Positions 1 to 64,000 of a stretch of 64,000 nucleotides of DNA are shown here, piece by piece. Numbering within the stretch: position 1 is the first letter of the stretch; the number at the start of each line of letters is the position of its first letter. The DNA is from Candidatus Woesearchaeota archaeon (GTDB taxonomy: Archaea; Nanobdellota; Nanobdellia; Woesearchaeales; UBA525). Made by a program: the position numbers and the translations under genes. The notes below the pieces were generated by a model. That model searched no databases and was not told the DNA's origin. It was given only the letters and a program-made list of their open reading frames with translations. The stretch is taken from the NCBI GenBank assembly GCA_027371725.1, contig DAHXMN010000001.1:400-64399 (forward strand). Reading direction: 5' to 3'.

Positions 1-595
1 CCTTCAATTGATCAAGACGGTCATTCATTTCAATATCACTACTGAGACCGGTCTCGATCGCGTAGATGTGCATCTTCTCCTCGTGGAAGCACTCCTCGAT
101 CGAGTCGAAGCCGCTGTTCGAGCCGAACAGCGAGAACCACGGCGTCCATGCATGGGCGGGGATGATCTCGATGTCGCCGCTGATCGCTTTCAAGTCCTTG
201 ACGAACTTCCACGCGGGGATCTTGAAGATAGGCCGTCCGTCGTAGTCTATCCGCCCGTAGCCCGATAAATACGTCGTGATCCTGTCCACGACGTCGAAGC
301 CCGGCGCGAGGACGACGAGGTGGATCCGCCTGCCTCGCCCTTCCGTGTAGATGAGCGAGATCTCCGTCTGGAGGACGAACGGCTGACCGGTCTTCGTGTA
401 GTGGATGCCGTCCTTCTCTCTCACGAGTTCCGCTTTGAGCTCCTTGATCCATTCCGGATGCGTGAAGTCGCCCGTGCCGAGGACGTCGATGCCCTTGATC
501 CGCGCCCACTTCTCCAGGTTCTGGATGGTGATGTCCTTGCTGCACGCCTGCGCGAAGCGCGAGTGGACGTGGAGGTCGCAGAGGAAGCGGGCCAT
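1..595 (-). CDS. endoQ: Endonuclease Q (EndoQ), N-terminal part; the 3' end of the gene lies beyond the window start
   Basis: Hand translation of the minus strand from ATG at 595: MARFLCDLHVHSRFAQACSKD...GTGD...IPAHAWTPWFS...ETGLSSDIEM. This matches the EndoQ/PHP-like motifs DLHIHS, GTGD, GPAHAFTPW and ELGLSADSDM recalled from Pyrococcus EndoQ. The frame is not in the ORF track because it runs off the window. Confidence 0.7.
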   Translation of the reverse strand, partial: MARFLCDLHVHSRFAQACSKDITIQNLEKWARIKGIDVLGTGDFTHPEWIKELKAELVREKDGIHYTKTGQPFVLQTEISLIYTEGRGRRIHLVVLAPGFDVVDRITTYLSGYGRIDYDGRPIFKIPAWKFVKDLKAISGDIEIIPAHAWTPWFSLFGSNSGFDSIEECFHEEKMHIYAIETGLSSDIEMNDRLDQLK

Positions 596-682
596 CCTGG
601 GAGACCCCTTCTCCGGTTTATTTAGTTTTAGTTATTTTACCATATCTTTTATAAATCGTTTTAGTTCTTCACGTCTATCCAC

Positions 683-783
683 AGCCCCGTGGTGTAGCGG
701 TCAATCATTCCAGCCTTTGGCGGCGGCGACCTTCCTCGCCCCGAAGAAAGCTGGGGACCTCGGTTCGAATCCGAGCGGGGCTA
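683..783 (+). tRNA. tRNA-Gln(TTG) with a canonical 28-nt intron (721..748) after anticodon-loop position 37
   Basis: Acceptor AGCCCCG pairs with CGGGGCT and the discriminator is A. Anticodon stem CCAGC/GCTGG with loop CT-TTG-G[intron]A. T-arm CTCGG-TTCGAAT-CCGAG. It is near-identical in its arms to the second tRNA-Gln at 8655. Confidence 0.8.
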
Positions 784-785
784 TA

Positions 786-1662
786 ATGGAGATTTATCCT
801 TCAATTAATGAATGGACTGCTGAAGTAGTTACTCATTTAGTGAACGCTCGAACAGAAGAAAATCAGTATTTGGAATATAAACGTGTACTTGACTCGCAGA
901 ATTCAAAGACTTTTCGTCGGAACATAGAACAAACTTTGTGTTCATTTGCGAATGCAAAGGGAGGGTTTGTTCTCTTTGGCATTGACGATAAAGATCGGTC
1001 TGTTTCGGGAATTACTATAAAACCGGAGGACGAAATGGAGTTATATATTGGTCAAATAGTAGCTAATGTCATCCCAACTATTGTTTTTCAGACTAAGACA
1101 ATCAATATTGATAACAAGCAGGTCTTAGTAGTTCATGTTGAAGAAAGTGTTGACCAACCCGTACAATGGCTCTGATGGTACATTCTATATTCGTGTGGGG
1201 AGTCAATCCGCACCCATTAGCAGAGATTTCTTAAGAGATATGTTTCTTACGCGAGATTTCAAACGACAGAAATATTTGCGACTTGTTTATGAACGAGAAT
1301 ATATCTACGATTTAATAAAGTCTGACGATCAGATTTACAATTCTCTTCCTCAGTATCACGCTCTGCGAATCGAGGAGTTACAGAAAGCAGTCATGGAGTA
1401 TGTTGGTTATTTCAAACCGGGTGCTCAAGATCACATCAAGAATATCAATAAACATCTTAGGGATCTAAAGCGACAGAAACAGTTATTTCAGTTGTCAATA
1501 GATATTATACTAAAAGAACATTACGGACAAAACTGGACGAGTTTTGATTCATTCATTCAACACGCTTGTTCAAAAGCGAACTTCTTTAATTACAACTCAC
1601 TTATTTTCTCGACGTTAAATAATTTGAAGTCTGAGCTTGATGAACTCTGGAAGTATATTTAG
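786..1662 (+). pseudogene. AlbA_2 (Schlafen-like putative DNA-binding) domain protein with a +1 frameshift near 1165-1175; lies in an AT-rich island directly 3' of tRNA-Gln(TTG)
   Basis: Frame 0 (786..1175) encodes ...FANAKGGFVLFGIDDKDRSVSGI...VVHVEESVDQPVQWL*. Frame +1 (1135..1662) continues ...DGTFYIRVGSQSAPISRDFLRDMF, the expected continuation of an AlbA_2 core. Local GC is about 38% against about 65% for the flanks. Confidence 0.55.
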
Positions 1663-1881
1663 TTCAAATCAAAAGTAAGATCAGCAATATTCTTTACAAA
1701 GTCAGAGAACTTCATACTCGCTGTTTCTAATAGAATAGTACTCTCTCTCATTATTGTTGTGTCATGAATTCCTTCCGATAAACACCGTCATATATATGAG
1801 GTCTTAATTCTTGAGAATTTTTCCGTCACCTTTTTAATCTCTCGTGCCGAGGGGGCCGTATCGTTCGTTCCGGAGGGGATC

Positions 1882-2172
1882 GTGATGGAGCGGAAGGCTG
1901 CGGGTTCGAAGAAGGGTTTCAAGAAGGAGTTCAAGGACGAGTGGAAGAAGGACTGGAGGCAGGAGATGAGGGACGTGAAGGAGATGAAGAGGATGAACGT
2001 CTGCGCGCCGCATCACGCGTGCGGAGCCGGGGGCGCGCTCTATTTCGTCGGGTTCATCGGCGCGGCCGTCTACTACGTCCAGCAGGCCACCGGGTTCTGG
2101 TACGGCGTCCTCGGGATATTGAAGGCGCTCGTCTGGCCGGCGTTCCTCGTCTACAAGCTCCTCGGCCTCTGA
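1882..2172 (+). CDS. small membrane protein (lysine-rich N-terminus, two hydrophobic helices)
   Basis: 96-aa ORF with GC3-rich codon usage and a hydrophobic C-terminal half. It is preferred over the 398-aa antisense ORF 1834..3030. Confidence 0.45.
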   Translation: MMERKAAGSKKGFKKEFKDEWKKDWRQEMRDVKEMKRMNVCAPHHACGAGGALYFVGFIGAAVYYVQQATGFWYGVLGILKALVWPAFLVYKLLGL

Positions 2173-2214
2173 GGGGCCGATACCTTTTTGAACGGGGGCG
2201 AGTGAGCGGCAGCC

Positions 2215-2772
2215 ATGTTCGCGCAGCTCTTCGTCGCGTGCTGGGTCGCCCTGGGGATCGTCTGGCTCGTCGCCCGGCTCTCCCAGAAACGGACCGCGGA
2301 GCGGCAGGACTTCTGGGGCTCGGTCTCCTGGCTCCCCCTCTACCTCCTCGGCTTCGTCCTCCTCTGGCTCGGCATACGCGGCCCCCTCGACGCGAGGATC
2401 CTGCCCGCGACGACGGCCATACAGGCCACGGGCCTCCTCCTCACCATAACCGGCCTCGTCCTCGCGACTTGGGCGCGGATCATCCTCGGCCGGAACTGGA
2501 GCGCCACCGTCGCCCTGAAAGAGGGCCACGAGCTCATCCAGGAAGGGCCGTACGCCCTCGTCCGCCACCCCATCTACACCGCGCTCATCCTCATGTACCT
2601 CGGCACTGCGCTCGCCCTCGGCACCGGCCCTGCTCTTCTTGGCTTCCTCCCCTTCGCGGTCAGCTTCTGGATCAAGCTCAAGGCGGAGGAACGCCTCATG
2701 CTGAAAGCCTTCGGCAAGCGGTACGAGGCCTACAAGCAAGCGGTCAAGGCCCTCGTCCCGGGCCTCTTCTAG
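2215..2772 (+). CDS. isoprenylcysteine carboxyl methyltransferase (ICMT)/PEMT-family membrane methyltransferase
   Basis: Multi-TM protein carrying the C-terminal ICMT-family signature EGHELIQEGPYALVRHPIYTALIL. Confidence 0.65.
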   Translation: MFAQLFVACWVALGIVWLVARLSQKRTAERQDFWGSVSWLPLYLLGFVLLWLGIRGPLDARILPATTAIQATGLLLTITGLVLATWARIILGRNWSATVALKEGHELIQEGPYALVRHPIYTALILMYLGTALALGTGPALLGFLPFAVSFWIKLKAEERLMLKAFGKRYEAYKQAVKALVPGLF

Positions 2773-2809
2773 CGATGCATTTTTAAACGCCGTCCGGGAG
2801 AGAGAAACC

Positions 2810-3244
2810 ATGGCCTCGTATTCCTGGCTCGTCTTTGCCCTCCTCTCCGCCTTCTTCGCGGCTCTCGTCGCGATCTTCGGCAAGATCGGGCTGCAGGGCG
2901 TCGACACGAACCTCGCCACCGCGATTCGCGCTGTCATCATGGCTGCGTTCCTGGTCGGCGTCGTCGCGCTCCAGGGCCGTCTCGAGAACCTCGGCACCGT
3001 CTTCGCGAACCATAAGGCGTTGTTCTTCATCGTCCTGAGCGGCGTCGCGGGCGCGGTCTCGTGGCTCTGCTACTTCCTCGCCCTTCGGATGGGCGACGTC
3101 TCGAAAGTGGCGCCCATCGACCGGCTGAGCGTCGTCTTCGCGATCGTCTTCGCCCTGGTCTTCCTCGGCGAGAAGCTGAGCTGGAAGGCGGGCATCGGCG
3201 CCGCCCTGATGGCCGCGGGCGCGGTCATTCTCGCGATGGGCTAG
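2810..3244 (+). CDS. EamA-domain (DMT superfamily) small 4-TM membrane protein
   Basis: 144 aa and hydrophobic throughout, with EamA-like helices. Confidence 0.55.
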   Translation: MASYSWLVFALLSAFFAALVAIFGKIGLQGVDTNLATAIRAVIMAAFLVGVVALQGRLENLGTVFANHKALFFIVLSGVAGAVSWLCYFLALRMGDVSKVAPIDRLSVVFAIVFALVFLGEKLSWKAGIGAALMAAGAVILAMG

Positions 3245-3248
3245 CAGT

Positions 3249-3917
3249 TTACCTTTTCTCCCCTATTGCTTCAAGCTCTTCTCGGAAGAGATCTCTCTGT
3301 TCAAAGAAGCCGACGTCTCTCAGCTGAAGGCCGCTTCGCCCGAAAGGATGCTCTAGAATCTTAAACATTTCACTTATGGCTTTCTTTGTTAGTGGTATCT
3401 TGTAGTGATGCGCTAAGACCAGAATGAGAATGATCTGCGTGTCTTCTGTGACGTAATGCGTCGTGCCGCGGGGGTTCGAATGTATGAAGTTATTCCGTTG
3501 GAGGAAAAAATGATCGAGGATGTCGCTTAACCGTTCGTATTGTTCTTCTGAGTATTCTTCTTTGACGTCGGAGAGGACTCTCTTCTTGAGAAATGAGAAT
3601 GCTATCTTACGCTTGTTCTTCTGATATTCGGTCCAGAATCCAATCCAATCCTTCTGCATAAGACAGAGCGCGAGAAGCTTCTCCACCCCTATGCAGAGAA
3701 TCGCGATGTTGGTATTCATCTCGGGAAACGAGATATTCCTCTCAATTGGCTGCAAGGCCTTAATGATGTGTGTCGAGACGATATCGGCGTGGATCTTCAG
3801 GAATGATTCTCGTTGGATGTCCTTGAACCTTATGATATCGTCTACATCTCGCTCATAGAAGTCCGATATTTCTTTGTTGATTTCCTTGAGAGAGAGGAAC
3901 GGGGAGTCTTCATTCAT
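3249..3917 (-). CDS. hypothetical protein in an AT-rich islet with a possible HEPN-like Rx4H motif
   Basis: 222-aa ORF at about 40% GC within a 65% GC context. It contains RNNFIH (R-x4-H), which is reminiscent of HEPN/Abi-type RNase motifs. Otherwise unrecognised. Confidence 0.45.
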   Translation of the reverse strand: MNEDSPFLSLKEINKEISDFYERDVDDIIRFKDIQRESFLKIHADIVSTHIIKALQPIERNISFPEMNTNIAILCIGVEKLLALCLMQKDWIGFWTEYQKNKRKIAFSFLKKRVLSDVKEEYSEEQYERLSDILDHFFLQRNNFIHSNPRGTTHYVTEDTQIILILVLAHHYKIPLTKKAISEMFKILEHPFGRSGLQLRDVGFFEQRDLFREELEAIGEKR

Positions 3918-3932
3918 CGGACGTCATTCTCT

Positions 3933-4307
3933 CTAGCCGTGCATCCTGACGAGGTGGCACGCGTCGACGCGCTTGCAGTACCGCGCGGCGTCCGCACCAT
4001 CCGCCTCGACGTGCAGCAGGACCGTCCCGTTCTCGACGCTGACGACGAAGGTGTGGCGCTCGCTCCCGTTCGCGGCCGTGACGATGAGGGCGTTGTCGCG
4101 GATGCCGCCGCGCGTCGAGAAGGTGTAGTTCCCGTCGGGGAGCGCGGCCTGCGCGGCGCCCAGCGCACTATCGGCCTGCGCCTGCGTCGGCTTCTGCCAG
4201 TCCCGGTACACGTCCCGGACGATGCCTGCGATGACGATGATGATGAAGAGCGCCACGATGGCGATCGAGACGATCCTGAGGGTCCTTCTCTTCTTGTCCG
4301 CCTTCAT
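3933..4307 (-). CDS. small membrane-anchored protein (N-terminal TM, extracytoplasmic domain)
   Basis: Start chosen at MKADKKRRTLRIVSIAIVALFIIIVIAGI. The upstream part of the ORF looks like frame read-through. Confidence 0.4.
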   Translation of the reverse strand: MKADKKRRTLRIVSIAIVALFIIIVIAGIVRDVYRDWQKPTQAQADSALGAAQAALPDGNYTFSTRGGIRDNALIVTAANGSERHTFVVSVENGTVLLHVEADGADAARYCKRVDACHLVRMHG

Positions 4308-4927
4308 GCTTTCGCCTCCGTTGTCCCGCCGAAGAGCAGCGTACCGATGACGAATGTGCCGTACGTGATGAAGTACGCGCTCGCCACGTCGATGGAGTAA
4401 TGGACATGCATCAGCAATACCGTGGCCGCCAGGATGATCGACGAGGCGAGCATGAACCGCTTCATCCACGGATGCGTGAAGACGAGGTAGCCGAGGAACG
4501 GCAGCCCCGTGTGCCCGGAGAAGAAGAGGTCGTTCGAGTAGGAGAGGACGCTCAGGAAGCCGGGCGTGGCGACGTTGATCGCGCCGATCGGCGCCCGGAG
4601 ATGCGTCAGCACGACGAACCCGGAACGCACCAGGAGGAAGAGGCCGAGCATGCCCAGCGCGTAGTGGAACCGCTTCGGCTCGAACACGAGCGGATACAGC
4701 AAGTACACGACGAAGACGAGGACGGCGCCCCAGATGAAGAGGAAACTGAGGTTCACCACGGGCAGCGCGTCAAGCAACAAGTCCGGCACCGGCGCCGTCC
4801 GCGTCTCGTCCACGTAGTTGCTCGATACGACGGTCGAGACGATGGCGAGGGCGAAGAAGAAGAGCGCGAGGAGGATCTCTCCTTTGTGGTGCAGGATGTC
4901 GTCCTTCCACTCCCGGAACGCGGTCAT
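4304..4927 (-). CDS. PAP2-superfamily (PAP2_C / sphingomyelin-synthase-like) integral membrane protein
   Basis: 6-TM protein with FFSGHTG and MHVHYSIDV, resembling the PAP2 motifs PSGH and SRx5Hx3D. Confidence 0.5.
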   Translation of the reverse strand: MTAFREWKDDILHHKGEILLALFFFALAIVSTVVSSNYVDETRTAPVPDLLLDALPVVNLSFLFIWGAVLVFVVYLLYPLVFEPKRFHYALGMLGLFLLVRSGFVVLTHLRAPIGAINVATPGFLSVLSYSNDLFFSGHTGLPFLGYLVFTHPWMKRFMLASSIILAATVLLMHVHYSIDVASAYFITYGTFVIGTLLFGGTTEAKA

Positions 4928-5061
4928 GCCGGGAGTCCCCCGTCAGGAGTTATAAATCTATTGCCTGTGGACGGCGGGCGCATATCTTCTTTTCATCCCG
5001 CTTATAATTTTCCGGTCTTTGAGCACAATCATTTTATAGGGCCTCTTCCCCTACAGCCTCA

Positions 5062-5679
5062 ATGGTCCCGCGGAAGAACCTCTACCCGTACGCGGCCTTC
5101 CTCCTCCTCTATGCCGCGCTCTTCGCGTATAATCTCTCCGACGGGTCGAAGGGGGCGTGGGACAACGTCGCCTCGCTCTTCATCGTCACGGCCATCTTCC
5201 TCCTGAGCGGCTGGGCGGACCTCGGCCCCGGCCTCTTCCTCCTCGCCAACCTGCCCCTGCTGGCGCACAACCTCGGCACCGTCGGCACCGCCGTCCTCTA
5301 CGGGACGCACCTCGGCCCGCTGCCCTACGACAAGTTCATCCATCTCTTCTCCACGATCGTCTTCGCCGCGCTCCTCTTCCGCACGCTTCTCCGGCACAGG
5401 ATGCTCCGCAGCGTCGCGGCGGCCGCCTTCTTCGCCTTCACCGTCGTCTCCTTCTTCGGCGTGATGACCGAGATTGTCGAATACGAGGGCTATCTCCACC
5501 TCCCGTCGAGCTCCGGCTTCTTCAACAGCCAGCAGGGGCCCGCCCCCGAGACGGGGACGCTCCTCTACGCCGACACGGTCACTGACCTCATCGCGAACGA
5601 GGCCGGTGCGCTCGCCGGCGTCCTCCTCTTCCTGCCTGCGCTCGGCCGCAGTACGCGAGGCAGGGCCAAGCCCTCCTGA
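5062..5679 (+). CDS. integral membrane protein (possibly DUF2238/YjdF-like)
   Basis: 205 aa with multiple TM helices. Preferred over the 467-aa antisense ORF 5059..6462. Confidence 0.4.
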   Translation: MVPRKNLYPYAAFLLLYAALFAYNLSDGSKGAWDNVASLFIVTAIFLLSGWADLGPGLFLLANLPLLAHNLGTVGTAVLYGTHLGPLPYDKFIHLFSTIVFAALLFRTLLRHRMLRSVAAAAFFAFTVVSFFGVMTEIVEYEGYLHLPSSSGFFNSQQGPAPETGTLLYADTVTDLIANEAGALAGVLLFLPALGRSTRGRAKPS

Positions 5680-5887
5680 CGGCCGTTCTCCCCCGGAGCG
5701 CTCCCGCGCATTCCTCCGGCTCTTCGGCGGTTGGGCTGCGCCCTCGGGACGGTCCTTCGGCGGAACGAGCAATCCCCCCGACCCGGCCGCACAGCGACTC
5801 TCGCTGCGGGGACTGACGGGGCGCGGTACGGAAGCGATTCGCCGAAGGGCCCATCTCTCCTCAAACTTTAAATAGCCTCCCTGAGTC

Positions 5888-6862
5888 TTGATGTCCATGG
5901 AGACGATCAGCGTCCGCAAGCTCACAAAGCGGTACGGCAAGCTCCTCGCCGTGGACGGCATCAGCCTCGACATCCGGAAGGGCGAGATCTTCGGCCTGCT
6001 GGGCCCGAACGGCGCGGGAAAGTCCACCACTCTGCTGATGCTCTCCACGCTCCTCGCGCCGACGAGCGGAAGCGCGACCGTGAACGGCCATGACATCCGT
6101 ACGGAACCTGCCGCGGTCCGGGACTCGATCGGCATGGTCTTCCAGGACCCGAGCAGCGACGAGCTCCTCACCGCGTACGAGAACCTCAAGCTCCACGCGC
6201 TCATGTACGACGTCCCGCTCCGCGAGATCGACAGGCGCATCGATGACGCGCTCGGTCTCGTCGACCTCCGCGGCCGAAAGAACGACCAGGTGAAGAAGTA
6301 CTCGGGCGGGATGCGGCGCCGCATGGAGATCGCACGGGGGCTGCTCCACGAACCCGCAGTCCTCTTCCTCGACGAGCCCACCATCGGCCTCGACCCGCAG
6401 ACGCGGAAGCACATCTGGGAGTACATCCGCGGCCTCGCCTCGCGGCGGGAGATGACGATCATCCTGACGACGCATTACATGGAGGAAGCGGACCAATTGT
6501 GCGACCGCGTCGCGATCATCGACGGCGGCCGCATCGTCGCGCTCGGCGCGCCGGCGGAGCTGAAGGCAGGGATCAAAGGGGATCTCGTCACGCTCACCGG
6601 GAAGGCGCTGAAGCTGAGCGGGGTGCAGAAGCTCCCCTTCGTCCAGGCGGTAGAGCGGAACGGCGGGAAAGCATGCATCCATGTCACGGACGCGGCGAAG
6701 AACCTGCCGCGCCTCCTGCGGGTGGCGGGCGCAGTCGACTCCGTCGAGGTCCACTCCCCCGATTTCGATGACGTCTTCCTCCGGTACACGGGCAAGGCGA
6801 TACGCGACGGCGACGCGGACGCGACCGAGTACATGCGCACCATGGCGAGGGCGAAGAAATGA
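5888..6862 (+). CDS. ABC transporter ATP-binding protein (ABC-2/DrrA-like)
   Basis: Walker A GPNGAGKST, signature YSGGMRRRMEIA and Walker B LFLDEPTIGLD. Confidence 0.9.
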   Translation: MMSMETISVRKLTKRYGKLLAVDGISLDIRKGEIFGLLGPNGAGKSTTLLMLSTLLAPTSGSATVNGHDIRTEPAAVRDSIGMVFQDPSSDELLTAYENLKLHALMYDVPLREIDRRIDDALGLVDLRGRKNDQVKKYSGGMRRRMEIARGLLHEPAVLFLDEPTIGLDPQTRKHIWEYIRGLASRREMTIILTTHYMEEADQLCDRVAIIDGGRIVALGAPAELKAGIKGDLVTLTGKALKLSGVQKLPFVQAVERNGGKACIHVTDAAKNLPRLLRVAGAVDSVEVHSPDFDDVFLRYTGKAIRDGDADATEYMRTMARAKK

Positions 6863-7614
6863 GCGCGCGCAAGATAGCCAAAGGGATATACGCGCTCTGG
6901 TACCGCGAGTTCAAGGTCTTCCTCCGAGAGCGGAGCAGGATCATCTCCTCGATCTTCCTGCCGCTCCTCTGGTTCGTCATCTTCGGCGAAGGGATCGGCA
7001 CGATCGCGAACGTCGGCGCTGACTACAACGCCTTCATCTTCCCCGGCTTCCTCGCCATGACGATCATCTTCAGCTCGCTCTTCAACGGCGCCTACCTCGT
7101 CTGGGACCGGAAGATCGACTTCCTCAAAGAAGTGCTCGTCGCGCCCCTCTCACGGACGACGACGTTCGTCGGCAAGGCGCTCGGCGGCGTCACGGATGCG
7201 ATGCTCCAGGCGTGTATCCTCCTCGTCGTCGGCATCGCGATCGGGATGCCCTTCACGTTCTTCAACGTGCCGCTCGTCCTGGTGATGCTGATAGCGTTGG
7301 CGATCGGCTTGGTGAGCCTCGGCCTCATCATCGGCTCATTCATGGAGAGCCCGGAAGGGTTCGGCCTCGTCTCGAGCTTCGCCGTCTACCCGCTCTTCCT
7401 GCTTTCCGGCGCGCTCTACCCCCTCGATAAGCTGCCGGCCTGGATGAAGGTCGTGACGCACCTGGATCCGGCGACGTACGCGGTGGACGGTCTGCGGAGC
7501 GTGACGATCCACGCCTCCTCGCTCCCTTTCGTCACGGATTTAGTCATCGTGCTGGCGTTCGACGTCGTGCTGATAGCGGTCGGGACGTGGGCATTCAATC
7601 GGATGAAGCTCTAG
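6859..7614 (+). CDS. ABC-2 type transporter permease
   Basis: 6-TM permease with an ATGA overlap to the upstream ABC ATPase. Confidence 0.8.
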   Translation: MSARKIAKGIYALWYREFKVFLRERSRIISSIFLPLLWFVIFGEGIGTIANVGADYNAFIFPGFLAMTIIFSSLFNGAYLVWDRKIDFLKEVLVAPLSRTTTFVGKALGGVTDAMLQACILLVVGIAIGMPFTFFNVPLVLVMLIALAIGLVSLGLIIGSFMESPEGFGLVSSFAVYPLFLLSGALYPLDKLPAWMKVVTHLDPATYAVDGLRSVTIHASSLPFVTDLVIVLAFDVVLIAVGTWAFNRMKL

Positions 7615-7841
7615 AGCGCATCGAGGAACGCGACGATGTCCCCTGACTCGCCGATCCAACGGTCGCCGGCTTTCAGCACCGGCACCGTCCACACGCCCGC
7701 CTTCTCGTGTAGGAGGTTCCACATCAAGTCGTCGTCGCGCGGCACCTCGACCTTAGAGTACTTCAGGCGCTTCTCCGCGAGCTTCGCCCGCACCTTGGCG
7801 CAGAATGGGCACCCTTCGAATTGGTACAGCGTCAGTTCCAT
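7611..7841 (-). CDS. glutaredoxin-like protein (CPFC active site)
   Basis: 76 aa containing YQFEGCPFCAKV and WTVPVL. Confidence 0.75.
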   Translation of the reverse strand: MELTLYQFEGCPFCAKVRAKLAEKRLKYSKVEVPRDDDLMWNLLHEKAGVWTVPVLKAGDRWIGESGDIVAFLDAL

Positions 7842-7979
7842 CCGCGGACGGACGCTCGCGACGATTATAAACGTTGCCTTTGAGGGTCGAGAACAGACGT
7901 CCCTTCTTCCGCAGTGACCCTGTCGACTGTGATCGGCCGAGGAGAGGTTTTATAAAACTCGCCGGGTCCACGCACCGTC

Positions 7980-8624
7980 ATGTCGTTCGTCTCTGCCGCC
8001 TTCGCCTGGCTCGGCTCGTTCGCGGTGAACATCATCGCCGCGCTCGGCTACACCGGCGTCTTCCTTCTTATGCTCCTCGAGAGCACGGCGGTTCCAATCC
8101 CTGCGGAGGTCGTCATGCCTTTCGCCGGCTTCCTCGCCGTGTCAGGACGGTTCAACCTCTGGATCGTCATCCTCGTCGCCGGCCTCGGCAGCGTCGCGGG
8201 AACGCTCCTTTCCTACGCGCTCGGCCGCTACGGCGGCGAGCCGCTCCTCCACCGCTACGGACGATACCTCCTCCTCGAGACAGAGGACCTCCGCCGCACC
8301 GAACGATGGTTCGCGCGCCGAGGCGACACCACCGTCTTCTTCGCCCGCTTCATCCCTGTGGTGCGTCATCTCATCGGTATCCCTGCAGGAATCGGGAAGA
8401 TGCGTCTCCGGACGCTCTGCATCTACACCTTTCTCGGCGCGAGCATCTGGAACGGCTTCCTCGCAGGGCTCGGCTACTTCCTCGGCCAACACTGGGGCGA
8501 GGTGCGGCAGTACAGCGAGCCGTTCTCGTACGCGGTCGCAGCGCTCCTCGTCATCGGTCTCATATGGTCGCTCGGGCACCACCTCCGGCGACGGCTCGCC
8601 GCGCGCCACCGACGAAACCTTTAA
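7980..8624 (+). CDS. DedA/VTT-domain (SNARE-associated) membrane protein
   Basis: LLESTAVPIPAEVVMPFAGFL and ARFIPVVRHLIGIPAG are typical of the DedA family. Confidence 0.75.
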   Translation: MSFVSAAFAWLGSFAVNIIAALGYTGVFLLMLLESTAVPIPAEVVMPFAGFLAVSGRFNLWIVILVAGLGSVAGTLLSYALGRYGGEPLLHRYGRYLLLETEDLRRTERWFARRGDTTVFFARFIPVVRHLIGIPAGIGKMRLRTLCIYTFLGASIWNGFLAGLGYFLGQHWGEVRQYSEPFSYAVAALLVIGLIWSLGHHLRRRLAARHRRNL

Positions 8625-8654
8625 AAAAGCCCTCCGGTCCCTCCACCGCTCCGC

Positions 8655-8727
8655 AGCCCCGTAGTGTAGCGGCCAATCATTCAGCCCTCTGGAGGCTGAG
8701 ACCTCGGTTCGAATCCGGGCGGGGCTA
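8655..8727 (+). tRNA. tRNA-Gln(CTG), intron-less; the target of the integrated element
   Basis: Acceptor AGCCCCG/CGGGGCT plus A. Anticodon stem CAGCC/GGCTG with loop CT-CTG-GA. T-arm CTCGG-TTCGAAT-CCGGG. Confidence 0.8.
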
Positions 8728-8731
8728 TTAT
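8715..8731. repeat. attL: 17-bp core CCGGGCGGGGCTATTAT overlapping the tRNA-Gln(CTG) 3' end
   Basis: An identical 17-mer recurs at 30614..30630, and a 14/17 degenerate copy at 36044..36060. Confidence 0.8.
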
Positions 8732-8904
8732 TGTTTTTTCCATCTAGAGGACTCAACCGCGCCAGTATCGTATATTCCAGTATATACTTCCTCTCTGTTC
8801 TTCAGAGCTGCGAGGCGTTTCTCGAGAAGTTCGAGGACTTGGGCGATTGTCTCGCAGCGATATTCGCGCAGCAACCGTTCTTTCTCTTGTTCGAGGAGAT
8901 CCAT
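8728..8904 (-). CDS. small integrase-downstream ORF (58 aa) whose stop codon lies inside the att core/tRNA 3' end
   Basis: MDLLEQEKERLLREYRCETIAQVLELLEKRLAALKN... A paralogue (MDLLEQEKERLLRKYGCQTIQEV...) sits just past attR at 30556..30759. Confidence 0.45.
   Translation of the reverse strand: MDLLEQEKERLLREYRCETIAQVLELLEKRLAALKNREEVYTGIYDTGAVESSRWKKQ
8732..8740 (+). terminator. oligo-T tract (TGTTTTTTC) immediately after the tRNA; an archaeal-type terminator
   Basis: T6 run 3' of the tRNA discriminator. Confidence 0.4.
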
Positions 8905-8909
8905 GCCTC

Positions 8910-10253
8910 TTACGGGGCTTCATTGATAATTGTGACTGCCTCGGAGGATGTATGACGTTTTAGTTCTCTCTCGACGCGAAGGGTTTGGAGGATCGCTTGG
9001 ACTTCTTTGAGTGCCTCGTCTTGATTCTTGACTTGTTCTTGAAGTAAGACGATGTCGTTGGTTTTCTCTTGTAGTTGGCGCTCGAGCTCAGTCTTGGTCA
9101 CATCGACGTAGAGGTCGTCCTCTTGGATGGTGTCTTTCATGCCGAGGAGCTCTGTGTAGTAGTGGATCATGTCGGATTTCTTCCAACCGAAGCGGTACTT
9201 CAGAGCCGACTCGCTTTTGTAACGTGGCAGCCAGTAGCAAGCGCTCGCGTGGCGGAAGTCATACATGGTTAGTCCGTCGGCAATGATGTAGTATTTTCCG
9301 TTCTTCATCTGGGTTGTGCCTTTGAACTGACCGATTTTCAGAATTTTGAACCCCATGTTCTTGAGATATTTGTTGACGTTCGCGGGCGTCTTGGTGAACA
9401 AAGGAGTCTCAGGCCTGAGGCGTCTGTTGACGATGAACTCGCGGAGAAACCCACTGCAGAGCAGGAGTTTGATGCGTCGCCCGAAGGTCTTGCTCACTTC
9501 CTCCCGGATGGTAAGCGTATAGTGGCCGTCCTTCTCATTCCATTCGAGGTCGCTAACCCGGATGTTCATCATCTCCGTCGGGGCGCGGATACCGCTATCG
9601 AACAAGAAGAGCATCATAGTGCGATAGTAGAAGTTCGCTTCAGCACAGAGCTTGTTCAGATCGTCGATGGTAAAGTAGTTGAACTTTGGTTTGTCATCCC
9701 GACCATCCAGGTCCACTGTGACGTCGATTACAGCGACTCCTTTCTTGCGCTGTGTGCGCTCATACCAGTGCCAGAACGCCTTGAACGCCTTGACATACGT
9801 TCCCGCCGCCTTGATGGGAATGTGGCCCTTCGAACGCCCTCTAATCTCGCCTTCTCGCATCCGCTTGAGAAGGACCATGAGATCGCGCTCTCGGTCTGCC
9901 ATCTCGGGGATGTATGTAACGCCTAGCTGATCCTGGAGAATGATTGCCCAACTGTGTAGCTTGGTCTTGACGTTCCGGAGTCGGATGTAGGATCGTGGTC
10001 CTTTCGCGCTCTCGGGGCTGACATTTGCGCCGACTTCCATATCATCGAGATACTGGCGAAGCAGAGCAGCATTCTCTTCGGTGAGTTGTTCGAAGGGGCC
10101 GCCAAGCTCATAGCGCCAGTGGCGATAGGCTCGTTCGCTGTTGTGCGGGTCAATCTTTACCAAGGGCTTTACCTTCATCTTATCGACGGTACAGGGAGGG
10201 GGAGTTTTTAAAGACAGTCGAGGACGAATGGATATTTTCGAGTCGACGACCAC
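8910..10253 (-). CDS. int: tyrosine recombinase / integrase
   Basis: 447 aa. C-terminal catalytic signature YDFRHASACYWL (HxxR) ... MIHYYTE (nucleophile Tyr). Adjacent to attL. Confidence 0.8.
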   Translation of the reverse strand: MVVDSKISIRPRLSLKTPPPCTVDKMKVKPLVKIDPHNSERAYRHWRYELGGPFEQLTEENAALLRQYLDDMEVGANVSPESAKGPRSYIRLRNVKTKLHSWAIILQDQLGVTYIPEMADRERDLMVLLKRMREGEIRGRSKGHIPIKAAGTYVKAFKAFWHWYERTQRKKGVAVIDVTVDLDGRDDKPKFNYFTIDDLNKLCAEANFYYRTMMLFLFDSGIRAPTEMMNIRVSDLEWNEKDGHYTLTIREEVSKTFGRRIKLLLCSGFLREFIVNRRLRPETPLFTKTPANVNKYLKNMGFKILKIGQFKGTTQMKNGKYYIIADGLTMYDFRHASACYWLPRYKSESALKYRFGWKKSDMIHYYTELLGMKDTIQEDDLYVDVTKTELERQLQEKTNDIVLLQEQVKNQDEALKEVQAILQTLRVERELKRHTSSEAVTIINEAP

Positions 10254-10415
10254 CCTTCTGTGACATTTCTTCCACCGTCGACACCTAGCTCAGGTATTTA
10301 AAAAGCCCCTCTCGGAGAACGTATATCGCGGCGGTGTGTTACCATTTCCGTGACCCTGCCGGGCTACGACGCCGTTGCCTAAGCCCTCTTCTACGATGAC
10401 GACCACTCAGAAAGT

Positions 10416-10562
10416 ATGGTCAAAACGAAGATGCTCGTCATCAGGATCACGGAGAAGCAAGAGCAAACGCTCCGGGAGATGATGCTTACGCTCGGTTTCA
10501 GAAAGAAATCGGAGTACATCCGCTCAGCACTCTTCAAAAACACCGGGGTGACGAAGAAATGA
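10416..10562 (+). CDS. small ribbon-helix-helix (CopG-like) protein, 48 aa
   Basis: MVKTKMLVIRITEKQEQTLREMMLTLGFRKKSEYIRSALFKN. Not in the ORF track (under 60 aa). ATGA overlap with the next ORF. Confidence 0.5.
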   Translation: MVKTKMLVIRITEKQEQTLREMMLTLGFRKKSEYIRSALFKNTGVTKK

Positions 10563-10753
10563 ACGAATTCGAACTCCTCAGGGGCGAACGCCGCAGCTTC
10601 TTCTGTCCGAACAAACTCTGGAAAGAGCTCCTCGCACAGACGGATGACTGCGTTAGCGTTAGCACCTTTATACGACAAGCGATAATTGAGAAGATGTCGA
10701 AGGAATCGCCTGAACGCGAAGAATATTTTCAGAGTCTGCTTACAAGTGATTGA
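10559..10753 (+). CDS. small putative DNA-binding (RHH-like) protein
   Basis: 64 aa ... STFIRQAIIEKM. Preferred over the antisense ORF 10391..10678. Confidence 0.45.
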   Translation: MNEFELLRGERRSFFCPNKLWKELLAQTDDCVSVSTFIRQAIIEKMSKESPEREEYFQSLLTSD

Positions 10754-10767
10754 GAATAAAACATTCT

Positions 10768-11808
10768 TTATCTTGTTTTAATCTCTCCAATCGTGACAAT
10801 TTCAGGATTTAGTTCTTTGATTGTCTCGGCGATGTCTTTGAGAGTGTTTTTGACAAGATCGCCAGTATTGTTCTTTGCAGTGACTTTATCCATTTCTTGT
10901 TCGAGAACTTTCTCGGATGCTGATTTTCCCACTATGCTCTTTATTTTTTCTAAATCTTTTTCACGGTCATCTAATATATCTGCGAATTTAAGCATCTTTG
11001 CCTGTAGTTTAATTATCTCCGACGGTGTTTTCTTTATTTCGTGAGCATAGTCCTTCGCATCTAGGTCGATTGTCTTCGCGTATAACCTGAATGCATCGGC
11101 CATCTCTTTATAATTTTCTACACCGACGGTGATTGACCCGCCGAAGTATGAAAGTTTCGCAACAATTGTCTTTTTCAGTTCATTCTCGAATGCTTCTTTC
11201 TCCTCGGTCCCTAAGGATGTTTTTTCGGAGAGGTTCTGAAGTGATATGCCGAGTAAAATCGGATTTTCTGTCGTGAAGGTCAACGTTTTCTGTCTTCCAT
11301 CAACAGCAATTCTCACCGAATCGCTGAACGGCTCTATGCTAAGGAGCTTTTTGTAGGAATAGTTATAGCTCTTGAATTGACCAGCATAGATAACTCTTTT
11401 TGAGGTTATATACAAGATTCCTGAGTCGATTTTGCGGAGTTCACCATGTGATTCAGCTTGACCGGAACCCATGTTGAACCACCAGCCCTTTGCAATTCTG
11501 ATACTGTGCCCAGTCCTGACATAATTTCTTATCGCGCGCTCTTCATAGAGGCTTGAAGGTTGGGCATACGTGATAATCTCATCTTTAGGGAGAATCAGCT
11601 TTGCTCGAGCATTCTTGACGTCTTCCTTCATTTCAATATACTTCTCGAATTGCATCACCGGCGATTCTTTCTTTTTTGAGTTGATTGCCCAGCTAACCAA
11701 GTAAATGATAAGACAGATGATGCCTATTGGCCATAAAACAATCAAAAGAATAATGATAAGTATTCTGAGCCAGATATTCAGCCCATCAAACCACGACTTG
11801 AAGGACAT
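10768..11808 (-). CDS. membrane-anchored hypothetical protein
   Basis: N-terminal TM (ILIIILLIVLWPIGIICLIIYLVSWAI) followed by a soluble domain. AT-rich codon usage like the rest of the element. Confidence 0.55.
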   Translation of the reverse strand: MSFKSWFDGLNIWLRILIIILLIVLWPIGIICLIIYLVSWAINSKKKESPVMQFEKYIEMKEDVKNARAKLILPKDEIITYAQPSSLYEERAIRNYVRTGHSIRIAKGWWFNMGSGQAESHGELRKIDSGILYITSKRVIYAGQFKSYNYSYKKLLSIEPFSDSVRIAVDGRQKTLTFTTENPILLGISLQNLSEKTSLGTEEKEAFENELKKTIVAKLSYFGGSITVGVENYKEMADAFRLYAKTIDLDAKDYAHEIKKTPSEIIKLQAKMLKFADILDDREKDLEKIKSIVGKSASEKVLEQEMDKVTAKNNTGDLVKNTLKDIAETIKELNPEIVTIGEIKTR

Positions 11809-11826
11809 GATTTTTGCCTCATCTTG

Positions 11827-12597
11827 TTATTTATAAAACATTTTCTTTTTTGTCATTTTCAGCATCTTTTTGCTCTGTTTTCTTATGGTGACCTCTATCA
11901 CGCCAGTCGTGTTTGCCACCTGTCTCTGTGTTCTCAATTCGCTGTTCTCCTTCGCTGCGAGGTAGAGGGCTGCCGCTACGATGGTCTCGGGGCGTTGTCC
12001 CCTACTCTTTTGCCGCTCTACAATCTCGGCGGCCCGGCTGATGGTCTCTGCTTTGAGTTCAAGGCGTGAGCCGAAGCGCTGGACGAGATCTACGGGCTTA
12101 ATCGGGCTCAAGCGCAGGCCGAGCCCCCTAGTGAGGAGTCTGTAGGCTCTGAGCATCTTCGTCTTGCTGACGCTGCTGTAGGCCGTAATCTCCAGCGGTG
12201 TCTTGGGGATGTCGTGGAGGAGACAGGCGGCGTAGACGCTCGCGTAGAGGAGGCTCTGGTTGTCCCGTCCCCGATTGAGGCCTTTCTCGGCTGCTTGGGT
12301 GAAGATGAGGAAGGACTCGGTGGTAATCCGGTCTGGGAGCTTGAGCTTGCCCGTCAGGAGGCTAATCTGTGCCTTGGCGGCCTGGAGGTTCTTCTGCTTC
12401 GTGCTGAAGAGCCAGGCGGTTTTGACAATCCTGCCATCGTATTGGAACGTTCCGGCTGTCGCTACAGCGGGCTGCGCAGGGCGGTTTATTTCGCCTTGGT
12501 GCTCGGTTGGGCTGTCTTCGGTGATGAGGCCGCAGGCTATGCAGACGACCTCGTATCCGGCTTCTTTGAGGGTTCCGCCGCATTCAGGGCATCTCAT
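11827..12597 (-). CDS. tfb: transcription factor B (TFIIB) homologue encoded on the element
   Basis: N-terminal Zn ribbon MRCPECGG...VVCIACG, two cyclin-like repeats, and C-terminal HTH RTQRQVANTTGVIEVTIRK as in TFB. Confidence 0.75.
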   Translation of the reverse strand: MRCPECGGTLKEAGYEVVCIACGLITEDSPTEHQGEINRPAQPAVATAGTFQYDGRIVKTAWLFSTKQKNLQAAKAQISLLTGKLKLPDRITTESFLIFTQAAEKGLNRGRDNQSLLYASVYAACLLHDIPKTPLEITAYSSVSKTKMLRAYRLLTRGLGLRLSPIKPVDLVQRFGSRLELKAETISRAAEIVERQKSRGQRPETIVAAALYLAAKENSELRTQRQVANTTGVIEVTIRKQSKKMLKMTKKKMFYK

Positions 12598-12896
12598 GAT
12601 TCCACCTCCTCCGTGAAGTACAGGAGCACTGGCATGATCTTCTTTTCGTGGAGTTCCTTGACCCTTGCCAGTGCCTGTTCGACGCTGAGGCAGAGCTCCA
12701 TCTTGTAGCCTACCGGCTTGTCCCCTTCGAAAAGGTTCCTGATGGGCTTCTTCAGGTCTATTCTTCGTCTTCTATCGTTGTAGAAGACCTTGCCAGCGAC
12801 GCTGATAATTTTATCCTGCGTGGTGACTGGCTGCTGCATACAACACCCCCTTTGGCTTGTTGCTGTTGTTGCACTCCCAGCCGAATCAGAATTCAC
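12594..12896 (-). CDS. hypothetical small protein (start uncertain; could begin at MQQPVTT)
   Basis: ATGA overlap with tfb. No recognisable domain. Confidence 0.4.
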   Translation of the reverse strand: MNSDSAGSATTATSQRGCCMQQPVTTQDKIISVAGKVFYNDRRRRIDLKKPIRNLFEGDKPVGYKMELCLSVEQALARVKELHEKKIMPVLLYFTEEVES

Positions 12897-13356
12897 ACAC
12901 TAGGTGTTATTCTGCCTCCGGCGGGGACACGGATGCACTTAGCCTAGTACGGCAAGCGCATATCCCGGGGCTCGCAGCCGTAGCTAACACGGTGCTTCCA
13001 GAATTCGATGCCATTCGTGTTAGCCATAATAATCACTCCTTTGGAATGGTAGTAATTCGTTCCCCTATATAAATTTTCGCCGCCGTTGTCCGAAAGATTT
13101 TCGGATTCACTTGATTCGCTCCCAGCCGGACTGATCCTGCTGTGCGAGCCATGCTTCGAACTCTTCAGCGGTTACCACGAACCATTTCTCCATACGTTCC
13201 GGTTGCTTGTTCTGGTTCATATGTGTTCACCTCGTTCCGACGAAGGATTTTCGCGCCCCCGACGATTAGGACCCTATATTGGAGCCAATGGTGCCCGAAT
13301 TCGACGTTTATAGCCAGTATTAGGACCCTAAATCCGCCCATAATGTATGTTCTCCC

Positions 13357-16305
13357 TTACCGGGAGGTTTGGGTCCTAATGAACTCCTGGAGTTCGGTGC
13401 GGACGAGGAGGCGGACGCCCGGAGCGATGCGCTCGTAGTGCGGTCTGAAATCGCTGTCCGCGAGGATGATGACGAGTCGCTTCCCGTATTGGTTCTTGAG
13501 TTCTGCGAACTTCTTTTCAAGTCGAGATTTGTGCTTCTTGAATCCGAGACCAGTTTCTACCTCTACCGCGATCTCTTTTCCGGCCTTGTTCTTGAAGAGC
13601 AGGTCGACTTTGTCAGTCACGCTCACGTCAACTGCAAGCCCGCGTTTCATGAGTTCGTCTTTGAGGTTTAGAACGATGAACGTATGCTCTGGGCTCTCAA
13701 TGTTGTTGTCCTTAATCCAGCATTCTTCCTGGCGCGGCTTCCCAATCGGCATGAACATTCCTGGCGAGTAGCCTTGATTGGTGAGGAAATTCTTCTCATC
13801 TATGGTGAGATCTGCACCGTAGTAGAGCCCTTGCTTCGGATCAAGGGTGATGTTGACCTCGCGCCGCTCATCGGGAACGACTTTGCTCTCAGATTCGTTC
13901 GGGTTCGTGGTGACCAGAAGGTGCTCTTTCTCGGATGCGATGACGGTGAGTTCCTGGTGGTCGTTGTCCAGAATCAAGATGCCCCTGCCTTGCGTGGCGG
14001 TAAGGAGGTATTCGCGTTCCGGGTTGCTCAGATGGAACGTTCTGACGACCGAATCGATGATCGCGGCTTTCTGGCGGAGGAGGAAGCTGTAGCTGCTGTT
14101 CGCAAGGACTGCGTGTCCCGCGCCGCTGTTGATGAGGTCAGCCACATCCTGCGTGATGAGCAGGAGGCCCATGTTGAACTTTCGGCACGTCTTGACAATC
14201 TCGAAGAGGTAGCTCGCTTCTTCTGTGTGGCTGAGGAGGCTCCACGCTTCGTCCACCACCAGGAGTTTTTTGCCGGGGCGGCGCTTCATGGTCATGTAGG
14301 CGTAGTCCAGGATGAGGAACATGACGACGGGCTTGACTTGCTTGGGCATATCCCCTATGTTGAAGCAGACGAAGTCCTTGCCGTAGTTGATGTTGCTCTG
14401 CTTGTTCAGGAAGCCGAAGACACCCTCGGTGTAGAGGTAGAGGCGGTTGATGAGCGCCCGGTACGTGACCTTCTCAGACTGCGCCGCCTGGGAGTCCATG
14501 CTCACGAGAGTGTGGTACAGGTCGCCCAGGATTGGCGGCTTCTTGTTCTTGTACACGTCAGCCGTGATGCCCTTCTTGGCGTAGGTGACGTTGACTGCCC
14601 GGTCCAGGATGCTCTTCTGGATCTCGCTGAGCTCGCCGAACATGATTCGGAACAAGTCCATGAGCGCCAGGCGTTTTTCGACGTAATCGTGGCCCATGAG
14701 GTCGAGGGGGTTGATGATGGTCGCGCTGGTTCGGCTTATGGTGACGTGCTCGCCGCCACAGGCCTGGACGAGCCCTGCATACTCGCCTTGCGGGTCCACG
14801 ACCGTGACGCACGTGCCGTTCATGAGCTGGCGGCTGATCATGAGCTTGGTGAAGTAGCTCTTTCCTGCACCACTGGTGGCGAGGACGATGCCGTTCGCGT
14901 TGCTCAGGCTGAATAGGTCCTTGATGTAGGGCACCCCGTTCTTGTTCAGGCCGAGGAGGGTTCCGGTCTCCTCCATGGTGAGGAAGGGGCTGGTGCATGG
15001 GAAGAACGCGCTCAGAGCCCCGGTGGTGACGTTGCGTTTGAGGCCGAGCCAATCCTTGCCCAGGGGCATCATGGCTTTGTACGCCGCTGCCTGGCGAAAC
15101 AGGGGCGTTGTCGGGATAATCATGATGCTCTGGAGCTCTGCCTCTACTTTGCGGGTCAGGAGGTCCAGGTCGGCCTTATTCGCGGCTTTACACGCGATTA
15201 AGAGGCTGACATTGAAGAGCTTCTCCTCGCCCTTCTGGAGCGCCTCGAGGACCTTGAGGGTGTCCTTGTACTTAATCTCCAGGGAGGGGTTGACGCTGTG
15301 GTGCTGTTCCTCCGCATACAGGTCGGCTCGTTGCTTCTGGAGCTCCCGGTTCAGGAGGACCATCGTTGATTCGATGGTGAATGGCTCAATCTGGATGCTC
15401 AGGTCGTAGTTCTCATTGCTGCTGATGAGCTTGTCCAGGAAGCCACTTTCCACGAGGCGCGGGTACCCGTCAGCCGCGATGACCCTGATGAGCTGGCCGT
15501 CGACTTGGAGGTGGTCGATGTTGTCCCTGACCCTGCCTGGCGCCAGGAGGTAGTGGAGGCCGGAAACCCCGATCGGAGGCTCCCGGTCCGACGCCCGGTA
15601 GTATCGCTTGAGCATCTCCAGTAGCGCCTTGTCGTTCAGCCGGACGGCGTGCAGGCCGAGCCCTTTGAGTCGGTCAAGGCAGACCCTGCATTGGATGTCC
15701 AAGCTGCTCCGTTCCGGGATGATGAGGTAGAACTCCCGGTTGCGTTGCGTCGCCATCCGGCTCTTCGTGAACGCGGCGAACTCGTCATAGAGCGTCTCGT
15801 TCTTCGTCCGTTTCTTGAGGCTCTCCAGGTAGGGTTCGAGACTGAGCTCTTGCGTCGTCACGATGAACTGGACGGGGAACTCGAGGCTATTCAGGAACTT
15901 CTGGAACCCGATGATAATCGACTCCTGTTCTTCATTCGTTTTGATCCCGAAGTTCAAGGGCGTAATCCGAAGCAGGGCGACCTTCTCTTCGGAGACGATG
16001 GTGTTGTTCTCAATCTTCTTGACCGGGACGAGGCGCTCCATCCGCTTCGTGCCGAGACGGGACTCGCGGAACTGGAGGTATCGGGAGGCGTTCCGCAGCC
16101 AGATGCCGAGGTCGAAGAAGATGAACATCATTCCCAGGACGAAGGGGATGATGGCGAGGCAGAGCTTCAGGTCCATGCTCAGATTGCTCGTCAGGACCAT
16201 CAGGGTGAGGGTGCCGAAGAGGGCTGCCCAGCCGAGTTGGACGAAGGTCAAGCCGAACATGATGCGCTCTTTGTGCTGGAGTTGCTGGGGAATTTCGTAG
16301 GCCAT
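13357..16305 (-). CDS. VirB4/TrbE/TraC-like conjugation ATPase (AAA-like, DUF87-type) with N-terminal TM segments and a C-terminal nuclease-like domain
   Basis: 982 aa. Walker A TSGAGKSYFTKLM, Walker B LLVVDEAWSLL and N-terminal hydrophobic helices. Confidence 0.7.
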   Translation of the reverse strand: MAYEIPQQLQHKERIMFGLTFVQLGWAALFGTLTLMVLTSNLSMDLKLCLAIIPFVLGMMFIFFDLGIWLRNASRYLQFRESRLGTKRMERLVPVKKIENNTIVSEEKVALLRITPLNFGIKTNEEQESIIIGFQKFLNSLEFPVQFIVTTQELSLEPYLESLKKRTKNETLYDEFAAFTKSRMATQRNREFYLIIPERSSLDIQCRVCLDRLKGLGLHAVRLNDKALLEMLKRYYRASDREPPIGVSGLHYLLAPGRVRDNIDHLQVDGQLIRVIAADGYPRLVESGFLDKLISSNENYDLSIQIEPFTIESTMVLLNRELQKQRADLYAEEQHHSVNPSLEIKYKDTLKVLEALQKGEEKLFNVSLLIACKAANKADLDLLTRKVEAELQSIMIIPTTPLFRQAAAYKAMMPLGKDWLGLKRNVTTGALSAFFPCTSPFLTMEETGTLLGLNKNGVPYIKDLFSLSNANGIVLATSGAGKSYFTKLMISRQLMNGTCVTVVDPQGEYAGLVQACGGEHVTISRTSATIINPLDLMGHDYVEKRLALMDLFRIMFGELSEIQKSILDRAVNVTYAKKGITADVYKNKKPPILGDLYHTLVSMDSQAAQSEKVTYRALINRLYLYTEGVFGFLNKQSNINYGKDFVCFNIGDMPKQVKPVVMFLILDYAYMTMKRRPGKKLLVVDEAWSLLSHTEEASYLFEIVKTCRKFNMGLLLITQDVADLINSGAGHAVLANSSYSFLLRQKAAIIDSVVRTFHLSNPEREYLLTATQGRGILILDNDHQELTVIASEKEHLLVTTNPNESESKVVPDERREVNITLDPKQGLYYGADLTIDEKNFLTNQGYSPGMFMPIGKPRQEECWIKDNNIESPEHTFIVLNLKDELMKRGLAVDVSVTDKVDLLFKNKAGKEIAVEVETGLGFKKHKSRLEKKFAELKNQYGKRLVIILADSDFRPHYERIAPGVRLLVRTELQEFIRTQTSR

Positions 16306-16306
16306 G

Positions 16307-18331
16307 TTACATCATCGCTCCAATGTATTTTGCCGCTTGCATCATGCTCTGGGCCCCGTCGCTCATTCCGGACTTGGTCACGATGTGCTTGGCGAGCAGG
16401 AGGAATAGGAGGTCGATCATGAGGAAGCAGGTGATCATGACGACGATCTTGTACCCGGCAAAGAGGGGTAGGCTAATCATCTGGCTGCAGCCGAGGATGA
16501 TGACTGCGTCCAGGAACGTGACGAAGATGCACAGCCCCAGGAGATTCATGATGAGGTGGCCGTAGCTCCGTAGCGGTGGCATGAAGTAGCAGAACACCCC
16601 GATGGGTGCGAAGAGGACGCCGAACGCCACGATGAGGTAGCGCATGGCCAGGAAGAGCATCGTCACCAGCAAGACCAAGGCATACAGCCCGACCAGGAGG
16701 AGTTCCAAGCCGATGTTGCTGATGTTGTCCGCTGTCAGGAGGAAGAACTGCGGATTGACCAGGCTGAGAACTGCCTGGGTCATGAGGCCGCCGATATCGA
16801 CGATGAGTCCGTAGAGGTAGTAGCTGGCTTGGACGAGGACGATCATGATGACGGTGTTTTTGAGCCATTCCTTGGCCATTTCCCGCTTCAGGACGTTGTG
16901 GCCGCTGGTGAGGAACTGGTACCCGGCATAGAGGAACAGGAACCCGTAGAAGAGGCTCAGGCAGTAGACGATGATTACCCAGACGCCCTGGAAGAGGCTG
17001 ATGCTCGGGGAGGCCTCCAATAAGTCCTTTACGAGGCTCAGAAGCGGCTCCAGCGGGGCGTTGATGATGCTCAGGAGGAAGCTGTAGAGCGCCCCTGGGA
17101 GGCAACTGCCGAGGTTTGTGAGGCCACAATCCTCCGCCCGGACCATCGGCAAGGCCAAGAGGACGCCGAGGCCGATTCCGGGGAGCTTCCGCCAGTACTT
17201 ACGGGAAACCCGGTACGCGGCGACCAGGATGCCCGCGATGACGGCCATTTTGAGGATGAAGACCCAATCTACGGTGACGCTGGGCGGGGTGAACGCCGCG
17301 CTGGGAGGGGCTGAGAGGTTCTGGGCGCAGGGCTTGGTCTGGTTCGTGAAGAAGTCCTCAGCCCTGACCGTGCAGTTTGAGGCATTCGGCACGAAGAACG
17401 TCCCGTTGTACCAGCGGAGGTTCTGCGCCGTTTGGACCTCGAGCTTCTCCGCGTGAAGCTCCAGGAGGTAGAAGGGCTTCTTCGTGAAGTTCGCCGTGTA
17501 CACCCATTCCGTGGCGGAGTAGTTGCTTTGCCCCATGCTGAGCCAGACGCTCGTATTCGCATCATGGACCAGGAACGCCTTCGTAGTGCCCGAGTAGTTC
17601 GTGGCTAGGGTGAATGTGGCGTTCAGGGCGTGGCGGTCATACGTCGTGTTGAGGCTGTCGTTCAGGAGGAGGGTGTCCGTCGTGTAGTTTGTCTTGGTCT
17701 TTGGGCAGCGCCAGCAGTACCGGACGCAGACGCCGTTCCGGGTTCGACAGCAGTACTTCTGCCAGGTGTAGTAGTCGTTCTTGATTGTGGCACGGATGCT
17801 CAACTCCTCTCTGATATTCGCGTCAAAGATCAGGATGTTGATCGGGACGACTTTTCCGGTGCCCATCGTGATGTTGTTCGCCTTCGTTGTGAGGGTGCTC
17901 GTGTTCTCGGTGAGGTAGTGGAGTATCTTGCACGTTGCCCCATTGCTCTGCGAAGGATTAGTGTAATTTGCTGGCACCTTGATCCAGTAGCTCGCCTCGG
18001 AACGGACGGCCACCTTGGCCGGACAGTAGCGAGTCTTGTTGAGCAGGACGCTCGGCTGGATTGTCAAGAGGGCGACCCAGGCATCCATGATGACACCCTT
18101 CTGAATTTTAGTATAACCGAACGGCGCATTGTTGACGACGATGCCCTGATTGTAGGCGGCGATGGCTGCGTGGTCCGGGTGACTCGTGTTCGTGTAGATT
18201 AGGTTGGCGATGAGGTCTTCATTCACCGTCAAAGCGGCGAGGCAGTTCGTCTGGTTCTGGAAGTAGCTGCAGTTGAAGGCAGCGGTAGCTGGGACGAAAG
18301 CGAGAAATAAAAGGAGAAAAAGAGGTTTCAT
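16307..18331 (-). CDS. large polytopic membrane protein with a signal peptide and a heavily N-glycosylated ectodomain (VirB6/TrbL-like candidate)
   Basis: 674 aa. Signal MKPLFLLLFLAFVPATAA. About 25 N-x-S/T sequons in the first 350 aa. At least 6 C-terminal TM helices. Confidence 0.6.
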   Translation of the reverse strand: MKPLFLLLFLAFVPATAAFNCSYFQNQTNCLAALTVNEDLIANLIYTNTSHPDHAAIAAYNQGIVVNNAPFGYTKIQKGVIMDAWVALLTIQPSVLLNKTRYCPAKVAVRSEASYWIKVPANYTNPSQSNGATCKILHYLTENTSTLTTKANNITMGTGKVVPINILIFDANIREELSIRATIKNDYYTWQKYCCRTRNGVCVRYCWRCPKTKTNYTTDTLLLNDSLNTTYDRHALNATFTLATNYSGTTKAFLVHDANTSVWLSMGQSNYSATEWVYTANFTKKPFYLLELHAEKLEVQTAQNLRWYNGTFFVPNASNCTVRAEDFFTNQTKPCAQNLSAPPSAAFTPPSVTVDWVFILKMAVIAGILVAAYRVSRKYWRKLPGIGLGVLLALPMVRAEDCGLTNLGSCLPGALYSFLLSIINAPLEPLLSLVKDLLEASPSISLFQGVWVIIVYCLSLFYGFLFLYAGYQFLTSGHNVLKREMAKEWLKNTVIMIVLVQASYYLYGLIVDIGGLMTQAVLSLVNPQFFLLTADNISNIGLELLLVGLYALVLLVTMLFLAMRYLIVAFGVLFAPIGVFCYFMPPLRSYGHLIMNLLGLCIFVTFLDAVIILGCSQMISLPLFAGYKIVVMITCFLMIDLLFLLLAKHIVTKSGMSDGAQSMMQAAKYIGAMM

Positions 18332-18660
18332 CCGACCAGGTATTGCACGACGAGCGGTGCAACCCAGATGATGATGAGGCCCACCACGATGTACCCCGCC
18401 ATGGTCTTGGCGGACTCGCGTTTGGCCGTGTCGTCGCCGCTCATGATGAACGTGACACCCGCAAAGACGAGGAACAGCACGGCAAGGACCGTGGCCGCGT
18501 ACTTCACGAAGTTGTACACCTTCATCACAGGGCTCAATATCTGGTCGAACGTCGCTTGGTCCTGGGGCGAGATCGTCTGATTGAACTCGACCGCCATGAC
18601 GAGCGGCGTGATGCTCAGGAAGAGCATCACCAACAGCAAGGCAGTTTTCATTCTTGGCAC
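18328..18660 (-). CDS. pilin-like small membrane protein (VirB2/TrbC-like candidate)
   Basis: 110 aa with a signal peptide plus two hydrophobic helices. Overlaps the upstream gene (ATGA). Confidence 0.5.
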   Translation of the reverse strand: MPRMKTALLLVMLFLSITPLVMAVEFNQTISPQDQATFDQILSPVMKVYNFVKYAATVLAVLFLVFAGVTFIMSGDDTAKRESAKTMAGYIVVGLIIIWVAPLVVQYLVG

Positions 18661-18838
18661 CTCCGCGCTTCGAATGCCTCGAGACTACCGTACTTCCACT
18701 CGATGAAGGTGCGGCACGACTCGCACAGCTCCTCCTCGGGTGTGTCCTTCAGGCATAAGACGCAAATCATGCTAGAACAAGGCGCCTGAAAAGCCTAGAA
18801 AGGATGTCGGAGAACGTATTACATCGTTTGATGTTAGC

Positions 18839-20533
18839 TCATCTTGTGAGCTTAGCTATGAGATTCACAGAATATAATGCCAGAAGATGACGCAAGGGAA
18901 CGCCCCCTCGGGGAGGTTCTCCGCGATCAAACTGTATGTGATTGCCAAGGGGCAATATCACTGCTCCATATTTTTGTTCGGGGAAGTGTTTGTCGACTAG
19001 AGATTTGACCTTCGACAATGCTTCTCTCGGCGTGAAGTGTTGAGAATCTGGCTTAACCAAACAATATTGTTCCTGAAATTTCATCGCTGTAGGTATTCGT
19101 CCTGAGAATGTCCTCTCTACTTGCACCATAAATTCGTTCAGTTTTTCTTCATCCACATCCTTCAGGACTGCCTTGATTTGACTCTGAGTAGGAAGCGCTT
19201 TTTTCATACTGTCTTTTCCTGTTGCATGATGTATGCTCGCTTCCCATCTTATCTTCTTGTTCTGTTTATTCAGTGAGTTAGTGAGCTCGACTCTATAGTT
19301 CCCTTGCTTCAAGTCGGGTACAATCTCTGCAAATGTTGAGTAGATATCACGATTTCGTGATTTCTTAAGAGATGGCTGCTTTTCTCTGAGATTCGCAATT
19401 AGTTTCTCTTTCTCGGGCCGGTGTATAAATGCCTCTGAAGGTGTTCGTTTTTTATGCTCGATAAGTATTGCTCTGGCAAAAGCAGCCGACATCTTTGGGC
19501 ACACCGCATTTCCGACTAGCCGATACTTAGTCGATTCATTGCTTCCTTGAAAGAGATATGTGAGAGGAAACGACATTAAAGCGGCAACTTCTCGAATAGT
19601 TGGCGATCGATATATTTCTGGATGACCATTACGAAGAATCATTGATTCTCTCGACACTACCGATTTGGTCGCCATTACAGTCCTACTCGGTTTTGATTCG
19701 TCTTCTGGGAAGCTCATCCGACCATAGTATCTTGCTTGAAGCTTCTTGTTTCTTGCGTCTTCCCACTCGAAACGAGGTATCGTGGTGTCATAGAAATGAT
19801 CTGTAATCTGGATATTGGAGATAAGGATGCCGTAATTTGGATCTTTAATCTGCGACGCGGTTGAACGTAGGGCATCGAGCACATGTCCAAGAGTGACCCA
19901 GTCCTCTTGCGTCGGAGTCGTCGGGGTTGGTTTGATGAACTGACCACAAATGAATCGCTCTCTTCGTTGAGGAACTCCGAAGTGAACTGCGTTATGGACA
20001 TTCTCAAGAGATTTATCGATTCTCAAAGCAACGTCATTCTCGCTAAAATCAATTTTTAGGGCGCGAAGAGTCTTGTTGTCCAGCCCTAGCATCTTGAATG
20101 TGTACTCATCTTTGACATAATTGCGAGAATTTGGCACGTTCTCCATCAACCAATACTTCAATCGAGAGCCTTTCTTGTGCTTCTTAAGAGCGACAATCTG
20201 CAGATACTTCTCTATTAGTTGTATGCCAATCGTTTTGTTGGCGTTGCCTGCACGGTTTGATCCTGAAAATGCTACGCAAGGAGGACTGCCGACTATGACA
20301 TCAACATCGGGAATCATATCATGGGCGATGATTTGTTCAGGACTAAGTTCGAGTACGTCTGTGAGAAGTGTTTGCGCTCCCGGATGATTAAGCTTGAATG
20401 TATTTATGGCTGGTTTCCAATAATCCAGACCAAACTTCACTTCGAAGCCCATCTGTCTGAATCCCTCTGAGAAACCGCCCGCCCCGCAGAAGAAGTCGGC
20501 AACCGTCAGTTTATCTTCGGTCCTTTGCACCAT
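18839..20533 (-). CDS. DNA (cytosine-5)-methyltransferase with a roughly 200-aa C-terminal extension
   Basis: Motif I FCGAGGFSEGF, motif IV GSPPCVAFSGSN and motif VI LMENVPN. Confidence 0.85.
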   Translation of the reverse strand: MVQRTEDKLTVADFFCGAGGFSEGFRQMGFEVKFGLDYWKPAINTFKLNHPGAQTLLTDVLELSPEQIIAHDMIPDVDVIVGSPPCVAFSGSNRAGNANKTIGIQLIEKYLQIVALKKHKKGSRLKYWLMENVPNSRNYVKDEYTFKMLGLDNKTLRALKIDFSENDVALRIDKSLENVHNAVHFGVPQRRERFICGQFIKPTPTTPTQEDWVTLGHVLDALRSTASQIKDPNYGILISNIQITDHFYDTTIPRFEWEDARNKKLQARYYGRMSFPEDESKPSRTVMATKSVVSRESMILRNGHPEIYRSPTIREVAALMSFPLTYLFQGSNESTKYRLVGNAVCPKMSAAFARAILIEHKKRTPSEAFIHRPEKEKLIANLREKQPSLKKSRNRDIYSTFAEIVPDLKQGNYRVELTNSLNKQNKKIRWEASIHHATGKDSMKKALPTQSQIKAVLKDVDEEKLNEFMVQVERTFSGRIPTAMKFQEQYCLVKPDSQHFTPREALSKVKSLVDKHFPEQKYGAVILPLGNHIQFDRGEPPRGGVPLRHLLALYSVNLIAKLTR

Positions 20534-20651
20534 TCTGATCCACTAATTCTTAAACGATCTCCTAATCCCTTTATTTAAATGTTGTCACAGTCGATTCATT
20601 TTTAAAGATGCTGAGAATCAGAAGCCGCATCTGACGCAAGTGTTTGGACGC

Positions 20652-21563
20652 TTATTTCCAGTGCTTTTTGATATAGGCTGTTGCTTCTTTCGTGTTAAGT
20701 TGCTGAGTGGAATTGCCCGTACGTATGAAGAAGTGGGTGGTATCTTTGTTCTCGACATACACTGGTTCGGACGCTTTTTTGACTTGTACTGATGCGACTT
20801 TCTTCCCGTCATAATCTTCAAATGATGTCGAGATAAGCTGTGCATGCTCTTTACCAATATAGTTGCTGACGATTTCCCCTATTTTTAGCTGGAAACCATC
20901 CTCGTTCTGCTTTTTCAAGAGAGAGATGTCCTTTTCCAGTCCCAAGATATTCTTGTCATCATCTATCCCGATTATTAGTCTTCCACCGTCAGCATTCATG
21001 AACCCGGCGATGGTCTTCGCAATGGAGACAATCAAATCCTTGTTCGGTTTGTTTTGTTTATAGTCCCATTCTATAGACGATTTGAATTCGACTGTCTCAT
21101 CCTCGCGTAATGCTTCGAGGCCGGTTTTCTTCTCTCGAATCATTTCTCCTGCGAGTTTTGATGCTTCATTCATCTTTTGTTCCAGAAGAAGCATGAAATT
21201 CTCAGATGTTCTGTACTCCTCGATGAGTAGCTGTAACTCACTCAGGCCAGCTATGGAGTATTCCTCCGCAATCTTCTTGACCTCATTCATGTCCTTAAGG
21301 ATGAGCATATCGCCCGTCTCAGCGACCGCAATTGAGGTAATTAACCAGAGATCCGCGTCAGAAAAACTGTCTGTATTCAGCAAAGGATAGCGTTTGATTT
21401 CTTTTCGTTTCAGTCTCTTCACAAATGCAAGAGACATGCAAAGCATGAAAATGTGCTTTGCTTTCATATTCTGGAAGATGAATCCTTGCTCAAGGTCGTC
21501 GTATATCTTACGAGCGTCCCTGGTTATGTTCAGGTTCCTTCCAAAAAGTTCTCTTAGTTCCAA
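20652..21563 (-). CDS. AlbA_2 (Schlafen-like) domain protein with a DndE-like N-terminal region
   Basis: The C-terminal half (...ADGGRLIIGIDDDKN...FFIRTGNSTQ) is an AlbA_2 core. The N-terminal half (ITRDARKIYDDL...HIFMLCMSL) resembles, from memory, the DndE pattern (TGLxPNLLCRIGFCxSL). Overlaps the SMC-like gene. Confidence 0.5.
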   Translation of the reverse strand: MELRELFGRNLNITRDARKIYDDLEQGFIFQNMKAKHIFMLCMSLAFVKRLKRKEIKRYPLLNTDSFSDADLWLITSIAVAETGDMLILKDMNEVKKIAEEYSIAGLSELQLLIEEYRTSENFMLLLEQKMNEASKLAGEMIREKKTGLEALREDETVEFKSSIEWDYKQNKPNKDLIVSIAKTIAGFMNADGGRLIIGIDDDKNILGLEKDISLLKKQNEDGFQLKIGEIVSNYIGKEHAQLISTSFEDYDGKKVASVQVKKASEPVYVENKDTTHFFIRTGNSTQQLNTKEATAYIKKHWK

Positions 21564-23545
21564 CTCCGCACCTCAGTCACACCATGGCTCATCACGAAAC
21601 GAGATTCCTGAGCTATACGCTTAGAAAGCAAGTCTCTGATTGTGGCAGTATATTCCTGATCCTTCATCAGAAGGACAACCTGTGTTCCTTTGAGATAGTC
21701 TGGCAACTTCCGCGCCACATTCTCTCTTTGTTCATTATCTATGTTTGCTAGGGGCGTGTCGATGAATACTGGGAACTTGAATCCGGAGACCTCGCTCAAA
21801 GCAGCAATGAATGACAACAATAGGAGCTGTTTCGGACCACTTGCGAGATTGTGCATCCAGTTTGTTCCTTTGCCGTCGGTAAGTCTGAGGTCATAATCAT
21901 GATTGATTGTGAACTCAGTATATTTCTCTTTGTCCCAATGGAGTGTTTTGAAGTATTCCCATGTCTTCTCTTGCACTTGTTCTCTGACTTCCTGTAGAAT
22001 CTCTACCTCAATTTTATTCAGTGCATTTGATGCGCGATCAATAAACTCAGCGGTGACCTTCTTTCTTTCTCCGCCTTTCTTCTTCACACCTTCTTGATTG
22101 AGACTTTGTCGTAGTTGACTCAGTTGTCCAGTTCGTAGATTTATGGCGGCAGTCAATCTCGAGACGGAAGCTATTTGAGACTCTCTGTTTGTCATAAGAG
22201 ACTCGCGTTGATTTGTCTGTTGAATTATGTCGTCTTCTTTAGTGTCCTTAAGATTCTTTGATATTTCTTGAAGATCTTTATCGTGCTTTTTATTAAGTTC
22301 CACTAGTTTTTCGAGTTTCTTGTTCAGAGTGGCTATCTCGTTGAGTGATTGAGGGATTTCGCGCTCTAGAATATCGGTGATTCTGAATTTACCTTCTGAA
22401 AGCGTGGCCTTGAATTCATTGAAATTATTCTCTCTAATCTTTTCTTTTAAGAGAGTCACACATTCTTGGTCGTGAGTAGTGTTGAGCGTCCTCCCGCAGA
22501 CGCATTTCTTTTGTCGCAACAGTTCTTCAAGATATTTGTTGTCGATATTTGGCTGGAACTTATCCCTCTCTAATTCAGCATTTATTAGATTGATAAAGTT
22601 CTGCAACGCACCAGATGCGATGGCCAGAGGAGCGGATGATATGGCAATCGTTCTCAACTGTTTCTTGATTTGATCTATTTCTTGGTTATTGGAAGCAATC
22701 TTTTCACGGATATCGCGTTCTTGTCTCGCCCATTCTCGTATGAGTGGGATGTTATAGTCAGAGAGGAACTTCTCGATTCTGTCAATCTCCTCCTTTGCTT
22801 TGGCGATTTCTCCTTTTCGAGTTTCAATAGCTTCCGTATTTCTCGCTATATACTCCTCCGCCTCTTCAATCTCATGGTTCAATTTCGCCATTCCTGCATC
22901 GTATTCGTCGTCTTTATCGGAGGTCCATATCTGATCTCGGACTTTCTGGAGATGCTCTATCGCCAGCTTGACCTGTTTGATTTGAGAGGTTCTTTCGATT
23001 GCTTGGCGGATGTTCTCGTTGTTATTGAATGAGAAGTGCTTTTCGAGCTTCTCACCTTCAAACATGAAAAAGAGGTGGATTTCCCTCGGCAATATGCTGT
23101 TTATTACATTAGTAAAATTATACTCGGGAACGGGTCTACAGTCGTTCTTTTCCCATTCCATTATTGAGCCGGTCGGCTCTTTTAAGATGTGCATCTTGTT
23201 ATTGAGCTTCTGGTACATTGCATCCCGTTTAATCACATAAATGGGCAAATCCGTTTCATCGTCGTTCAAGGTGATTTCAACATAGACGCTATCAATCTCC
23301 TTCTCCTTCATATCGTGTTGTCTGGCGACAGTAAATGCGGGCAAAGTGTGGTCATGACCTGAACTGGTCTCCTCACCATACAAACACCAAGCAATAGCTG
23401 AGAGGAAAGTGGTCTTACCAACGTCAGATTTAGCTTCAATCACAGAAAACTTGTTTTTTGCCTCTTTCTTGAACGTTACAACTATTGGCTTCTCCGGATT
23501 GCTGAACGGACGGAAGTTCTTGAGTTTGATTTCAGAGATCCACAT
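21554..23545 (-). CDS. DndD/SbcC/SMC-like coiled-coil ATPase
   Basis: 663 aa. N-terminal Walker A KSDVGKTTFLSAIAWCLYGE, a long coiled-coil middle, and a C-terminal ABC-type signature/Walker B region ...FPVFIDTPLANID. Confidence 0.7.
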   Translation of the reverse strand: MWISEIKLKNFRPFSNPEKPIVVTFKKEAKNKFSVIEAKSDVGKTTFLSAIAWCLYGEETSSGHDHTLPAFTVARQHDMKEKEIDSVYVEITLNDDETDLPIYVIKRDAMYQKLNNKMHILKEPTGSIMEWEKNDCRPVPEYNFTNVINSILPREIHLFFMFEGEKLEKHFSFNNNENIRQAIERTSQIKQVKLAIEHLQKVRDQIWTSDKDDEYDAGMAKLNHEIEEAEEYIARNTEAIETRKGEIAKAKEEIDRIEKFLSDYNIPLIREWARQERDIREKIASNNQEIDQIKKQLRTIAISSAPLAIASGALQNFINLINAELERDKFQPNIDNKYLEELLRQKKCVCGRTLNTTHDQECVTLLKEKIRENNFNEFKATLSEGKFRITDILEREIPQSLNEIATLNKKLEKLVELNKKHDKDLQEISKNLKDTKEDDIIQQTNQRESLMTNRESQIASVSRLTAAINLRTGQLSQLRQSLNQEGVKKKGGERKKVTAEFIDRASNALNKIEVEILQEVREQVQEKTWEYFKTLHWDKEKYTEFTINHDYDLRLTDGKGTNWMHNLASGPKQLLLLSFIAALSEVSGFKFPVFIDTPLANIDNEQRENVARKLPDYLKGTQVVLLMKDQEYTATIRDLLSKRIAQESRFVMSHGVTEVRSWN

Positions 23546-23732
23546 CTTTGTGCTCCTTCTGGCTGTATCCGTCCGCCCACTGTTTGTAGGAGTCGGTGTA
23601 TCTTCCTTTGGCCGCCGAGAGGTTCTTTAATTCATTCTCAAGAACATCGAGCAGAAACGATTTCAAATGCTCGCTTTCGTCTAATTCGGAGATTTTCCTT
23701 GTGATTATCTTATTCAGTTCTGATCGTCTCAT
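23532..23732 (-). CDS. small helical protein (66 aa) embedded in the operon
   Basis: Its start overlaps the helicase stop (ATGA at 23729-23732) and its 3' end overlaps the SMC start. Confidence 0.45.
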   Translation of the reverse strand: MRRSELNKIITRKISELDESEHLKSFLLDVLENELKNLSAAKGRYTDSYKQWADGYSQKEHKDVDL

Positions 23733-25873
23733 TGTGGTACGCTCAACAGGGCTTGATATTTAGTCAGATTATTCTTTACGGTCAAGGGGTTCCTTGCTGA
23801 CTGCAGGAACTCGTCAACCCTCAATAACTCCCGCCTTAACGCTGAACGCTCTGACTCCGATATTTTTAAAGGTATTCTTTCCCAAGGGAAAACCAAGACG
23901 TCATGTATAATCGAGAACTCTTTTCCCGGCGAGCGTCTCAGTATTCTCCCTCTTCTTTGAATAAACTCTACCGGATTCCCGCTACTCGCCAAAATAATTG
24001 CTCTTTCAATTCCTGGGACGTCGATACCTTCATCTAGGACCTTCATAGCAATCACTGCTTGATATTTGTCCTCCTGGAACAACCTTATGATTTCTTGCCT
24101 ATATTCAAGGCTTTCTTCATGAGTTATCTGATGAGCCCTAATTTTCTTGTCGTGCAGTATCTCCTTGACCCGTTCTATCTGTTTATCGGAACAATAGATT
24201 AGTGTTCGTTTAATATCTGGTATTGAAGAAAGGATTTTCTCAAAAGCAGCCCATTTTGCCTCAGCATTAACGAGTATTCTTGACCGCTCAAGAATCATCA
24301 TGAATATTTTATCGTCGACTTTTCCCTTGTTGGCGTGTATTGCTCGTGCTATCCGAGTTGAAAGCGACTCATATTTTTCTCTTTCTTCATCAGTCAATAT
24401 AGCAATTTCCGCATAATATTCGTATTCGGTCAGAAACTCAGGTATGGCCTGTTTCATGCTGAATTCAAAACATATCCCTTCAAAGTAGTCGAGTAGTTCC
24501 TGTGTCCCTTCGGGGTCCATGTATATCTCTGGTGTGGCGCTCAGACCAAGACGACCGATAAACTCCGGAAGCATCCCTTTCCTTGTCTCAGGTGCCCACG
24601 CGTGATGTACTTCGTCGCAGACCAATAGCTTGGTCTCTTCAGTTTTATTCACGAAATCTATTAAATCCTTCGAACAGAATGAATCATATGTTGCTACAGC
24701 AAAAAGATTCTCGGCTCTTCCTAGACGAAGCTTCAGAATCCCCGTCTTCAAGTCGGCAGCCCACACGGATTTGTTCTGCATGACTGGAATTATGTTTTTG
24801 AAACCTTCCGCCTCTAGGTTTTCTATCCATTGGGAGACGAGTAGCTGTGTTGGTGCAACAATCACTACCAACGACTTAGGATATCTTTTCAGGAAGGCGT
24901 CTATGGCGCGTAGAGCAGTGAATGTCTTTCCCGTTCCAGTCGCCATCTTCAATATGCCCTTAAAATTCTTCGACCAGTTCCTGATGGCCTCTTCTTGGTA
25001 CTCCCTGAGCTCCCTTCTCGAAGGTTCTTTCTGCTCCCGTCTAAATGAGTATCTCCCTTTGTACTCGTCCTTGGCTCTCCTCAGACAGTATTCTGAGAGC
25101 GTGTTGAATTCTTCTTCGGTCTTCGGTGATCGCTGTATTAGTTGTTTTTTGAAAGCATCACTAATCGGATAAACGCGCATATTCCCTGTCAAGTCATTCC
25201 AGAGCTCTTCGAAGTCCTCAAGATCGTGTTTTAGGTGTCGCTCTTTGTCGGATTCCACCCACCCTAGGTAGACGTGGAATTTTTCGTGGTTAAATAACCA
25301 TCCAGATGCGGTCTCGTTATCTGACCCGAAAAACTCAATCATGTTTCCGGAGGAATCTTCAAGAATGCCATATTTCTGGTGTTCTATTCCTTTGTTGCCA
25401 CCAGGAACTGCTATGCGAATTTCCAGACGACCACTTCTTACCATCCATCCAAGCATCTTTAGATGATCTTTCTTTAATTCATCTTCGCTGCAATCAATTT
25501 CGGTGATGATGCTCTTTTCAGCTTCACTGATTGCTCTTGCTATTGTCTCCGCGTCGACTTCACTCAGCTTCACACTCGTAATCAGTTGCATACGACCGCC
25601 ATTCTTGATGAACTCAGCCATCCCTTTTGCTGCTACGGCCAGAGAGCTAGAAGAGAAGAACCCTGAGACGCGCTTGTAGGTTACTGCCCGGGACAAAGCA
25701 GGAATATAGAATGAGTCCAGAACGTCTTCTTTCGCAGAGTCATAGACTCCTTTGCTTTCCAAGCCTAAATCCCTGAGGCTCATGCTCGAGCTAATTGATT
25801 CGCTTTTAAAAAGGTATCTCGATAAATTCCAGTTTACGCACACGTTCAACAGCAAAATGGGCGTATTTTGCAT
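23729..25873 (-). CDS. fusion of a phospholipase-D (HKD) nuclease domain and an SF2 helicase (ResIII/DEAH-like)
   Basis: HKD motif HQKYGILED. Helicase motif I ATGTGKTF, motif II LLVCDEVHHAW, motif III SATP and motif VI QRRGRILRR. Confidence 0.75.
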   Translation of the reverse strand: MQNTPILLLNVCVNWNLSRYLFKSESISSSMSLRDLGLESKGVYDSAKEDVLDSFYIPALSRAVTYKRVSGFFSSSSLAVAAKGMAEFIKNGGRMQLITSVKLSEVDAETIARAISEAEKSIITEIDCSEDELKKDHLKMLGWMVRSGRLEIRIAVPGGNKGIEHQKYGILEDSSGNMIEFFGSDNETASGWLFNHEKFHVYLGWVESDKERHLKHDLEDFEELWNDLTGNMRVYPISDAFKKQLIQRSPKTEEEFNTLSEYCLRRAKDEYKGRYSFRREQKEPSRRELREYQEEAIRNWSKNFKGILKMATGTGKTFTALRAIDAFLKRYPKSLVVIVAPTQLLVSQWIENLEAEGFKNIIPVMQNKSVWAADLKTGILKLRLGRAENLFAVATYDSFCSKDLIDFVNKTEETKLLVCDEVHHAWAPETRKGMLPEFIGRLGLSATPEIYMDPEGTQELLDYFEGICFEFSMKQAIPEFLTEYEYYAEIAILTDEEREKYESLSTRIARAIHANKGKVDDKIFMMILERSRILVNAEAKWAAFEKILSSIPDIKRTLIYCSDKQIERVKEILHDKKIRAHQITHEESLEYRQEIIRLFQEDKYQAVIAMKVLDEGIDVPGIERAIILASSGNPVEFIQRRGRILRRSPGKEFSIIHDVLVFPWERIPLKISESERSALRRELLRVDEFLQSARNPLTVKNNLTKYQALLSVPQ

Positions 25874-26540
25874 CGAGTTCGCAACCGAGGAATTGTCTGC
25901 CTGTCTGGCGTGCCGCTACGGCTGTGCTGCCGACCCCCATGAATGGGTCTAAAACCACATCTCCGGGCTTGCTAGAGGCCTCTATGAGGCGTTTAAGCAC
26001 CGCCAGGGGTTTCTGAGTGGGGTGAACTGAGCCGCCTTCTGGGCTGCGGAGTCGTTCTGCCCCGGTCAGGATTGGGGTGATGAAGAGGTTCTTCATGGCC
26101 CCTTGGCTGGGGAAGTTGAAGGTAATCTTGTTGAGCTTGACCTTCTCGTTGACGGCGTAGACGATGTATTCGTTGGCGAAGACCCAGTTGGTCTTGCTCA
26201 GGCGGGGTGGCGGGTTGGTCTTGCTCCAAACGAGGAGGTTGCGGAAGAACCAGGCCTCCTGGAAGATGCGCATGTAGATGGGGATTTGTTCGGTGCTGCA
26301 GAACACGTAGATCTGCCCGGTCGGCTTCAGGACGCGCTTGAGCTCCTTCATGACCGGGACGGGGTCGAAGCCATAGTCCCAGTCGCCGAAGTCCTTCCGG
26401 ATATGCCGTCCATCGTAGACGAGGTTTTGTTTTCTGGAGATGTTGTAGGGTGGGTCGGTCACGACGAGATCGACGCTGTTGTCAGGCAGTTCTTTGAGAT
26501 ATTCGAGGCAATCCATGCAGGCGATGGTGTTCAGTTTCAT
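25806..26540 (-). CDS. beta-class DNA methyltransferase (N6-adenine or N4-cytosine; DPPY type)
   Basis: DLVVTDPPYNI near the N-terminus. Its 3' end overlaps the helicase start. Confidence 0.8.
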   Translation of the reverse strand: MKLNTIACMDCLEYLKELPDNSVDLVVTDPPYNISRKQNLVYDGRHIRKDFGDWDYGFDPVPVMKELKRVLKPTGQIYVFCSTEQIPIYMRIFQEAWFFRNLLVWSKTNPPPRLSKTNWVFANEYIVYAVNEKVKLNKITFNFPSQGAMKNLFITPILTGAERLRSPEGGSVHPTQKPLAVLKRLIEASSKPGDVVLDPFMGVGSTAVAARQTGRQFLGCELDAKYAHFAVERVRKLEFIEIPF

Positions 26541-26604
26541 GCCCTGTAACGGGTTGCACTTTCAGAAATTCGGGACTCGGAAAATGTACATCAAAAAAGA
26601 AGTT

Positions 26605-26736
26605 TTAGTCACGGCCCTCATTAGCACCATCTTCGAACCCGTCCTGGTAGAGCTTGTTTAGGACGGTGTCGAGCTCTTCCTTCGTCTTGGCCGTCTTGAC
26701 CGCTTTCCGATACCCCTGTAAGTACTTGTCCGCCAT
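26605..26736 (-). CDS. tiny conserved ORF (43 aa), copy 1
   Basis: MADKYLQGYRKAVKTAKTKEELDTVLNKLYQDGFEDGANEGRD. A 41/43-identical paralogue is at 33222..33353. Confidence 0.45.
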   Translation of the reverse strand: MADKYLQGYRKAVKTAKTKEELDTVLNKLYQDGFEDGANEGRD

Positions 26737-26748
26737 GTCATTCACCCC

Positions 26749-26877
26749 CTATTCTCGCAATAGATCGTCGAAATCGACGTAGTCATGCGGGTTCTCCACG
26801 TTCCGGAACTGGCGCAGCCGATCATCCCGGAAGAACCGCTTCCCTTTCATTTCCACTATTGGTAGTTGGGTTACCAT
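26749..26877 (-). CDS. tiny conserved ORF (42 aa), copy 1
   Basis: MVTQLPIVEMKGKRFFRDDRLRQFRNVENPHDYVDFDDLLRE. A paralogue with one substitution is at 33367..33495. Confidence 0.45.
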   Translation of the reverse strand: MVTQLPIVEMKGKRFFRDDRLRQFRNVENPHDYVDFDDLLRE

Positions 26878-27424
26878 AGGTTATCGCCTCCTTAGAAAGC
26901 CCGAGCCTGAACGAGGCGATTATTCTGTCTCGGAGAATGTATGACATCTGAAGCCACTGGTCAACCGCGCGCAGCGCATTTAAGCCGATCTCACCTTCTT
27001 CGTGAGTGGCGCTTCACATCCTCAAGGGCAACGGGAGGGCGCTCGATCACGACGTCGTCCGGTTCGCGTTAGCGTACACGCCATGCCTCCTCGTAGATTG
27101 TGCAGACGCGGCCGACCCATACCAACACCCAGACACAGATGTTGCGACGTTCCTTGCAGTTCATGTGGTTCAGGCGGAACTCCTGTACCGGCTCCGAGAC
27201 ATCCTCCGCGCCCTGCCGCAGACCGTGCGGCGGCTCGGCGTCAAACGTGTCGTCATCACGCAATTCACGCGCCTTTTCCATTATCACGATGAGGCGGAGA
27301 ACGCGGATATTTACGAGGAAGTGTGGCGGCGGATCGGCGAAGCTGCAAAGGAGCTCGACGTCGTTGTCGGCGTTCCGGAGGGATCAGTCCATGAGGCGTA
27401 TGCGGAACGCCTCGGAGGGTTAAG

Positions 27425-27745
27425 ATGGGACACACGGTCAGCAGCCAACGACACGTCACCGACGTCCTCCTCGAAGAGTTCAAGGCCTATGGGAGCAGCT
27501 TGCGACAGGATGAGCGCGTCATGTATGAGCGTCTTGTCAAGCAGGCGTTGAAACACGTGGGGAGCGTCACGTACACGAGCAGCACCGAAGCATGGGCGTT
27601 CGTCCTCCTCAGCATGATGCTCGAACAAGAAAAACGGATTAGCGCCTTGGAGGGACAGAATGAAAGCGTGGTTCATGGACGCGTACCGACACCAGAGCAA
27701 CCTCATCCTCTGGTTCAAGACGCCGGACGAGAACATACGACTTGA
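27425..27745 (+). CDS. hypothetical helical protein (106 aa); may be frameshift-fused to the upstream ORF 27006..27551
   Basis: Plausible K/E-rich sequence. Overlaps the PolB start. Confidence 0.35.
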   Translation: MGHTVSSQRHVTDVLLEEFKAYGSSLRQDERVMYERLVKQALKHVGSVTYTSSTEAWAFVLLSMMLEQEKRISALEGQNESVVHGRVPTPEQPHPLVQDAGREHTT

Positions 27746-29831
27746 GCGACCACTCCGCACCACCATCTACCTCGAAGCAACCCAACAAGCAGAAGAATAC
27801 CTCACTCACCAGACAATCCCGTTTCGTCGTGTCCGGCGACAGAACTATCGCAGGGAATGGCAGGACGTCTTCGAGATTGTCGTCCCTCATCTGGCCATGT
27901 TCGAGCGCTTCGTCCGATGGATCGAAGAAGGTACGAAGCACCAGGTCGCCCTCTACAACGCAGACATCACCCCGGAACAACGCTTCCTTTACGAGCACGG
28001 CCTCAGCGCCGGAACAACCGTCCTCCTCGACGGCGAGGAGTTCCACGTTCTTGACTCCAACGAAGCGGCCCCTTTCACCGTCGCACGGCTCACCGTCAGA
28101 ACTGACAAGCCCGTGGCGGCGGCAGAAGATACGCCGATACGCGGAATAGAACTAAACGAGACCCGGTTCGACGGGGAAGAACACTCGGTTCTTGAACGGT
28201 TCGCGGCGGCGTTTGTTCGTCTTGATCCGGACATCATCATCCTCGAACACGGCTACGCAGTCCTACCACACCTTGTTCGCCGCCTAGCAGCCCACAAGCT
28301 CTCAGTCGCGTTTCACCGTTGGGACGACACGCCAATCACTTACAAGGGTGGCAGGACGTTCTTCACCTACGGCAGGGTCCGTTACCAAGACTACGCCCTC
28401 GTCCTCCACGGACGGTTCCTCATTGACACGATGACGACCGTGGGAAGCACGTGCTCGCCGGATGGCATCCTCGAACTCTGCCAGCTCAGCGGGGTCCGGT
28501 TTCCGCAGGTCTGCGCCCGGAGCTTCGGAGCAGCCTTCCAAGGCGCACTCGTCAAGCAACTCCTTGCCCACCACTTCCTCGTTCCGTTCAAAGAGAAGCC
28601 CATCGACGAGCCCTTGAGCTTCATCGACCTTGTCAAAGGCGATCGAGCAGGCCAGTACCTTGATCCGGTCCTTGGCTTCCATCAGAACGTGGCAGAAATC
28701 GATTTCTCCTCGATGTATCCGTGGCTCATGTTCAACTACAACATCAGCGCTGAAGCCCTCCAATCAAAAGAAGAACCCCTCGTCGATGTACCAGGGCTTC
28801 CGCTCACGGTCTCGCACCGGCATAAAGGACTCGTCCCGCTGGCGATTAAGCCGTTCTTGGAGCGGCGTATGGCGTACAAGCGCACCCCAACCCCTGTTCA
28901 CAAGGAGCGTGCAGCTGCGCTGAAATGGGTCCTCGTGAGCAGCAACGGCTACCTGCGTTTCCGCGAGTTCAAGCTCGGCCTCCACACGAGCCATATGGCG
29001 CTCTGCGCCTACGCCCGCGAAACACTCCTCGCCTCGATGCGGCTCGCCGAAGAACAAGGATTCCGAGTCCTGCACGGCATCGTCGACAGCCTCTACCTCA
29101 CCAAACCAGGCATGACTGAGGAAGACGTCCGACGCTTCGCCAAAGACCTCGAAATCCTGACGGGCATCCCGGTCAGCATGGACGGCATCTTCAAATGGGT
29201 CGTCTTCCTCCCCAGCATCAACGACGACGACCGGGCACTCCCGGCACGGTACTACGGCGTCTTCACGGATGGCGAGATCAAAGCGCGTGGCCTTGAAGTC
29301 CGACAACTCAGCAGCGCACGCGTCGTCCAAGAATTCCAACACGAAATCCTCCAAGCCTTGAGCACCTGCTCCACCGCCGAGGAGATCAGAGAGGCGGCGC
29401 CCTTGCTCTGTCGGTTGCTTCGGCGGTTGCTCGGACGACTCGACCACGTCCCCCCGGAGTGGCTGACAATAAAGGTCTGTCTGAGCAAGACCGAGTACAA
29501 GCACAACGTCCCGCAAAAAGCCGTCGTCGAAGCCTACGCGAAACGAGGAATCCCTATCCAGCCTGGCCAATTCGTTCGCTACCTCTACCAAGAATCAGGT
29601 CCAGTCATCCCCGAGGACTACACCGGACCACCCGACGCAGACCGCTACGAAGCCCTATTGACCCGCGCCCTCTTCATCGTCCTCCAGCCCTTCGGTTTCA
29701 GCCGCGAATGGATTAGGGACCACACCCAACAAAGCCGACAGACGAGAGTCCCCGAATATGGAGAGATATTCGATAATACATTAAAGCTGCACGACCTTCC
29801 TGGTGCCTCATGTGCGGACGCTTCACCCTGA
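27660..29831 (+). CDS. family-B DNA polymerase, compact and apparently exonuclease-deficient
   Basis: Motif A EIDFSSMYPWLM (DxxSxYP), motif B-like LVSSNGYLRF, motif C HGIVDSLYL (a YGDTDS variant) and KxRG as IKARG. No recognisable ExoI DxE. Confidence 0.65.
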   Translation: MKAWFMDAYRHQSNLILWFKTPDENIRLERPLRTTIYLEATQQAEEYLTHQTIPFRRVRRQNYRREWQDVFEIVVPHLAMFERFVRWIEEGTKHQVALYNADITPEQRFLYEHGLSAGTTVLLDGEEFHVLDSNEAAPFTVARLTVRTDKPVAAAEDTPIRGIELNETRFDGEEHSVLERFAAAFVRLDPDIIILEHGYAVLPHLVRRLAAHKLSVAFHRWDDTPITYKGGRTFFTYGRVRYQDYALVLHGRFLIDTMTTVGSTCSPDGILELCQLSGVRFPQVCARSFGAAFQGALVKQLLAHHFLVPFKEKPIDEPLSFIDLVKGDRAGQYLDPVLGFHQNVAEIDFSSMYPWLMFNYNISAEALQSKEEPLVDVPGLPLTVSHRHKGLVPLAIKPFLERRMAYKRTPTPVHKERAAALKWVLVSSNGYLRFREFKLGLHTSHMALCAYARETLLASMRLAEEQGFRVLHGIVDSLYLTKPGMTEEDVRRFAKDLEILTGIPVSMDGIFKWVVFLPSINDDDRALPARYYGVFTDGEIKARGLEVRQLSSARVVQEFQHEILQALSTCSTAEEIREAAPLLCRLLRRLLGRLDHVPPEWLTIKVCLSKTEYKHNVPQKAVVEAYAKRGIPIQPGQFVRYLYQESGPVIPEDYTGPPDADRYEALLTRALFIVLQPFGFSREWIRDHTQQSRQTRVPEYGEIFDNTLKLHDLPGASCADASP

Positions 29832-30469
29832 TAACGCCGATGAACGAGCTCGTCCAACGCTTCCGAGTAGAAGCACCCAGCAAAGAATGGAAAGCACGGT
29901 ACAACGCGGCACCCACGCAGGAACTCCTCATCATCCCCCAGGATTACCCTGAGAAGATCGTGGCGGCGCGATGGGGCCTCGTTCCGCATTGGGCGAAGGA
30001 CACGAGCATCGGCTACAAAATGATCAACGCCAAAGCAGAAACCCTCGCAGAAAAACCCTCCTACAAGCCCCTCCTCGGACAAAAACGGTGCCTCGTCCTC
30101 GCCGACGGGTTCTACGAATGGAAACACGTCGGCAAGACAAAAACCCCCTTCAGAATCACCAAGCCCGACGGCAAGGCATTCGCCTTTGCCGGTCTCTACG
30201 ACGACTGGAAGCACGACGGCGAAACCCTCCGCAGCTTCACCATCATCACCACCGAACCAAACCCAATCATGAAGCCGATTCACGACCGCATGCCAGCAAT
30301 CCTCCCCGCAGAAAAGGAGCAAGAATGGCTCACAGGCGAGTCAGCCTCCGCCCTCAAACTCCTCAAGCCATTTGCAGGCAAACTCGCCCTACAGCAAGTC
30401 TCGGAGAAAGTCAACATTCCCGCAAATGACGACCCATCCGTCCTCAAAGGACCGCAACTACTCCGATAG
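29810..30469 (+). CDS. SOS-response-associated peptidase (SRAP/YedK/HMCES family)
   Basis: N-terminal MCGRF (catalytic Cys2). About 220 aa with a family-like sequence throughout (…WGLVPHW…). Confidence 0.8.
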   Translation: MCGRFTLITPMNELVQRFRVEAPSKEWKARYNAAPTQELLIIPQDYPEKIVAARWGLVPHWAKDTSIGYKMINAKAETLAEKPSYKPLLGQKRCLVLADGFYEWKHVGKTKTPFRITKPDGKAFAFAGLYDDWKHDGETLRSFTIITTEPNPIMKPIHDRMPAILPAEKEQEWLTGESASALKLLKPFAGKLALQQVSEKVNIPANDDPSVLKGPQLLR

Positions 30470-30474
30470 ATAGT

Positions 30475-30630
30475 CATTCTCCGAGGCAAGCTAACAAACA
30501 ATCGCAGACATTCTCATGGCATGAACGAGAATTTTATAAACCGCATCACACCCATTCACACTAGCACGCTGGAGGACTGGTGGAGTCCTCTCGATACCGG
30601 GAACGGCTCACCGCCGGGCGGGGCTATTAT
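30475..30630. repeat. element right-end repeat A (about 155 bp) ending in the attR 17-mer (30614..30630)
   Basis: About 75% identical to 35900..36060. Contains catgaacgagaattttataaa, atcacacccattca and gagtcctctcgatac blocks. Confidence 0.7.
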
Positions 30631-30759
30631 CACTTTTGATGATTTCAAGGGGCTCTCTAAGATTTTCAGCCTGGATTCGATCAGAATAATCACTTCTTGG
30701 ATGGTCTGACAGCCATATTTGCGCAGAAGACGCTCTTTTTCCTGTTCGAGGAGATCCAT
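30556..30759 (-). CDS. paralogue of the integrase-downstream small ORF (spans attR)
   Basis: MDLLEQEKERLLRKYGCQTIQEVIILIESRL... is homologous to 8728..8904. Confidence 0.4.
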   Translation of the reverse strand: MDLLEQEKERLLRKYGCQTIQEVIILIESRLKILESPLKSSKVIIAPPGGEPFPVSRGLHQSSSVLV

Positions 30760-30868
30760 GCACTCGAAAGCCAACGTCCCGAGCCGGTTGTAGCCGTACC
30801 TCTCGAAGACGTGCTTGGGCATCGTGATTAAATTTATATAGGCCGTTAGATTTTATGTTCTTGGGGGG

Positions 30869-33019
30869 ATGTTCATGAAAGGTGCTGTCGTATCCATTGC
30901 GTTCTGTATCGCGATCGCATTGCTTCTGTTCGCGGATTCCGCGGCGGCGCTGAATACAGTGCCGATGCGGACGGTCACGGTTCTCCCGTCGACAATGCCT
31001 ATCCTGACGCTCAACACGACCAACACGAGCATCGCTCCGCGGCCGGTCTTCTTCGCGGCGACCACGACCCTGAGCCCGGCGGCCATCACCGCGGCGCTCG
31101 AGGCGCTCAAGACCGGACCGATGGTCTACGTCGCCGGCCGGCCGGCGCAGGTGATTGACTCCTCGGCACGCGAGGCCGTCGCCACCATACGTTCGGACGA
31201 GCCGGACAGCAGCATCCCGGCCATAGGGGTCTCGCCGGACGGGCAGTATGTCTACATCGCGATCGCCTGGTCGGTGACCGCGCAGGATTCGCTCGGCCCG
31301 TACAACGAGGCGCATTGCGCGGTCGTGCGCCTCAATGCCAGCACGCAGGTGCCGATCGACCATTTCTCCTTTGACTGGATCCGGCCGGAGCACATGGCGG
31401 TCGCGCCGGACGGCAAGGTCTATCTCGGCTACCAGGAAGCGAGATATCCTGACCATGCGGGCGTGGAGATCCTCGACTTCTCGCAGAAGAAGAGATGGTA
31501 TCTCACGTACGAGCAGGCCATGATCATGAACGTCTTCGCATTCTCGCCGGACGGCGGCCACGTCTACTACGCGGGCTGGTGGAGCTCTCCTGGGATCTAC
31601 GACCTCGATTGGAGCGTGAACAATGTCCACTACTACCCCCTGCCGGGGGACGACAGCGTCTCGGCAAGCTACACGAGATCCATCGCGGTCGGCGCCGGCG
31701 GCAGGATGGTCTACGCCGTCGTGAACCGGAACAAGGGCATCTTCGCGATGAACACGGAGGACAAGAACAAGCAGGTGATTCCGACGGACTACGTCCCGGT
31801 CACGCTCGCGACGTCTCCCGACAGGAGCACGCTCTACGTCATCGGCTATTTCTACAACCAGGACAACCAGCCGGTCTACGTCATGCACAAGTACACCGGC
31901 TTGAAGGCGGTCGGCCCGTTCTACACGAGCCAGCTCGACTACTCGGTCACGGACAAAGCGATGTTCTACACGACCGATGCCATGGACTACCTCACACCGA
32001 GCGAAGGCTATCCATCGTACATGGCCGTGACCGCTGACGGGAAATACGCCTACATCACGCTCGGGAAGGGCGACGGCGTCAGCGACGGGCACGGCAGCTC
32101 GGTCATGGTGTACGACCTCGAGTACCTGCATCAGGTCTCGGAGATCCCGGTCAAGAACGCGTACATGGACGTCGCCGCCTCGCCCGCGAAGATCCTCTTC
32201 ACGCCCGAGAACGAGCTTCAGCCCGACACGAACACCCCTGCGCCGGACGACCCTCACGCGTTCCTCGTCAAGAAGACCTACCCGGCGAACGGCTCCTACG
32301 CGAGCCTCTATCAAAAGGACTTCTTCAACGTCAACGCCATCTTCACGGCCAAGCTCGACAACATGACGGTGAGCAACGCCACGTTCACGGTTGCTGAGAA
32401 GTCCGGAACGCCGGTCGCCGGCAAGGTGAGCTCGGCGCAGAACATCGTCATCTTCATGCCGACGAGCCAGCTCAAGCCGAACACGGATTACGTCGCCACT
32501 ATCACCACAGGACTCAAGTCCGTCGACGGGTACGCGCTCGCCGCGCCGCTCCATTGGACGTTCACCACGAGGGCCGGCCTCATCGGGTTCACGAACCTTT
32601 CTATCGCGACGTCGAACGTGACGCTGATCCGGCCGTCACAGCCCAGGACCTTCCCCATCATCTTCCCGAACCAGACGAACGACCAATTAGACCCGTCGAA
32701 CCAACCCAACCAGACCATCCCTCAAACGAGTAATCCGATCGTCCCGCAGCAGCGGCAAGGAACCCTGCATGGCGGGGTCGATGGCGGCTCACAGACCGAC
32801 AGCGGCACGCCGAGCAACGCGCGAAACACCTCGCCATCGAAGAACGTCACGGCGTCGGCGAACCGGATCCCTCCCGCCGGAGGGGAGACAGTCCCCGCCA
32901 CGCTCAACGAGCGGCAGGACATCAACCGCATTAATCCGCAGCCCGAACCCCCGAACGCGAGCCCCGGTTTCCTCGGTCGTATCGCAGCCCTCTTACGGTC
33001 GCTTTTCGGGATGAAATGA
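30869..33019 (+). CDS. secreted YVTN-type beta-propeller repeat protein with an Ig-like domain, a Pro/Thr/Asn/Gln-rich linker and a possible PGF-CTERM-like tail
   Basis: Signal peptide. Repeats SPDGQYVYIA, APDGKVYLGY, SPDGGHVYYAG, SPDRSTLYVIGY and TADGKYAYITLG. C-terminus ...NASPGFLGRIAALLRSLFGMK. Confidence 0.65.
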   Translation: MFMKGAVVSIAFCIAIALLLFADSAAALNTVPMRTVTVLPSTMPILTLNTTNTSIAPRPVFFAATTTLSPAAITAALEALKTGPMVYVAGRPAQVIDSSAREAVATIRSDEPDSSIPAIGVSPDGQYVYIAIAWSVTAQDSLGPYNEAHCAVVRLNASTQVPIDHFSFDWIRPEHMAVAPDGKVYLGYQEARYPDHAGVEILDFSQKKRWYLTYEQAMIMNVFAFSPDGGHVYYAGWWSSPGIYDLDWSVNNVHYYPLPGDDSVSASYTRSIAVGAGGRMVYAVVNRNKGIFAMNTEDKNKQVIPTDYVPVTLATSPDRSTLYVIGYFYNQDNQPVYVMHKYTGLKAVGPFYTSQLDYSVTDKAMFYTTDAMDYLTPSEGYPSYMAVTADGKYAYITLGKGDGVSDGHGSSVMVYDLEYLHQVSEIPVKNAYMDVAASPAKILFTPENELQPDTNTPAPDDPHAFLVKKTYPANGSYASLYQKDFFNVNAIFTAKLDNMTVSNATFTVAEKSGTPVAGKVSSAQNIVIFMPTSQLKPNTDYVATITTGLKSVDGYALAAPLHWTFTTRAGLIGFTNLSIATSNVTLIRPSQPRTFPIIFPNQTNDQLDPSNQPNQTIPQTSNPIVPQQRQGTLHGGVDGGSQTDSGTPSNARNTSPSKNVTASANRIPPAGGETVPATLNERQDINRINPQPEPPNASPGFLGRIAALLRSLFGMK

Positions 33020-33044
33020 GCGAGATCATTTCGGTGCATAAGGA

Positions 33045-33165
33045 TGTTGTTGGGGATGCTGTATGGCTGGTCGGTCACGACGAGATCGACGCCGCTATTG
33101 GACAACTCCTTGAGATACTCTAGGCAATCCCTACAGGCGATGGTGTTCAGTTCCATGCCCTGCAA
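33045..33165 (-). pseudogene. 5' remnant of a beta-class MTase (DQPY instead of DPPY), truncated at the duplication boundary
   Basis: MELNTIACRDCLEYLKELSNSGVDLVVTDQPY is homologous to the N-terminus of 25806..26540. Homology stops at about 33057. Confidence 0.6.
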
Positions 33166-33221
33166 CGGGTTGCACTTTCAGAAATCCGGGACTCGGAAAA
33201 TGTACATCAAAAAAAGAAGTT

Positions 33222-33353
33222 TTAGTCACGACCCTCATTAGCACCATCCTCGAACCCGTCCTGGTAGAGCTTGTTCAGGACGGTGTCAAGCTCCTCCTTC
33301 GTCTTGGCCGTCTTGACTGCTTTCCGATATCCCTCAAGGTATTTATCAGCCAT
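33222..33353 (-). CDS. tiny conserved ORF (43 aa), copy 2
   Basis: MADKYLEGYRKAVKTAKTKEELDTVLNKLYQDGFEDGANEGRD. Confidence 0.45.
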   Translation of the reverse strand: MADKYLEGYRKAVKTAKTKEELDTVLNKLYQDGFEDGANEGRD

Positions 33354-33366
33354 GGCGTTCACCCCC

Positions 33367-33495
33367 TTATTCTCGCAGCAGATCGTCGAAATCGACGTAG
33401 TCATGCGGATTCTCCACGTTCCGGAACTGGCGCAGCCGATCATCCCGGAAAAACCACTTTCCCTTCATCTCCACTATCGGTAGTTGGGTCACCAT
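33367..33495 (-). CDS. tiny conserved ORF (42 aa), copy 2
   Basis: MVTQLPIVEMKGKWFFRDDRLRQFRNVENPHDYVDFDDLLRE. Confidence 0.45.
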   Translation of the reverse strand: MVTQLPIVEMKGKWFFRDDRLRQFRNVENPHDYVDFDDLLRE

Positions 33496-33616
33496 AGGTT
33501 ATCGCCTCCTGAGAAAGAACAAGGACGCGGGAGAGCATTAGTGTTGCTCGGAGATTGTATGACGAAGGGTGTTTTAGGCGAAAAATTGATAAATATTAGC
33601 GTATTCTAATATTCTT

Positions 33617-33913
33617 ATGGATGAGATGTATCAGCGTCATGCCGAGCTGTGCAAGGTGTTCGCCAGCCCCACCCGACTGGAGATCGTGGATCTCTTGCGA
33701 AGCAAAGAACTCTCCGTCACGGCGCTTGTGGAAAAGACCAAGATGGGTCAGGCCAACATCTCACAGCATCTTGCGATTATGAAGTACAAAGGGATTGTGA
33801 CCTCGCGTCGGAGCGGGACGAACGTCTACTATGCGCTCGCAGATTCCCGGATTGTGGCGGCGTTCGACATCATCTGCGAGGTGCTCGCGAAGAAGCGAAT
33901 GATCGGAGCGTGA
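33617..33913 (+). CDS. ArsR/SmtB-family transcriptional regulator
   Basis: FASPTRLEIVDLL ... ANISQHLAIMKYKGIV HTH. Confidence 0.85.
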   Translation: MDEMYQRHAELCKVFASPTRLEIVDLLRSKELSVTALVEKTKMGQANISQHLAIMKYKGIVTSRRSGTNVYYALADSRIVAAFDIICEVLAKKRMIGA

Positions 33914-33918
33914 ACAGC

Positions 33919-34206
33919 ATGGAGAAAGACCAACAAATCCTCGTGTGGGTGCTCATCGGCGTCGTGGCGCTCCTCCTGCTCGGCAGCGGGACGATGATGG
34001 GCGGGTATGGCATGATGGGCTACGGCATGGGCATCGGATTCCTCTTCATGCTCCTTTTCATCGGCGTCGTCATCTGGCTCATCGTCACCCTCGTCAATGC
34101 CGCTAAGAAGGATGAGACGACCCCCTTGACTGTGCTCAAGAAGCGGTACGCCGCAGGAGAGATCTCCAAGAAGCAGTATGCGACGATGAAAAAAGAGTTG
34201 GAGTGA
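33919..34206 (+). CDS. SHOCT-domain small membrane protein
   Basis: Two TM helices followed by LKKRYAAGEISKKQYATMKKEL (SHOCT). Confidence 0.65.
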   Translation: MEKDQQILVWVLIGVVALLLLGSGTMMGGYGMMGYGMGIGFLFMLLFIGVVIWLIVTLVNAAKKDETTPLTVLKKRYAAGEISKKQYATMKKELE

Positions 34207-34209
34207 ACG

Positions 34210-34608
34210 GTGCGACTGATGAACCCTGACGAGTTCTCCTACGCGGTCGAGACAGAGAAGAGTTTCGATGACGCCGTGATCGCGGTGCTCAGATCGGTGG
34301 AACAGCGAGGATGGGCCCTCTTCCAAGTCTACGATATCAAAGAGCGCATGGCGGCCAAAGGATTCACGCACCCGCCACTGAAAATTATTGAGCTCTGCGC
34401 GGCCAAGCACGCGAACCAGCTTCTCAAACAGAACAGGCTCGTATCCCTGTGCATGCCCTGCAAGATCAACGTGCTCCAGGACGGCGCGACGGTACGCATC
34501 GTCACCCTGAAACCCGCCATGATGACGCAGATTTTCCCCGGCATCAGCTTGGAGGACGCGAAGAACATCGAGAAAGACGTTATCGAGATCGTCAACGGGG
34601 CAAGGTGA
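34210..34608 (+). CDS. DUF302-family protein
   Basis: 132 aa with a DUF302-like pattern (...LCMPCKINVLQDGATVRI...). Confidence 0.55.
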   Translation: MRLMNPDEFSYAVETEKSFDDAVIAVLRSVEQRGWALFQVYDIKERMAAKGFTHPPLKIIELCAAKHANQLLKQNRLVSLCMPCKINVLQDGATVRIVTLKPAMMTQIFPGISLEDAKNIEKDVIEIVNGAR

Positions 34609-34612
34609 ACTC

Positions 34613-34936
34613 ATGAACATCGGTATCATCCTCAACACGAACGACGCGGAAACCTGCTGGAACTGCTTCCGATTCGCCAACGAAGCCCGTGCACGCCACG
34701 ACGTGAAGGTCTTCCTCCTCGGCAAAGGGGTAGAGCTCGACAACGTCCAGGACGCGAAGTTCCCCCTCCTCCAAGCCATGATCAAGAAGTTCACGACGAA
34801 CAACGGGACGATTCTCGCCTGTGGCACCTGCCTCAAACTGCGCGACAAGCCCGGAAGCGAGATATGTCCCGTCTCAACGATGGCCGAACTCCTCCGGCTC
34901 GTCGAGGAATCAGAGCGAATCATCACTTTCGGTTAG
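34613..34936 (+). CDS. DsrE/DsrF-like (sulfur-relay/peroxiredoxin-like fold) family protein
   Basis: 107 aa with GTILACGTCLKLR. Confidence 0.55.
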   Translation: MNIGIILNTNDAETCWNCFRFANEARARHDVKVFLLGKGVELDNVQDAKFPLLQAMIKKFTTNNGTILACGTCLKLRDKPGSEICPVSTMAELLRLVEESERIITFG

Positions 34937-34996
34937 ATTGGTCCTTCTAGCAAACATTCGTGAATCTTTATAAGCGGTTGTTGCCGTCATCGGTGC

Positions 34997-35887
34997 ATGT
35001 CCCACCATTGGGGGTATGTCTACGCGCTTGGAGCGGCGTTGCTCTTTGGCGTGAGCGCGACGCTTAACAAGCTCGTGCTTGCAACGGTGCACCCGCTCAT
35101 CGTCTCCGCAATCATCTACGGTTGCGCAGGACTTGTGCTTGGCGCGGTGCGGTTCTCCCCACTCTATCCTCTCGTCGCGTCGTCGCTGCACCTGAGACAT
35201 GAGTCTGTGCGGCTTACGAGGCGTGATTGGGTGCTCATCGTCCTGATCGCCATATTTGGTGCGGTGCTCGGACCGCTCTTATTCCTCTCTGGCTTGCAGG
35301 TTGCCTCAGCTTCGAGCGCGTCCTTGCTGCTTAACGCCGAGGTTCTCTTCACCGCCTTGCTCGCGATGCTTTTCTTGCGTGAGCGTGCGCGTCCGCGTGA
35401 GTACGTCGCGCTCGTCCTGCTCTTTCTCGGTGCGGTCGTCGTCACGACGAACCTTCAGTTCGGCGGTGCGAGCATGGCGGGAAGCTTGCTCATCGTCGCT
35501 GGCACGTTCTGCTGGGCGGTCGACAACACGCTGAGCAAGAAACTGAGCATTGAGAGCGATGTGATGAAGGTCGCGGCACTCAAAGGCCTCATCGGCAGCG
35601 CCATCCTGCTCGTCCTCGCGTTCTTCCTCGGCCTCCCGCTCACGATTCCGCCGCTCGCGATCCCGTATCTGCTCTTCGTCGGCTGCTTGAGCATCGGCGC
35701 GTCCTTGCTCCTGTTCCTGTCGGCGATGCGCATCATCGGTTCGATGCGCACCGTCGCGATCTTCGCGACTTCTTCGCTTTTCGGCGTCCTCGCCGCGTTT
35801 TTCCTCCTTCACGAGACGGTCTCGTTCGTGCAACTCGGAGCGGGAGCCGTGATGATCTACGCCGTTTACTTGCTAGCCAATAAATGA
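34997..35887 (+). CDS. EamA/DMT-family transporter (10 TM)
   Basis: Duplicated EamA domains. Confidence 0.8.
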   Translation: MSHHWGYVYALGAALLFGVSATLNKLVLATVHPLIVSAIIYGCAGLVLGAVRFSPLYPLVASSLHLRHESVRLTRRDWVLIVLIAIFGAVLGPLLFLSGLQVASASSASLLLNAEVLFTALLAMLFLRERARPREYVALVLLFLGAVVVTTNLQFGGASMAGSLLIVAGTFCWAVDNTLSKKLSIESDVMKVAALKGLIGSAILLVLAFFLGLPLTIPPLAIPYLLFVGCLSIGASLLLFLSAMRIIGSMRTVAIFATSSLFGVLAAFFLLHETVSFVQLGAGAVMIYAVYLLANK

Positions 35888-35899
35888 CGGACGCTTTGT

Positions 35900-36060
35900 A
35901 AAACATTCTCCGAGACAAGCTAATGCGCTCTCGAGGACTTTCGAATAGCATGAACGAGAATTTTATAAATGGTATCACACCCATTCATACCGGCGCCGCA
36001 GGAGGAATCGTAGAGTCCTCTCGATACTCAGAACGGCTCAGCGCCGGGCGGGGTCATTCT
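35900..36060. repeat. element right-end repeat B ending in the degenerate att (CCGGGCGGGGtCATTcT, 36044..36060)
   Basis: About 75% identical to 30475..30630. Confidence 0.65.
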
Positions 36061-36072
36061 TAGTGAGCGTTT

Positions 36073-36549
36073 TCACCTCGCTGCCTTCTTCACGAGGGCC
36101 GCGATTCGCTTCTCGTCCGTCGGCGTCAGTTCCGTCAGCGCGTAGGCGGTCGGCCACATCCTGTCCTCGTCGAGATTCGCTTTGTCGCTGAAGCCGAGCG
36201 TCGCGTACCGTGCCTTGAACTTCGCCGCGTCCTGGAAGAAGCAGAGGATCTTGCCGTCCTTGGCGTACGCGGGCATGCCGTACCAGAGCCGCGGCGTCAG
36301 CGACGGCGCGCTCTTCATGACGAGGCTGTGGATCCGCTCGCCCAGGACGCGATCAGTCCCTTTCATCGCGGCGATCCTCGCGAGGACGGCTTGCTCTCCC
36401 TCCCCTGCTCCTTTCATCTCCTGGATGCGCTCCCGCATCGCGGCCCGTTCCTCGGCAGTGAATCCTCCGTTCCCGGTCGGTTTGGCCATGTGGTTCGTCC
36501 CGCACCCGTGTTGTCCCTTCTTTTTATCATTCTTGTCCTTGTCCCTCAA
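36073..36549 (-). CDS. DUF1801/YdhG-like protein
   Basis: ...[32 protein letters not shown]... The start may be the internal MAKPTG. Confidence 0.55.
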
Positions 36550-36674
36550 ACTTCCCTTGATGCGGGCTGCTTGCCGGCCGATCGCCAGGATTCATCGGTT
36601 CCGGAGACGTCTCGGCTGCCGCGGCCGGGCTATCCGCCCTTCCAGCATCATCCACCGCCCGGCGCTCCATGCGC

Positions 36675-39455
36675 TCACGCGGTCGCGGCGTCGTGGCTTG
36701 CGGCTGTCCGCGCGCGCCGCCGCTTCGCGGCCGTCACGCCTTCGTGGATGGCGAGGAAGAGCAGCGCCCCGCCGAACGCGCAGCCCCAGTCCTGGAGCCT
36801 GAGCGGCGCCATGTGCAGGAAGGCGTTGAAGAGCGGGACGTACACCAACGCCAGGACGAGGAGGAAGGAGATGGCGAAGCCCCAGAGGAGGCGTTTGTTG
36901 GACCAGAGGTACGGGCTGAAGACCGATTCGTCGTCGTCCACCCGCTTCGCGAGCAGGTTCGCGAACGAGATGAGGACGAGCGTCACGTAGGTGAGCGTGG
37001 TCGCTTCCGCGTAGAGGATGGTGTCGGTCTGGATGTGCAGGGGAGAGACCCCGTTCCGGGAGAAGATGAAGAGGAAGTTCACGAAGGCGATCAGCCCCAT
37101 GAGGAAGCCGGTCCAGACCATGTTCCTGAACGTGGGCCCGTTCAGGATGTGCTCGTCAGGGTCGCGCGGGCGCCGCGTCATGGTTTCCTTCTGCGAAGGG
37201 TCCCAGGTCAGGAACGTGACGGGGAGCAGCTGGCCGATGAGGTCGACGGAGAGGATCTGGAGCGTCAGCATGGCGAGAGGGATGCCGAAGAAGGCGCTCG
37301 CCGCGAGGCTCAGGAGGACGACGGTGAGCTCGCCGGTGTTCGTCGTCAGCGAGGAGCGGACCGTCTTCGTGATGTTCTGGAAGATGGTGCGTCCTTCGCG
37401 TATCGCCGTCACGAGCGTCCCGATGCTGTCGTCCTGGAGGACGATCTCCGACGACTCCTTCGCCACTTCCGTCCCGGTCCGGCCCATGGCGACGCCGATG
37501 TCCGCCTTCTTGAGGGCTGGCGCGTCGTTCACCCCGTCGCCCGTCACCGCCACCACCTTGTCCGACCGCTTGAGGAGGCTGACGATGCGCAGCTTGTCCT
37601 CGGGCGAGGTCCGGGCGAAGATGAGGCCGTCCTTCTCGAGCGTGTGGATGAGGCTGGCGTCCGACATCGCGCTCAGGTCAGCGCCGGTGATGACGGTGCA
37701 TCTCCCTTCCGCGTCTCCGACGCCTATCCGTTTCGCGATCGCCTCGGCGGTGGGGGCGAAATCGCCGGTGATGATGATGACGCGTATGTGCGCCCTTTCC
37801 GCGACCGCCAGGGCTTCCTTGACGTCTTCCCGCGGAGGGTCGAGCATGGCCGCCATCCCGAGGAAGACGAGGTCCCTCTCGGCGTCTCTCATGGATGTCG
37901 GCACCGCCTGCGAGTCGAGCTCGCGGTAGGCGAGCGCGATGTTGCGGTACGCCGAGGACGCGAACTCCTCTTCCTTCCCCTTGAGGAACGCCTTGTCCTC
38001 CTCGGTGAGGGGGCGGATGCGTGCGCCGTCCCAGATGCGGGAAGACTGCTCGAGGATGCTCTGCGGGGCCCCTTTCGCGTAGAGGATGAAGCGTCCGTCC
38101 CTGCGGCGGACGGAGGACATGCGCTTGCGCGTGGCGTCGAACGCGAACTCCTTTATTTCCGGGTAGCGCTTGTCCATGTCGCCGGGCTTCAGGCCGGCTT
38201 TCTCGCCCAGCGTTATGAGCGCGGCCTCGGTCGGGTCCCCGATCGAGTACCAGTCCGGGTGCTCCTCGTCCGGCGGAGAGACCCTCGCGTTCGACGCGAA
38301 CACCCCGGTCTCGAAGAAGATCCTGTACCGTTCCTTCTCCATGGGTTTCCCGGTTCTCGTCTCGATCTCGCCCTCGGGCCTGTACCCGATGCCCGTCACC
38401 TCGAACTCGTCCTCGCCGATGAGGATCCGCTGGACGGTCATCTCGTTCTTCGTCAGGGTCCCCGTCTTGTCGGTGCAGATGATGTGCGTCGAGCCGAGCG
38501 TCTCCACGGACGAGAGCCTCTTGACGATCGCCTTCTTCCTCGCCAGCCGCGACGCGGCTAGGGAGAGCGCGATGGATACCTCGGCGGGCAGCCCCTCGGG
38601 CACCATGCAGGCGGCCACGCTCACCGAGAAGAGGAACGCTCCCTGCAAGGTGAAATGGATGAGGAGGGCGATGCCGAAGAGCACCGAGGCGATGGCGAGC
38701 GTCACGATGGTCAGCCGCTTCGCGAGGTTGTTCATCTCCTTCTGCAGGGGGGAAAGCCCGTCGGAGGTGCTCTGGCTCAGGTGCGCGATGCGTCCGATCT
38801 CCGTCTGCATGCCTGTGTGGATGACGATGCCGACGGCGTTGCCCGTGGCGACGGTCGTCCCCATGAATGCGATGTTGTTCCGGTCGCCGAGGAGCACGTC
38901 CCCTCCGATCTCGTGGGTGAACTTCCGCGTCGGGTTGGATTCCCCGGTCAGGGCGAAATCGTTCGTCGAAAGCTCGTGCTCCTCGAAGAGACGCACATCC
39001 GCGGGGACCGCGTCGCCCTCTTCCAGCTTGACGATGTCGCCCGGGACGAGGTCCTCGCTGTGGATCTCCTTGACCTGCCGGTCCCTGATGACTTTCGCCT
39101 CCTCGGTGATCATCATCTTCAGGGAGTTGATGAGCCGTTCCGCCTTGTACTCCTGGAAGAAACCGATGATCGCGTTGAGCGCGACGATGAGGAACATGAC
39201 CGTGGCGCTCCGGTAGTCGTCCATGTAGATGGCGAGGGCGCCCGCCACGAGGAGGACGATGACGAGGAGGTCCTTGAACTGACGCAACACCCTGAGAACG
39301 ACCGATTCCCCCTTCACCGGGGAGAGCCGGTTCTTGCCGTAGAGATCCAGCCGACTGCTCGCTTCCTTCTCTGAGAGCCCTTCCTGGCGTGATCGCAAGA
39401 CGTCGAACGCCCTGTCAGCAGGGTACTGGTAATACGGGATGGTGGGGTCGTCCAT
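36675..39455 (-). CDS. cation-transporting P-type ATPase (type II, Ca2+/Mg2+-like)
   Basis: ICTDKTGTLT phosphorylation motif, TGDGVNDAPALKKADIGVAMG and 10 TM helices. Confidence 0.9.
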   Translation of the reverse strand: MDDPTIPYYQYPADRAFDVLRSRQEGLSEKEASSRLDLYGKNRLSPVKGESVVLRVLRQFKDLLVIVLLVAGALAIYMDDYRSATVMFLIVALNAIIGFFQEYKAERLINSLKMMITEEAKVIRDRQVKEIHSEDLVPGDIVKLEEGDAVPADVRLFEEHELSTNDFALTGESNPTRKFTHEIGGDVLLGDRNNIAFMGTTVATGNAVGIVIHTGMQTEIGRIAHLSQSTSDGLSPLQKEMNNLAKRLTIVTLAIASVLFGIALLIHFTLQGAFLFSVSVAACMVPEGLPAEVSIALSLAASRLARKKAIVKRLSSVETLGSTHIICTDKTGTLTKNEMTVQRILIGEDEFEVTGIGYRPEGEIETRTGKPMEKERYRIFFETGVFASNARVSPPDEEHPDWYSIGDPTEAALITLGEKAGLKPGDMDKRYPEIKEFAFDATRKRMSSVRRRDGRFILYAKGAPQSILEQSSRIWDGARIRPLTEEDKAFLKGKEEEFASSAYRNIALAYRELDSQAVPTSMRDAERDLVFLGMAAMLDPPREDVKEALAVAERAHIRVIIITGDFAPTAEAIAKRIGVGDAEGRCTVITGADLSAMSDASLIHTLEKDGLIFARTSPEDKLRIVSLLKRSDKVVAVTGDGVNDAPALKKADIGVAMGRTGTEVAKESSEIVLQDDSIGTLVTAIREGRTIFQNITKTVRSSLTTNTGELTVVLLSLAASAFFGIPLAMLTLQILSVDLIGQLLPVTFLTWDPSQKETMTRRPRDPDEHILNGPTFRNMVWTGFLMGLIAFVNFLFIFSRNGVSPLHIQTDTILYAEATTLTYVTLVLISFANLLAKRVDDDESVFSPYLWSNKRLLWGFAISFLLVLALVYVPLFNAFLHMAPLRLQDWGCAFGGALLFLAIHEGVTAAKRRRARTAASHDAATA

Positions 39456-39747
39456 GACTCGTCATCCTCAGGCGCGGATGCATGCGCAGGCCGTCATGAC
39501 CCATCGGTTCGGCCAGAGGGTATTTAAATGGTTCTATTCCTGTCCTTACTGGCTGCACGCCTCGCGGATAGTGACGCCGTCTCTTCTTCGTCGTCGAGGA
39601 TTCGTCGACGGATCATCACTCTTGCGGCGCAAGGCGATGTTCATGGCCGAGGCAATCTCATGCGATCGTATTCTTGGCCGGAGGTCTCTCGCCGCCATCC
39701 TCCTCCCCGCCAGAAGAACCGCTGTTGACCGGCGGAAGGGTCCATCC

Positions 39748-40209
39748 TCACTCTACGGTCGCCCTCCTGATGGTTATTCTCGTCAACGGCCGGTCGTTCC
39801 GGTCGCGGGGCGAGGTGGCGATCGCGTCGACGATGTCCATACCGCTGACGACCTTGCCGAAGGTCGGGTGCTTCGTGTCGAGGAAATTGTTGTCCGCGAC
39901 GTTGATGAAGAACTGGCTGCCGCCCGTGTCCGGGCCGGCGTTCGCCATGCTGATCGTGCCGCGTTCGTTCCGGTTCCGGCGGCGGAACTCGTCCTTGATC
40001 GCGTAGCCCGGGCCGCCCGTGCCGTTGCCGCGCGGGTCGCCGCCCTGGATCATGAACCCGGGGATGACGCGATGGAAGACGGTGCCGTCGTAGAACCCTT
40101 TCTCGACGAGCGAGCGGAAGTTGTCCGCGGTGACAGGCGTGTCGGCGAAGAGCTCGATGGCGATGTCGCCTTTCGTGGTCTCCAGATGCACGGTCGCCAT
40201 GGCGTTCAC
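39748..40209 (-). CDS. ppiB: cyclophilin-type peptidyl-prolyl cis-trans isomerase
   Basis: FHRVIPGFMIQGGDP and related motifs. Confidence 0.9.
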   Translation of the reverse strand: MNAMATVHLETTKGDIAIELFADTPVTADNFRSLVEKGFYDGTVFHRVIPGFMIQGGDPRGNGTGGPGYAIKDEFRRRNRNERGTISMANAGPDTGGSQFFINVADNNFLDTKHPTFGKVVSGMDIVDAIATSPRDRNDRPLTRITIRRATVE

Positions 40210-40394
40210 ATCTGTCCGGTCTCGATGAACTTCTTCATGAGACGCTCGACGACGACCTGCGGCGCGTACGTGTGCTGGCTGCAGATGCGGACGAACTGGT
40301 CGTACGTCTGCTTGTCGATGCTGTAGTCGATCCTCACTTTCTGCGGTCCTTTCGGGGTCGATGCCATGCGATCACCTCGATCCGTCGCGAACAC
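40206..40394 (-). CDS. small hypothetical protein
   Basis: 62 aa with an ATGA overlap to the cyclophilin gene. Confidence 0.35.
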   Translation of the reverse strand: MFATDRGDRMASTPKGPQKVRIDYSIDKQTYDQFVRICSQHTYAPQVVVERLMKKFIETGQM

Positions 40395-40484
40395 CCCGCG
40401 GTTTAAAAGTCCTTCTACGGGCCTGGGAGATAACGTTTATAAACGGTCGTCCGTCTCTCGCCCCGCTCACAAGGAGGGTCGCCG

Positions 40485-41963
40485 ATGCTGAAGAACATCC
40501 ACGACAGGATCCATTCCACGTTCGACTACAAGTGGATCGTCCTCACCGTCACGACCATCGGCACGCTCATGGCGGCGATCGACAGCACGATCGTCATCCT
40601 CGGCCTGCCGGACATGATGGCGAGCCTGCACGCAGACCTCATCCAGATGGTCTGGGTCATCATGGGGTACTTCCTCGTGAGCACGGTCTTCCTCCTCATT
40701 CTCGGCCGGGTCGCGGACCTCTTCGGACGCGTACGCCTCTACAATCTCGGCTTCGTCGTCTTCACGTTCGGCTCGGCCCTGTGCGGCTTCGCCGGCAACG
40801 CGCCGCTCCTCATCGCGTTCCGGCTGCTCCAGGGCGTCGGCGCCGCCATGATGGTGGTGAACAGCGTCGCGATCATCACCGAGGCGTTCCCGCCGAACGA
40901 GCGCGGCACCGCCCTCGGCATCAACGCGATCACTTTCGCCGCGGGCGGCGTCCTCGGCCCGGTCCTCGGCGGTTTCATCCTCACCGTGAGCGACTGGCAC
41001 TGGCTCTTCTTCATCAACATCCCGATCGGCCTGGTCGGCACGGTCTGGGGTTACATCATCCTCAAGGAGCTCGCCATCAAGAAACGCGAGACCATGGACT
41101 TCGCGGGCGCGCTCTTCTTCAGCATCGGCCTCGTCTCCCTCCTCCTGGCCCTCACCCTCGGCATCGATCTGACTTTCACCTCCCCGCCCATCATCGCCCT
41201 CTTCGCCCTCTTCTTCATCTTCCTCGCGATCTTCATCTGGTGGGAGCGGCACCACGCCTATCCCCTGCTCGACTTCTCCCTCTTCCGGCACCGGGTCTAC
41301 ACGTTCTCAGTCCTCTCCGCGATGGCGCAGTCCCTCGCGCTCTATGCGGTGAACTTCCTCATCGTCTTCTACCTCATGGGCGTCCGGGGCTATGACGCCC
41401 TGACCGCGGCGTTCCTCCTCATCCCCTTGCCGCTGATGATTTCGGTCATGGCGCCTATCGCGGGCCGCATTTCCGACCGTATCGGCGCGCGGATCCCCGC
41501 GACCGTCGGCCTGGTCATCCAGGCGGTGGCGCTCGCCCTCCTCGCCTTCCTCACCACAGCGACGCCGTACTGGCAGATCGCGGTGGCGCTCGGCCTCCTT
41601 GGCCTGGGCGGCGGCCTCTTCTTCCCGCCGAACACGAGCGCGGCGATGAACTCGTCGCCGAAGGAGCGGCTCGGCGTCGCTTCCGGCACCTTGGCGACGC
41701 TGCGTCAGGTCGGTATCGTGACGAGCTTCGCGCTCTCCCTCGCCGTCGCGGCGGAGAGCCTGCCGCACGACGTGATGATGCGGCTCTTCGTCGGCACGAA
41801 CGTGCAGCTCGGCTCGGCGATCGCCTCCGAGTTCGTCATCGGCATGCGGAGCGCGTTCTATGTCTCCGTCGTCCTGTGCCTCGTCGCGGCCGTCCTCTCC
41901 ATGATGCGGGGGGAGGAGGACCGGGGACGTCATGCGGTGCCGGTTCAGGACCGTCAACAGTAA
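40485..41963 (+). CDS. MFS transporter, DHA2 (EmrB-like, 14 TM) family
   Basis: LIAFRLLQGVGAAMMVVNSVAIITEAFPPNERGTALG. Confidence 0.85.
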   Translation: MLKNIHDRIHSTFDYKWIVLTVTTIGTLMAAIDSTIVILGLPDMMASLHADLIQMVWVIMGYFLVSTVFLLILGRVADLFGRVRLYNLGFVVFTFGSALCGFAGNAPLLIAFRLLQGVGAAMMVVNSVAIITEAFPPNERGTALGINAITFAAGGVLGPVLGGFILTVSDWHWLFFINIPIGLVGTVWGYIILKELAIKKRETMDFAGALFFSIGLVSLLLALTLGIDLTFTSPPIIALFALFFIFLAIFIWWERHHAYPLLDFSLFRHRVYTFSVLSAMAQSLALYAVNFLIVFYLMGVRGYDALTAAFLLIPLPLMISVMAPIAGRISDRIGARIPATVGLVIQAVALALLAFLTTATPYWQIAVALGLLGLGGGLFFPPNTSAAMNSSPKERLGVASGTLATLRQVGIVTSFALSLAVAAESLPHDVMMRLFVGTNVQLGSAIASEFVIGMRSAFYVSVVLCLVAAVLSMMRGEEDRGRHAVPVQDRQQ

Positions 41964-42090
41964 TCACTGCGGTTCCGTCCGCATCCGTTCTGATTACCTG
42001 TCTGCCCTGTTGGGTCTGCCCTGTTGGCGCGGGGCGCAGGTGCGTGACGCCCGACGAGAAGGGTTGTGGCGCCGGGACCAGGGGCATGAT

Positions 42091-42774
42091 TCAGTATGCC
42101 ACTCCGTGCCGCTCCTTGTACCAGAGGAGGACGATCAGCTCGATCGCGAGGAGGAGCGCGAACTCGCAGAGGACGCTCGGGAACTGCGTCTTGAACGCGG
42201 GGAGGAAGATGAGGAAGATGAACGTGGGGATGGTGAAGATGCCCATGCCGAGCATGCCCAGGTTGAGGATAATCTTCTCCTCCTTCCGTTTCGCCTGCTG
42301 TGAGAACAGGTAGAAGAGGATCGCGGCGCCAGCGATGTAGACGAGGTAGTACAGGCCGTAGAAGTCGCCCAGCAGCCCGGTGCCGGGGTACTCGATGAAG
42401 ACTGTCCGGCAGACCGCGGAATCGGCGTACGGCCGTATCACCGAGAACATCACGATGAAGAACGCCGCCGGAACATAGATGAGGAGGTGCCAGTAATACC
42501 CGATCCGCTTACGGGCCATGATGAGCGCGAGGCTGATCCCGATCGCGGGCAGGATCGCCGTGGTGATCATCGCCAGGCGCGTGAAGACGCCCTGCTGCGT
42601 CGTGCAGATGAGGAACTCGTTCAGCTGGTAGACGCCGAGGAGGAGGGTGAGGAGCGCGACGACCTGGTGGAGCCGGTCCTTCGGCTTCGTCAGCAGGAAA
42701 TAGAATGCGAGCAGGAACTCGATGGTGAACGTGCTGATCGAGACGTACGGCGCGAAGCACATGGCTGTCGGCAC
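42091..42774 (-). CDS. polytopic membrane protein, unknown function
   Basis: 227 aa with about 7 TM helices. Confidence 0.5.
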   Translation of the reverse strand: MPTAMCFAPYVSISTFTIEFLLAFYFLLTKPKDRLHQVVALLTLLLGVYQLNEFLICTTQQGVFTRLAMITTAILPAIGISLALIMARKRIGYYWHLLIYVPAAFFIVMFSVIRPYADSAVCRTVFIEYPGTGLLGDFYGLYYLVYIAGAAILFYLFSQQAKRKEEKIILNLGMLGMGIFTIPTFIFLIFLPAFKTQFPSVLCEFALLLAIELIVLLWYKERHGVAY

Positions 42775-42871
42775 TCTTCGTCGATTTTTAAATCTTTATG
42801 CGTCGAACAGGCCGAATCTTTCACATCTTTTTTAAACGTGTCCTCGTTCTCTGTCGAGAGAGGTGGTCTCC

Positions 42872-43882
42872 ATGGAGTATGTCAATCTCGGCAGCAGCGG
42901 CGTGAAGGTCTCGAAGTTCTGTTTCGGCACGATGACGTTCGGCTCCGGCTTCCGCGGCGTCGGCGCGGTCTCGCAGCAGGACGCGAACGCGATGGTGAAG
43001 TACGCGCTCGATCACGGCGTCAACTTCTTCGACACCGCGGATGTCTACTCGCGCGGCGAGTCAGAGCAGGTCTTGGGCAAGGCCTTGAAAGCGGCGGGCG
43101 TCCCGCGCGACCAGGTCATCATCGCGACGAAGGTGCGCGGCCGGATGGGCGACGACGTCAACGACGTCGGCCTCTCGCGGAAGCACATCCTCGACTCTGC
43201 GGAGAAGAGCCTGAAACGACTGCAGGTCGAGTACATCGACCTCTACCAGGTGCATGGCTGGGACCCCTCCACCCCGCTGAAGGAGACGATGGAGGCCTTG
43301 AACGACCTCGTCCGATGGGGAAAGGTCCGGTACCTCGGCGCGTCGAATCTCGCGGCCTGGCAGCTCGCCAAGGCGAACGCGATCGCGCGGAAGCACGGCT
43401 GGGCCCGCTTCGTCACGTACCAAGGGTATTACAGCCTCGTCGGCCGCGACATCGAGCACGAGGTCGTGCCGCTCTGCCTCGACCAGGGGATGGGCGTCCT
43501 GACGTGGAGCCCGCTCGCAGGGGGCCTCCTCACCGGGAAGTACCGGAAAGGGGCGCCGAAAGGGACGCGGCTCAGCGGCGAGCTCAAGGGCTTCATCCCA
43601 GCCGACGAGCGGCTCCTCGGCAAGGTCCTCGACGCGCTCGATACCGTCAGCAAGGCGCACAAGACGACGCTCGCGACGGCGGCGCTCGCCTGGCTCGCGC
43701 AACGGCCCGGCGTGACGTCAGTCATCATCGGCGCGCGCACCGAGGAGCAGCTCGAGCAGAATCTCGCTGCCAGCGAACTGGAGATGAACGCGAAAGAACT
43801 GGCTGCGCTGGATGCGGCGAGCGCGACACCCTTGCCGTACCCGCAATGGATGATCGAGCGGCAGAAGGCCTACCACAAGTAG
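42872..43882 (+). CDS. aldo/keto reductase
   Basis: MEYVNLGSSGVKVSKFCFGTMTFG... AKR family pattern. A GTG at 42863 is an alternative start. Confidence 0.85.
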   Translation: MEYVNLGSSGVKVSKFCFGTMTFGSGFRGVGAVSQQDANAMVKYALDHGVNFFDTADVYSRGESEQVLGKALKAAGVPRDQVIIATKVRGRMGDDVNDVGLSRKHILDSAEKSLKRLQVEYIDLYQVHGWDPSTPLKETMEALNDLVRWGKVRYLGASNLAAWQLAKANAIARKHGWARFVTYQGYYSLVGRDIEHEVVPLCLDQGMGVLTWSPLAGGLLTGKYRKGAPKGTRLSGELKGFIPADERLLGKVLDALDTVSKAHKTTLATAALAWLAQRPGVTSVIIGARTEEQLEQNLAASELEMNAKELAALDAASATPLPYPQWMIERQKAYHK

Positions 43883-43947
43883 ATCGCGGAGGTCTGAACG
43901 GGGCCATGAATAGAATCTTTAAATAGCGACGACGCTTCTCGGGCCTG

Positions 43948-44817
43948 ATGAAGGATGCCCTTTCCGTCCTCGTAGCTTTCGCGTTCCTCTCGGCGTTCTC
44001 CCTCGCGCTCTTTCCCTCCGCGCACGCGGTCGTGGAGCGTCAATCGGTGGACGTGGTGCTGCACAGCAACGGCGTCGCGGAAGAGCGGATCACCCTCGCC
44101 ATCCGCTCGGACGCCGCGTACGGCGCCATCGACTACCGCGTCGACCGGCAGCCGCTCGCCGTCCTCTCCGATAAGGGCTACAGCGAAGAGACGCTCACGG
44201 ACGGCGTCCTCATCACGCTCAACCAGAGCCTCGTCCCCGGTGAGAACAACGTCTCCTTCACGCTCCTCTTCGACGGCCTCGTCACGCAGCAGGGCTCCTC
44301 GCGCGCCTTCGCCCTCCGTCTCCGGCCCGTCGACAACGCGACGCTCGACGTGAACGTCACGCTGCCTGAGGGCTTCGTCCTCGCGCGCACCGACGCGGCG
44401 GTGAGCCCGACGCCCGACGCTATCGTCACCGACGGCCGCGCCATCACGCTCCGTTGGCACGAGGAGGGCGTGAGCGAACTCCCGATCATCGTCCTCTACG
44501 ACGGCCCCTCGTTCCCGTGGCTGGCCGTCGCGATCGGTGTCCTCCTCTTCGTGGCCCTCGCCGTCCTCGGCGTCGTCTGGCGGCGGCGCCACGCTGTCGA
44601 GAAGAAGGCCCTGCTCGGCGCCCTCGGCGAGGACGAGACGCTCATCGTCTCGCTCGTCAAGCGCGGTATCGATCGGCAGAAGGCGCTCTGCGCCGAGACC
44701 GGCTTCTCGAAGTCGAAGATGAGCAAGGTGGTGCGGAAGCTGGAAGAGAAAGGGGTCGTGCGGAAGGAGCCGTTCTACAAGACGAACCGGCTCAAGCTCC
44801 TGCCTGGCTGGGAATGA
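43948..44817 (+). CDS. membrane-anchored protein with an N-terminal signal, an extracytoplasmic domain, one TM and a C-terminal winged-helix (TrmB/MarR-like) domain
   Basis: ...TM GVLLFVALAVLGVVW followed by IVSLVKRGIDRQKALCAETGFSKSKMSKVVRKLEEKGVVRK. Confidence 0.55.
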   Translation: MKDALSVLVAFAFLSAFSLALFPSAHAVVERQSVDVVLHSNGVAEERITLAIRSDAAYGAIDYRVDRQPLAVLSDKGYSEETLTDGVLITLNQSLVPGENNVSFTLLFDGLVTQQGSSRAFALRLRPVDNATLDVNVTLPEGFVLARTDAAVSPTPDAIVTDGRAITLRWHEEGVSELPIIVLYDGPSFPWLAVAIGVLLFVALAVLGVVWRRRHAVEKKALLGALGEDETLIVSLVKRGIDRQKALCAETGFSKSKMSKVVRKLEEKGVVRKEPFYKTNRLKLLPGWE

Positions 44818-44822
44818 GTGAT

Positions 44823-46328
44823 TCAGCCACCGCCATGGCCGTTGCTCTTGCCGTTGCCCTCGTTGTCATTGCCTCCGCCATTGTTGCCCCGGGCAACCTC
44901 CTGTGCGCCCTGCTGTCCGCCGACGTCATAATGCCTCGCCAGCCCTGGCGGCGTGCCGCCGTTCCCGCGGCCGGAAGCGGAGGCCGCGTTCCCCTGACCG
45001 TCCTCCTTCTTCATCAGGCCGGGAGCGGCCGACGGGCCGTGGGCCGTGCGTTCCTGCGCGCGCGCCTGGAGGCCGTGCTTGAGCTTCGCGCTCACCGAGG
45101 GCGAGATGTCGTTCTGGGTGAGGAGCTGCGCCTCCTGGTCGTCGGTGAGGTTGTACTGCTCGGCGAGCTGGTCCTTGGGCGTCGCGAAGCGGAACCCGAA
45201 GAACCCGAGGATACGCTGGAAGATGCCGGGCGGCGCGCTCTGCGTCGCGATGATGGCGTCGATCGACTCGTTCCCGAGCTTCCCCGTCTTGATCAGCCTG
45301 TTCAGGATGCCGGGGTTCAGGCGATTCGCGCGGATGATCGCTGCGAGCTCGTCGTCGGTGATGTTGCCTGATGCGACGAGCTGCGGCAGGTGCTCGAAGC
45401 CGAGGCTGAAGCGCGGCTGGCCGCTCTCGTTCCCGGTCTCGTTGGTCTCGTTCTCCGTCCCGTTCTCCTGGTTCGTGGCGTTCACGACGCTGAAGACGAC
45501 GGTGGCGTTCACCGACTGGTTCTGCGCGGCCGCGAACACCGCCAGCGTGTGGTCGCCCTCCCCGAGAGCCTGGCTCGTTGCGTAGCCGGTGCAATTGGTG
45601 CATGCCTGCACGGTCGTGTTGTCGAGCGTGTAACTGATCGTGGCGGGCAGGTTGGTCAGGAAGCTGAGCTGGACCGGGCTCATGTACGCCTGCGCCAATG
45701 GACTGGCGACGGCGAGCGTCAGCGCTGCCGGCTGGGCCGGCTGCTGCACGGTGAAGTCCGCTGCCGCGCTCTCGGTCTCGTTGCCGAACGTCCCTCTCGC
45801 AGTGAAGGTGTGGTTGCCGTCGCTCTCGTTGAGCATCGTGGCGAAGCCGCTGCAGTTGGTGCACGCCTGCTGGAACGAGCCGTTGTCCACCTGGTACTCC
45901 AGCGCGTCCACGGTCGTGGTCATGGTGATGTTGAGGGGGACGTCGCTCGTGTTGAAGGACTGGCCGTCCGTCGGCTCGACGATGGAGATGTTGAACGCGG
46001 GCAGCGGCGGGAGCACCTCGAAGGAGACGTTCTCCTGCTCGGTCTCGTTCCCGAGCGTCGCCTGCGCGCTGAGGGTGTAGTTCCCCGCGTCGAGCTGCTC
46101 GCTCGCCGTCAAGGCGGTGCAGTTCGTGCACGTCTCGGACGCGTTCCCGGGCATGATCGTATAGGAGAGCGTGTCCTGGGTCGCGTTCGCGCTGATGTTG
46201 ACTGTGACCGGCGACTCGTACTGTCCGGGCGCCGGGCTCACGATCGTGAGCGCCGACACCGCAGTCGCGAGCGCCGCAAGCCCGAAGAGGAGGGCAAGCA
46301 CTGTTCCGATCCTGGTTGCGGTTACCAT
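44823..46328 (-). CDS. secreted/surface protein with three cysteine-containing Ig-like repeats (CTNC motifs) and N-glycosylation sequons
   Basis: Signal peptide. Repeats CTNCTALTASEQLDAGNYTL, CTNCSGFATMLNESDGNHTF and CTNCTGYATSQALGEGDHTL. Confidence 0.6.
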   Translation of the reverse strand: MVTATRIGTVLALLFGLAALATAVSALTIVSPAPGQYESPVTVNISANATQDTLSYTIMPGNASETCTNCTALTASEQLDAGNYTLSAQATLGNETEQENVSFEVLPPLPAFNISIVEPTDGQSFNTSDVPLNITMTTTVDALEYQVDNGSFQQACTNCSGFATMLNESDGNHTFTARGTFGNETESAAADFTVQQPAQPAALTLAVASPLAQAYMSPVQLSFLTNLPATISYTLDNTTVQACTNCTGYATSQALGEGDHTLAVFAAAQNQSVNATVVFSVVNATNQENGTENETNETGNESGQPRFSLGFEHLPQLVASGNITDDELAAIIRANRLNPGILNRLIKTGKLGNESIDAIIATQSAPPGIFQRILGFFGFRFATPKDQLAEQYNLTDDQEAQLLTQNDISPSVSAKLKHGLQARAQERTAHGPSAAPGLMKKEDGQGNAASASGRGNGGTPPGLARHYDVGGQQGAQEVARGNNGGGNDNEGNGKSNGHGGG

Positions 46329-46465
46329 GCCCCCGGATAAGACGTTGAGATATAAAAGAAATTCCGGGAAACCGAGTGGAAACCGTCAGATTCATATGAT
46401 GTCATGAGAGCTCCTTCCCGTTTCCGGACCACTGGAGGCGCGGCGCGGTCCGCGGAACGGGATGT

Positions 46466-46852
46466 CTAGCGGGACGGTGCGTTGTCGGCACGGAGCGCCT
46501 CGAGATAAAGCCCGTAACGCGCAGGCTGCCAGAGCTCGTAATGGTCCTCCAGTCGGACGAGGCACGCCTCTTCCTTGATGCCTGCACGCGCCGCCTGCTT
46601 TTCCGGGAGGCTGAGCAGGATGCCCTTGTTTATCGGCACCCCGATTGCGCTCCCGCATACAGTCCCCCTCGGCGCCTTCCCTCTCGCGTAGAGCTCGATG
46701 TGGAGGAAGAGCTGTCGCGGGAAGGTGACGAGGTCGTCGCAGCAGAGCGCAGCATCTACCTGTCCTTCGAGCGTTCCGCTCGGCACCAGGACGCCGTGCG
46801 AGGTGATCTTGCAGACGGTCTCTTTTCGCGGTCCTGTTCGCATCTTCGGCAC
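46466..46852 (-). CDS. hypothetical protein
   Basis: 128 aa. Not assigned to a family with confidence. Confidence 0.4.
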   Translation of the reverse strand: MPKMRTGPRKETVCKITSHGVLVPSGTLEGQVDAALCCDDLVTFPRQLFLHIELYARGKAPRGTVCGSAIGVPINKGILLSLPEKQAARAGIKEEACLVRLEDHYELWQPARYGLYLEALRADNAPSR

Positions 46853-46907
46853 CCCGGCACAAGATATTAATTATCTATAAGTAGTTAATTAGATAATATT
46901 TATAAAT

Positions 46908-47423
46908 TTGCGCCTTCTCCGAATAGTGATGGAACGACCCGCAATCTCACCGATCGTCAAGCCCGGCCACTACACGCACGTCTCAGCCTCGGAGATGCTC
47001 GACCAGCTCCTCACCGAGAACCTGGGACTCGCCGTCGCCGTGGCCACGTTCAAGCCGGACCCGTTCAATCCGCTCTTCAACGAGTACGGGCTCGGCCATC
47101 TCACGCACCCGTTCCTCGTCAATGACGCCACGAACCGCGCGTACAGCCGCTTCCTCTCAGAACATGCTGTCGGCGCCTCGGCCATCATCATTCCCGGCAC
47201 CGCACCAAGCGCACAGGATCTCGTGGTGCCGACCGCTCAATGGCTGAAGAGGCTCGGCCTGAATGCGGAACCTTTCCCCCAGGCATCTTATTCAGACCGC
47301 GATGTCAACCGTTCGGTCATGCTCTTCCGGGATGGCCGCATGGAGATCAAGACGCAGTACGCCCGCAAAGACCCCCGTCTCGCACCGATCCTCTTCGATT
47401 TCAGGGAGCGACGGTTCGCGTAA
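46908..47423 (+). CDS. hypothetical protein
   Basis: 171 aa. Confidence 0.4.
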   Translation: MRLLRIVMERPAISPIVKPGHYTHVSASEMLDQLLTENLGLAVAVATFKPDPFNPLFNEYGLGHLTHPFLVNDATNRAYSRFLSEHAVGASAIIIPGTAPSAQDLVVPTAQWLKRLGLNAEPFPQASYSDRDVNRSVMLFRDGRMEIKTQYARKDPRLAPILFDFRERRFA

Positions 47424-47609
47424 CCCTCTTGGGCACGACAAGCCCTGTCGGCATCATCGCCGTGGGCTGCTCGCGTATCGCTCTAGCGACTGAATGGCCT
47501 CCTCCCCGTAGGGGGCAACCCCCTCGTCGGCCTTCGCCGTTCTCTTCGTCACGCTCGCCCTTTGGTCGACGGCGATGATGATGTCGACACGCCTGGCACG
47601 ACAAAAAGA

Positions 47610-47617
47610 TTTATAAA
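47610..47617 (+). promoter_or_regulatory. TATA box (TTTATAAA) about 27 nt upstream of the rpoL ATG; implies a leaderless mRNA
   Basis: Archaeal TATA consensus at the appropriate spacing. Confidence 0.5.
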
Positions 47618-47639
47618 GCGTTCCCAGTTCACGCGACGC

Positions 47640-47909
47640 ATGGAACTGAACGTTCTCGAAAAGAAGAAATACCGACTCATCTTCGAGTTGCCGGGCGCAG
47701 ACCACACGCTCTGCAACGCCCTCAAGACTGAGCTGTGGAACGATGGCGACGTCAAGGTGGCGACGTACACGATCAACCACCCTCTGGTCGCCGTGCCCAA
47801 GTTCATCCTCGAGACGAAGGGCAAGGATGCGGCCGAGGCGCTCGTCGAGGCGATTGGCCGGCTCCAGAAGCAGTTCAAGTCCTTCGCGACCGTGCTCGCC
47901 AAGGTCTGA
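47640..47909 (+). CDS. rpoL: DNA-directed RNA polymerase subunit L (Rpo11)
   Basis: MELNVLEKKKYRLIFELPGADHTLCNALK...ATYTINHPL matches the Rpo11/L pattern. Confidence 0.8.
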   Translation: MELNVLEKKKYRLIFELPGADHTLCNALKTELWNDGDVKVATYTINHPLVAVPKFILETKGKDAAEALVEAIGRLQKQFKSFATVLAKV

Positions 47910-48217
47910 GGCCTGCCGTCCACTACGTTCTTTGTTCTCTCCGTTCTTCTCTTCTTGCTCTACGTTCTTCACGTCCATCCTTACTGCGTCCGTTCTCGTT
48001 TCCGGGAATGCCGCCTTGGAACAATGCCCCGCGGCGCGCTTGGCACCGCAGTGCCAATCCGCTACGCGCGTTGCGGACAATCTGCCCGGACCGGAGGGAG
48101 AGCAATATCTCCGCGGCACTCCCGGAAACGTCTTTTTCCCCGTTTCCTGTCATTTTCATCAACTGTTGGCCGTCCTTTAGCAGAACATTTTTTAAGGCGG
48201 GAAGCAATAGACCTCCT

Positions 48218-48778
48218 ATGGATGAACGAGTCGGTACGCTCTTGATACGCTTGGCGCGACAGGCCATCGAGACCGCATTCACGAAGCGCGAAATCGACCT
48301 CTCGCAGTACAAGACTGAGAAACAGCTGGCTGGACGGCTCGGCGTCTTCGTCACCCTCACGAAGGACGAGGAATTACGCGGGTGCATCGGCTTCGTCGAA
48401 GGCGAACTTCCCCTGTATGGGGGTGTCGTCCACGCCGCCAGGGCGGCCGCGTTCGACGACCCACGGTTCCCCTCGCTCGAGCCCGAGGAGCTCGGCGAGG
48501 TCAGGGTCGAGGTGAGCGTCCTCACCCCGCCCAAGCGGATCAAGGTTCGGAACCCGGAAGAGTACCTGGGGAAGGTCCGTGTCGGCCGCGACGGCCTCAT
48601 CATCCGGAAAGGATTCTACTCGGGACTGCTGCTGCCGCAGGTGCCGGCCGAGTACGGGTGGAGCGTCGAGACGTATCTCGAGCACCTCTGCCTGAAAGCG
48701 GGGCTGGAGCCGAAGGCGTGGAAGGAGAAAGGCGTCGAAATAGAGGCGTTCCAGGCAGAGATCTTCTCAGAGAAGTAA
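48218..48778 (+). CDS. AMMECR1-domain protein
   Basis: GVFVTL ... LRGCIG hallmark. Confidence 0.8.
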   Translation: MDERVGTLLIRLARQAIETAFTKREIDLSQYKTEKQLAGRLGVFVTLTKDEELRGCIGFVEGELPLYGGVVHAARAAAFDDPRFPSLEPEELGEVRVEVSVLTPPKRIKVRNPEEYLGKVRVGRDGLIIRKGFYSGLLLPQVPAEYGWSVETYLEHLCLKAGLEPKAWKEKGVEIEAFQAEIFSEK

Positions 48779-48996
48779 GCGTCTTGAGCATTCTCTGACT
48801 CATCCGGAATATGCTGGTGATGTCTGCTGCCGTACTGTTTATTGATAATTTCCTGCAACACAGATATCGCGAAGAGAATAATGGGTGGGGTGTAGATTCC
48901 TTTTCGGTTCTTTCCAAGATAGTCTATGACTCTTCGGAACCCCGAAATATGCCCTGAATCCACATCATCAAGGAATCTATGGCGCACAAGAGATGC

Positions 48997-49659
48997 CTAC
49001 TCCGCGTCCCGGACGCAAGACGAGCAGACGAGCAGCCCGCGTATCGTCGAGAGCCTGTTCGAGAAATTGCCGCAGAGGTTGCATTCGCCCTGCTTGAACT
49101 CCGCGACGGGCTTCCGGTGGGCCTCGCGGATCTCGTACTTGTCCACGATGAGGTCGAACAATTCCGGTTCGATGCGGAGGATGTCCTTGACGGTGATGAA
49201 ACCGACGAGGTTCCCGTCATCCAGCACGGGCAGGTGACGGACGTCGAGCTCTCGCATCAGGTTGAGGGCGTCGAAGACGTCCATGCCCGGGCCGGCAGTC
49301 GCCATCTCGGACGCAGGCGTCATGATCCGGCTGACCGGCGTCTTCTGGACGTCCATCGCCTCCACCATGGCTTTCCGCACCAGGTCGAACTCGGTCACGA
49401 TGCCCGCAAGTTCCTCGCCTCGCTTGAGGAGGACGCTGCCTACCTTCTTCTCTTTCATCAGCCGTGCGACGGCGTGGAGCGAGTCCTCGGCCGCGGCCGT
49501 AATCGGCCGCGTCGTCATGGCGTCGATGACCTTGTACCCTGTCCGCATGGCAACTACCCCGTCCGAATATCCTGTCCGTGCACAGGGAAGCATCTTATTT
49601 AAAGTTGCCGCCGGCCGGCTTCCCGACGGAGAAAGGGATGAACGGACGAAGAGCGCCAT
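48997..49659 (-). CDS. CBS-pair domain protein with a C-terminal zinc ribbon
   Basis: Two CBS motifs and C-terminal CNLCGN...CSSC. Confidence 0.65.
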   Translation of the reverse strand: MALFVRSSLSPSGSRPAATLNKMLPCARTGYSDGVVAMRTGYKVIDAMTTRPITAAAEDSLHAVARLMKEKKVGSVLLKRGEELAGIVTEFDLVRKAMVEAMDVQKTPVSRIMTPASEMATAGPGMDVFDALNLMRELDVRHLPVLDDGNLVGFITVKDILRIEPELFDLIVDKYEIREAHRKPVAEFKQGECNLCGNFSNRLSTIRGLLVCSSCVRDAE

Positions 49660-49700
49660 TCAGAAGATCGCGCCGTTGAAGCCGTCGATGAACGGCGTGC

Positions 49701-49949
49701 CTAGAACGCGAGATGCAGGAAATGGAGTATCAGTACCGCGGCGAAGCCGAAGATGCCGAAGACCGCAGTGAGGAGGACGCTCCACACGTCGATGATGAGT
49801 GAGGGCACCACGAGCTGGATCGCATAGAGCGCGAAGAACCCGATGATCGAGTTGACGGCGAGGAGCAGGCCGGTCTTGATCCCCCACCAGAGCAGTCCGA
49901 GGAGCAGGAAGAGGAGGACGATGCCGACAAGGATCAGCCAGAGGTACAT
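49701..49949 (-). CDS. small 2-TM membrane protein
   Basis: 82 aa, hydrophobic. Confidence 0.4.
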   Translation of the reverse strand: MYLWLILVGIVLLFLLLGLLWWGIKTGLLLAVNSIIGFFALYAIQLVVPSLIIDVWSVLLTAVFGIFGFAAVLILHFLHLAF

Positions 49950-50055
49950 GGTTACGGTTTGCCGACAGTGGTTTATATTTCTTTCCCCAATCCGCTCACA
50001 AGAGTCCTCTCAACAAACTAAAAAATTTATATACTATTCATGAGTAATTACAATT

Positions 50056-50463
50056 ATGCGTCTTTATCGAAGAATCGCACCCCATGCGCTCCTGCTCGGC
50101 GCTGCAGGGCTCGGTCTCGTCGGTTGCTCTGAGCAATCCGCTCAGAGACGACCAATGGCCGAAAACAAGCCGAAACCGATGGAATCGATGTATATGCGCG
50201 GAACCCTCAAATCCGAGCGCTTCCAGAAGAACCCGGCTGACCCGAATGAGTATTTCTTCACGCTCACGACCGAGAACGGATTCAAGATGTTTGAATGCTA
50301 TGGTGATGAGGAGGCTCAGATGATGGATGCCTTGCTCGATCCGGGAGATGAAGTTAAGATCGAGATCCCCGAAAGGGAACGGAAGTACAATCGTTTTTGT
50401 ATCGATCTCGGCGATATCGTCGAGCTCAATGGGAAGCAGCCTTTCCCTCGGAGAACATCATAG
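50056..50463 (+). CDS. putative lipoprotein (lipobox LVGC)
   Basis: Signal peptide plus lipobox. Confidence 0.45.
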   Translation: MRLYRRIAPHALLLGAAGLGLVGCSEQSAQRRPMAENKPKPMESMYMRGTLKSERFQKNPADPNEYFFTLTTENGFKMFECYGDEEAQMMDALLDPGDEVKIEIPERERKYNRFCIDLGDIVELNGKQPFPRRTS

Positions 50464-50489
50464 CCTTACGTTCTTAAGCGCTCCGGTTC

Positions 50490-51251
50490 TTAAGCGCTCT
50501 GACGCAGTCTCGTCCACAGCAGCGCTACCGTCCGTCGCGCGAGCGGCTCGAGGTTCCGGCAGTCCGCTTCGTTGTACTGGATGAGGAGGTCGAGCAGCTC
50601 CTTCTCCTCGGTGACACGGTACTCGTACCACAGGAGGGCGGCGTCAGCGCCGCTGAACCCTTCGATCTCCTCCCCTCGGCGTATATCGAAGACGCGCTCG
50701 ATCGTCTTGAGGCCGCCGGCCAGGCCGAGGCGGGCGCAGACGTGACGGAGGTCGACGTGGATCGCGTCCGGCGGCAGGACGCCGCCGAAGTACCGCTCGA
50801 TGATCGGCAGGTCGAAGCTGCTCCCGTTGAACGTTATGAAGACCTTATAATGCGAGAAGAGATCCCGTACGAGTTCCTTCTCGAGATTCGTCCCTTTGAC
50901 GAAGCAGTAGTACCTCTGGCCGTCCCACGCGCCGAGCACGGTGATGTCGCCGTACCGCTCGGCGGTCTCGATGTCGACGTAGAGGCACTCCTCGCTGAAG
51001 AGGTGATAGAGCCGCCAGTGCTCGTTCCGTGGCAGGAGCGCGGCGAGGGCACGATGGTCCTTCTCTTCGAGCAGTCCTTCGAACTCCTTGATCTTGAGCT
51101 CATAGAACGTCTTCCGGGACATCCCGATGCCCCGTATCCGTTTCCGTTCGCGGAACGAGTTCCAATCGGCTATCCCTTCGTCCCAGAGTTTCCGTTCCAT
51201 CGCCCGGCTCACCCGGTCGAGGAAGATGAATGATTGCGTGAGCGGCTCCAT
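50490..51251 (-). CDS. RNase H-like 3'-5' exonuclease family protein (YprB-like)
   Basis: ...YVDIETAE...FITFNGSSFDLP...YNEADC. Start chosen at MEPLTQ, about 25 nt after a TTTATAA box. Confidence 0.55.
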   Translation of the reverse strand: MEPLTQSFIFLDRVSRAMERKLWDEGIADWNSFRERKRIRGIGMSRKTFYELKIKEFEGLLEEKDHRALAALLPRNEHWRLYHLFSEECLYVDIETAERYGDITVLGAWDGQRYYCFVKGTNLEKELVRDLFSHYKVFITFNGSSFDLPIIERYFGGVLPPDAIHVDLRHVCARLGLAGGLKTIERVFDIRRGEEIEGFSGADAALLWYEYRVTEEKELLDLLIQYNEADCRNLEPLARRTVALLWTRLRQSA

Positions 51252-51274
51252 CCGGGAAACACGGAAAAAACCGT

Positions 51275-52300
51275 TTATAACTGCTGTGCCTGGCTGTCCA
51301 GTGGCTTCGCGAACGTCGCCGCCATGAGGAGCGGGAACACGATCGTGGCGTCGCAGTGGACCTTGACTGCAGGGGTGCGGGGCTTGATCTTCCCCCACGT
51401 GATGGCTTCGTCGATCCTTGCACCGGAGTCGGAGCCGTCATACTCCTCGGCGGTGTTGATATAGACCGCGTAGTCCAGCCCTTCGCGGAAGATGCACGCG
51501 TTGAGGATGTAGTGCTTCGCCACGCCCGCGCCCAGGATGATCGCGCCGGCCTTCTCCGCGTTCAGCGCGAGCTTCACGATGAGGTCGGTGTCCCGGCTCA
51601 CGTCGACGGTGAACTCCTTGTGCTGCTGCCGGAAGAAATGGATCAGGTCGCCGAGCGAGCCGTCCATCGGCGCCGGGCAGATGACTGGGATGCTGTTCTT
51701 CGCGGCCCAGTACAGGTAGGACTCCTCGTGGTTCGGCAGTTCCGCGACCGCTCCCCCCAGTGAGCGGTTCAACTCGTGCGTCGCGACCGCCGCAGGCAAT
51801 CCCTTGAGGACCTGCTGCATGAACTTGTCGAAATACGCGTACCTATCGTTCGGCACGAAGATGTTCCCTGTCCGGTTGATCCCGTTCTCGAAGAGCTGCT
51901 CGCCCGGCGCGTCGAAGCTGCCGACGACGAAGGGCTTCAGGCACTTGATGGCGTCCTCCTCGATGCCGCCGGCGGTGGTGACGATGCAGCTGACGAGCCC
52001 GTGCTTCGCGAGGAAGGTCAAGGCTTCCCGGTTGCCGCTGCTCACCATGTTGCTGGTGCAGCCGAGGAAAATCGTGGCTTTCTCGCGTCGCATGATGTTG
52101 ACGACGTCGATCGCCTTCGCGAGGTTCGCGGCCTGGAACCCGGTCGTCGCGAGCGCTTTGACGAACGCGTCCAGGTCGAAGCCGTCCGTGGCGTTGCGTT
52201 CGTAGCCGTATCCCCTGATCGCAGGGAGGTGGTCGAGGCTGGCGATGTTCCGCAGGCCGTCGTACTGCGCGTGTTTCCCTTTCTCTTTCGTGAGTTTCAT
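51275..52300 (-). CDS. dys: deoxyhypusine synthase
   Basis: 341 aa with a DHS family pattern (...GCTSNMVSSGNRE...TTAGGIEED...). Confidence 0.85.
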   Translation of the reverse strand: MKLTKEKGKHAQYDGLRNIASLDHLPAIRGYGYERNATDGFDLDAFVKALATTGFQAANLAKAIDVVNIMRREKATIFLGCTSNMVSSGNREALTFLAKHGLVSCIVTTAGGIEEDAIKCLKPFVVGSFDAPGEQLFENGINRTGNIFVPNDRYAYFDKFMQQVLKGLPAAVATHELNRSLGGAVAELPNHEESYLYWAAKNSIPVICPAPMDGSLGDLIHFFRQQHKEFTVDVSRDTDLIVKLALNAEKAGAIILGAGVAKHYILNACIFREGLDYAVYINTAEEYDGSDSGARIDEAITWGKIKPRTPAVKVHCDATIVFPLLMAATFAKPLDSQAQQL

Positions 52301-52570
52301 GGATGATCCCTCTGTGTTCTTCAGTCAGTTTTTATTCTTATACAACAAAACCCCGTTAATGACCGTCAAAAACCGATTAATCAGTTATTCTTAATTTTTT
52401 ATTAATTTATACAACGTTGACCGTCGTACTCAGAACTGGCGATGACTCGGCTCAGCTGCCGGACTTCCGCACGGAATCATGGGTCGCCATTCCCCTTGGG
52501 AAGTGTTGAGCTCCTTAAAAAAGTGATTGTTTATAAAGGAGGGGTTCCCTAATTCTTTTAGGATGGCCTG

Positions 52571-52810
52571 ATGCGGGATTCGGCTCGGAGGCGCGAGACG
52601 ATGAGGGACCGACGGACGATCATGGAAGTGGTCATGGGCTTCTGGCTGGGTGTTGGCCTGATGAGCATCATCAACGTATGGAAGATCACGCAGAGCGCGA
52701 ACCCGGTCCTCTACTCCTGGATCATGTTCGGCATCTCGATATTCTTCATCCTGATATGCCTGATCTATCTGATCGCCGCAAGGGCTGCGAAAAGCACGCA
52801 TAAGACATAA
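52571..52810 (+). CDS. small membrane protein
   Basis: 79 aa with two TM helices. Confidence 0.35.
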   Translation: MRDSARRRETMRDRRTIMEVVMGFWLGVGLMSIINVWKITQSANPVLYSWIMFGISIFFILICLIYLIAARAAKSTHKT

Positions 52811-52894
52811 GGGCCGAAAAATCCCCTGTCATCCTTTGGAGGGTTTCCGGGAATCCGCGGCATAGCTTCTTTAAAAGGGGCATCTTGAAGCGTA

Positions 52895-53350
52895 TTGATG
52901 CTCACGGACAACCACTTCGCCATCCTCGCCAAGCTCCGCGAAGACAGCAGGATGAGCCTCGCCAGGATCGGGCGGGAGACCGGCCTGCCGACCAGCACGG
53001 TCTTCGACCACTATCGGGACCTCCAGAAGCGGGCGATTGCGCGCCATGTCACTATCCCTGACTTCGGCCGGCTCGGCTACCCGCTCCGGAAACGGTACCT
53101 GCTCCGCACGGCCGACCGGAAACGGACGCTCGCCTGGCTCAAGGGTCATCCGAACGTGAACGACGTCTACCGCGTGGACAGCCATGACGCTTTTTTCGAG
53201 GCGTACTTCTCCGATGTCAACGCCGCGGAAGAGTTCAAAGCCAGCCTCCGGCAAGAGCTCAAGCCGCAGGAGCTGAAGGAGTTCGATATCCTCGAAGAGC
53301 TCAAGCATGAGGTGTTCGTCGTGAAGAACAGCGTTAGAGCTTCAGCGTAA
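52895..53350 (+). CDS. Lrp/AsnC-family transcriptional regulator
   Basis: HTH ...SLARIGRETGLPTSTVFDHYRDL plus a RAM-like C-terminus. Confidence 0.75.
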   Translation: MMLTDNHFAILAKLREDSRMSLARIGRETGLPTSTVFDHYRDLQKRAIARHVTIPDFGRLGYPLRKRYLLRTADRKRTLAWLKGHPNVNDVYRVDSHDAFFEAYFSDVNAAEEFKASLRQELKPQELKEFDILEELKHEVFVVKNSVRASA

Positions 53351-53744
53351 TCAGGTTCGTGTAGCCGTGCTTCCGTTTCTGGATGATGCCCCTGCTTTCC
53401 AGGGTCGCGATGACGCGGCTCGTCTTGACCGCGCTCAGTTGCGTCAGGGTGGCGAGGAACTTCTGCTCCACCTCCTTCCGCTCCATGAGAGTGCGGAGGA
53501 CCTTCCGCTCGTCCGTCGGCAGGACGGCGAGGAGCTTCTCGACGCGCCGGTCGTCCAGCTTGTCGCTGAAGAGGTAGACGACGAAGCCGCCGACGCCTAA
53601 AGCGAGCAGGGTGGTGCCGTAGAGGAAGAGCGGGTACTGGATCGAGCCGCCCATGTGCGCTAGGTGGTAGAGCGAGAACGCGGTGATCAGGACGCCCAGC
53701 CCGAGGACGAGGGCGCCGGAGATGAGGATCTTCTTGGTTTCCAT
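53334..53744 (-). CDS. membrane-anchored winged-helix protein (2 TM plus a C-terminal HTH)
   Basis: ...KVLRTLMERKEVEQKFLATLTQLSAVKTSRVIATLESRGIIQK. Confidence 0.5.
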   Translation of the reverse strand: METKKILISGALVLGLGVLITAFSLYHLAHMGGSIQYPLFLYGTTLLALGVGGFVVYLFSDKLDDRRVEKLLAVLPTDERKVLRTLMERKEVEQKFLATLTQLSAVKTSRVIATLESRGIIQKRKHGYTNLITLKL

Positions 53745-53775
53745 CGGTATCGCCGGAGAAAGAGGAGAAAGGTAT

Positions 53776-54129
53776 TTAAGGGTGATGGAGCTGGTGGAGC
53801 TGCCACGCCGCGTCGCTCAGGTTCGCGGGCTTCTCCGTCGGGAAGTCGCCGGTTGCCATCCACTGCTGCATGGTCTCGAAGTCCTGCAGTGAGATCCGGC
53901 CGGAGACGACCGCGTCATGCATCGGGCAGTCGAAGCCCGCCGGGTGGTAGGACGCCGCTTTCGCGTAGTCGCCGCTCGCCATCGCCTGCTGCATCGCCGA
54001 GAAGCCGTCGGCCGAGGCCATCTGCGCGTGCAGCTGGGCCATCGTGTAGTAGCCGCTCGCCGCGACGAGGGCGGCGCCGAGCGCGAGCGCCGCAATCACT
54101 GCGACGAGCACCTTCATCTTCCGTTCCAT
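53776..54129 (-). CDS. small secreted protein (signal peptide)
   Basis: Start chosen at MERKMKVLVAVIAALALGAALVAAS. Confidence 0.4.
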   Translation of the reverse strand: MERKMKVLVAVIAALALGAALVAASGYYTMAQLHAQMASADGFSAMQQAMASGDYAKAASYHPAGFDCPMHDAVVSGRISLQDFETMQQWMATGDFPTEKPANLSDAAWQLHQLHHP

Positions 54130-54276
54130 CGATACGCCTCCGGTCCGCGAGAGATGCGGGAAAGCCGACCGGCCATCCGCTCCCGGAACCTCTCTTGCCA
54201 CCATTTCATAAGATGAAACGAAGCATAAGATTACCTGAAATCAAAGAGAAAGGGGCGGAGCAAAGACGTCGCGTGT

Positions 54277-55185
54277 CTACATCTTCTCCAGCCGCTTGAT
54301 CCGTTCCTGTATGGGTGGGTGCGTGGAGAAGAGGTTCGTCCAGAAGCCGGTGCGGTCGCGGAAGGGTGTGCTGATGAAGAGGTGCGCGGTGGCGCGGTTC
54401 GCGTGGTCGACGAGCGGGTCCGGGTCCTTCGCGATCTTCTTCAGCGCGGAGGCGAGTCCGGGCGGGTAGCGCGTCAGCATCGCGCCGGACGCATCCGCGA
54501 GGTACTCGCGCTTCCGGCTGACCGCCAGCTTGATCAGCTGCCCGATCAAGGGAGAAAGTATCGCCAGGACCAGCCCGAGCACCATCAGGATGAGCTGCGC
54601 CTGGCCGCCTTCGCGGTCGCGGCGCCCGCCCCAGAGGAACGAGCGCAGCAATATGTCCGATAGCAGCGTCAGCACGGCGACGAGCACAGCCGTCAGGAGC
54701 ATGACTCTAATATCGTAATTCTTGATGTGACTCATCTCGTGCGCGATCACGCCTTCGAGCTCCTGACGGTTCATCGTCTTCAATAAGCCGGTCGTCACGC
54801 AGATCGCGCTGTTCGACGGGTCACGGCCGGTCGCGAACGCGTTCAACGCGCTATCGTCGATGACGTAGCACTTCGGCGTCGGCACGCCGGCAGCAAGAGC
54901 CAAGCCTTCAACGGTGTTGTACAAGTAGGGATACTCCTTCTTCGTCACCGCTCTCGCCCCTGTCGTCGAGAGCACCATGTCACTCCCGGCAAACCATGCG
55001 ATCAGGAAGTAGAGCCCGCCGACGACCAACGCCAGCACGACGCCGCCCAAGAACCCGCCGGGCGCGCCGCTGAACCAGTACCAGCCAATCACGCCGCCGA
55101 TCAGCAGCACGAAGACGAAGAAGAGGAGGATGATCGCTCCCGAGCGGAGCTTGTTCTTCCGCACCTCGTCGAAGAAGGTCGCCAT
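54277..55185 (-). CDS. htpX: HtpX-family M48 zinc metalloprotease
   Basis: HEMSH (HExxH) and TM helices. Confidence 0.85.
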   Translation of the reverse strand: MATFFDEVRKNKLRSGAIILLFFVFVLLIGGVIGWYWFSGAPGGFLGGVVLALVVGGLYFLIAWFAGSDMVLSTTGARAVTKKEYPYLYNTVEGLALAAGVPTPKCYVIDDSALNAFATGRDPSNSAICVTTGLLKTMNRQELEGVIAHEMSHIKNYDIRVMLLTAVLVAVLTLLSDILLRSFLWGGRRDREGGQAQLILMVLGLVLAILSPLIGQLIKLAVSRKREYLADASGAMLTRYPPGLASALKKIAKDPDPLVDHANRATAHLFISTPFRDRTGFWTNLFSTHPPIQERIKRLEKM

Positions 55186-55208
55186 CGAATCTCACCGAAA
55201 AAAACTGT

Positions 55209-55772
55209 TTAGAACTTCACCTTGACCGGCTCCTTGTCTTCGGGTGCGGCCTCGAAGCTCTGCTCCGACTTGAAGCCCATCATGTTGGCGAACATGTTCG
55301 TCGGGAAGACTTGGAGCTTCGTGTTGTACGTCATCACCATGTCGTTGTAGAACTGGCGCGCGTACGCAATCTTGCTCTCGGTCCCGCTCAGTTCCTCCTG
55401 GAGCTGCAGGAAGTTCTCGTTCGCCTTGAGCTGCGGATAGTTCTCCGCGACGGCGAACAATGACTTGAGCGTGTCGCCGAGCGCGTTCGAGGCCTTCGCT
55501 TTTTCGGCGACCGTGCCCGCTTTCATCATGTTCGCGCGCGCCTTCGTCACTTCCATGAAGACCTCGCGCTCGTGCTTCGCGTACCCTTTCACCGTCTCAA
55601 TCAGGTTCGGGATGAGATCCGCCCGCCGTTTCAGCTGCACGTCAATCTGCGCCCAGCTGTTCTTCACCTGGTTCCTCGTCCGGACAAGCCCGTTGAACAT
55701 CAGGACGAGCCAGAGCGCGACGACGATGACGACTATCAGTATGATCCATGCTATGCCGATCATCATGATCAC
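55209..55772 (-). CDS. lemA: LemA-family protein
   Basis: N-terminal TM plus LemA pattern. Commonly paired with htpX. Confidence 0.75.
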
Positions 55773-56109
55773 CTCAACCCTTTGAGCGGGTGGTTCCCGA
55801 GGACGTTTTTAAAGGTTGTGGACGTTTACGCCATCGTTGCGCTGCTCGGCAATCGCTTGTTCCGTCCGAAAGCCTCCTCCCCAGTTGGGGGCGGAGTCGC
55901 TTCGCTCCAAGGATTCCCTGGAGTACGGGGAAGCTGAGCGTTCCGTGTGCCGAACCATCCGAATCCGCGCGCCTCGGAGCCAATCTTCCCCTCGGCCTCC
56001 GTCGTTTTCCCCGTCCGTCTCGCCTTTTGGCGGGCAGCGATGAGCGACCATGCGACCATAAGTTTATAAGCCCCTTTCCATTAACACCGCCACTCAAGGG
56101 GGTGGTCCG

Positions 56110-56415
56110 ATGGGACTGTGGAAAGAGTTCAAGGAGTTTCTCGAAGAGTACAAGGTGATGGGCCTCGCGGTCGCGTTCATCATGGGCGTCGCGATCACCG
56201 CGCTCGTCCAGTCGCTCGTCAACAATATCGTCATGCCGATCATCACGCCGTTCATCCCTGGGGGAGGGTGGAAGGACGCGACGTTCAGCATTGGGCCGAT
56301 CGTCATCGGCTGGGGCGCGTTCCTCGCAGCGCTGATCAACTTCATCATCATCGCGTTCGTCGTCTTCTTGATCGCGAAGATGGTGTTCAAGGAGCAGAAA
56401 GTGACGAAGAAGTAG
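56110..56415 (+). CDS. mscL: large-conductance mechanosensitive channel
   Basis: MGLWKEFKEFLEEYKVMGLAVAFIMGVAI... Confidence 0.85.
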   Translation: MGLWKEFKEFLEEYKVMGLAVAFIMGVAITALVQSLVNNIVMPIITPFIPGGGWKDATFSIGPIVIGWGAFLAALINFIIIAFVVFLIAKMVFKEQKVTKK

Positions 56416-56449
56416 GGCTAACCTTTTTTATTCTCTTCTCTCCGAACAA

Positions 56450-58132
56450 TCATTCGTTCTTCCCGCTCTTTTTCCCGCTCTTTCTTCTCTTCCTTCCCGG
56501 TCCTCTGCCGTTCTTCCGGTCGCCCCGTCGGATCAGCCGGTCGCCGCGGGCGATCTCCCGGTGCAGCTCGGTCACGACTGCCTCGACCGGGTAGAAGCCG
56601 TGCCGCAGCAGGCCGGACGATGCCTCGAGCAGACGGTCGACGCGGTAGAAACCCGGCTTCGGCAGCGGCCGCCGCAACGCCTGCTCGACGGGGTAGAACC
56701 CCTGCTTGAGGAGCATCCCGGTCACGGTGAACGGCAGCGCCAGCCCCCTGACGAGCGGCTTCAGCGGCCGCGGCGCCTGGATTTCGAGGCGGTGGATCGC
56801 GCCCATCGTCGGCCCGACCGAGATGACATGGAAGAGCAACCGTTCGTACGAGATGCGCCGCACCTGCCGTATCTCCTTGAGCCGGGGCAGGTAGACGACC
56901 ATCACCGCCGCCCGCAGCAGGCCGCTCACGAGGAAGACGAGCAGGTAGGAGGACCAGAAGACGTGGTTGTAGCTGACGAGGAGGCCGCCGAGCACCGCAC
57001 CCAGGAAGATGAAGGTGCCGTTCAGCACGTTATAGTATGCGAGGAGCGACGTCCTCCTCCTGGGCTCGGCAGTGTCGAGGAGGAAGGTGAAGGAGGTCAG
57101 TTCCAGCCCCGCCCAGACGAAGCCCGAGTACGCTTGGATGAGGAGCAGGTACCAGATCTGCGTGGAGAAGAGCCAGAGGACCGGGACGAGCGGCATCATC
57201 GCCGCTGAGAGGACGAGCACTTTCCGCGCCCCGTACTTGTCGGCGGCCTTCCCCCAGACGGGCATCAATGCGTACTTGACGCCGAGCGCCGCCGCCGTGA
57301 CGATGGTGAACGTGAAGTAGCTCATCCGGAGGTCGTCCAGCATGTACGCCGCGAAGAACGGCGAAGCGAGATAGACTGCGAAATTCATCGCTGAGAGGAA
57401 GAGGACGAGGAGCCCGTAGTTCGTGCGTCGCGCCCCTTTCAGGAAGGAGATGAAGCCGTCGCGCTCCTCCTGCTCCGGCGGCCGGCATGGCTCGTGTTGA
57501 CGGATGAGGAAGGAGATGGAAACCACGCGCGCGAGGAGCGCGATCCCGAAGAGGAGCAGGAAGCCCGAATAGGCTGCCTGGTTGTCCTGGAAGATCTGGA
57601 GGATGAGGCCGCCGCCGAGGAAGGCGAGGAAGGTGATGGTGCCGACCACCTTGTTCCGCTTGCCGAAATAGATGCCGCGCTCATTCTCCTCGACGAGGTC
57701 GCCCATCCAGCTCCCCCACGCCGGGCTGACGAGAAGCCCGAAGATGAAGTAGGCGCTCACGGTGGCAATCAGCGCGACGACGCTGAACCTGCCGGCGAGG
57801 AAGACGAGGCCGATCGGGATGAGCATCAGGCCCTGCAGGGACGCGCCGGTCACCACCAACCGCTTCCGCGTCCCGAAGAGCTTCACCAAGCGGTTGCTGA
57901 AGAGCTGCGCGAGAGAGCCGAGGAACTGGGGCAGCGAGCCGAGCAGGCCGAGCTGGACGTCCGTCGCCTTGAGGAGGATGGCGAAGACGGAGTAGAACGA
58001 TTCGGCCAAGCCGACCATCACCGCGTAGAACGATCCGTCGAAGACCGAGAGCGTCCGCCCCTGCTTGCGGTTCTGCCGCTCCTGTTTGAGCGTCCGTTTC
58101 GGTTCGACGTCCTCCTTCCGTGGTCTTGTCAT
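56450..58132 (-). CDS. MFS transporter with an unusual cytoplasmic C-terminal tail (three GFYPVE repeats plus a basic terminus)
   Basis: 12-TM MFS core. Tail ...GFYPVEQ...GFYRVDR...GFYPVEA...RKRRKSGKKSGKNE. Confidence 0.7.
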   Translation of the reverse strand: MTRPRKEDVEPKRTLKQERQNRKQGRTLSVFDGSFYAVMVGLAESFYSVFAILLKATDVQLGLLGSLPQFLGSLAQLFSNRLVKLFGTRKRLVVTGASLQGLMLIPIGLVFLAGRFSVVALIATVSAYFIFGLLVSPAWGSWMGDLVEENERGIYFGKRNKVVGTITFLAFLGGGLILQIFQDNQAAYSGFLLLFGIALLARVVSISFLIRQHEPCRPPEQEERDGFISFLKGARRTNYGLLVLFLSAMNFAVYLASPFFAAYMLDDLRMSYFTFTIVTAAALGVKYALMPVWGKAADKYGARKVLVLSAAMMPLVPVLWLFSTQIWYLLLIQAYSGFVWAGLELTSFTFLLDTAEPRRRTSLLAYYNVLNGTFIFLGAVLGGLLVSYNHVFWSSYLLVFLVSGLLRAAVMVVYLPRLKEIRQVRRISYERLLFHVISVGPTMGAIHRLEIQAPRPLKPLVRGLALPFTVTGMLLKQGFYPVEQALRRPLPKPGFYRVDRLLEASSGLLRHGFYPVEAVVTELHREIARGDRLIRRGDRKNGRGPGRKRRKSGKKSGKNE

Positions 58133-58352
58133 GGCTATGGGACGTTGCGAGAGAGCAAGTTAAAATGGTTTCGGAGAGTCCTTAAGCCGTCCTACGCACG
58201 GAAAGGGTGTAACCACCATCGAATCCGTGTTGGCCCGGAATGCCGCCATCAGACGTTCCCGAGCGGTGAATCGCTTTGCCCTGCAGGGGAGAATTCGCGG
58301 CGATACTTACTTCTTACTCGGAATGCCACTTATCCGATGCTGAAGGGAATCC

Positions 58353-58775
58353 TCACTTGATCCGTTCCAGGAGTATCGTCGGGCATGTTCGCGTCACACC
58401 GGGCGTCTGTTCGACGCGTTTGACGAACGCCACGAGTTCGTCGCTGCTCGCGAACCGGCAGGAGAGGACAAGCATGTGGTCGCCGGTCGCACTCCATGCG
58501 TCCCGCACCTCGGGCCAGTCCTTCGCGAGGTGGCGGATCCGGATGTACGCCTCGGGCGCGGCGTCCACACCGACGTGCGCCAAGACGTAGCCGCCGGCCT
58601 TCTTCGGGTCCAGCTCGATCGAGTACTTGGCGATGATGCCCTCTCCCTCGAGCTGCTTCACACGTTTCCTGACCGCGGCCTCGCTCGTCCCGAGCCGTTT
58701 CGCCATCTCGACAAAACTGGCACGTCCATCCTTCTCGAGGAGCTGCAGCAGCTCATTAGAGGAAATTCGAACCAT
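58353..58775 (-). CDS. Lrp/AsnC-family transcriptional regulator
   Basis: MVRISSNELLQLLEKDGRASFVEMAKRLGTSEAAVRKRV... Confidence 0.75.
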   Translation of the reverse strand: MVRISSNELLQLLEKDGRASFVEMAKRLGTSEAAVRKRVKQLEGEGIIAKYSIELDPKKAGGYVLAHVGVDAAPEAYIRIRHLAKDWPEVRDAWSATGDHMLVLSCRFASSDELVAFVKRVEQTPGVTRTCPTILLERIK

Positions 58776-58874
58776 AAACTTTATATATTCGTATTGATTT
58801 ATATATTTATCGGAAGGGGTGGTTCTTAAAGTGATAAGAATCGCAACGAAGACCCCTTGCACAGAGGTGCGACC

Positions 58875-59438
58875 ATGATCGCCATAGGCGAACAGATGCC
58901 GGAACTCGGGCTCGAGATCTTCCAGAACGACAAGACCAAAAAAACGACGCTGCAGGACTACAAGGGCAAATGGCTCGTCCTCCTCTTCTACCCTGCAGAC
59001 TTCACGTTCGTCTGCCCGACCGAGCTGGAGGAGGCAGCGGAGCATTACGCCGAGTTCCAGAAGGAAGGTGCGGAGATCGTCAGCGTCAGCACAGACACCG
59101 TCTTCGTCCACAAGGCGTGGCACGACCACTCGAAAGCGATCAAGAAGATCGCCTACCCCATGGCCGCCGACCCGACAGGGAGACTCTGCCGCGCGTTCGG
59201 CACGTACCTAGAGAACGAGGGCGTCTCGCTCAGGGGAACGTTCATCATCGACCCTGACGGCAAGCTGATCGCGATGGACATCCACGACAACTCGATCGGC
59301 CGGAACACCGAAGAGATCCTCCGCAAGCTGCAGGCCGCGAAGTTCGTCCGCGAGAACAAGGGGCTGGTCTGTCCCGCATCGTGGAAGCCGGGCGGCAAGA
59401 CGCTCAAGCCAGGCATGGATCTCGTCGGCAAGATATGA
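58875..59438 (+). CDS. peroxiredoxin (AhpC/Prx1 type)
   Basis: FTFVCPTEL peroxidatic Cys motif. Confidence 0.85.
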   Translation: MIAIGEQMPELGLEIFQNDKTKKTTLQDYKGKWLVLLFYPADFTFVCPTELEEAAEHYAEFQKEGAEIVSVSTDTVFVHKAWHDHSKAIKKIAYPMAADPTGRLCRAFGTYLENEGVSLRGTFIIDPDGKLIAMDIHDNSIGRNTEEILRKLQAAKFVRENKGLVCPASWKPGGKTLKPGMDLVGKI

Positions 59439-59607
59439 GTATCCCAATAAGGGATTACCGTCCGCGTTTCCGTCGCGACAAAAAGGATCGTTGTTTTCCC
59501 CTCCGCCGCAACCGCGTCTTCACGGAGAGCGCAGAGCATCGTTCCTCCGCCAAGGCGACGGGGACGCCGAAGACGCAGAACACATCGACACAACCGAGGT
59601 GAACACC

Positions 59608-60222
59608 ATGGGATACCCGCATACGATACCTGACCTGCCGTACGCGTACGACGCGCTCGAACCCTACATCGACGCGGCGACGATGCACGAGCACCACGAC
59701 AAGCACCACCAGGCCTACGCGAACAACCTGAACAAGGCTCTGGAATCGCTGCCGGAACTGCAGAAGCTCTCTGTCGAGCAGCTCCTCAGAACACTCGACG
59801 AGGTGCCTGAAGCGAGCCGCACCGCCGTCAGGAACCACGGCGGCGGCGTCTGGAACCACAGCTTCTTCTGGCCCGTGATGGGGAAGTCCGGCACGAAGCC
59901 CGAAGGCGCGCTCAAGACCGCGCTCGAGCAGGCGTTCGGCTCCTATGATGCGTTCAAGGAGGCGTTCACGAAGGCGGCGATGGGCCGGTTCGGCAGCGGC
60001 TGGGCGTGGCTCGTCCTCGACAAGGGGAAGCTCGCGATCATGAGCACCGCGAACCAGGACAGCCCGATCAACGAAGGCAAGGCCCCGCTGCTCTGCATCG
60101 ACGTCTGGGAGCACGCGTACTACCTCAAGTACCAGAGCAAACGGGCGGCGTACGTCGAGGCGTTCTTCAACGTCATCAACTGGAAGAAGGTCGCGGAGCA
60201 CTACGCCGCCGCGAAGAAGTGA
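59608..60222 (+). CDS. sod: Fe/Mn superoxide dismutase
   Basis: MGYPHTIPDLPYAYDALEPYID...HHDKHH... Confidence 0.9.
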   Translation: MGYPHTIPDLPYAYDALEPYIDAATMHEHHDKHHQAYANNLNKALESLPELQKLSVEQLLRTLDEVPEASRTAVRNHGGGVWNHSFFWPVMGKSGTKPEGALKTALEQAFGSYDAFKEAFTKAAMGRFGSGWAWLVLDKGKLAIMSTANQDSPINEGKAPLLCIDVWEHAYYLKYQSKRAAYVEAFFNVINWKKVAEHYAAAKK

Positions 60223-60526
60223 ATATCCTACGACAGACTCCTTCGCATCACCGCCATAAAACCCTTTCCCATCAGCATTTTTCACTTTTTTCCACGACTG
60301 GCATCGCCGCTACCTTGGCACGATTGACGGGCGCGAACATGGCCGAGTGTTTCGAGACGCGTGTTCGAAGAACACGAGGACCGGGAACGACGCGAAGCGG
60401 CGTGACTGAGGCCATAATCGTGAGCGTCCGACGATCGCCCCGAGCTGAGCGAGGACAACTAGGCCGTAGCGGTGATGCACCAACGCATTTTAACATTTTC
60501 ATACAACTCAGCCCATGAGGTGAACC

Positions 60527-60997
60527 ATGATCGAGGTCGGGAAGAAGGCGCCGGCGTTCGCGCTGCCGGACCAGGATGGGAAGACGATCACGCTCGACAG
60601 CCTGAAAGGGAAATGGGCGGCGCTCTACTTCTACCCGAAGGACGACACGCCGGGCTGTACGATCGAAGGAATCGAGTTCAGCGCGCGCCAGACGGAATTC
60701 AAGGAGATCGGGGCGGTCGTCTACGGCATCTCGGGCGACGACGCGAAGAGCCACTGCGCCTTCCGGGCGAAGCACAAGCTAGGGATTCCGCTCCTCACCG
60801 ACAAGGACAAGAAGATGATGAAACAATACGGCGCGTTCAAGGAGAATCTGCTCTACGGACGCTCCTTCCTCGGCATCGTCCGCTCCACCGTCCTGCTCGA
60901 CCCGCAGGGCAAGATCGTCCACCGCTGGCCGAAGGTCAACGCGCAGGGCCACGCCGAGCAGGTCCTCAAGAAGCTCGGGGAACTGCAAAACAAATAA
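60527..60997 (+). CDS. bcp: thiol peroxidase Bcp (peroxiredoxin Q)
   Basis: FYPKDDTPGCT. Confidence 0.85.
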   Translation: MIEVGKKAPAFALPDQDGKTITLDSLKGKWAALYFYPKDDTPGCTIEGIEFSARQTEFKEIGAVVYGISGDDAKSHCAFRAKHKLGIPLLTDKDKKMMKQYGAFKENLLYGRSFLGIVRSTVLLDPQGKIVHRWPKVNAQGHAEQVLKKLGELQNK

Positions 60998-61115
60998 TAA
61001 TCAAAAACATTAAAACGAGTAATGAGTAATGATTGACAAAAAATAACGCAATGATTGACAAATACGAATAACGAATAATAACTACTACAAATAATAACGG
61101 AAGGAAGGTGAACCC

Positions 61116-61301
61116 ATGAAGAAGAACGTCGGAACGACAGACAAGGTCGTCAGGGTCGTGCTCGGCCTCGCCATCATCGCGCTCGGCATCTACTACGGCA
61201 GCTGGTGGGGCCTCCTCGGCCTCATCCTGCTCGCCACGGCGGCATTCAGCTGGTGCGGGCTCTACGCGCTCTTCGGCATCAGCACGACGAAGGCGAAATG
61301 A
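61116..61301 (+). CDS. DUF2892 (YgaP-like) small membrane protein
   Basis: 61 aa with two TM helices. Confidence 0.5.
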   Translation: MKKNVGTTDKVVRVVLGLAIIALGIYYGSWWGLLGLILLATAAFSWCGLYALFGISTTKAK

Positions 61302-61322
61302 GCCGCCTCTCCGGGAAGGCCC

Positions 61323-61880
61323 TCAACGGCGCCGGAGCCGCGTCCCCGTCTTGAGATAAGACGGCATGATGCCCGGTTCATGAGGTTCGAGACGCGCTTT
61401 CAGATAATCCATGACCCTCTCCGGAGAGACGTGGACAAGGAAGCCGAGAGGGCGCATCTTATCTTCCCTTGCGGGATCGAACAAGGTGAGGTCGGTCGCC
61501 AGGGCGCGGACCGTATAGGGATCGATCATGATCGGTGCCTCACGGGGCATCCAGTCTCCGCCGTTGCCGACGCAGTAGACTGCGTTCGGCGCCTCGATAC
61601 GCAGATGGTCGGACAGCACTCCATCCTCCCTCAGCCGGGGCACCAGCACCATCGTCTCGGGCCTGAGAGCGGCAAGCCAGAGCGTCTGGATGGGCCGCTG
61701 ATGGGTGTAGCCGCCTCTCCAATCGCTCACTTTCTGCTCGACCAGAAGGACGTTCATCTTCATAGCCTTCGCGGTCTCGAGGTCCTTGCCGAGCTGTCTG
61801 AGGCGCCGATCGAGGCTTTCCAATTGATAGTTGCTGCTCAGCGTTCCTGCCATTGTGCCTCGCGAAGAGACAACGCACAT
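61323..61880 (-). CDS. hypothetical protein
   Basis: 185 aa. The start may be the internal MAGTLSS. Confidence 0.4.
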   Translation of the reverse strand: MCVVSSRGTMAGTLSSNYQLESLDRRLRQLGKDLETAKAMKMNVLLVEQKVSDWRGGYTHQRPIQTLWLAALRPETMVLVPRLREDGVLSDHLRIEAPNAVYCVGNGGDWMPREAPIMIDPYTVRALATDLTLFDPAREDKMRPLGFLVHVSPERVMDYLKARLEPHEPGIMPSYLKTGTRLRRR

Positions 61881-62015
61881 ATAATGATTTCTATAAATGA
61901 GTAGTAAAAGACAAGCATTCCTGGTATGGACCTGACCGGAGAATGGCGCATAGTAGAAACAGAGTCTTTATAAAACTCCCCCTGTTGCCACCGGCATCAG
62001 CAGTCAGGTGATAGT

Positions 62016-62303
62016 ATGGGTACGATCAAGGGGGCGCAGGCCAACCAGAACCTCACGCTCGACGCAGTCCAAGTGACGAAGAAGGGCGACATCCGTGAAT
62101 TCAGCCGATACGGCAAGCTCGGCCGCGTCTGTACCTGCAAGGTCAAGGATGCGAGCGGCGAGATGGACCTCACCCTCTGGAACGATGAGGTGGACGCGGT
62201 CGAGGAAGGCCAGAAGATTAAGCTGACCGACGGCTGGTGCAAGGAATGGAACGGCAACCTCCAGGCCAGCACGGGCAAGAACGGCAAGATCGAGAAGCTG
62301 TAA
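62016..62303 (+). CDS. small OB-fold-like nucleic-acid-binding protein
   Basis: 95 aa with ...RVCTCKVKDASGEMDLTLWNDEV... Confidence 0.4.
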   Translation: MGTIKGAQANQNLTLDAVQVTKKGDIREFSRYGKLGRVCTCKVKDASGEMDLTLWNDEVDAVEEGQKIKLTDGWCKEWNGNLQASTGKNGKIEKL

Positions 62304-62849
62304 ACGCGTTTCGCCATTCTTCAATCATCTCCTCGTATCCCGAGGATAGGAACAAATAGGGGGACGCAACACCCCGATTTGATGAAGAAGCCGGACATCG
62401 CGGCCTCGTGCCGGACGACCGAGACGTGGAGAGCGCCCTGAAGGCGGATGTAAGCGACGACGGGGAATGCCACTTCCAACGGGGGTGGAAGACCTTGTCT
62501 GGCCGGCGTTGGAAGAGGGTCGAGCCCAGTGACGCCGAGCTCGGCGAGATCCTTCTCGTCCGCAGTGGCGGACCGGAGAAGACCGCGTTCTTCCACAGCT
62601 ACGACGGCCAGGAGCGCAAGACAACCGCGCCCGGATATGGATGAACCGGAGCAACGGCCACTGCACGTTCAAGGTGAAGGAATGCGTCAAGAGCCTCTCT
62701 GTCAGCGAGCAGCACGTCCTCCAGACGTCGCAGCAGCACGTCATCGCCCGATGAGCCTCACGCTCTGACTCAAGCCGATTCTTGAATCATCCAACAGATA
62801 TATAAAGAATCCTTCCTCTTCCTCAATCAAAAAAACGTGGGGTGAAACC

Positions 62850-63275
62850 GTGTACCTCCAGAGACTGAAGCAGTATTCTGCGTGGAGCCCGCTCGCAATC
62901 AGGGTCCTCGCAGGCATCATTTTCATCATGACTGGCTACATGAAGCTGAGCAACATCGCCGGTACGACGGCGCAGTTCATCAAGTGGGGCATCCCGCTCG
63001 CGGGCGTCGCGGTCTGGATCGTCGGAATCGTGGAACTGCTCGGCGGCATCGCGCTCATCATCGGCATAGGGACGCGCTGCGCCGCGCTCCTTCTCGGGAT
63101 CGTGATGCTCGTCGCCTCGATCGTGATGATCAGCCTCAACGGCCTGCCCGGCGCGATGACGCCGCTCTTCGGCTTCGCCGCCATGTTCAGCGTTCTCTTC
63201 ACGGGCGCAGGCGCGCTCTCGGTGGAGAAGCGCTTCTGCAAGAACAAGGACGCTGCCACGAAGGCGACGAAGTAA
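62850..63275 (+). CDS. DoxX-family membrane protein
   Basis: ...LAGIIFIMTGYMKL... Confidence 0.7.
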   Translation: MYLQRLKQYSAWSPLAIRVLAGIIFIMTGYMKLSNIAGTTAQFIKWGIPLAGVAVWIVGIVELLGGIALIIGIGTRCAALLLGIVMLVASIVMISLNGLPGAMTPLFGFAAMFSVLFTGAGALSVEKRFCKNKDAATKATK

Positions 63276-63426
63276 GACGAGCGTCAGGAAACCTTTTTTT
63301 CCGGTTTCTTCTTGTTCATTATTCATGACTATCTCGGGTTTCAGCCGGAGGGATGTCGTCGCAGAGCGGCGATGCTGGCAAGGCCGACGATCACCCTCAT
63401 AAGGCTGCAGGCGTTCTGTCGCAAGA

Positions 63427-64000
63427 TCATGATGGTTTCTTGCCGCGCCGGCCGAAACCGCTCCCTTCAGGGCGGGAGGGTTCATTCCCTGATTCTTCCT
63501 CTTCCTTCCGGCCCGGGACAGGCGCCGCTTCCGGCGCCGCCGCGCTCCTCCGGGTGAAGAGCCGCGCAGTCCATGTCGCCGCCGATCGCGCCTGCTGCTT
63601 CGCGTCGAGGAACTTGAAGAGATAGACCGTGCGCCAGAGCCACCACGCGAAGAACCCGTTGAGGAAGAGCGTACCGAGCGGGGTGGAGAGTTCGCCGACC
63701 GCGTTCCGCTGGCCGAGCGAGACGAGCGTCCCGCGGGAGCGGTACACGAACGTCCGGGTCTTCTTGCCGTCCATCGACGCGAGGATGTTCTCCGCGACGA
63801 CGGCCGCCTGCTGCACTGCGGCCTGCGCCAGGGCGGGCGTTCGGGGCAGCTTGAGCGCGGGGTCGTACATCGCGGCGTCGCCGAGCGCGAACGCGCCGGG
63901 CAGGCCGTTGACGGCGAGGTCCTGGCCGGTGACGTAACACCGCTGCCCGGCAGAATCTGGCGACAAGGGCACTTTGGCCGGCGTGATGCCTGCCACCCAG
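63427..64000 (-). CDS. NAD(P)H/FAD-dependent oxidoreductase (type II NADH dehydrogenase-like), C-terminal part; the 5' end lies beyond the window
   Basis: ...GDAAMYDP...AQAAVQQAAVVAENI... is typical of the NDH-2 C-terminus. Confidence 0.6.
   Translation of the reverse strand, partial: WVAGITPAKVPLSPDSAGQRCYVTGQDLAVNGLPGAFALGDAAMYDPALKLPRTPALAQAAVQQAAVVAENILASMDGKKTRTFVYRSRGTLVSLGQRNAVGELSTPLGTLFLNGFFAWWLWRTVYLFKFLDAKQQARSAATWTARLFTRRSAAAPEAAPVPGRKEEEESGNEPSRPEGSGFGRRGKKPS

Follow-up and report, generated by a model that had tools for sequence, protein, structure and literature searches.

The thaumarchaeal ICEs (Krupovic et al. 2019, PMC6563490) are archaeal chromosomal elements with tyrosine integrases and short att repeats that encode VirB4, VirB6-like, and VirB3-like proteins. 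All of them also carry a TFIIB/TFB gene, which is known to accompany archaeal T4SS genes in ICEs, and no relaxase has been found in them. Their cargo includes RM and defense genes, and decayed derivatives occur alongside. The locus examined herein shares these characteristics. However, the thaumarchaeal elements pair VirB4 with VirD4/TraG, couple ParB to TFIIB, and include type IV pilus parts (TadC, FlaI, and a prepilin), whereas the element described here lacks VirD4, ParB, and any type IV pilus part, resides in a DPANN host, encodes a TrbC/VirB2 pilin that is recognizable from its sequence, and has its VirB4 fused to a nuclease-fold domain.

The Ced and Ted systems of Crenarchaeota (van Wolferen 2016; Beltran et al. 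2023, PMC9905601) likewise combine VirB2-like, VirB6-like, and VirB4 proteins without a relaxase. As at the present locus, the N terminus of the channel protein is homologous to the pilin, and the pilin (TedC) has a signal peptide that appears to be cleavable. In contrast to the att-bounded, integrase-bearing element reported here, these are chromosomal, domesticated importers, and no nuclease fusion is given for them in PMC9905601. Members of the pT26-2 family resemble the element in being mid-sized (17–38 kb), often located in tRNA genes, and rich in membrane proteins, and in encoding a VirB4-like AAA+ ATPase proposed to transfer DNA. The first-pass annotation of this DNA had suggested a pT26-2-like or Ced-like identity, and neither assignment holds. 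For the pT26-2 core proteins, no similarity is detectable beyond their own family, the hosts all belong to Thermococcales or Methanococcales, and members from Thermococcales rely on suicidal (gene-splitting) integrases (PMC6972569). Here, the core proteins match Pfam VirB4, TraC, and TrbC families, and an intact integrase gene is found in a DPANN-like host. Membership in Ced is rejected as well, given that the VirB4 protein reaches 37 bits with the CedB equivalog (cut-off 700) but about 300 bits with VirB4 families of monoderm bacteria.

The window (the whole 64,000-nucleotide stretch that was analyzed) comes from a small, symbiotic-type, Woesearchaeota-like (DPANN) host of about 62% GC and contains two related integrative elements arranged in tandem, at positions 8715–36060, in the 3′ end of a tRNA-Gln(CTG) gene. 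The array is defined by the following features:

8655–8727, plus strand: tRNA-Gln(CTG), the integration target, intronless here (ARAGORN; Rfam tRNA, 54.7 bits).
8715–8731, plus strand: attL, a 17-bp core made of the final 13 nt of the tRNA and 4 nt more; an exact repeat of 30614–30630.
8715–30630, 21.9 kb: element A, integrase-bearing, flanked by exact 17-bp repeats.
30475–30630, plus strand: right arm with the second att copy (30614–30630), ~81% identical to 35904–36053.
30631–36043, no strand assigned: element B, a 5.4-kb integrase-less derivative, closed by the third att.
36044–36060, plus strand: third, decayed att copy, CCGGGCGGGGtcATTcT, matching at 14 of 17 positions by sequence, at the distal end of the array.

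A discrete element bounded by an att duplication at this tRNA gene had been proposed earlier, and the boundaries given for it (8715–30630) are sound for element A. The sequence CCGGGCGGGGCTATTAT occurs exactly twice (8715–8731 and 30614–30630), with 0.02 matches expected by chance from shuffles that allow up to two mismatches. Its first 13 nt coincide with the final 13 of the tRNA. What had been overlooked is the integrase-less second element and the third att copy. The latter lies in register within a 150-bp arm sharing 81% identity with 30475–30623, and the insertion is therefore a tandem array in which the att copy at 30614–30630 doubles as attR of element A and attL of element B. Each of the three att copies has homologous left and right arms around it, and the core CCG[G/A]GCGGGGCTA is invariant at five junctions in three genomes. 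An independent sister genome (GCA_964603995.1) carries the same backbone between att copies at its own tRNA-Gln(CTG), over about 25.4 kb, and the right arm of element A aligns to the right end of that sister element. Element A is probably a complete integrative, conjugation-type element of a DPANN archaeon, with element B as a derivative.

Two genes occupy the left end of element A:

8728–8904, minus strand: 58-aa ORF between att and the integrase gene (ORF list).
8910–10253, minus strand: intact gene for a pNOB8-type tyrosine integrase, 447 aa from GTG or 422 aa from the ATG at 10178.

All element copies keep the 58-aa ORF at their left end (positions 8845–8906 are 82% identical to 30700–30761). 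It has homologues in loci L003, L005, and L099, and it matched none of the families searched. The integrase ORF reported earlier is real, and its stop codon lies 179 bp from the left repeat, although public gene calls begin at the ATG (422 aa; P0121, 100% identical). Its motif had been read as HxxR, but the residues are Y-D-F-R-H, which is YxxR, within a conserved catalytic series R...K...YxxR(H)...W...Y. Because the gene is intact and carries the R...YxxR...Y motif, the criteria of PMC8371274, the enzyme is assigned to the pNOB8-type (class II) archaeal integrases (She et al. 2004; Badel et al. 2021, PMC8371274), in which the gene is likewise unsplit by integration and att lies outside it, in the tRNA 3′ end. 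Differences also exist. The att core is 13–17 bp compared to 40–50 bp in Sulfolobales, and this integrase family is populated by DPANN sequences (2189 homologues, those with names belonging to Woesearchaeota and Nanoarchaeota). Moreover, the protein resembles no plasmid or virus record at the BLAST level, with no match in PLSDB, INPHARED, or PDB, and scores below the cut-off for Pfam Phage_integrase (22.3 bits), with a match to the PHROG_1 integrase at 1.5e-12. One relative with a close integrase (85%; 79% over a longer tblastn alignment) is located at an intron-bearing tRNA-Gln(TTG). An enzyme of this type would recombine the 13–17-bp core matching the tRNA 3′ end, thereby regenerating the tRNA and leaving direct repeats.

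The backbone further includes small proteins, a transcription factor, and a methyltransferase:

10416–10562 and 10559–10753, plus strand: a pair of short RHH-like proteins of 48 and 64 aa, encoded divergently to the integrase gene.
11827–12597, minus strand: element-encoded TFB/TFIIB (Pfam TFIIB, 5.1e-30, plus a Zn ribbon).
12594–12896, minus strand: conserved 100-aa protein that shares an operon with TFB.
25806–26540, minus strand: N4/N6 DNA methyltransferase, a backbone gene (Pfam N6_N4_Mtase, 2.8e-44).
26593–26945, minus strand: two small conserved ORFs (about 43 and 41 aa) plus the upstream region, common to element B and relatives.

The RHH identity claimed for the first pair rests on inspection and on sub-threshold matches to NikA and MobC_2 (E about 0.004). 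The 64-aa protein is 53–81% identical among relatives, and its homologue in locus L015 also has a weak NikA-like match. The pair is a candidate for a regulator, an excisionase, or an oriT-binding accessory factor; the two proteins, whose genes diverge from the integrase gene, are likely regulators or directionality factors. TFB adjoins VirB4 in relatives L014, L015, and L017 and is found in 13 of 80 metagenome loci, and the 100-aa protein (48–68% identity in 14 metagenome loci) almost always adjoins TFB. This TFB probably drives the element's own promoters. The motif ATACATTCTCCGAG is conserved upstream of the element's operons. The methyltransferase is 91% identical in locus L013, and homologues of the two small ORFs are present in L013 and L099; the segment 26435–26945 is 87% identical to 33051–33563 of element B.

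Three adjacent genes form a type IV secretion-like module:

13357–16305, minus strand: 982-aa VirB3–VirB4–nuclease fusion with three domains.
16307–18331, minus strand: 674-aa membrane protein with a signal peptide, a Cys-rich ectodomain carrying 20 N-x-S/T sequons, and a polytopic domain (aa 395–674).
18328–18660, minus strand: VirB2/TrbC-like conjugative pilin with a signal peptide and two hydrophobic helices separated by a charged loop.

The fusion protein begins with a PrgI/VirB3-like TM hairpin, continues into a VirB4/TraC ATPase (Walker A GAGKS at 479–483, Walker B DEAW at 685–688), and ends with a PD-(D/E)xK-fold domain (aa 793–982, nucleotides 13357–13929) whose acidic triad is invariant and which is found outside VirB4 as well. 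The ATPase matches 4ag5 and the CD1110 and Mbov_0397 families. The best matches, at about 300 bits, are to the monoderm MPF-FATA systems (CD1110-family ICEs and plasmids of Firmicutes, and the Mbov_0397/Mbov_0395 ICE of Mycoplasma and Spiroplasma), with 23–33% identity to plasmid genes and the same fusion of a VirB3-like hairpin to VirB4, although these scores are below the equivalog cut-offs. The plasmid matches end by aa 825, and none covers the C-terminal nuclease domain. The pilin is recognized by Pfam T4SS_pilin (45.3 bits, cut-off 26.6) and TrbC (31.9 bits, cut-off 27.9), its sole NCBIfam match is a weak one to Mbov_0395, and it is present in 54 of 80 metagenome loci.

The polytopic domain of the 674-aa protein can be read as VirB6/CedA-like because of its position, its topology, and its pilin-like hairpin. 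This C-terminal domain is found in 75 of 98 loci, and in the more distant loci it stands alone (about 280–310 aa) directly upstream of VirB4. Its first hairpin matches T4SS_pilin in 23 of 37 members and is homologous to the element's own pilin (hhalign 94.7%, E 6.4e-8), a channel–pilin homology that is also known for CedA/CedA1 and VirB6/VirB2 (PMC9905601). The protein has no match in PDB or PLSDB, and its structure model is poor (pLDDT 56).

An integrated provirus, with the ATPase acting as a packaging enzyme, might also be considered, since tRNA-targeting integrases are typical of proviruses as well and PHROGs places the N-terminal half of VirB4 in a family labeled "terminase large subunit" (1.3e-25). 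However, the ATPase fits a solved VirB4, as well as the TraC/VirB4 families, far better and shares an operon with a TrbC/VirB2 pilin. Furthermore, Pfam and PHROGs searches gave no match to a capsid, portal, tail, or other virion protein, and a profile scan of IMG/VR found no relative. We therefore regard a provirus as extremely improbable.

Family and profile searches found neither a relaxase nor a VirD4/FtsK-type coupling protein in the element. In characterized bacterial systems, both are required for DNA export; the MPF-FATA systems have both and lack a TFB. We infer that the pilin, the VirB6-like protein, and the VirB3–VirB4–nuclease fusion would build a minimal monoderm (MPF-FATA-like) apparatus, that this apparatus carries excised element DNA into another cell by conjugative transfer, and that the PD-(D/E)xK domain would provide DNA cutting or processing in place of the bacterial relaxase.

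A different reading accepts the element as real but takes the module to be merely carried, serving as a Ced/Ted-like DNA importer or in symbiont–host interaction and effector delivery, with the fused nuclease degrading or processing incoming DNA. A minimal VirB2/VirB6/VirB4 trio without relaxase or coupling protein is what the Ced and Ted importers possess (PMC9905601), and the mostly relaxase-less T4SS of Patescibacteria resemble the set (PMC12102498). In contrast, this VirB4 is far from CedB, and the TFB, the RHH proteins with weak NikA/MobC similarity, and the integrase are typical of mobile elements. In addition, the unit that encloses the module is att-bounded and integrase-bearing both here and in the sister genome, and its cargo has been swapped, as in ICEs. 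We consider this reading unlikely.

The cargo listed in the first-pass annotation is borne out by Pfam and PADLOC, which confirm TFB, the VirB4-like ATPase, the membrane protein, the pilin, both methyltransferases, the SMC/PLD-helicase operon, PolB, and SRAP. The genes in the variable slots are these:

10768–11808, minus strand: 346-aa membrane/coiled-coil protein, cargo specific to this copy.
18839–20533, minus strand: C5 cytosine DNA methyltransferase with a C-terminal extension (Pfam DNA_methylase, 2.8e-38; PADLOC MTase_II, 5.7e-51).
20652–25873, minus strand: solitary PbeABCD-like defense operon (PADLOC PbeA, 2.9e-218; PbeC, 2.2e-150).
20652–21563, minus strand: PbeD-like protein, dnd_assoc_4 fused to AlbA_2/Schlafen (Pfam AlbA_2; NCBIfam dnd_assoc_4 at 30.7 bits, under the cut-off).
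21554–23545, minus strand: PbeC, a DndD/SMC-like ATPase.
23532–23732, minus strand: PbeB, 66 aa, the size given in PMC6459918.
23729–25873, minus strand: PbeA, a PLD-helicase.
27660–30469, plus strand: PolB (723 aa) and overlapping SRAP (Pfam DNA_pol_B; SRAP, 1.3e-72).

The 346-aa protein matches no family above threshold, and tblastn of the fetched loci found it only in L002, which is the same contig in another assembly. The Pbe block, which was recovered again in an independent run (L101), resembles the DndCDEA-PbeABCD system (Xiong et al. 2019, PMC6459918) in its strong PbeA and PbeC matches, the PbeB-sized gene between them, and a fourth gene with dnd_assoc_4. Unlike that system, the operon is solitary, lying between two methyltransferase genes in an element without dndCDEA, and its PbeD is fused to an AlbA_2/Schlafen domain. 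In PolB, the Pfam DNA_pol_B match is confined to aa 295–645, with no Pfam match to an exonuclease domain. The protein scores 331 bits against NCBIfam NF004416, which is under the cut-off, and about 1e-24 against archaeal PolB structures in PDB across the polymerase domain. Of the low-GC interior proposed earlier, only the 346-aa gene (40% GC) and the C5 methyltransferase/Pbe block (18839–25873, 42–45%, with the methyltransferase gene at 44.5%) fit the description. Overall, the interior averages 51.2% compared to about 62% for the host, the backbone genes range from 52 to 58%, and PolB/SRAP from 57 to 59%.

Element B retains the left-end small ORF, a truncated methyltransferase gene (32722–33165), the small ORFs, and the right arm, and carries genes for a Big_5 surface protein (30869–33019) and for ArsR, SHOCT, DUF302, DsrE, and EamA proteins (33617–35887), all identified by Pfam. 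Comparison of A with B by blastn and tblastx revealed no integrase remnant. Element B is probably an older relative in which the integrase and transfer genes are gone but both arms survive. In ICE–CIME accretion, for example with ICESt3 and CIME of Streptococcus, complete and integrase-less elements lie in tandem with shared att sites that permit joint excision or excision in trans. The array has this arrangement, although those elements are bacterial and have another integrase and another T4SS. Element B could be mobilized in trans as a bacterial CIME is, which is only a possibility here.

The sister genome has the same host flank (ABC2 92%, ABC 90%), and its tRNA-Gln(CTG) orthologue bears a 46-nt intron. 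It replicates the backbone, with att copies again flanking the genes. The combination of tyrosine integrase and conjugation-like module on a discrete element stands as first proposed. Identities are 81% for the integrase and the RHH protein, 93% for TFB, the 100-aa protein, and VirB4, 91% for the membrane protein, 100% for the pilin, and 90% for the N4/N6 methyltransferase. The cargo differs, comprising Hsp70-like/AAA, GmrSD, HEPN, MutH, and Vsr proteins, with a 314-aa ORF at the position equivalent to the missing PolB/SRAP.

Core element genes are 91–100% identical between the two genomes compared to 90–96% for host genes. Because the values are so similar, they are compatible with vertical inheritance of a fixed island, that is, an ancestral tRNA-Gln insertion retained for its defense cargo, in which the repeats are relics. 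Element B and a third remnant in the sister genome indicate that decay is common at this site, no circular contigs occur among the loci, and no attP junction was present in the single collection scanned. However, every backbone gene is an intact ORF, catalytic residues are conserved, close relatives use another tRNA-Gln gene, and cargo has been exchanged. Moreover, the array order is tRNA-A-B here and tRNA-X-A′-third remnant in the sister genome, and the distal flanks differ too, which argues for independent insertions. We therefore find a decayed, immobile island very improbable and favor an integrative, conjugation-type element, whose present mobility we infer, since neither an excised circle nor an empty site or junction read was seen.

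The element belongs to a large family that is not described in the literature searched. At least 460 relatives of the transfer module were confirmed, on low-GC metagenome contigs that in some cases reach 0.9–1.6 Mb. Of the 21 relatives flanked by 9 kb or more on each side, only 4 have the integrase family within 10 kb of VirB4, so that the module is in many cases not seen on an element of this kind and may have a cellular role. This pattern, the abundance of the module in DPANN-type contigs, and its toxin-rich setting in locus L015 favor the importer or delivery role weighed above. In that locus, giant YD-shell/RNase toxins and a barstar immunity gene adjoin the module.

The insertion at tRNA-Gln(CTG) is probably an ICE-like integrative element, element A, with a derivative, element B, accreted beside it. 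Its boundaries were first drawn from the 17-mer CCGGGCGGGGCTATTAT, which the first-pass annotation described as an att duplication at this tRNA gene. Exact copies are indeed present at 8715-8731 and 30614-30630 only, and shuffled sequences give an expectation of 0.02 for matches with up to two mismatches. The tRNA gene lies at 8655-8727 (ARAGORN; Rfam, 54.7 bits), and its 3′ end forms the first 13 nucleotides of the 17-mer. Only one near-match occurs (771-787), and it forms the 3′ end of another tRNA gene, the intron-bearing tRNA-Gln(TTG) at 683-783. Genes of this intron-bearing type were missed by default ARAGORN or called Arg(CCG), and were assigned by sequence reading, Rfam, and ARAGORN with the -i option. 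Given the exact pair and the near-match within another tRNA-Gln, the repeat is real and tRNA-derived, and is not the common genomic repeat that had been raised as an objection.

Repeat finding and blastn revealed that parts of the element recur downstream, where a further att copy is located:

8845-8906 and 30700-30761, 82% identical: left end with a small ORF
26435-26945 and 33051-33563, 87% identical: methylase 5′ end and two small ORFs
30475-30623 and 35904-36053, 81% identical: right arm
36044-36060: third att copy, CCGGGCGGGGtcATTcT, matching at 14/17 positions and in register with the right arm

These internal homologies and the third att copy define element A as 8715-30630 and element B as 30631-36060. 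Thus, the stretch originally annotated as the insertion has the correct bounds for element A, but position 30630 is not where the insertion ends. Element B retains both arms and a truncated N4/N6 methylase (32722-33165), and a tblastx comparison of A with B revealed no integrase remnant. Its cargo is unrelated to that of A, and encodes a 716-aa Big_5 surface protein along with ArsR, SHOCT, DUF302, DsrE, and EamA proteins. By analogy with bacterial CIMEs, the integrase of A could excise B alone or jointly with A.

Element A and its counterpart in a sister genome (GCA_964603995.1; locus L003) are both bounded by direct repeats that copy the 3′ end of the tRNA. The att core CCG[G/A]GCGGGGCTA is invariant at five junctions, and its length of 13-17 bp is short, yet inside the published archaeal range of 8-60 bp (PMC8371274). 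Together, the window and its relatives establish a tendency for A-type elements to build up in tandem in tRNA-Gln genes. Among 98 loci, att repeats around tRNAs were seen only in the window and L003, since the 10-kb flanks retrieved seldom cover a whole element.

A short ORF (MNENFIN.ITPIHT...) is present in both right arms, at 30521-30709 and 35950-36062. It starts about 33 bp past the right-arm motif, adjoins a TTTTATAAA box at its start, and reads through the att core. In a circularised element this ORF could enter the left end, where it might be a junction-spanning gene or just conserved arm DNA.

The paralogous tRNA-Gln(TTG) gene is followed by about 1 kb of DNA at 39% GC (787-1830), which carries a truncated AlbA_2/Schlafen ORF (795-1172) and a 175-aa ORF. 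No second att copy was found for this stretch. Because relatives of A target tRNA-Gln(TTG) at two other loci (L005, L013), it may be a remnant of another element at this second target.

The integrase gene encodes 447 aa (8910-10253, minus strand) and is intact, with its stop codon 179 bp inside attL, in keeping with the roughly 180 bp first reported. A public gene call (P0121) starts instead at the ATG at 10178, which gives 422 aa at 100% identity. The protein scores below threshold against Pfam Phage_integrase (22.3 bits) and matches PHROG_1 “integrase” at 1.5e-12, and no match to it was found in PDB, PLSDB, or INPHARED. An alignment of 112 homologues revealed conserved R (of DSGIR), K, YDFRH, W, and Y residues, and the stretches DSGIR, YDFRH, GW, and HYY are shared by no fewer than 95% of these sequences. 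The assignment as a tyrosine integrase with conserved catalytic residues therefore stands, with the correction that the motif annotated as HxxR reads YxxR (YDFRH). Archaeal integrases of the pNOB8 type (class II) are recognized by an R...YxxR...Y signature and an unsplit gene (PMC8371274). The gene examined here is of this type by those criteria, given that it remains intact after integration, that the att site lies outside the gene, and that it carries the same signature.

Excision of A is predicted to create an attP junction in which ...GGCTCACCGCCGGGCGGGGCTATTAT is joined to TGTTTTTTCCATCTAGAGG, and to leave an empty site in which the tRNA sequence ...GGGGCTATTAT is joined to CACTTTTGATG. 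If the whole array were excised, the tRNA sequence ...CCGGGCGGGG would be joined to TCATTCTTAGTGAGCG. The attP pattern was not found in IMG/VR, circular contigs were not found among the fetched loci, and none of five loci from a VirB4 scan of genome contigs carries a clean empty site. Such nulls are what a fixed relic might also produce. We regard a relic as quite improbable, and set beside these searches the full-length integrase gene and its conserved active site.

The case for an ICE-like element rests further on a transfer operon of three proteins, which runs on the minus strand from 18660 to 13357. The first protein, a 110-aa pilin of the TrbC/VirB2 type, exceeds the thresholds of two Pfam models, T4SS_pilin (45.3 bits; cut-off 26.6) and TrbC (31.9 bits; cut-off 27.9), which bears out its earlier description as pilin-like. 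A signal peptide is followed by two hydrophobic helices with a charged loop between them. The second, a 674-aa membrane protein, consists of a signal peptide, a Cys-rich ectodomain with 20 N-x-S/T sequons, and a C-terminal polytopic domain of 280 aa. This domain was found in 75 of 98 fetched loci, and in distant relatives a separate gene encodes it and terminates where the VirB4 gene starts. Its first hairpin matches T4SS_pilin in 23 of 37 members and is homologous to the element’s own pilin (hhalign probability 94.7%, E 6.4e-8). The same relationship between channel and pilin has been described for CedA/CedA1 and VirB6/VirB2 (Beltran et al., PMC9905601). From its position, topology, and pilin-homologous hairpin, we read the membrane protein as a putative VirB6-like channel. 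No VirB6/TrbL match to it was found in Pfam or PDB, and PDB profile searches with it and with the pilin gave nothing useful. Neither the pilin nor the membrane domain has a match in PLSDB or INPHARED, and a single-sequence AF2 model of the VirB6-like domain reached a pLDDT of 56, which is too low for a fold search.

The third protein is the ATPase of 982 aa, annotated from the outset as VirB4-like. It combines a PrgI/VirB3-like N-terminal hairpin, a VirB4/TraC core, and a C-terminal domain of 190 aa. The core matches Pfam P-loop_TraG (94.7 bits; cut-off 25.8) and PDB entry 4ag5 (1.5e-30 over aa 447-792). Two NCBIfam models, VirB4_plasma and CD1110, match with scores near 300 bits, under the equivalog cut-offs (308.6 vs. 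590 and 300.9 vs. 325). Thus, the protein belongs to the VirB4 family and lies outside these named NCBIfam subfamilies.

The C-terminal domain (aa 793-982; nucleotides 13357-13929) has a nuclease fold and is conserved across this VirB4 family. Residues E870, H874, D901, E915, E917, and K932 are invariant, and the secondary structure of the model would place them at the α1, β2, and β3 catalytic positions of a PD-(D/E)xK fold. Among the best-listed PLSDB VirB4 matches, none reaches beyond aa 825. The domain family comprises at least 628 representative clusters, and in about one-third of the top 149 the domain is preceded by roughly 100-150 aa of unrelated N-terminal sequence or stands alone as a protein of about 175 aa. 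This indicates that the nuclease-fold domain is a mobile module and is not unique to VirB4.

Scans of the element’s ORFs revealed no relaxase family and no coupling protein of the VirD4/TraG/FtsK type; the latter is also missing from the called genes of relatives. Signal related to relaxases or oriT is limited to sub-threshold NikA/MobC_2-like matches of ribbon-helix-helix (RHH) proteins. Absence of a relaxase is the rule in archaeal conjugative elements (PMC6563490, PMC9905601). Judging by homology, DNA would be transferred by a machine composed of the pilin, the VirB6-like protein, and the VirB4-nuclease fusion, with the nuclease taking over the role of a relaxase and with expression driven by the element’s own TFB. 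The nuclease fold carried by the motor ATPase is a concrete and testable candidate for the missing DNA-processing step.

Protein searches yielded 773 VirB4 relatives, and the best 120 of the 773 share 48-93% identity and are mostly full-length, including the nuclease domain. At least 460 loci were confirmed in JGI metagenomes by profile scan. The 80 JGI loci that were fetched are all of 24-48% GC, and 54 of them carry the pilin. Genes for a 100-aa protein (p100), TFB, and RHH occur together where VirB4 is at least 57% identical, and the p100 and TFB pair is also present in two distant relatives (L042, L057). No relatives were found in IMG/VR and no virion genes were found, and for these reasons we reject a provirus, which we consider extremely improbable.

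Of the loci flanked on each side by 9 kb or more, 21 in number, only four have a member of this integrase family within 10 kb. Therefore, the module is far commoner than its integrase-bounded form, which leaves open a cellular role in import or interaction. In this main rival reading the element itself is accepted, but its machine would be an importer or a host-interaction device, by analogy with Ced/Ted or with Patescibacteria; 37 VirB4 proteins of Patescibacteria are reported to group with those of archaea (PMC12102498). We judge this alternative rather unlikely. Several integrases adjoin tRNA-Asp or tRNA-Glu genes. At one relative (L015 15349-23000; ENA ERZ27315199 k141_1533156), with a VirB4 of 67% identity, genes for giant YD-shell/Laminin_G proteins come after the T4SS-like cluster. 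A ribonuclease domain is present in one of these giant proteins, and a barstar gene lies next to it. They form a polymorphic toxin locus by the secretion genes, and PycTM is located upstream of the pilin.

Archaeal conjugation is poorly understood. To our knowledge, Ced and Ted are the only systems that have been dissected, and both are chromosomal importers of Crenarchaeota. DPANN archaea depend on hosts and are thought to swap genes with them. Known archaeal conjugative plasmids are without recognisable pilins and relaxases (PMC9905601). The element described here is bounded by att sites, carries an integrase, and has all three parts of a minimal T4SS in recognisable form, the channel being a putative VirB6-like protein.

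This minimal trio, with the channel of element A as a putative member, links element A to Ced/Ted. However, the proposal that the element is Ced-like does not survive comparison: scores against CedB (NF041017; 37.2 bits vs. 700) and CedD (27.7 vs. 600) are far too low, and Ced is a chromosomal, non-mobile system that imports DNA in Crenarchaeota, whereas element A is att-bounded, has an integrase, and resides in a DPANN-like host. The alternative proposal of a pT26-2-like plasmid is likewise unsupported. That family has seven specific core genes (t26-5p, 6p, 7p, 11p, 13p, 14p, and 15p) that are without homologues outside the family, is restricted to Thermococcales and Methanococcales, and uses a suicidal integrase in Thermococcales (PMC6972569). 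Element A is set apart from this description by its Woesearchaeota/Nanoarchaeota host marker, its unsplit integrase gene, and its matches to VirB4 and TrbC models.

In its predicted mode of action, element A is most like the thaumarchaeal ICEs, which have their own TFIIB/TFB together with VirB4 and VirB6-like proteins. However, those ICEs have a VirD4/TraG partner ATPase and a ParB coupled to TFIIB, neither of which was found among the ORFs of element A that were scanned. In sequence, its VirB4 is closest to the MPF-FATA enzymes of monoderm bacteria, and its integrase is of the pNOB8 type.

Full-text searches of an incomplete library returned no paper describing VirB4/VirB2 elements of DPANN archaea or Woesearchaeota. 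NCBI automatically annotates some homologues as VirB4, and the family may already be known under the label “VirB4 family type IV secretion system protein.” We tentatively entertain a wider possibility: that a large and so far undescribed family of DNA-transfer modules exists in DPANN archaea, defined by a VirB2 pilin, a VirB6-like channel, a VirB3-VirB4-PD-(D/E)xK fusion, and a dedicated TFB. If so, this could be the first conjugation-type element from ultra-small symbiotic archaea, wherein a motor-fused nuclease replaces both relaxase and coupling protein and DNA moves from one DPANN cell to another or between a symbiont and its host. The presence of low-GC cargo in a genome of 62% GC might then be a trace of such traffic.

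The genes for TFB (5.1e-30) and p100 lie immediately upstream of the ATPase region, and both accompany VirB4 in relatives; conservation of TFB next to VirB4 was seen at three loci and at metagenome loci. TFB genes beside archaeal T4SS genes are known from thaumarchaeal ICEs (PMC6563490). The genes of two RHH-like proteins and the integrase gene are in divergent orientation, and the 48-aa RHH-like protein has sub-threshold NikA-like/MobC_2 matches. A sequence motif, CTCGGAGAAYGTAT (ATACATTCTCCGAG in the direction of the gene), occurs six times in the array when 0.64 occurrences are expected. Its sites, from a scan allowing three mismatches except where indicated, are as follows:

8939, plus strand
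10310, plus strand
18805, plus strand
26928, plus strand
33546, plus strand
35900, minus strand, in the right arm of B
about 30475, minus strand, at the matching place in the right arm of A: shorter core CTCGGAGAATG, seen by reading; it failed the three-mismatch scan

The motif is located 35-145 bp upstream of a 58-aa left-end ORF (8728..8904, minus strand), the integrase gene, the pilin operon, and the operon of small ORFs and MTase, and in every case the motif and the gene lie on opposite strands. Among relatives, only those of high GC retain it at orthologous sites. We consider it a candidate promoter or operator of the element, possibly one used by its TFB.

The interior had been described as largely 40-45% GC in a host of 65% GC. 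This contrast is overstated, although p346 (a 346-aa membrane/coiled-coil protein) and the C5-MTase/Pbe block are indeed low:

GC content of host and element A
Host DNA: about 62%
Element A interior, mean: 51.2%
Backbone genes (integrase, TFB, VirB4, membrane protein, pilin, N4/N6 MTase): 52-58%
PolB/SRAP: 57-59%
p346: 40%
C5-MTase/Pbe block, 18839-25873: 42-45%

This pattern suggests that the backbone has long resided in high-GC hosts and that the cargo arrived recently from low-GC sources. The flanking genes are ordinary cellular ones (ABC transporter, VTT protein, P-type ATPase, deoxyhypusine synthase, AMMECR1, and M48 peptidase). The best named matches to the deoxyhypusine synthase are all from Candidatus Woesearchaeota or Nanoarchaeota (55-62% identity), with unnamed relatives reaching 92%, and the integrase and VirB4 families have members among Woesearchaeota/Nanoarchaeota MAG proteins. 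From best matches rather than phylogeny, we conclude that the host is most likely a Woesearchaeota-type DPANN archaeon whose GC content is unusually high. A haloarchaeal host was first considered for its GC content, and was dropped after the deoxyhypusine synthase marker search.

The operon initially annotated as SMC/PLD-helicase is present and is reassigned here as a PbeABCD-like module. PbeA (2.9e-218) and PbeC (2.2e-150) are full-length PADLOC matches. A 66-aa ORF at the PbeB position has the published size of PbeB and matches no PADLOC model, and the fourth gene scores 30.7 bits against dnd_assoc_4 (cut-off 74.25) and has an AlbA_2/Schlafen domain. Two MTases flank the module and the element’s ORFs include no dndCDEA genes, which corresponds to solitary pbe next to MTases, an arrangement that Xiong et al. 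described at 155 of the 320 pbeAC loci of the solitary type (PMC6459918). The PolB and SRAP (1.3e-72) genes at 27660-30469 overlap by 22 nucleotides. The similarity of PolB to archaeal PolBs is confined to the polymerase domain, and its scores fall below NCBIfam cut-offs; given the missing exonuclease-domain match, it is plausible that the enzyme is exonuclease-dead. With SRAP as an abasic-site sensor, the two genes resemble a damage-tolerance module among the cargo, and they are absent from the sister element.

The sister genome shares the host flank of the window (ABC2, 92%; ABC ATPase, 90%). Its tRNA-Gln(CTG) is followed by an unrelated element of about 7 kb, an att copy CGAATCCGGGCGGGGCTAT, and then the A-like element of about 25.4 kb. 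The latter ends in a homologous right arm and an att copy, CCGGGCGGGGCTAc, past which another left-end small ORF marks a third remnant. The shared backbone is strongly conserved:

Identity between sister and window proteins
Integrase: 81%
RHH: 81%
TFB: 93%
p100: 93%
VirB4: 93%
Membrane protein: 91%
Pilin: 100%
N4/N6 MTase: 90%

The sister cargo consists of an Hsp70-like/AAA block, GmrSD, HEPN, MutH, Vsr, and another C5 MTase, and a 314-aa ORF occupies the position of PolB-SRAP. A further relative, whose integrase is 85% identical (79% over a longer tblastn alignment), adjoins an intron-bearing tRNA-Gln(TTG), and a third related genome (L013) has a remnant beside tRNA-Gln(TTG). These comparisons establish a discrete unit that integrates in tRNA-Gln genes, and in which arms and backbone are conserved and cargo is exchangeable. 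The same backbone carries swapped defence cargo in the two genomes, solitary Pbe and MTases vs. GmrSD/HEPN/MutH-Vsr, as if immune systems were being shuttled.

The tRNA-proximal sister element of about 7 kb (L003 11672-18629) has mostly unannotated genes and a conventional Phage_integrase (35.6 bits), which means that at least two integrase families use the tRNA-Gln(CTG) site. The tRNA gene itself differs between the two genomes, having a 46-nt intron in the sister orthologue (L003 18714-18834) and none in the window, while host genes are about 90% identical. This difference is a recent gain or loss.

Some record titles clash with their contents. The sister contig CAZRXH010000009.1 (L008/L001) is titled “uncultured Bacteroidota bacterium,” which is certainly wrong because the contig has a TFB gene and intron-bearing archaeal tRNAs. 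Two other contigs (L011, L012) are titled “uncultured Methanosarcinales archaeon” and are DPANN-like, with 31-43% GC. All are probably mis-binned or mislabelled TPA assemblies. Finally, besides the source sample (ENA ERZ27233560), runs SRR13170412 and SRR12217121-3 contain this element or its sister. An assembly from one such independent run (L101; Logan SRR13170412_172197) has the same arrangement of PbeABCD, C5-MTase, and pilin, and therefore the window’s variant of the element is present in more than one sample.

What the first reader, a model, noticed from the sequence alone, without database searches (positions are those of the whole stretch)
11827..12597. A complete TFB (TFIIB) homologue encoded inside the integrated element
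All TFB parts are present: Zn ribbon, B-reader/linker, two cyclin repeats and a C-terminal HTH. The gene is AT-rich like the element, not like the host. An element-encoded general transcription factor could redirect host RNAP to element promoters or act as a dominant regulator.
Basis: partly seen in the sequence, partly recalled or inferred. Interest (0 to 1): 0.6.

Follow-up and report, generated by a model that had tools for sequence, protein, structure and literature searches.

The report
Shortened TFB gene on a mobile element
The gene is a real relative of the archaeal transcription initiation factor TFB and sits inside an integrated mobile element. It is a shortened version that lacks the helices normally needed to open promoter DNA, and it is a fixed core gene of one family of conjugation-like elements in tiny DPANN archaea, an already known kind of association.

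Summary
The ORF at 11827-12597 (-) is real and encodes a 256-aa TFB/TFIIB homologue: Pfam TFIIB repeats E 5e-30, and an AF2 core 2.1 A from P. woesei TFBc.

It lies in a ~21.9-kb element integrated at tRNA-Gln (att repeats at 8715 and 30614). The element carries a tyrosine integrase, two RHH proteins and VirB2/VirB6/VirB4-like genes.

- The protein is not a complete TFB. It and about 77 related clusters have a reader/linker region ~30 aa shorter than canonical TFBs. The B-reader helix (EWR motif) and the B-linker helix are missing.
- The gene is not AT-rich. Its GC is 56.5% and GC3 0.72, between host genes (GC3 ~0.9) and the defence cargo (GC3 ~0.45).

In every full-length homologous locus examined except the P0028 loci, where no gene was called in the gap upstream, the short TFB directly follows a conserved 81-aa unknown protein. 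It sits in the same T4SS-like, integrase-bearing module. The named hosts are Woesearchaeota/Nanoarchaeota. dN/dS against the 93%-identical copy is 0.07.

TFB homologues on archaeal ICEs and plasmids are already documented. This is therefore a new structural variant of a known kind. The most likely role is an element-specific initiation factor. A non-productive competitor is the main rival. I could not check directly whether the same genome also has a canonical tfb.

The parts
8655..8727 (+). tRNA-Gln (CTG), the integration target. Its 3' end carries attL.
   Evidence: ARAGORN and Rfam.
8715..8731 (+). attL core CCGGGCGGGGCTATTAT.
   Evidence: Exact 17-nt repeat; 0.02 matches expected by chance.
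8910..10253 (-). Tyrosine recombinase (integrase). The gene call in the identical contig is 422 aa, 8910-10178.
   Evidence: Pfam Phage_integrase E 1.3e-4. Relatives 54-82% identical lie next to the module in L003, L005 and L007.
10416..10753 (+). Two small overlapping genes (48 and 64 aa) for RHH-type proteins (weak NikA/MobC-like hits), divergent from the integrase.
   Evidence: Weak Pfam hits. At least one of the pair is conserved next to the TFB in all 11 loci L003-L013; both are found in six.
10768..11808 (-). 346-aa membrane/coiled-coil protein of unknown function. It is low-GC local cargo downstream of the TFB and is not conserved in other loci.
   Evidence: GC 0.40; found only in the identical contigs L001 and L002.
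11827..12597 (-). Short TFB paralogue: Zn ribbon (residues 1-26), a truncated reader/linker (27-65) and two cyclin repeats with a C-terminal HTH (66-245).
12594..12839 (-). orf81, a conserved basic 81-aa protein of unknown fold. Its stop overlaps the TFB start (ATGA), so the two are probably translationally coupled.
   Evidence: Lies immediately upstream of the TFB in 10 of 10 full-length loci in the tblastn maps; an ATG ORF was resolved in 8 of 9. It has 69 homologous clusters. No Pfam match and no PDB fold match.
12944..13073 (-). Likely promoter and leader of the orf81-TFB operon: TATA box TTTATATA (13066-13073) preceded by AAAA, then a 27-aa mini-ORF (12944-13027).
   Evidence: A similar TATA plus mini-ORF arrangement occurs in L003, L005 and L006. 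Function is inferred only.
13357..16305 (-). VirB4/TraC-like ATPase (982 aa).
   Evidence: Pfam P-loop_TraG E 6e-27, DUF87, AAA_10, TraC-like. 48-93% identical copies occur in the related loci.
16307..18331 (-). 674-aa polytopic membrane protein. It is VirB6-like by its position in the operon only.
   Evidence: Conserved next to VirB4 in L003, L004, L005, L007 and L010. Only a weak T4SS_pilin-like segment is detected.
18328..18651 (-). VirB2/TrbC-type pilin (107 aa).
   Evidence: Pfam T4SS_pilin E 5.9e-12, TrbC E 5e-7 (gene call in L001).
18839..26540 (-). Low-GC defence cargo: C5 DNA methylase, Schlafen/AlbA_2 protein, PbeC, PbeA and an N4/N6 methylase.
   Evidence: Pfam. PADLOC PbeC E 2e-150 and PbeA E 3e-218. 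GC 0.42-0.45 for the first four genes.
27660..30469 (+). Family-B DNA polymerase-like gene (723 aa) and an SRAP peptidase gene, at the right end of the element.
   Evidence: Pfam DNA_pol_B E 2e-10. SRAP E 1e-72.
30614..30630 (+). attR of the TFB-bearing element, which is also the left att of a 5.4-kb remnant that ends at a degenerate third att (36046-36063).

Best explanation
The gene encodes a naturally shortened TFB paralogue. It is a core gene of a family of integrative, conjugation-like elements (tyrosine integrase, two RHH proteins, VirB2 pilin, VirB6-like membrane protein, VirB4/TraC ATPase) that live in DPANN archaea of the Woesearchaeota/Nanoarchaeota lineage.

Shown here:
- Location between att repeats at tRNA-Gln.
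- Strict linkage to an 81-aa partner gene and to the T4SS-like module across loci whose GC ranges from 26% to about 60%.
- Strong purifying selection.

Inferred mechanism. The operon is first transcribed by the host machinery from an ordinary TATA promoter. The protein then binds TBP/TATA-BRE through its intact cyclin core and C-terminal HTH, and binds the RNAP dock through its intact Zn ribbon. In this way it assembles pre-initiation complexes on element promoters, such as the transfer operon or the excision genes, and acts as an element-specific initiation factor.

It probably needs help from TFE, from easily melted promoters, or from the co-translated 81-aa partner.
For: - Homology and fold.
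- Ribbon cysteines and HTH residues are invariant across 43 family members. G110, R111, T237 and R239 are invariant even against canonical TFBs.
- A ~30-aa deletion covers the EWR helix and the linker helix. The linker length distribution is bimodal, 82-95 aa against 105-130 aa.
- 77 of 84 short-linker sequences form one clade with no long-linker sequence inside it.
- The same module surrounds the gene in L003-L011 and L037-L039.
- att repeats and the integrase.
- dN/dS is 0.07 overall and 0.14 for residues 1-65. The truncated linker is therefore constrained and not decaying.
- The linker has family-specific conserved positions: P43, A48, G55, W62, T66, K69, N70.
- Retention of both the RNAP-binding ribbon and the TBP/DNA-binding core argues for complete PIC assembly.
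- Literature: every thaumarchaeal ICE identified in that survey encodes a TFIIB homologue (PMC6563490). TFIIB is a core gene of haloarchaeal T4SS plasmids (PMC13532300). Pfu TFB2, with divergent reader and linker, still supports transcription but is deficient in promoter opening and is rescued by TFE or pre-melted DNA (PMC13502027).
Against: - There is no functional data of any kind.
- Mutations and deletions in the EWR and RxRxG clusters of M. jannaschii TFB abolish stimulation and reduce recruitment (PMC3025549). B-linker deletions disrupt opening (PMC13502027). A protein lacking these parts might be non-productive.
- The few clear TATA boxes of element and host genes in this window share the same TTTAWATA consensus, with no visibly distinct BRE. 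No element-specific promoter class was detected.
- The presence of a canonical tfb in the same genome was not verified.
Confidence: 0.5

Rival explanations
1. It is a dominant-negative or competitor TFB. [quoted passage not shown] It therefore represses transcription, either keeping element genes silent in the integrated state or damping host genes during transfer.
For: The functionally critical EWR helix and the linker helix are absent. Mutagenesis of exactly these regions in M. jannaschii and P. furiosus TFB impairs stimulation, recruitment and promoter opening (PMC3025549, PMC13502027). Archaeal paralogues of basal factors are known to evolve into inhibitors, for example TFS4 (PMC7289017).
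Against: The shortened linker is itself conserved and under purifying selection, with a predicted beta-hairpin at residues 50-59. This looks like a remodelled functional segment and not a simple loss. Pfu TFB2 shows that divergent reader and linker regions can still give productive initiation (PMC13502027).
Confidence: 0.27
2. It has a non-initiation role on the element's DNA. The cyclin/HTH core would serve as a sequence-specific DNA-binding module for replication, partition or transfer-origin recognition. The Zn ribbon would serve another partner, for instance orf81 or the VirB4-like ATPase.
For: In thaumarchaeal ICEs the TFIIB homologue sits in an operon with ParB (PMC6563490). Here it is coupled to a small basic protein of unknown fold. 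No relaxase or coupling protein was found in the element, so some DNA-processing functions are unassigned.
Against: Residues shared with genuine TFBs in the TBP/DNA-binding core and in the ribbon are conserved. No known TFB-fold protein has such a role.
Confidence: 0.12
3. It is the host's own essential tfb that happens to lie in accessory DNA.
For: No second tfb lies on this 64-kb window. The rest of the MAG could not be inspected.
Against: The gene lies between att repeats next to an integrase. Its clade occurs only inside the mobile module. It is truncated to a 128-aa remnant in L012 and to a remnant matching only query residues 196-247 in L013, both Woesearchaeota contigs. It scores 145 bits against the 384-bit cut-off of the TFB model.
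Confidence: 0.03

Closest known systems
TFIIB homologues of archaeal integrative-conjugative elements and T4SS plasmids: thaumarchaeal ICEs (Krupovic et al. 2019, PMC6563490), haloarchaeal pHdsl9-3-like plasmids (PMC13532300) and TFIIB in type IV pili loci (Makarova et al. 2016, PMC4858521)
   Same: A TFB/TFIIB paralogue is a conserved gene of an integrated or plasmid element that also encodes VirB4-type secretion or conjugation genes. Its presumed role is regulation of the element.
   Different: The host lineage is DPANN, not Thaumarchaeota or haloarchaea. There is no ParB partner; a conserved 81-aa protein takes that position. No VirD4 or relaxase was seen.
Pyrococcus furiosus TFB2
   Same: [quoted passage not shown] It is expected to recruit RNAP but to open promoters poorly (PMC13502027).
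   Different: Pfu TFB2 is a chromosomal, heat-shock-induced paralogue whose reader and linker are divergent, not deleted. There is no evidence of orthology. The family here is element-borne and has its own conserved short linker.
Sulfolobus TFB3
   Same: A truncated TFB paralogue with a specialised regulatory role, linked to the DNA-transfer (Ced/Ups) response.
   Different: TFB3 keeps the ribbon but lacks the B-finger, most of the cyclin core and the HTH (PMC6101591).
Canonical archaeal TFB (P. woesei TFBc, PDB 1AIS/1D3U; NCBIfam NF001658)
   Same: Zn ribbon, two cyclin repeats and a C-terminal HTH. The core is 38% identical and superposes at 2.1 A rmsd.
   Different: It lacks the B-reader helix and the B-linker helix, and it fails the full-length model cut-off.

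Membership tests
Archaeal TFB / eukaryotic TFIIB | Two cyclin-like repeats forming the TBP/DNA-binding core | tested here: met
   PF00382 matches twice, E 5.1e-30. PDB 1d3u_B E 3.5e-31. AF2 core rmsd 2.1 A with TM-target 0.82.
Archaeal TFB / eukaryotic TFIIB | N-terminal C4 zinc ribbon (RNAP dock binding) | tested here: met
   C3, C6, C19 and C22 are invariant in 43 sequences, and beta-strands are predicted at 9-13 and 16-19. Pfam Zn_Ribbon_TF scores 27.3 bits, slightly below the 29-bit cut-off.
Archaeal TFB / eukaryotic TFIIB | B-reader helix with the conserved (E/D)WR motif, and a full B-reader loop | tested here: not met
   The alignment has gaps where canonical TFBs have GPEWRAY...ERxRRxG. 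The region is disordered in the model (residues 28-50, pLDDT below 50). Spacing is 87 aa against 105-125.
Archaeal TFB / eukaryotic TFIIB | B-linker helix | tested here: not met
   A 15-column gap lies opposite the canonical RLRRLQ-type helix. The NCBIfam match begins only at profile position 118.
Archaeal TFB / eukaryotic TFIIB | C-terminal HTH that reads the BRE | tested here: met
   The segment TQRQVANTTGVIEVTIRK aligns with canonical GVTEVTVRNR. Q224, T237 and R239 are invariant across short and canonical sequences. Actual BRE binding is not testable here.
Archaeal TFB / eukaryotic TFIIB | Full-length family model score (NCBIfam NF001658, cut-off 384 bits) | tested here: not met
   145.5 bits, covering residues 65-247 only.
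Archaeal TFB / eukaryotic TFIIB | Supports TBP-dependent promoter-specific initiation by RNAP | not testable with these tools
   This needs in vitro transcription.
MGE/ICE-associated TFIIB homologues (archaeal ICEs and T4SS plasmids) | Encoded inside a delimited mobile element that has an integrase or replication functions | tested here: met
   att repeats at 8715 and 30614 at tRNA-Gln, plus an adjacent tyrosine integrase. The same att lies next to the 93%-identical copy in L003.
MGE/ICE-associated TFIIB homologues (archaeal ICEs and T4SS plasmids) | Linked to VirB4-type secretion or conjugation genes | tested here: met
   VirB4/TraC-like ATPase, VirB2 pilin and a large membrane protein lie within 6 kb. 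The linkage is conserved in L003-L005, L007, L009-L011 and L037-L039.
MGE/ICE-associated TFIIB homologues (archaeal ICEs and T4SS plasmids) | Operon with ParB (thaumarchaeal ICE subtype) | tested here: not met
   No ParB-like gene was found among the element ORFs scanned. The upstream partner is the 81-aa orf81.
Sulfolobus TFB3-type truncated TFB | Ribbon retained; cyclin core and HTH lost | tested here: not met
   Both cyclin repeats and the HTH are present.

The most novel reading that the evidence does not exclude
The short TFB and its obligatory 81-aa partner form a two-part, element-encoded initiation system. [quoted passage not shown] This would give conjugation-like elements of DPANN archaea a portable transcription switch that works across hosts whose GC ranges from 26% to about 60%.
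Probability: 0.15. Interest if true: 0.75.

Novelty: new variant of a known kind. Interest (0 to 1): 0.42.

Why it matters
Mobile elements that carry their own general transcription factor are the archaeal counterpart of phage or ICE sigma factors, and none has been characterised functionally.

This family gives a compact, strongly conserved natural deletion of the two TFB segments that biochemistry regards as critical for promoter opening. It also comes with a fixed small partner protein. It is therefore a ready-made test of whether recruitment alone, or recruitment plus a trans-acting helper, is enough for initiation.

It also defines a recognisable marker pair (orf81 plus short TFB) for finding conjugation-like integrated elements in DPANN genomes. 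I found no description of such elements in DPANN in the searched literature.

The general idea, a TFB on an archaeal ICE or plasmid, is already published, so the surprise is moderate.

Tried and rejected
- Viral origin. IMG/VR holds only distant, canonical-length TFBs (22-30% identity), and the phage collection gives no match. No capsid genes were seen, so a provirus reading was dropped.
- Known plasmids. 238 archaeal plasmids carry TFBs, but all at about 31% identity and canonical length. None belongs to the short family.
- Fold of orf81. The AF2 model is mediocre (pLDDT 71) and Foldseek against the PDB gave nothing below E = 1. Pfam is empty. An AbrB-like guess from the sequence pattern is unsupported.
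- Element-specific promoter motif. Twelve TTTAWATA boxes (0.46 expected) mark both host and element genes, with no distinct upstream BRE. There are too few promoters to conclude anything.
- Strict monophyly of all short-linker sequences. It was not recovered. 77 of 84 form a clean clade, with weak NJ bootstrap (10 of 25), and 7 low-scoring short-linker sequences fall outside.
- Direct search for a host tfb. There is no second tfb in the window.
- Empty-site comparison in the sister genome. Its contigs break or are rearranged at this locus, so no clean attB was obtained.
- MAG labels 'Bacteroidota' and 'Methanosarcinales' on related loci were disregarded. Those loci have GC 0.26-0.48 and carry the archaeal module.

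Full report
**The observation**

The minus-strand ORF 11827-12597 (256 aa, ATG) exists exactly as stated.
- Pfam finds two TFIIB cyclin repeats (E 5.1e-30). It also finds a TFIIB-type Zn ribbon at 27.3 bits, just under the 29-bit cut-off.
- The best solved relatives are the P. woesei TFB core domains 1AIS/1D3U (E ~3.5e-31, residues 67-252).
- An AF2 model built on 43 relatives has mean pLDDT 85. Its core superposes on 1d3u_B at 2.1 A over 189 columns.

So this is unquestionably a TFB/TFIIB homologue.

**Not a complete TFB**

The NCBIfam full-length TFB model matches only residues 65-247, to profile positions 118-304. The score is 145.5 bits against a cut-off of 384.

I aligned the protein with canonical TFBs from Acidianus, a haloarchaeon and unnamed 315-aa sequences. 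The window protein and its close relatives have gaps at three places:
- the B-reader helix (GPEWRAY-type);
- the B-linker helix (RLRRLQ-type).

Across 180 TFB-like proteins, the distance from the last ribbon cysteine to the conserved GR of cyclin 1 is bimodal. It is 82-95 aa for 86 of the 88 short-linker sequences (64 and 74 for the other two, which are N-terminally incomplete; the window has 87). It is 105-130 aa in 92 canonical-length sequences. No sequence falls between.

In the model, residues 28-50 are disordered. [quoted passage not shown]

P. furiosus TFB1 coordinates for these elements, and the evidence that they are needed for promoter opening, are in PMC13502027. The essential EWR and RxRxG clusters of M. 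jannaschii TFB are in PMC3025549.

**Not AT-rich**

| Sequence | GC | GC3 |
|---|---|---|
| TFB gene | 0.565 | 0.716 |
| VirB4-like and membrane genes | 0.575 | 0.82-0.84 |
| Host genes flanking the element(s) | 0.62-0.65 | 0.78-0.92 |
| Clearly foreign low-GC block (methylase, Schlafen, PbeC, PbeA) and the 346-aa gene | 0.40-0.45 | 0.44-0.51 |

Related loci have overall GC of 0.26-0.48. The core module therefore appears to track its host's composition.

**The element**

- tRNA-Gln (8655-8727) is followed by an integrase (8910-10253, -).
- The last 17 nt of the tRNA region, CCGGGCGGGGCTATTAT, recur exactly at 30614; 0.02 matches are expected by chance.
- A degenerate third copy lies at 36046.
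- About 140 nt before att copies 2 and 3 are homologous to each other. About 60 nt after copies 1 and 2 are also homologous.

This is a tandem array: a 21.9-kb element that carries the TFB, followed by a 5.4-kb remnant.

Gene order in the element:

| Feature | Evidence |
|---|---|
| Integrase | |
| Two RHH genes | |
| 346-aa cargo gene | |
| Short TFB | |
| orf81 | |
| 460-bp leader with a TATA box | |
| VirB4/TraC-like ATPase | Pfam E 6e-27 |
| 674-aa membrane protein | |
| VirB2/TrbC pilin | E 6e-12 |
| Defence island | PADLOC PbeA E 3e-218, PbeC E 2e-150 |
| N4/N6 methylase | |
| PolB-like gene | |
| SRAP | |

**Family and linkage**

The word-indexed protein search returned about 48 clusters of 249-275 aa at 38-93% identity, before any canonical-length TFB appeared. 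The named ones are Woesearchaeota or Nanoarchaeota.

A profile search of 1.84 billion representatives found 11,874 TFB-like proteins. The short family occupies the top ranks as single full-length matches. Canonical TFBs match in two pieces.

In a crude NJ tree of the core domain, 77 of 84 short-linker sequences form one clade with no long-linker member. Bootstrap support is weak, 10 of 25.

Linkage in the genome loci:
- In the 10 full-length loci found in species-representative and identical contigs, the gene is immediately preceded by the orf81 homologue, usually overlapping or within a few bases.
- It is accompanied by the RHH pair, and by the VirB4-like gene and integrase wherever the flanks reach far enough.
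- The widespread Woesearchaeota member P0028, listed in 88 blocks of the collection, sits in the same pilin / membrane protein / TraC-like / TFB / RHH module, with different downstream neighbours in different contigs.
- orf81 has 69 homologous clusters on contigs whose sizes match the TFB-bearing ones.
- L012 and L013 (Woesearchaeota) retain only truncated TFB remnants beside the RHH genes.

**Host**

The window's deoxyhypusine synthase finds its best named relatives in Woesearchaeota/Nanoarchaeota, at 55-62% identity. The host is therefore most likely an unusually GC-rich member of that DPANN lineage. This rests on a single marker.

The closest canonical-length TFBs to the short family that carry names are also Woesearchaeota, Nanoarchaeia or Nanoarchaeota proteins. 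This suggests the element gene derives from a DPANN host tfb, and it shows that the phylum has ordinary TFBs.

**Selection**

Against the 93%-identical copy in L003, dS is 0.46 and dN is 0.033, so dN/dS is 0.07. The ratio is 0.14 for residues 1-65 and 0.06 for the core.

Family-wide invariant positions include the four cysteines, G55 and K69 in the short linker, and E235, T237 and R239 in the HTH.

**Mechanism**

Shown: the protein keeps the ribbon (the RNAP dock binder in canonical TFBs) and the complete TBP/BRE-binding core. It lacks the helices that contact the template strand and stabilise the bubble.

Inferred, as the best-supported reading: it is an element-specific initiation factor that assembles PICs on element promoters but opens them inefficiently unless helped. 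This follows the behaviour of Pfu TFB2 (PMC13502027).

The main rival is a non-productive competitor or repressor.

The operon itself has a consensus TATA box (TTTATATA, 13066-13073) like the host genes in this window, so host factors can start its expression. No distinct element promoter class could be demonstrated with so few promoters.

**Comparison with what is known**

- TFIIB homologues are reported in every thaumarchaeal ICE identified in that survey, there coupled to ParB (PMC6563490).
- They are reported near type IV pili or secretion loci (PMC4858521).
- They are reported as core genes of haloarchaeal T4SS plasmids (PMC13532300).
- 238 archaeal plasmids in PLSDB carry one.

An element-borne TFB is therefore a known kind of thing. 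[quoted passage not shown] I rate this a new variant of a known kind, of moderate interest.

**Limits**

- Whether the same genome has a canonical tfb could not be checked.
- Host taxonomy rests on one marker and on the labels of related contigs, and some MAG labels are evidently wrong.
- The tree is crude.
- All functional statements are inference.

Noticed in passing
window 8715-8731, 30614-30630, 36046-36063; 30475-30613 vs 35904-36045; 8845-8906 vs 30700-30761: There are three copies of the tRNA-Gln 3'-end att site, with homologous element ends beside them. This indicates a tandem array: the 21.9-kb TFB element plus a 5.4-kb degraded relative, which holds an Ig-like/beta-propeller protein, SHOCT and an EamA transporter.
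   Followed up: partly
window 26435-26945 vs 33051-33563; L014 7461-8529: A ~510-nt repeat (86-91% identical) covers the 5' end and upstream region of the N4/N6 methylase gene. In the sister genome (GCA_014874255.1) this methylase piece lies directly next to the P-type ATPase gene and a tRNA, so the region is a mosaic that is rearranged between close relatives.
   Followed up: partly
window 18839-25873: A low-GC (0.42-0.45) defence island sits inside the element: a C5 cytosine methylase, a Schlafen/AlbA_2 protein, PbeC (PADLOC E 2e-150) and PbeA (E 3e-218). These are components of the Pbe restriction module associated with DNA phosphorothioation. No dnd modification genes were seen nearby.
   Followed up: partly
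window 27660-30469: A family-B DNA polymerase-like gene (723 aa, Pfam E 2e-10) and an SRAP (SOS-response peptidase) gene lie at the right end of the element. The polymerase could be a self-replication function, like the PolB of one thaumarchaeal ICE, but it was not classified.
   Followed up: no
window 12594-12839 (-): orf81 is a conserved basic protein (GKVFYNDRRRRIDLKKPIRDLFE...PVLLYF) that is always immediately upstream of the short TFB. It has 69 homologous clusters, no Pfam family and no PDB fold match, and its AF2 pLDDT is only 71.
   Followed up: yes
window 12944-13073 (-); L003, L005, L006 upstream of orf81: A consensus TATA box is followed after about 38 nt by a Shine-Dalgarno-like sequence and a ~27-37-aa mini-ORF, in the long leader before orf81. 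The arrangement recurs in several related loci and may be a regulatory leader peptide.
   Followed up: partly
window 683-783 (+): An intron-containing tRNA is detected by Rfam (48.6 bits) but not by ARAGORN. Its 3' end (771-787) resembles the att core with 2 mismatches.
   Followed up: no
L012 10097-10483; L013 10001-10156: Truncated remnants of the short TFB (128 aa in L012; a remnant matching only query residues 196-247 in L013) sit beside RHH genes in Woesearchaeota contigs. No VirB4, orf81 or integrase homologue was detected in these loci, so they look like decayed copies of the element.
   Followed up: partly
L003, L006, L008-L011 (record titles): Public MAG titles call these contigs 'uncultured Bacteroidota bacterium' or 'uncultured Methanosarcinales archaeon'. 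They carry the archaeal TFB/VirB4 module and have GC 0.26-0.48, so the taxonomic labels look unreliable.
   Followed up: partly
L016-L036 (IMG/VR contigs): Twenty-one viral-collection contigs, including three giant-virus MAG contigs, encode TFB/TFIIB-like proteins at 22-30% identity; most matches span the canonical length, and the three giant-virus contigs match only part of the query. They are unrelated to the short family and were not examined further.
   Followed up: no

What the first reader, a model, noticed from the sequence alone, without database searches (positions are those of the whole stretch)
13357..18660. Conjugation-like module: VirB4-like ATPase, hyper-glycosylated polytopic membrane protein and pilin-like protein
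Three overlapping minus-strand genes are present. The 982-aa ATPase has N-terminal TM helices and Walker A/B. The 674-aa protein has a signal peptide, about 25 N-glycosylation sequons in the ectodomain and at least 6 TM helices. The 110-aa protein has a signal peptide plus two hydrophobic helices, like VirB2-type pilins. Together with the integrase this suggests an integrative conjugative element of archaeal type.
Basis: partly seen in the sequence, partly recalled or inferred. Interest (0 to 1): 0.6.

Follow-up and report, generated by a model that had tools for sequence, protein, structure and literature searches.

The report
Minimal archaeal conjugation-type module with nuclease-fused VirB4
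A 22-kb mobile element inserted in a tRNA gene of a DPANN (Woesearchaeota-like) archaeon carries a stripped-down conjugation-type secretion machine (pilin, membrane channel, motor ATPase) with no recognisable relaxase or coupling protein, but whose motor is fused to a conserved nuclease-like domain that may cut the DNA to be transferred.

Summary
The 982-aa protein is a VirB3–VirB4 fusion ATPase (NCBIfam VirB4 models E≈1e-90; CedB 1e-9; HerA 1e-3). The 110-aa protein is a VirB2/T4SS pilin. The helical half of the 674-aa protein matches VirB6/TrwI by fold. The genes lie on a 21.9-kb element bounded by exact 17-nt repeats (tRNA-Gln 3' end, 8715 and 30614) next to a tyrosine integrase. The host is Woesearchaeota-like, and the same gene order recurs in about 80 DPANN loci, often beside tRNA plus integrase.

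New points:
- VirB4 carries a conserved ~180-aa C-terminal domain. It is confidently modelled as a PD-(D/E)xK nuclease fold with six near-invariant residues (E, H, D, ExE, K).
- No VirD4, relaxase or Rep is found in the element or in any related locus.
- An uncalled 40-aa zinc-ribbon ORF, translationally coupled to the pilin gene, is conserved in 50 of 68 loci.
- The sequon-rich β-ectodomain is an N-terminal add-on to VirB6. Its heavy sequon load (20 vs 5.5 expected) is lineage-specific.

Verdict: a new variant of a known kind (archaeal MPF-FATA-like integrative element). Function is inferred, not shown.

The parts
8655..8727 (+). tRNA-Gln(CUG), the integration target. Its last 13 nt belong to the 17-nt att core at 8715-8731 (attL).
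   Evidence: ARAGORN; Rfam 54.7 bits; exact repeat
8910..10253 (-). Tyrosine recombinase (integrase), 447 aa
   Evidence: Pfam Phage_integrase E = 1.3e-4, below the gathering cut-off. Homologues in 18 related loci. R223, R334-H335 and H364-Y365/366 are conserved. The homologues lie 90-250 nt from a tRNA gene in at least 10 loci.
10768..11808 (-). 346-aa protein with an N-terminal TM helix and a coiled-coil tail; function unknown; not conserved in related loci
11827..12597 (-). TFB/TFIIB paralogue (Zn ribbon plus cyclin repeats), the likely element-specific transcription factor
   Evidence: Pfam TFIIB E = 5e-30; found downstream of VirB4 in 17-20 related loci
12594..12896 (-). Small protein (about 81-100 aa) that overlaps the TFB start by 4 nt; a conserved partner of TFB; no known domain
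13360..13908 (-). C-terminal domain of VirB4 (residues 800-982): a small beta/alpha subdomain followed by a PD-(D/E)xK nuclease-like core. H874, D901, E915, E917 and K932 are invariant in 40 homologues; a glutamate four residues upstream of H874 is nearly invariant.
   Evidence: Alignments. AF2 pLDDT 89.8 with an alpha-beta-beta-beta-alpha-beta core. Foldseek top hits are NucS/EndoMS, YaeQ, Can2, Mus81, Ecl18kI and DdmD. The six residues are 94-100% conserved in 144 cluster representatives.
13921..16035 (-). VirB4 N-domain plus P-loop ATPase (residues about 91-795); Walker A at 14857-14880
16081..16305 (-). VirB3/PrgI-like two-TM N-terminus fused to VirB4 (residues 1-75)
   Evidence: Pfam PrgI E = 1.4e-3 in the window protein, but matched in 36 of 40 family members (best E = 3.7e-6); TM helices
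16310..17296 (-). VirB6/TrbL-like polytopic membrane core (residues 346-674). It includes a pilin-like hairpin at residues 449-501.
   Evidence: Foldseek to TrwI/VirB6: 8rtd_L probability 0.99, 8rt9_F 0.96, 7o3v_F/G 0.85. Pfam T4SS_pilin E = 7.6e-4 at 449-501. This is the only part conserved in the distant Pacearchaeota loci.
17297..18274 (-). Extracellular all-beta, Cys-rich, sequon-rich ectodomain (residues 20-345), preceded by a signal peptide (18275-18331)
   Evidence: AF2 pLDDT about 90. 20 sequons vs 5.5 expected. 10-11 cysteines in most family members. No convincing fold match.
18328..18651 (-). VirB2/TrbC-type T4SS pilin (107 aa from ATG 18651; the ORF extends to GTG 18660)
   Evidence: Pfam T4SS_pilin E = 9e-12 and TrbC E = 1.5e-7; topology; SD-like sequence and start
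18648..18770 (-). Uncalled 40-aa zinc-ribbon mini-protein (CxxC...CxxC, then FIEWKYGSLE). Its stop codon overlaps the pilin ATG.
   Evidence: found at the same position in 50 of 68 loci by HMM; 0 hits for 20 shuffled queries; dN/dS 0.15
18839..26540 (-). Cargo: C5 DNA methyltransferase (18839-20533), Schlafen/AlbA_2 protein (20652-21563), PbeC (21554-23545), PbeA (23729-25873) and N4/N6 DNA methyltransferase (25806-26540)
27660..30469 (+). Divergent family-B DNA polymerase (27660-29831) and SRAP/YedK protein (29810-30469), both inside the att-bracketed element; absent from related loci
30614..30630 (+). attR: exact 17-nt copy of CCGGGCGGGGCTATTAT
   Evidence: 0.02 expected by chance at up to 2 mismatches

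Best explanation
The finding is the core of a minimal, conjugation-type (type IV secretion, MPF-FATA-related) apparatus. It is carried by a 21.9-kb element (window 8715-30630) integrated into tRNA-Gln of a Woesearchaeota-like DPANN archaeon.

Shown:
- One tightly packed operon encodes a 40-aa Zn-ribbon protein, a VirB2-type pilin, a VirB6-like channel protein and a VirB3-VirB4 fusion ATPase.
- A TFB paralogue with a small partner protein lies downstream.
- A tyrosine integrase lies at the tRNA-proximal end.
- The rest of the element is cargo: a Pbe defence module and DNA methyltransferases.

Inferred mechanism:
- The element's TFB drives transcription of the module.
- The pilin is exported by Sec, its signal peptide is cleaved, and it is extracted from the membrane into a conjugative-type pilus.
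- The VirB6-like bundle forms the membrane channel or platform. Its added, probably glycosylated, disulfide-rich beta-ectodomain is exposed on the cell surface, where it could act in contact or recognition.
- The membrane-tethered VirB4 hexamer powers pilus assembly and substrate translocation.
- No relaxase and no VirD4 coupling protein exist in this element family. The conserved C-terminal PD-(D/E)xK-like domain of VirB4 is therefore proposed to bind and nick or cut the DNA substrate at the channel entrance, so that DNA processing and translocation reside in one polypeptide.
- The integrase excises and re-integrates the element at the 17-nt att site.

The direction of transfer (export or import) is not determined.

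The confidence of 0.6 is for the whole statement. Taken separately: about 0.9 that this is a T4SS-type module on an integrated mobile element, about 0.6 that it moves DNA, and about 0.35 that the C-terminal domain is the DNA-processing nuclease.
For: - VirB4 identity: NCBIfam E = 7e-92 and 1.9e-89, against CedB 1e-9 and HerA 1.6e-3; PDB 4ag5 E = 1.5e-30. In the family, TraC_F_IV matches 39/40 members and PrgI 36/40.
- Pilin: both Pfam pilin models score above their gathering cut-offs.
- VirB6: Foldseek probability 0.85-0.99 to TrwI.
- Synteny: pilin, VirB6-like and VirB4 occur in the same order in most of 85 loci (pilin in 76, VirB4 in 68). The Zn-ribbon ORF is present in 50 of 68 loci.
- Element: exact 17-nt att repeats, lower G+C than the flanks, an integrase next to a tRNA here and in at least 10 related loci, and several copies on a single contig.
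- A close relative has only about 1.1 kb between tRNA-Gln(UUG) and the ATPase gene, with no T4SS trio.
- Nuclease-like domain: AF2 pLDDT 89.8 with an alpha-beta-beta-beta-alpha-beta core and D at the start of beta2 and ExE in beta3. The top Foldseek hits are nearly all PD-(D/E)xK nucleases. Six residues are 94-100% conserved across 144 representatives.
- No VirD4, relaxase or Rep family appears among the recurrent neighbours.
- Purifying selection acts on every gene and domain.
- Literature: archaeal ICEs and plasmids lack relaxases and associate with TFIIB (PMC6563490, PMC5797428). VirB2/VirB6/VirB4 trios are sufficient for DNA transfer in Ced/Ted (PMC9905601).
Against: - There is no experimental evidence for pili, DNA transfer or nuclease activity.
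- No sequence-level hit links the C-terminal domain to a named nuclease family.
- The motif is PD...ExE plus a distal K, not the canonical ExK. From my own knowledge, BamHI uses D94/E111/E113, so an ExE site can be active.
- Stand-alone homologues of the domain are membrane-anchored but sit outside T4SS loci in the two contexts examined.
- Typical archaeal ICEs and Sulfolobus plasmids carry VirD4; this family does not.
- The host is probably an episymbiont, for which a T4SS could serve host interaction rather than self-transfer.
- The relative's locus is not a clean empty site.
Confidence: 0.6

Rival explanations
1. The module is a DNA-import (Ced/Ted-like) apparatus rather than a donor-side conjugation machine. 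The pilus and channel take up DNA from neighbouring or host cells, and the VirB4-fused nuclease degrades one strand or trims incoming DNA, as membrane nucleases do in bacterial competence.
For: It has the same three-component architecture (VirB2 + VirB6 + VirB4) as Ced/Ted, which import DNA (PMC9905601). It has no relaxase and no VirD4. The nuclease-like domain also exists as a membrane-anchored stand-alone protein, reminiscent of uptake nucleases. DPANN archaea have reduced genomes and may scavenge nucleic acids (general knowledge).
Against: CedB and CedD models score only 37 and 28 bits against cut-offs of 700 and 600, whereas bacterial conjugative VirB4 models score about 300 bits. Ced/Ted are chromosomal, domesticated systems, while this module travels with integrases, att sites and variable cargo. 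That is what a self-transmissible element would look like.
Confidence: 0.2
2. The module is a symbiont-host interaction device of DPANN archaea. It would be an adhesive pilus and channel used to attach to the host cell and to exchange proteins, nucleic acids or metabolites with it. It would be carried on mobile islands but would not be used for the element's own transfer.
For: The host marker is Woesearchaeota-like. The module is very widespread in DPANN MAGs, sometimes in several copies per genome. The VirB6-like protein carries a large surface ectodomain that diverges faster than the membrane core (39% vs 56% mean identity). Analogous proposals exist for Patescibacteria T4SS without relaxases (PMC12102498) and for nanohaloarchaeal VirB4-containing giant proteins (PMC10266531).
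Against: A conserved nuclease-like, DNA-oriented domain on the motor points to a DNA substrate. The ectodomain is missing in the Pacearchaeota-type versions, so it is not essential to the core function. The tight association with integrase plus tRNA and with R-M/defence cargo is typical of self-mobile elements.
Confidence: 0.15
3. The ATPase is a viral or plasmid FtsK/HerA-type DNA-packaging ATPase and the region is a provirus, not a secretion system.
For: Pfam DUF87 (HerA central domain) matches at E = 2.5e-11. The element also encodes a family-B DNA polymerase.
Against: DUF87 is the P-loop shared with VirB4. VirB4-specific models score about 300 bits, against 17 bits for HerA. The VirB4 N-domain and the VirB3-like TM segment are present. 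The neighbours are a pilin and a VirB6-like protein. There is no capsid, portal or terminase in the element.
Confidence: 0.02
4. The module is a decaying, non-functional remnant of a conjugative element that has lost its VirD4 and relaxase.
For: VirD4 and relaxase are absent. A degenerate tandem element lies next door at 30631-36055.
Against: All ORFs are intact and the catalytic motifs are invariant. dN/dS is 0.02-0.15 for every gene and domain. The same VirD4-less architecture is conserved across about 80 divergent loci, which decay would not produce.
Confidence: 0.03

Closest known systems
MPF-FATA type IV secretion/conjugation systems of monoderm bacteria (Mycoplasma ICE Mbov_0397-type and Clostridioides CD1110-type VirB4; Enterococcus pCF10 PrgI/PrgJ/PrgH)
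   Same: The best-scoring VirB4 models are the Mycoplasma and CD1110 types (about 300 bits). It shares the PrgI/VirB3-like TM segment, a small pilin-like protein related to the Mbov_0395 family, and a polytopic VirB6-like partner.
   Different: The scores are below both equivalog cut-offs (590 and 325 bits). VirB3 is fused to VirB4. VirB4 has an extra ~180-aa nuclease-like C-terminal domain, which is not covered by the bacterial models: they end at residues 781-784. There is no VirD4, relaxase, VirB8-like protein or cell-wall hydrolase. Transcription uses an archaeal TFB.
Archaeal integrative-conjugative elements and conjugative plasmids (thaumarchaeal ICEs; Sulfolobus pNOB8-type plasmids)
   Same: The element is tRNA-integrated with att direct repeats and a tyrosine integrase. 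It has VirB4, VirB6-like and VirB2-like proteins and an element-encoded TFIIB homologue. It has no relaxase (PMC6563490, PMC5797428).
   Different: Those elements are 40-65 kb and usually encode a VirB4/VirD4 pair, ParB and other components. This one is 22 kb with no VirD4 and no ParB, lives in DPANN hosts, and carries the nuclease-fused VirB4, the Zn-ribbon mini-protein and the ectodomain-bearing VirB6.
Ced (Sulfolobales) and Ted (Thermoproteales) DNA-import systems
   Same: It has the same minimal trio, VirB2-like pilin + VirB6-like channel + VirB4-like ATPase. It also shows the pilin-like segment at the start of the VirB6-like core, as reported for CedA/CedA1 (PMC9905601).
   Different: It is not orthologous: CedB scores 37 bits against a 700-bit cut-off. 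Ced/Ted are chromosomal and domesticated, and Ted loci co-occur with HerA/Rad50. This module is carried on an integrase-bearing element, and its nuclease is part of the ATPase itself.
PD-(D/E)xK nucleases (NucS/EndoMS, Hjc, Can2/Card1 nuclease domain, Mus81, BamHI-like ExE variants)
   Same: The predicted core is alpha-beta-beta-beta-alpha-beta, with an acidic residue at the start of beta2 and an ExE pair in beta3, plus a conserved Lys in the next helix. The best structural neighbours are NucS/EndoMS and other members of the superfamily.
   Different: There is no detectable sequence similarity to any named family. The motif is ExE instead of ExK. The domain is fused to a T4SS motor, or tethered to the membrane by two TM helices. 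Activity is untested.

Membership tests
VirB4/TraC/TrbE T4SS ATPase | VirB4/TraG-type P-loop domain with intact Walker A and B motifs | tested here: met
   PF19044 E = 6.3e-27; 4ag5 E = 1.5e-30; G479/G481/K482/S483 and D685/E686 invariant
VirB4/TraC/TrbE T4SS ATPase | VirB4-specific N-terminal domain (TraC_F_IV / CagE_TrbE_VirB) | tested here: met
   TraC_F_IV E = 3.6e-6 in the window protein (just below the gathering cut-off) and matched in 39/40 family members; CagE_TrbE_VirB in 15/40
VirB4/TraC/TrbE T4SS ATPase | Scores better with VirB4 models than with HerA/FtsK/CedB models | tested here: met
   309 and 301 bits against 37 (CedB), 28 (CedD) and 17 (HerA)
NCBIfam equivalogs VirB4_plasma (NF045975) and conju_CD1110 (NF045971) | Score at or above the curated cut-off | tested here: not met
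   308.6 < 590 and 300.9 < 325. It is related to these bacterial subfamilies but is not a member of them.
VirB2/TrbC T4SS pilin | About 100 aa, cleavable signal peptide, two hydrophobic helices, Pfam model above gathering | tested here: met
   T4SS_pilin 45.3 bits (cut-off 26.6), TrbC 31.9 bits (cut-off 27.9); topology
VirB2/TrbC T4SS pilin | Polymerises into a lipid-containing conjugative pilus | not testable with these tools
   Needs cryo-EM of filaments
VirB6/TrbL channel protein | Polytopic (at least 5 TM helices) protein encoded next to VirB2 and VirB4 | tested here: met
VirB6/TrbL channel protein | Structural or profile similarity to bona fide VirB6 | tested here: inconclusive
   Foldseek probability 0.99, 0.96 and 0.85 to TrwI/VirB6, but E = 1e-2 to 1e-1 and TMt 0.33-0.39. 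Precomputed Pfam TrbL_3 hits are listed for about 10 family members but were not reproduced by my own hmmscan at E <= 0.1. There is no sequence-level PDB hit.
Integrative conjugative element (bacterial definition) | Integrase plus att sites that bracket the element | tested here: met
Integrative conjugative element (bacterial definition) | Relaxase (MOB) and type IV coupling protein (VirD4/TraG/TcpA) | tested here: not met
   Neither is present among the element's proteins or among the recurrent families of 81 related loci. Weak TrwB_AAD_bind/T4SS-DNA_transf hits fall within VirB4 itself.
Archaeal ICE (thaumarchaeal/Sulfolobus type) | VirB4 + VirD4 pair, VirB6, TFIIB; relaxase absent | tested here: inconclusive
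   VirB4, VirB6-like protein and TFIIB are present and a relaxase is absent, as in those elements. VirD4 is absent.
Ced/Ted DNA import systems | CedB/CedA/CedA1 orthology | tested here: not met
   CedB scores 37 bits against a cut-off of 700. No NCBIfam Ced-component model matched the pilin or the membrane protein at E <= 0.01.
PD-(D/E)xK nuclease superfamily (VirB4 C-terminal domain) | alpha-beta-beta-beta-alpha-beta core with acidic residues on beta2 and beta3 | tested here: met
   AF2 secondary-structure order, with D901 at the start of beta2 and E915/E917 in beta3; the structural neighbours are nucleases of this fold
PD-(D/E)xK nuclease superfamily (VirB4 C-terminal domain) | Canonical (D/E)xK lysine | tested here: not met
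   The motif is ExE (E915-V-E917). A conserved K932 lies in the following helix.
PD-(D/E)xK nuclease superfamily (VirB4 C-terminal domain) | Metal-dependent nuclease activity | not testable with these tools
   Needs biochemistry
Fusexin / class II fusogen (considered for the ectodomain) | Three-domain beta-rich class II fold | tested here: not met
   No HAP2/Fsx1 or class II hit with meaningful probability in PDB or BFVD

The most novel reading that the evidence does not exclude
The PD-(D/E)xK-like domain fused to VirB4 (and, in other genomes, tethered to the membrane on its own) is the DNA-processing enzyme of a relaxase-less and coupling-protein-less archaeal conjugation system. A single polypeptide would recognise and cut the DNA and pump it through a VirB6 channel. 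If so, DPANN archaea would carry the simplest known self-transmissible DNA-transfer machine: four small-to-large proteins plus a dedicated TFB. It would also answer how archaeal conjugation generates its substrate.
Probability: 0.3. Interest if true: 0.8.

Novelty: new variant of a known kind. Interest (0 to 1): 0.55.

Why it matters
How archaea conjugate is still largely unknown. No relaxase has been found in any archaeal conjugative plasmid or ICE, and the source of the transferred DNA strand is an acknowledged open question (PMC9905601, PMC6563490).

This element family offers a concrete, testable candidate: a conserved nuclease-like domain built into the VirB4 motor, in a system that has also dispensed with VirD4.

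The family is abundant in DPANN archaea and carries restriction-modification and Pbe-type defence cargo. It is therefore probably a major route of gene flow, including defence-gene flow, in these ultrasmall, hard-to-culture organisms.

The module is very small: Zn-ribbon peptide, pilin, VirB6-like protein and VirB3-VirB4-nuclease. That makes it attractive for reconstitution and structural work.

Tried and rejected
- Sequence-level identification of the VirB4 C-terminal domain failed. Pfam gave nothing. A PDB profile search gave only chance hits to ubiquitin ('KTITLEVE') and a non-significant Cas4 hit (E = 1.1).
- Pfam TrbL_3 for the membrane protein is listed in precomputed tables but was not reproduced by hmmscan on six members. 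I treat it as weak.
- The fusexin or viral-fusogen idea for the beta-ectodomain, prompted by Fsx1 lying in archaeal mobile elements (PMC9259645), found no support in PDB or BFVD. The best BFVD hits (Bacillus phage G gp153 and others) have lengths and alignment spans that fit the helical half, though I did not check which region aligned.
- The search for VirD4, relaxase or Rep was negative: Pfam, NCBIfam and PADLOC on all element proteins, and all-vs-all clustering of 1,281 ORFs from 81 related loci.
- The empty-site test was only partly informative. A relative with 94% nt identity in the flanking ATPase gene has tRNA-Gln(UUG), a methyltransferase and the ATPase within about 1.2 kb and lacks the trio. 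However, the junction involves the other tRNA-Gln and an inverted methyltransferase segment, so it is not a precise empty site.
- oriT- or origin-like repeats in the two larger non-coding stretches (12897-13356, 26541-27659) yielded only short two-copy matches of no evident significance.
- The genomic context of stand-alone nuclease-domain proteins showed no T4SS genes nearby in the two places read.
- The look-up of encoding contigs had no record for the window's own protein. The organism name was not retrievable, so the host was inferred from deoxyhypusine synthase homologues.

Full report
OBSERVATION

The three minus-strand ORFs are present exactly where stated: 13357-16305 (982 aa), 16307-18331 (674 aa) and 18328-18660 (110 aa).

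- The ATPase has two N-terminal hydrophobic helices. Its Walker A (G479/G481/K482/S483) and Walker B (D685/E686) residues are invariant in 40 homologues.
- The 674-aa protein has a signal peptide and a hydrophobic anchor at 354-376, followed by about seven more helices.
- It has 21 N-x-S/T sequons, 20 of them in residues 1-345. Shuffling gives 5.5 +/- 2.0 (maximum 13 of 2000). The enrichment is real, though the count is 20-21 rather than 25.
- The small protein has a signal peptide plus two hydrophobic helices.

- Only the pilin and membrane genes overlap (ATGA). The membrane gene and the ATPase gene are 1 nt apart.
- The pilin most likely starts at ATG 18651 (107 aa), which has a GGAGGTG 7 nt upstream.

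IDENTITY OF THE PARTS

ATPase.
- NCBIfam VirB4 models of the monoderm (MPF-FATA) type give E = 7e-92 and 1.9e-89 over residues 24-784. F-type TraC gives 2e-46, VirB4_CagE 2e-30, CedB 1e-9 and HerA 1.6e-3.
- The only solved relative by sequence is the Thermoanaerobacter VirB4 C-terminal domain, 4ag5, at E = 1.5e-30.
- Across 40 family members, TraC_F_IV matches 39 and the VirB3-like PrgI family matches 36 at the N-terminal two-TM segment. The protein is therefore a VirB3-VirB4 fusion.

Pilin. Pfam T4SS_pilin (45.3 bits) and TrbC/VirB2 (31.9 bits) both exceed their gathering cut-offs.

Membrane protein.
- An AlphaFold2 model built on 40 homologues (pLDDT 77) has two parts: a confident all-beta ectodomain (residues about 76-334, pLDDT about 90) and a helical bundle (356-655).
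- Foldseek against the PDB matches the helical half to TrwI/VirB6 chains of the R388 T4SS (probability 0.99, 0.96 and 0.85; about 275 aligned columns; E = 1e-2 to 1e-1).
- The ectodomain has no convincing match in PDB or BFVD, and nothing resembles a class II fusogen.
- In the more distant Pacearchaeota-type loci only residues about 397-673 are conserved, as a protein of about 270 aa. The ectodomain is therefore an N-terminal addition to a VirB6-like core.
- It has 10-11 cysteines in most family members, and six ectodomain cysteine positions are invariant. Its sequon count ranges from 2 to 20 across the family, with only two positions widely shared. The heavy sequon load is peculiar to the window's lineage.
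- A pilin-like hairpin (T4SS_pilin E = 7.6e-4, residues 449-501) opens the VirB6-like core. This agrees with the CedA/CedA1 and VirB6/VirB2 relationship noted by Beltran et al. (PMC9905601).

THE UNEXPLAINED C-TERMINUS OF VirB4

The VirB4 models stop at about residue 785. The remaining ~190 residues have no Pfam hit, yet they are conserved: most of the listed homologues are 985-1050 aa long and cover the whole query. H874, D901 (in 'PDIIF'), E915, E917 (in 'IAIEVETG') and K932 are invariant.

- A model of residues 800-982 is confident (pLDDT 89.8). It shows a small beta/alpha subdomain followed by an alpha-beta-beta-beta-alpha-beta core. D901 sits at the start of beta2, E915-x-E917 lies in beta3 and K932 lies in the next helix. 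That is the layout of PD-(D/E)xK nucleases.
- A profile of the domain finds 647 cluster representatives among 1.84 billion proteins. They include about 1000-aa VirB4 fusions and many proteins of about 270-300 aa in which the domain follows two TM helices and a linker.
- Six residues (E, H, D, E, E, K) are 94-100% conserved in 132 short and 12 long representatives. This is the signature of an active site, not of a structural appendage.
- Against the closest relative, the domain evolves faster than the ATPase core (75% vs 97% identity) but is still under purifying selection (omega 0.14).
- ExE in place of ExK is known from BamHI (my own knowledge), so the variant motif does not argue against catalysis.

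CONTEXT: AN INTEGRATED ELEMENT IN A DPANN ARCHAEON

- The window is archaeal. It encodes TFIIB, deoxyhypusine synthase and an intron-containing tRNA.
- All named relatives of the chromosomal deoxyhypusine synthase are Woesearchaeota or Nanoarchaeota.
- tRNA-Gln(CUG) lies at 8655-8727. Its 3' end starts an exact 17-nt repeat (CCGGGCGGGGCTATTAT) found again at 30614-30630. About 0.02 such matches are expected by chance at up to 2 mismatches.
- A tyrosine recombinase lies beside attL, and G+C drops inside the element.
- A third, degenerate att with about 140 nt of conserved upstream sequence at 36046 indicates a second, decayed tandem element.
- Inside the 21.9-kb element, from attL to attR: integrase, two unknown membrane proteins, TFB with a small partner, VirB4, VirB6-like protein, pilin, a C5 methyltransferase, a Schlafen/AlbA_2 protein, PbeC (E = 2e-150), PbeA (E = 3e-218), an N4/N6 methyltransferase, a divergent PolB and an SRAP protein.
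- None of these is a VirD4 or a relaxase.

RELATED LOCI

The membrane-protein family retrieved 80 loci from species-representative genomes, mostly Woese-, Pace- and Nanoarchaeota. Several MAG labels ('Methanosarcinales', 'Bacteroidota', 'Cloacimonadota') look like mis-assignments.

- Of the 85 loci held at that stage, pilin, VirB6-like protein and VirB4 occur in that order and orientation wherever the flank allows: pilin in 76 and VirB4 in 68.
- The small-protein/TFB pair occurs in 17-20 loci and the window-type integrase in 18. A second family that looks like a tyrosine recombinase occurs in 10 more.
- In at least 10 loci the integrase sits 90-250 nt from a tRNA-Asp or tRNA-Glu gene, the same layout as in the window.
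- Single contigs carry two or three copies.
- Clustering 1,281 ORFs from 81 loci shows that the recurrent neighbours are DNA methyltransferases, HsdM/S/R, DUF2779, a reverse transcriptase and regulators. No VirD4, relaxase or Rep family appears.
- A close relative (94% nt identity over the flanking P-type ATPase gene) has only about 1.1 kb between tRNA-Gln(UUG) and that gene, without the trio. The island is therefore variable, although the junction is not a clean empty site.

A FOURTH COMPONENT

Reading the 178-nt 'spacer' upstream of the pilin revealed an uncalled 40-aa ORF (18648-18770, MICVLCLKDTPEEELCESCRTFIEWKYGSLEAFEARRCQE). Its stop codon overlaps the pilin ATG.

- tblastn finds it on the same strand just upstream of the pilin in 30 of 68 loci, with 0 hits for 20 shuffled queries.
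- A local HMM finds it in 50 of 68 loci, with 60 hits among 22,751 six-frame peptides.
- dN/dS is 0.15.
- It is a four-cysteine zinc ribbon followed by a conserved F-x-x-W-K-Y-G-S-L-E helix. Its function is unknown.

MECHANISM (INFERRED)

The module looks like the smallest conjugation-type T4SS described so far: pilin, VirB6 channel and a VirB3-VirB4 motor, with a dedicated TFB for expression. It is carried by a tRNA-integrating element.

There is no relaxase and no coupling protein anywhere in the family, and the motor carries a conserved nuclease-like, probably DNA-binding, domain. The most economical model is that VirB4 itself processes and feeds the DNA.

The alternatives are DNA import in the manner of Ced/Ted, or a role in symbiont-host interaction. 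Neither can be excluded, and the direction of transfer is open. A viral packaging role and simple decay are effectively excluded.

COMPARISON WITH KNOWN SYSTEMS AND NOVELTY

- Archaeal ICEs with VirB4, VirB6, VirB2-like pilin and TFIIB, and without a relaxase, are known from Thaumarchaeota (PMC6563490, PMC5797428).
- The VirB2/VirB6/VirB4 trio is known from Ced/Ted (PMC9905601).
- NCBI already labels some DPANN homologues 'VirB4 family'.

The general kind is therefore known.

In the searchable literature I found no description of this DPANN element family, of the nuclease-like domain fused to VirB4, of the Zn-ribbon mini-protein, or of the ectodomain-bearing VirB6.

I therefore rate it a new variant of a known kind, with moderate-to-good interest. 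It offers a testable candidate for the missing DNA-processing step of archaeal conjugation.

Noticed in passing
window 18648-18770 (-): An uncalled 40-aa zinc-ribbon mini-ORF (CxxC...CxxC, then FIEWKYGSLE) whose stop codon overlaps the pilin ATG. It is conserved at the same position in 50 of 68 related loci. It was not among the called genes in any of the related loci whose gene tables were shown (L001-L005, L090, L092).
   Followed up: yes
window 30631-36055: A second, decayed tandem element. A third, degenerate att copy (CCGGGCGGGG) lies at 36046. About 140 nt upstream of it is homologous to the right end of element 1 (30475-30613 vs 35904-36045). A small ORF at 30556-30822 is homologous to the sequence beside attL (8845-8906 vs 30700-30761, 82%).
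   Followed up: partly
window 20652-25873 (-): The cargo includes a Pbe-type defence module: PbeA (23729-25873, PADLOC E = 2.9e-218), PbeC (21554-23545, E = 2.2e-150) and a Schlafen/AlbA_2 protein (20652-21563) adjacent to PbeC. It is flanked by a C5 and an N4/N6 DNA methyltransferase. No dnd genes were seen in the window.
   Followed up: partly
window 27660-30469 (+): A divergent family-B DNA polymerase (only the polymerase domain, residues about 283-695, aligns to Thermococcales PolB, E about 1e-24; the N-terminal region is unmatched), followed by an overlapping SRAP/YedK gene. Both lie inside the att-bracketed element but are absent from all related loci. It could be a replication module or a separate insertion.
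   Followed up: partly
window 26435-26945 and 33051-33563: A 510-nt direct repeat (86-91% identity) that covers the 5' end and upstream region of the N4/N6 methyltransferase gene. A relative's contig (L091) carries the same segment, inverted, directly beside the P-type ATPase gene.
   Followed up: partly
window 683-783 (+): A second tRNA, tRNA-Gln(UUG) with an intron, found by Rfam (48.6 bits) but missed by ARAGORN. Its 3' end (CCGAGCGGGGCTATAAT) differs from the att core by 2 nt. The relative's island abuts the orthologue of this tRNA rather than tRNA-Gln(CUG).
   Followed up: partly
P0304, P0364, P0366, P0379, P0393 (loci L086-L089): Stand-alone versions of the VirB4 C-terminal nuclease-like domain: proteins of about 270-300 aa with two N-terminal TM helices, a linker and the same E/H/D/ExE/K signature. 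In the two contexts read they are not next to T4SS genes; one lies between alanyl-tRNA synthetase and an Nre-family gene.
   Followed up: partly
L074, L076, L082 (contig JAGVXH010000003.1); L064, L065 (JAIORZ010000011.1): Three and two copies, respectively, of the integrase-pilin-VirB6-VirB4 module on single DPANN contigs. This points to multiple related elements per genome.
   Followed up: no
L001/L006 (CAZRXH010000009.1) and many 'uncultured Methanosarcinales' MAG contigs: The taxonomic labels of several MAGs that carry the module (Bacteroidota, Cloacimonadota, Methanosarcinales) conflict with their archaeal, DPANN-like gene content (TFIIB, same module). They are probably mis-binned or mislabelled.
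   Followed up: no
window 13360-13908 vs 13921-16035: Between the window and its closest relative, the nuclease-like domain is only 75% identical while the ATPase core is 97% identical (dS 1.0 vs 0.5-0.75). This could reflect rapid specificity change or recombination within the gene.
   Followed up: no
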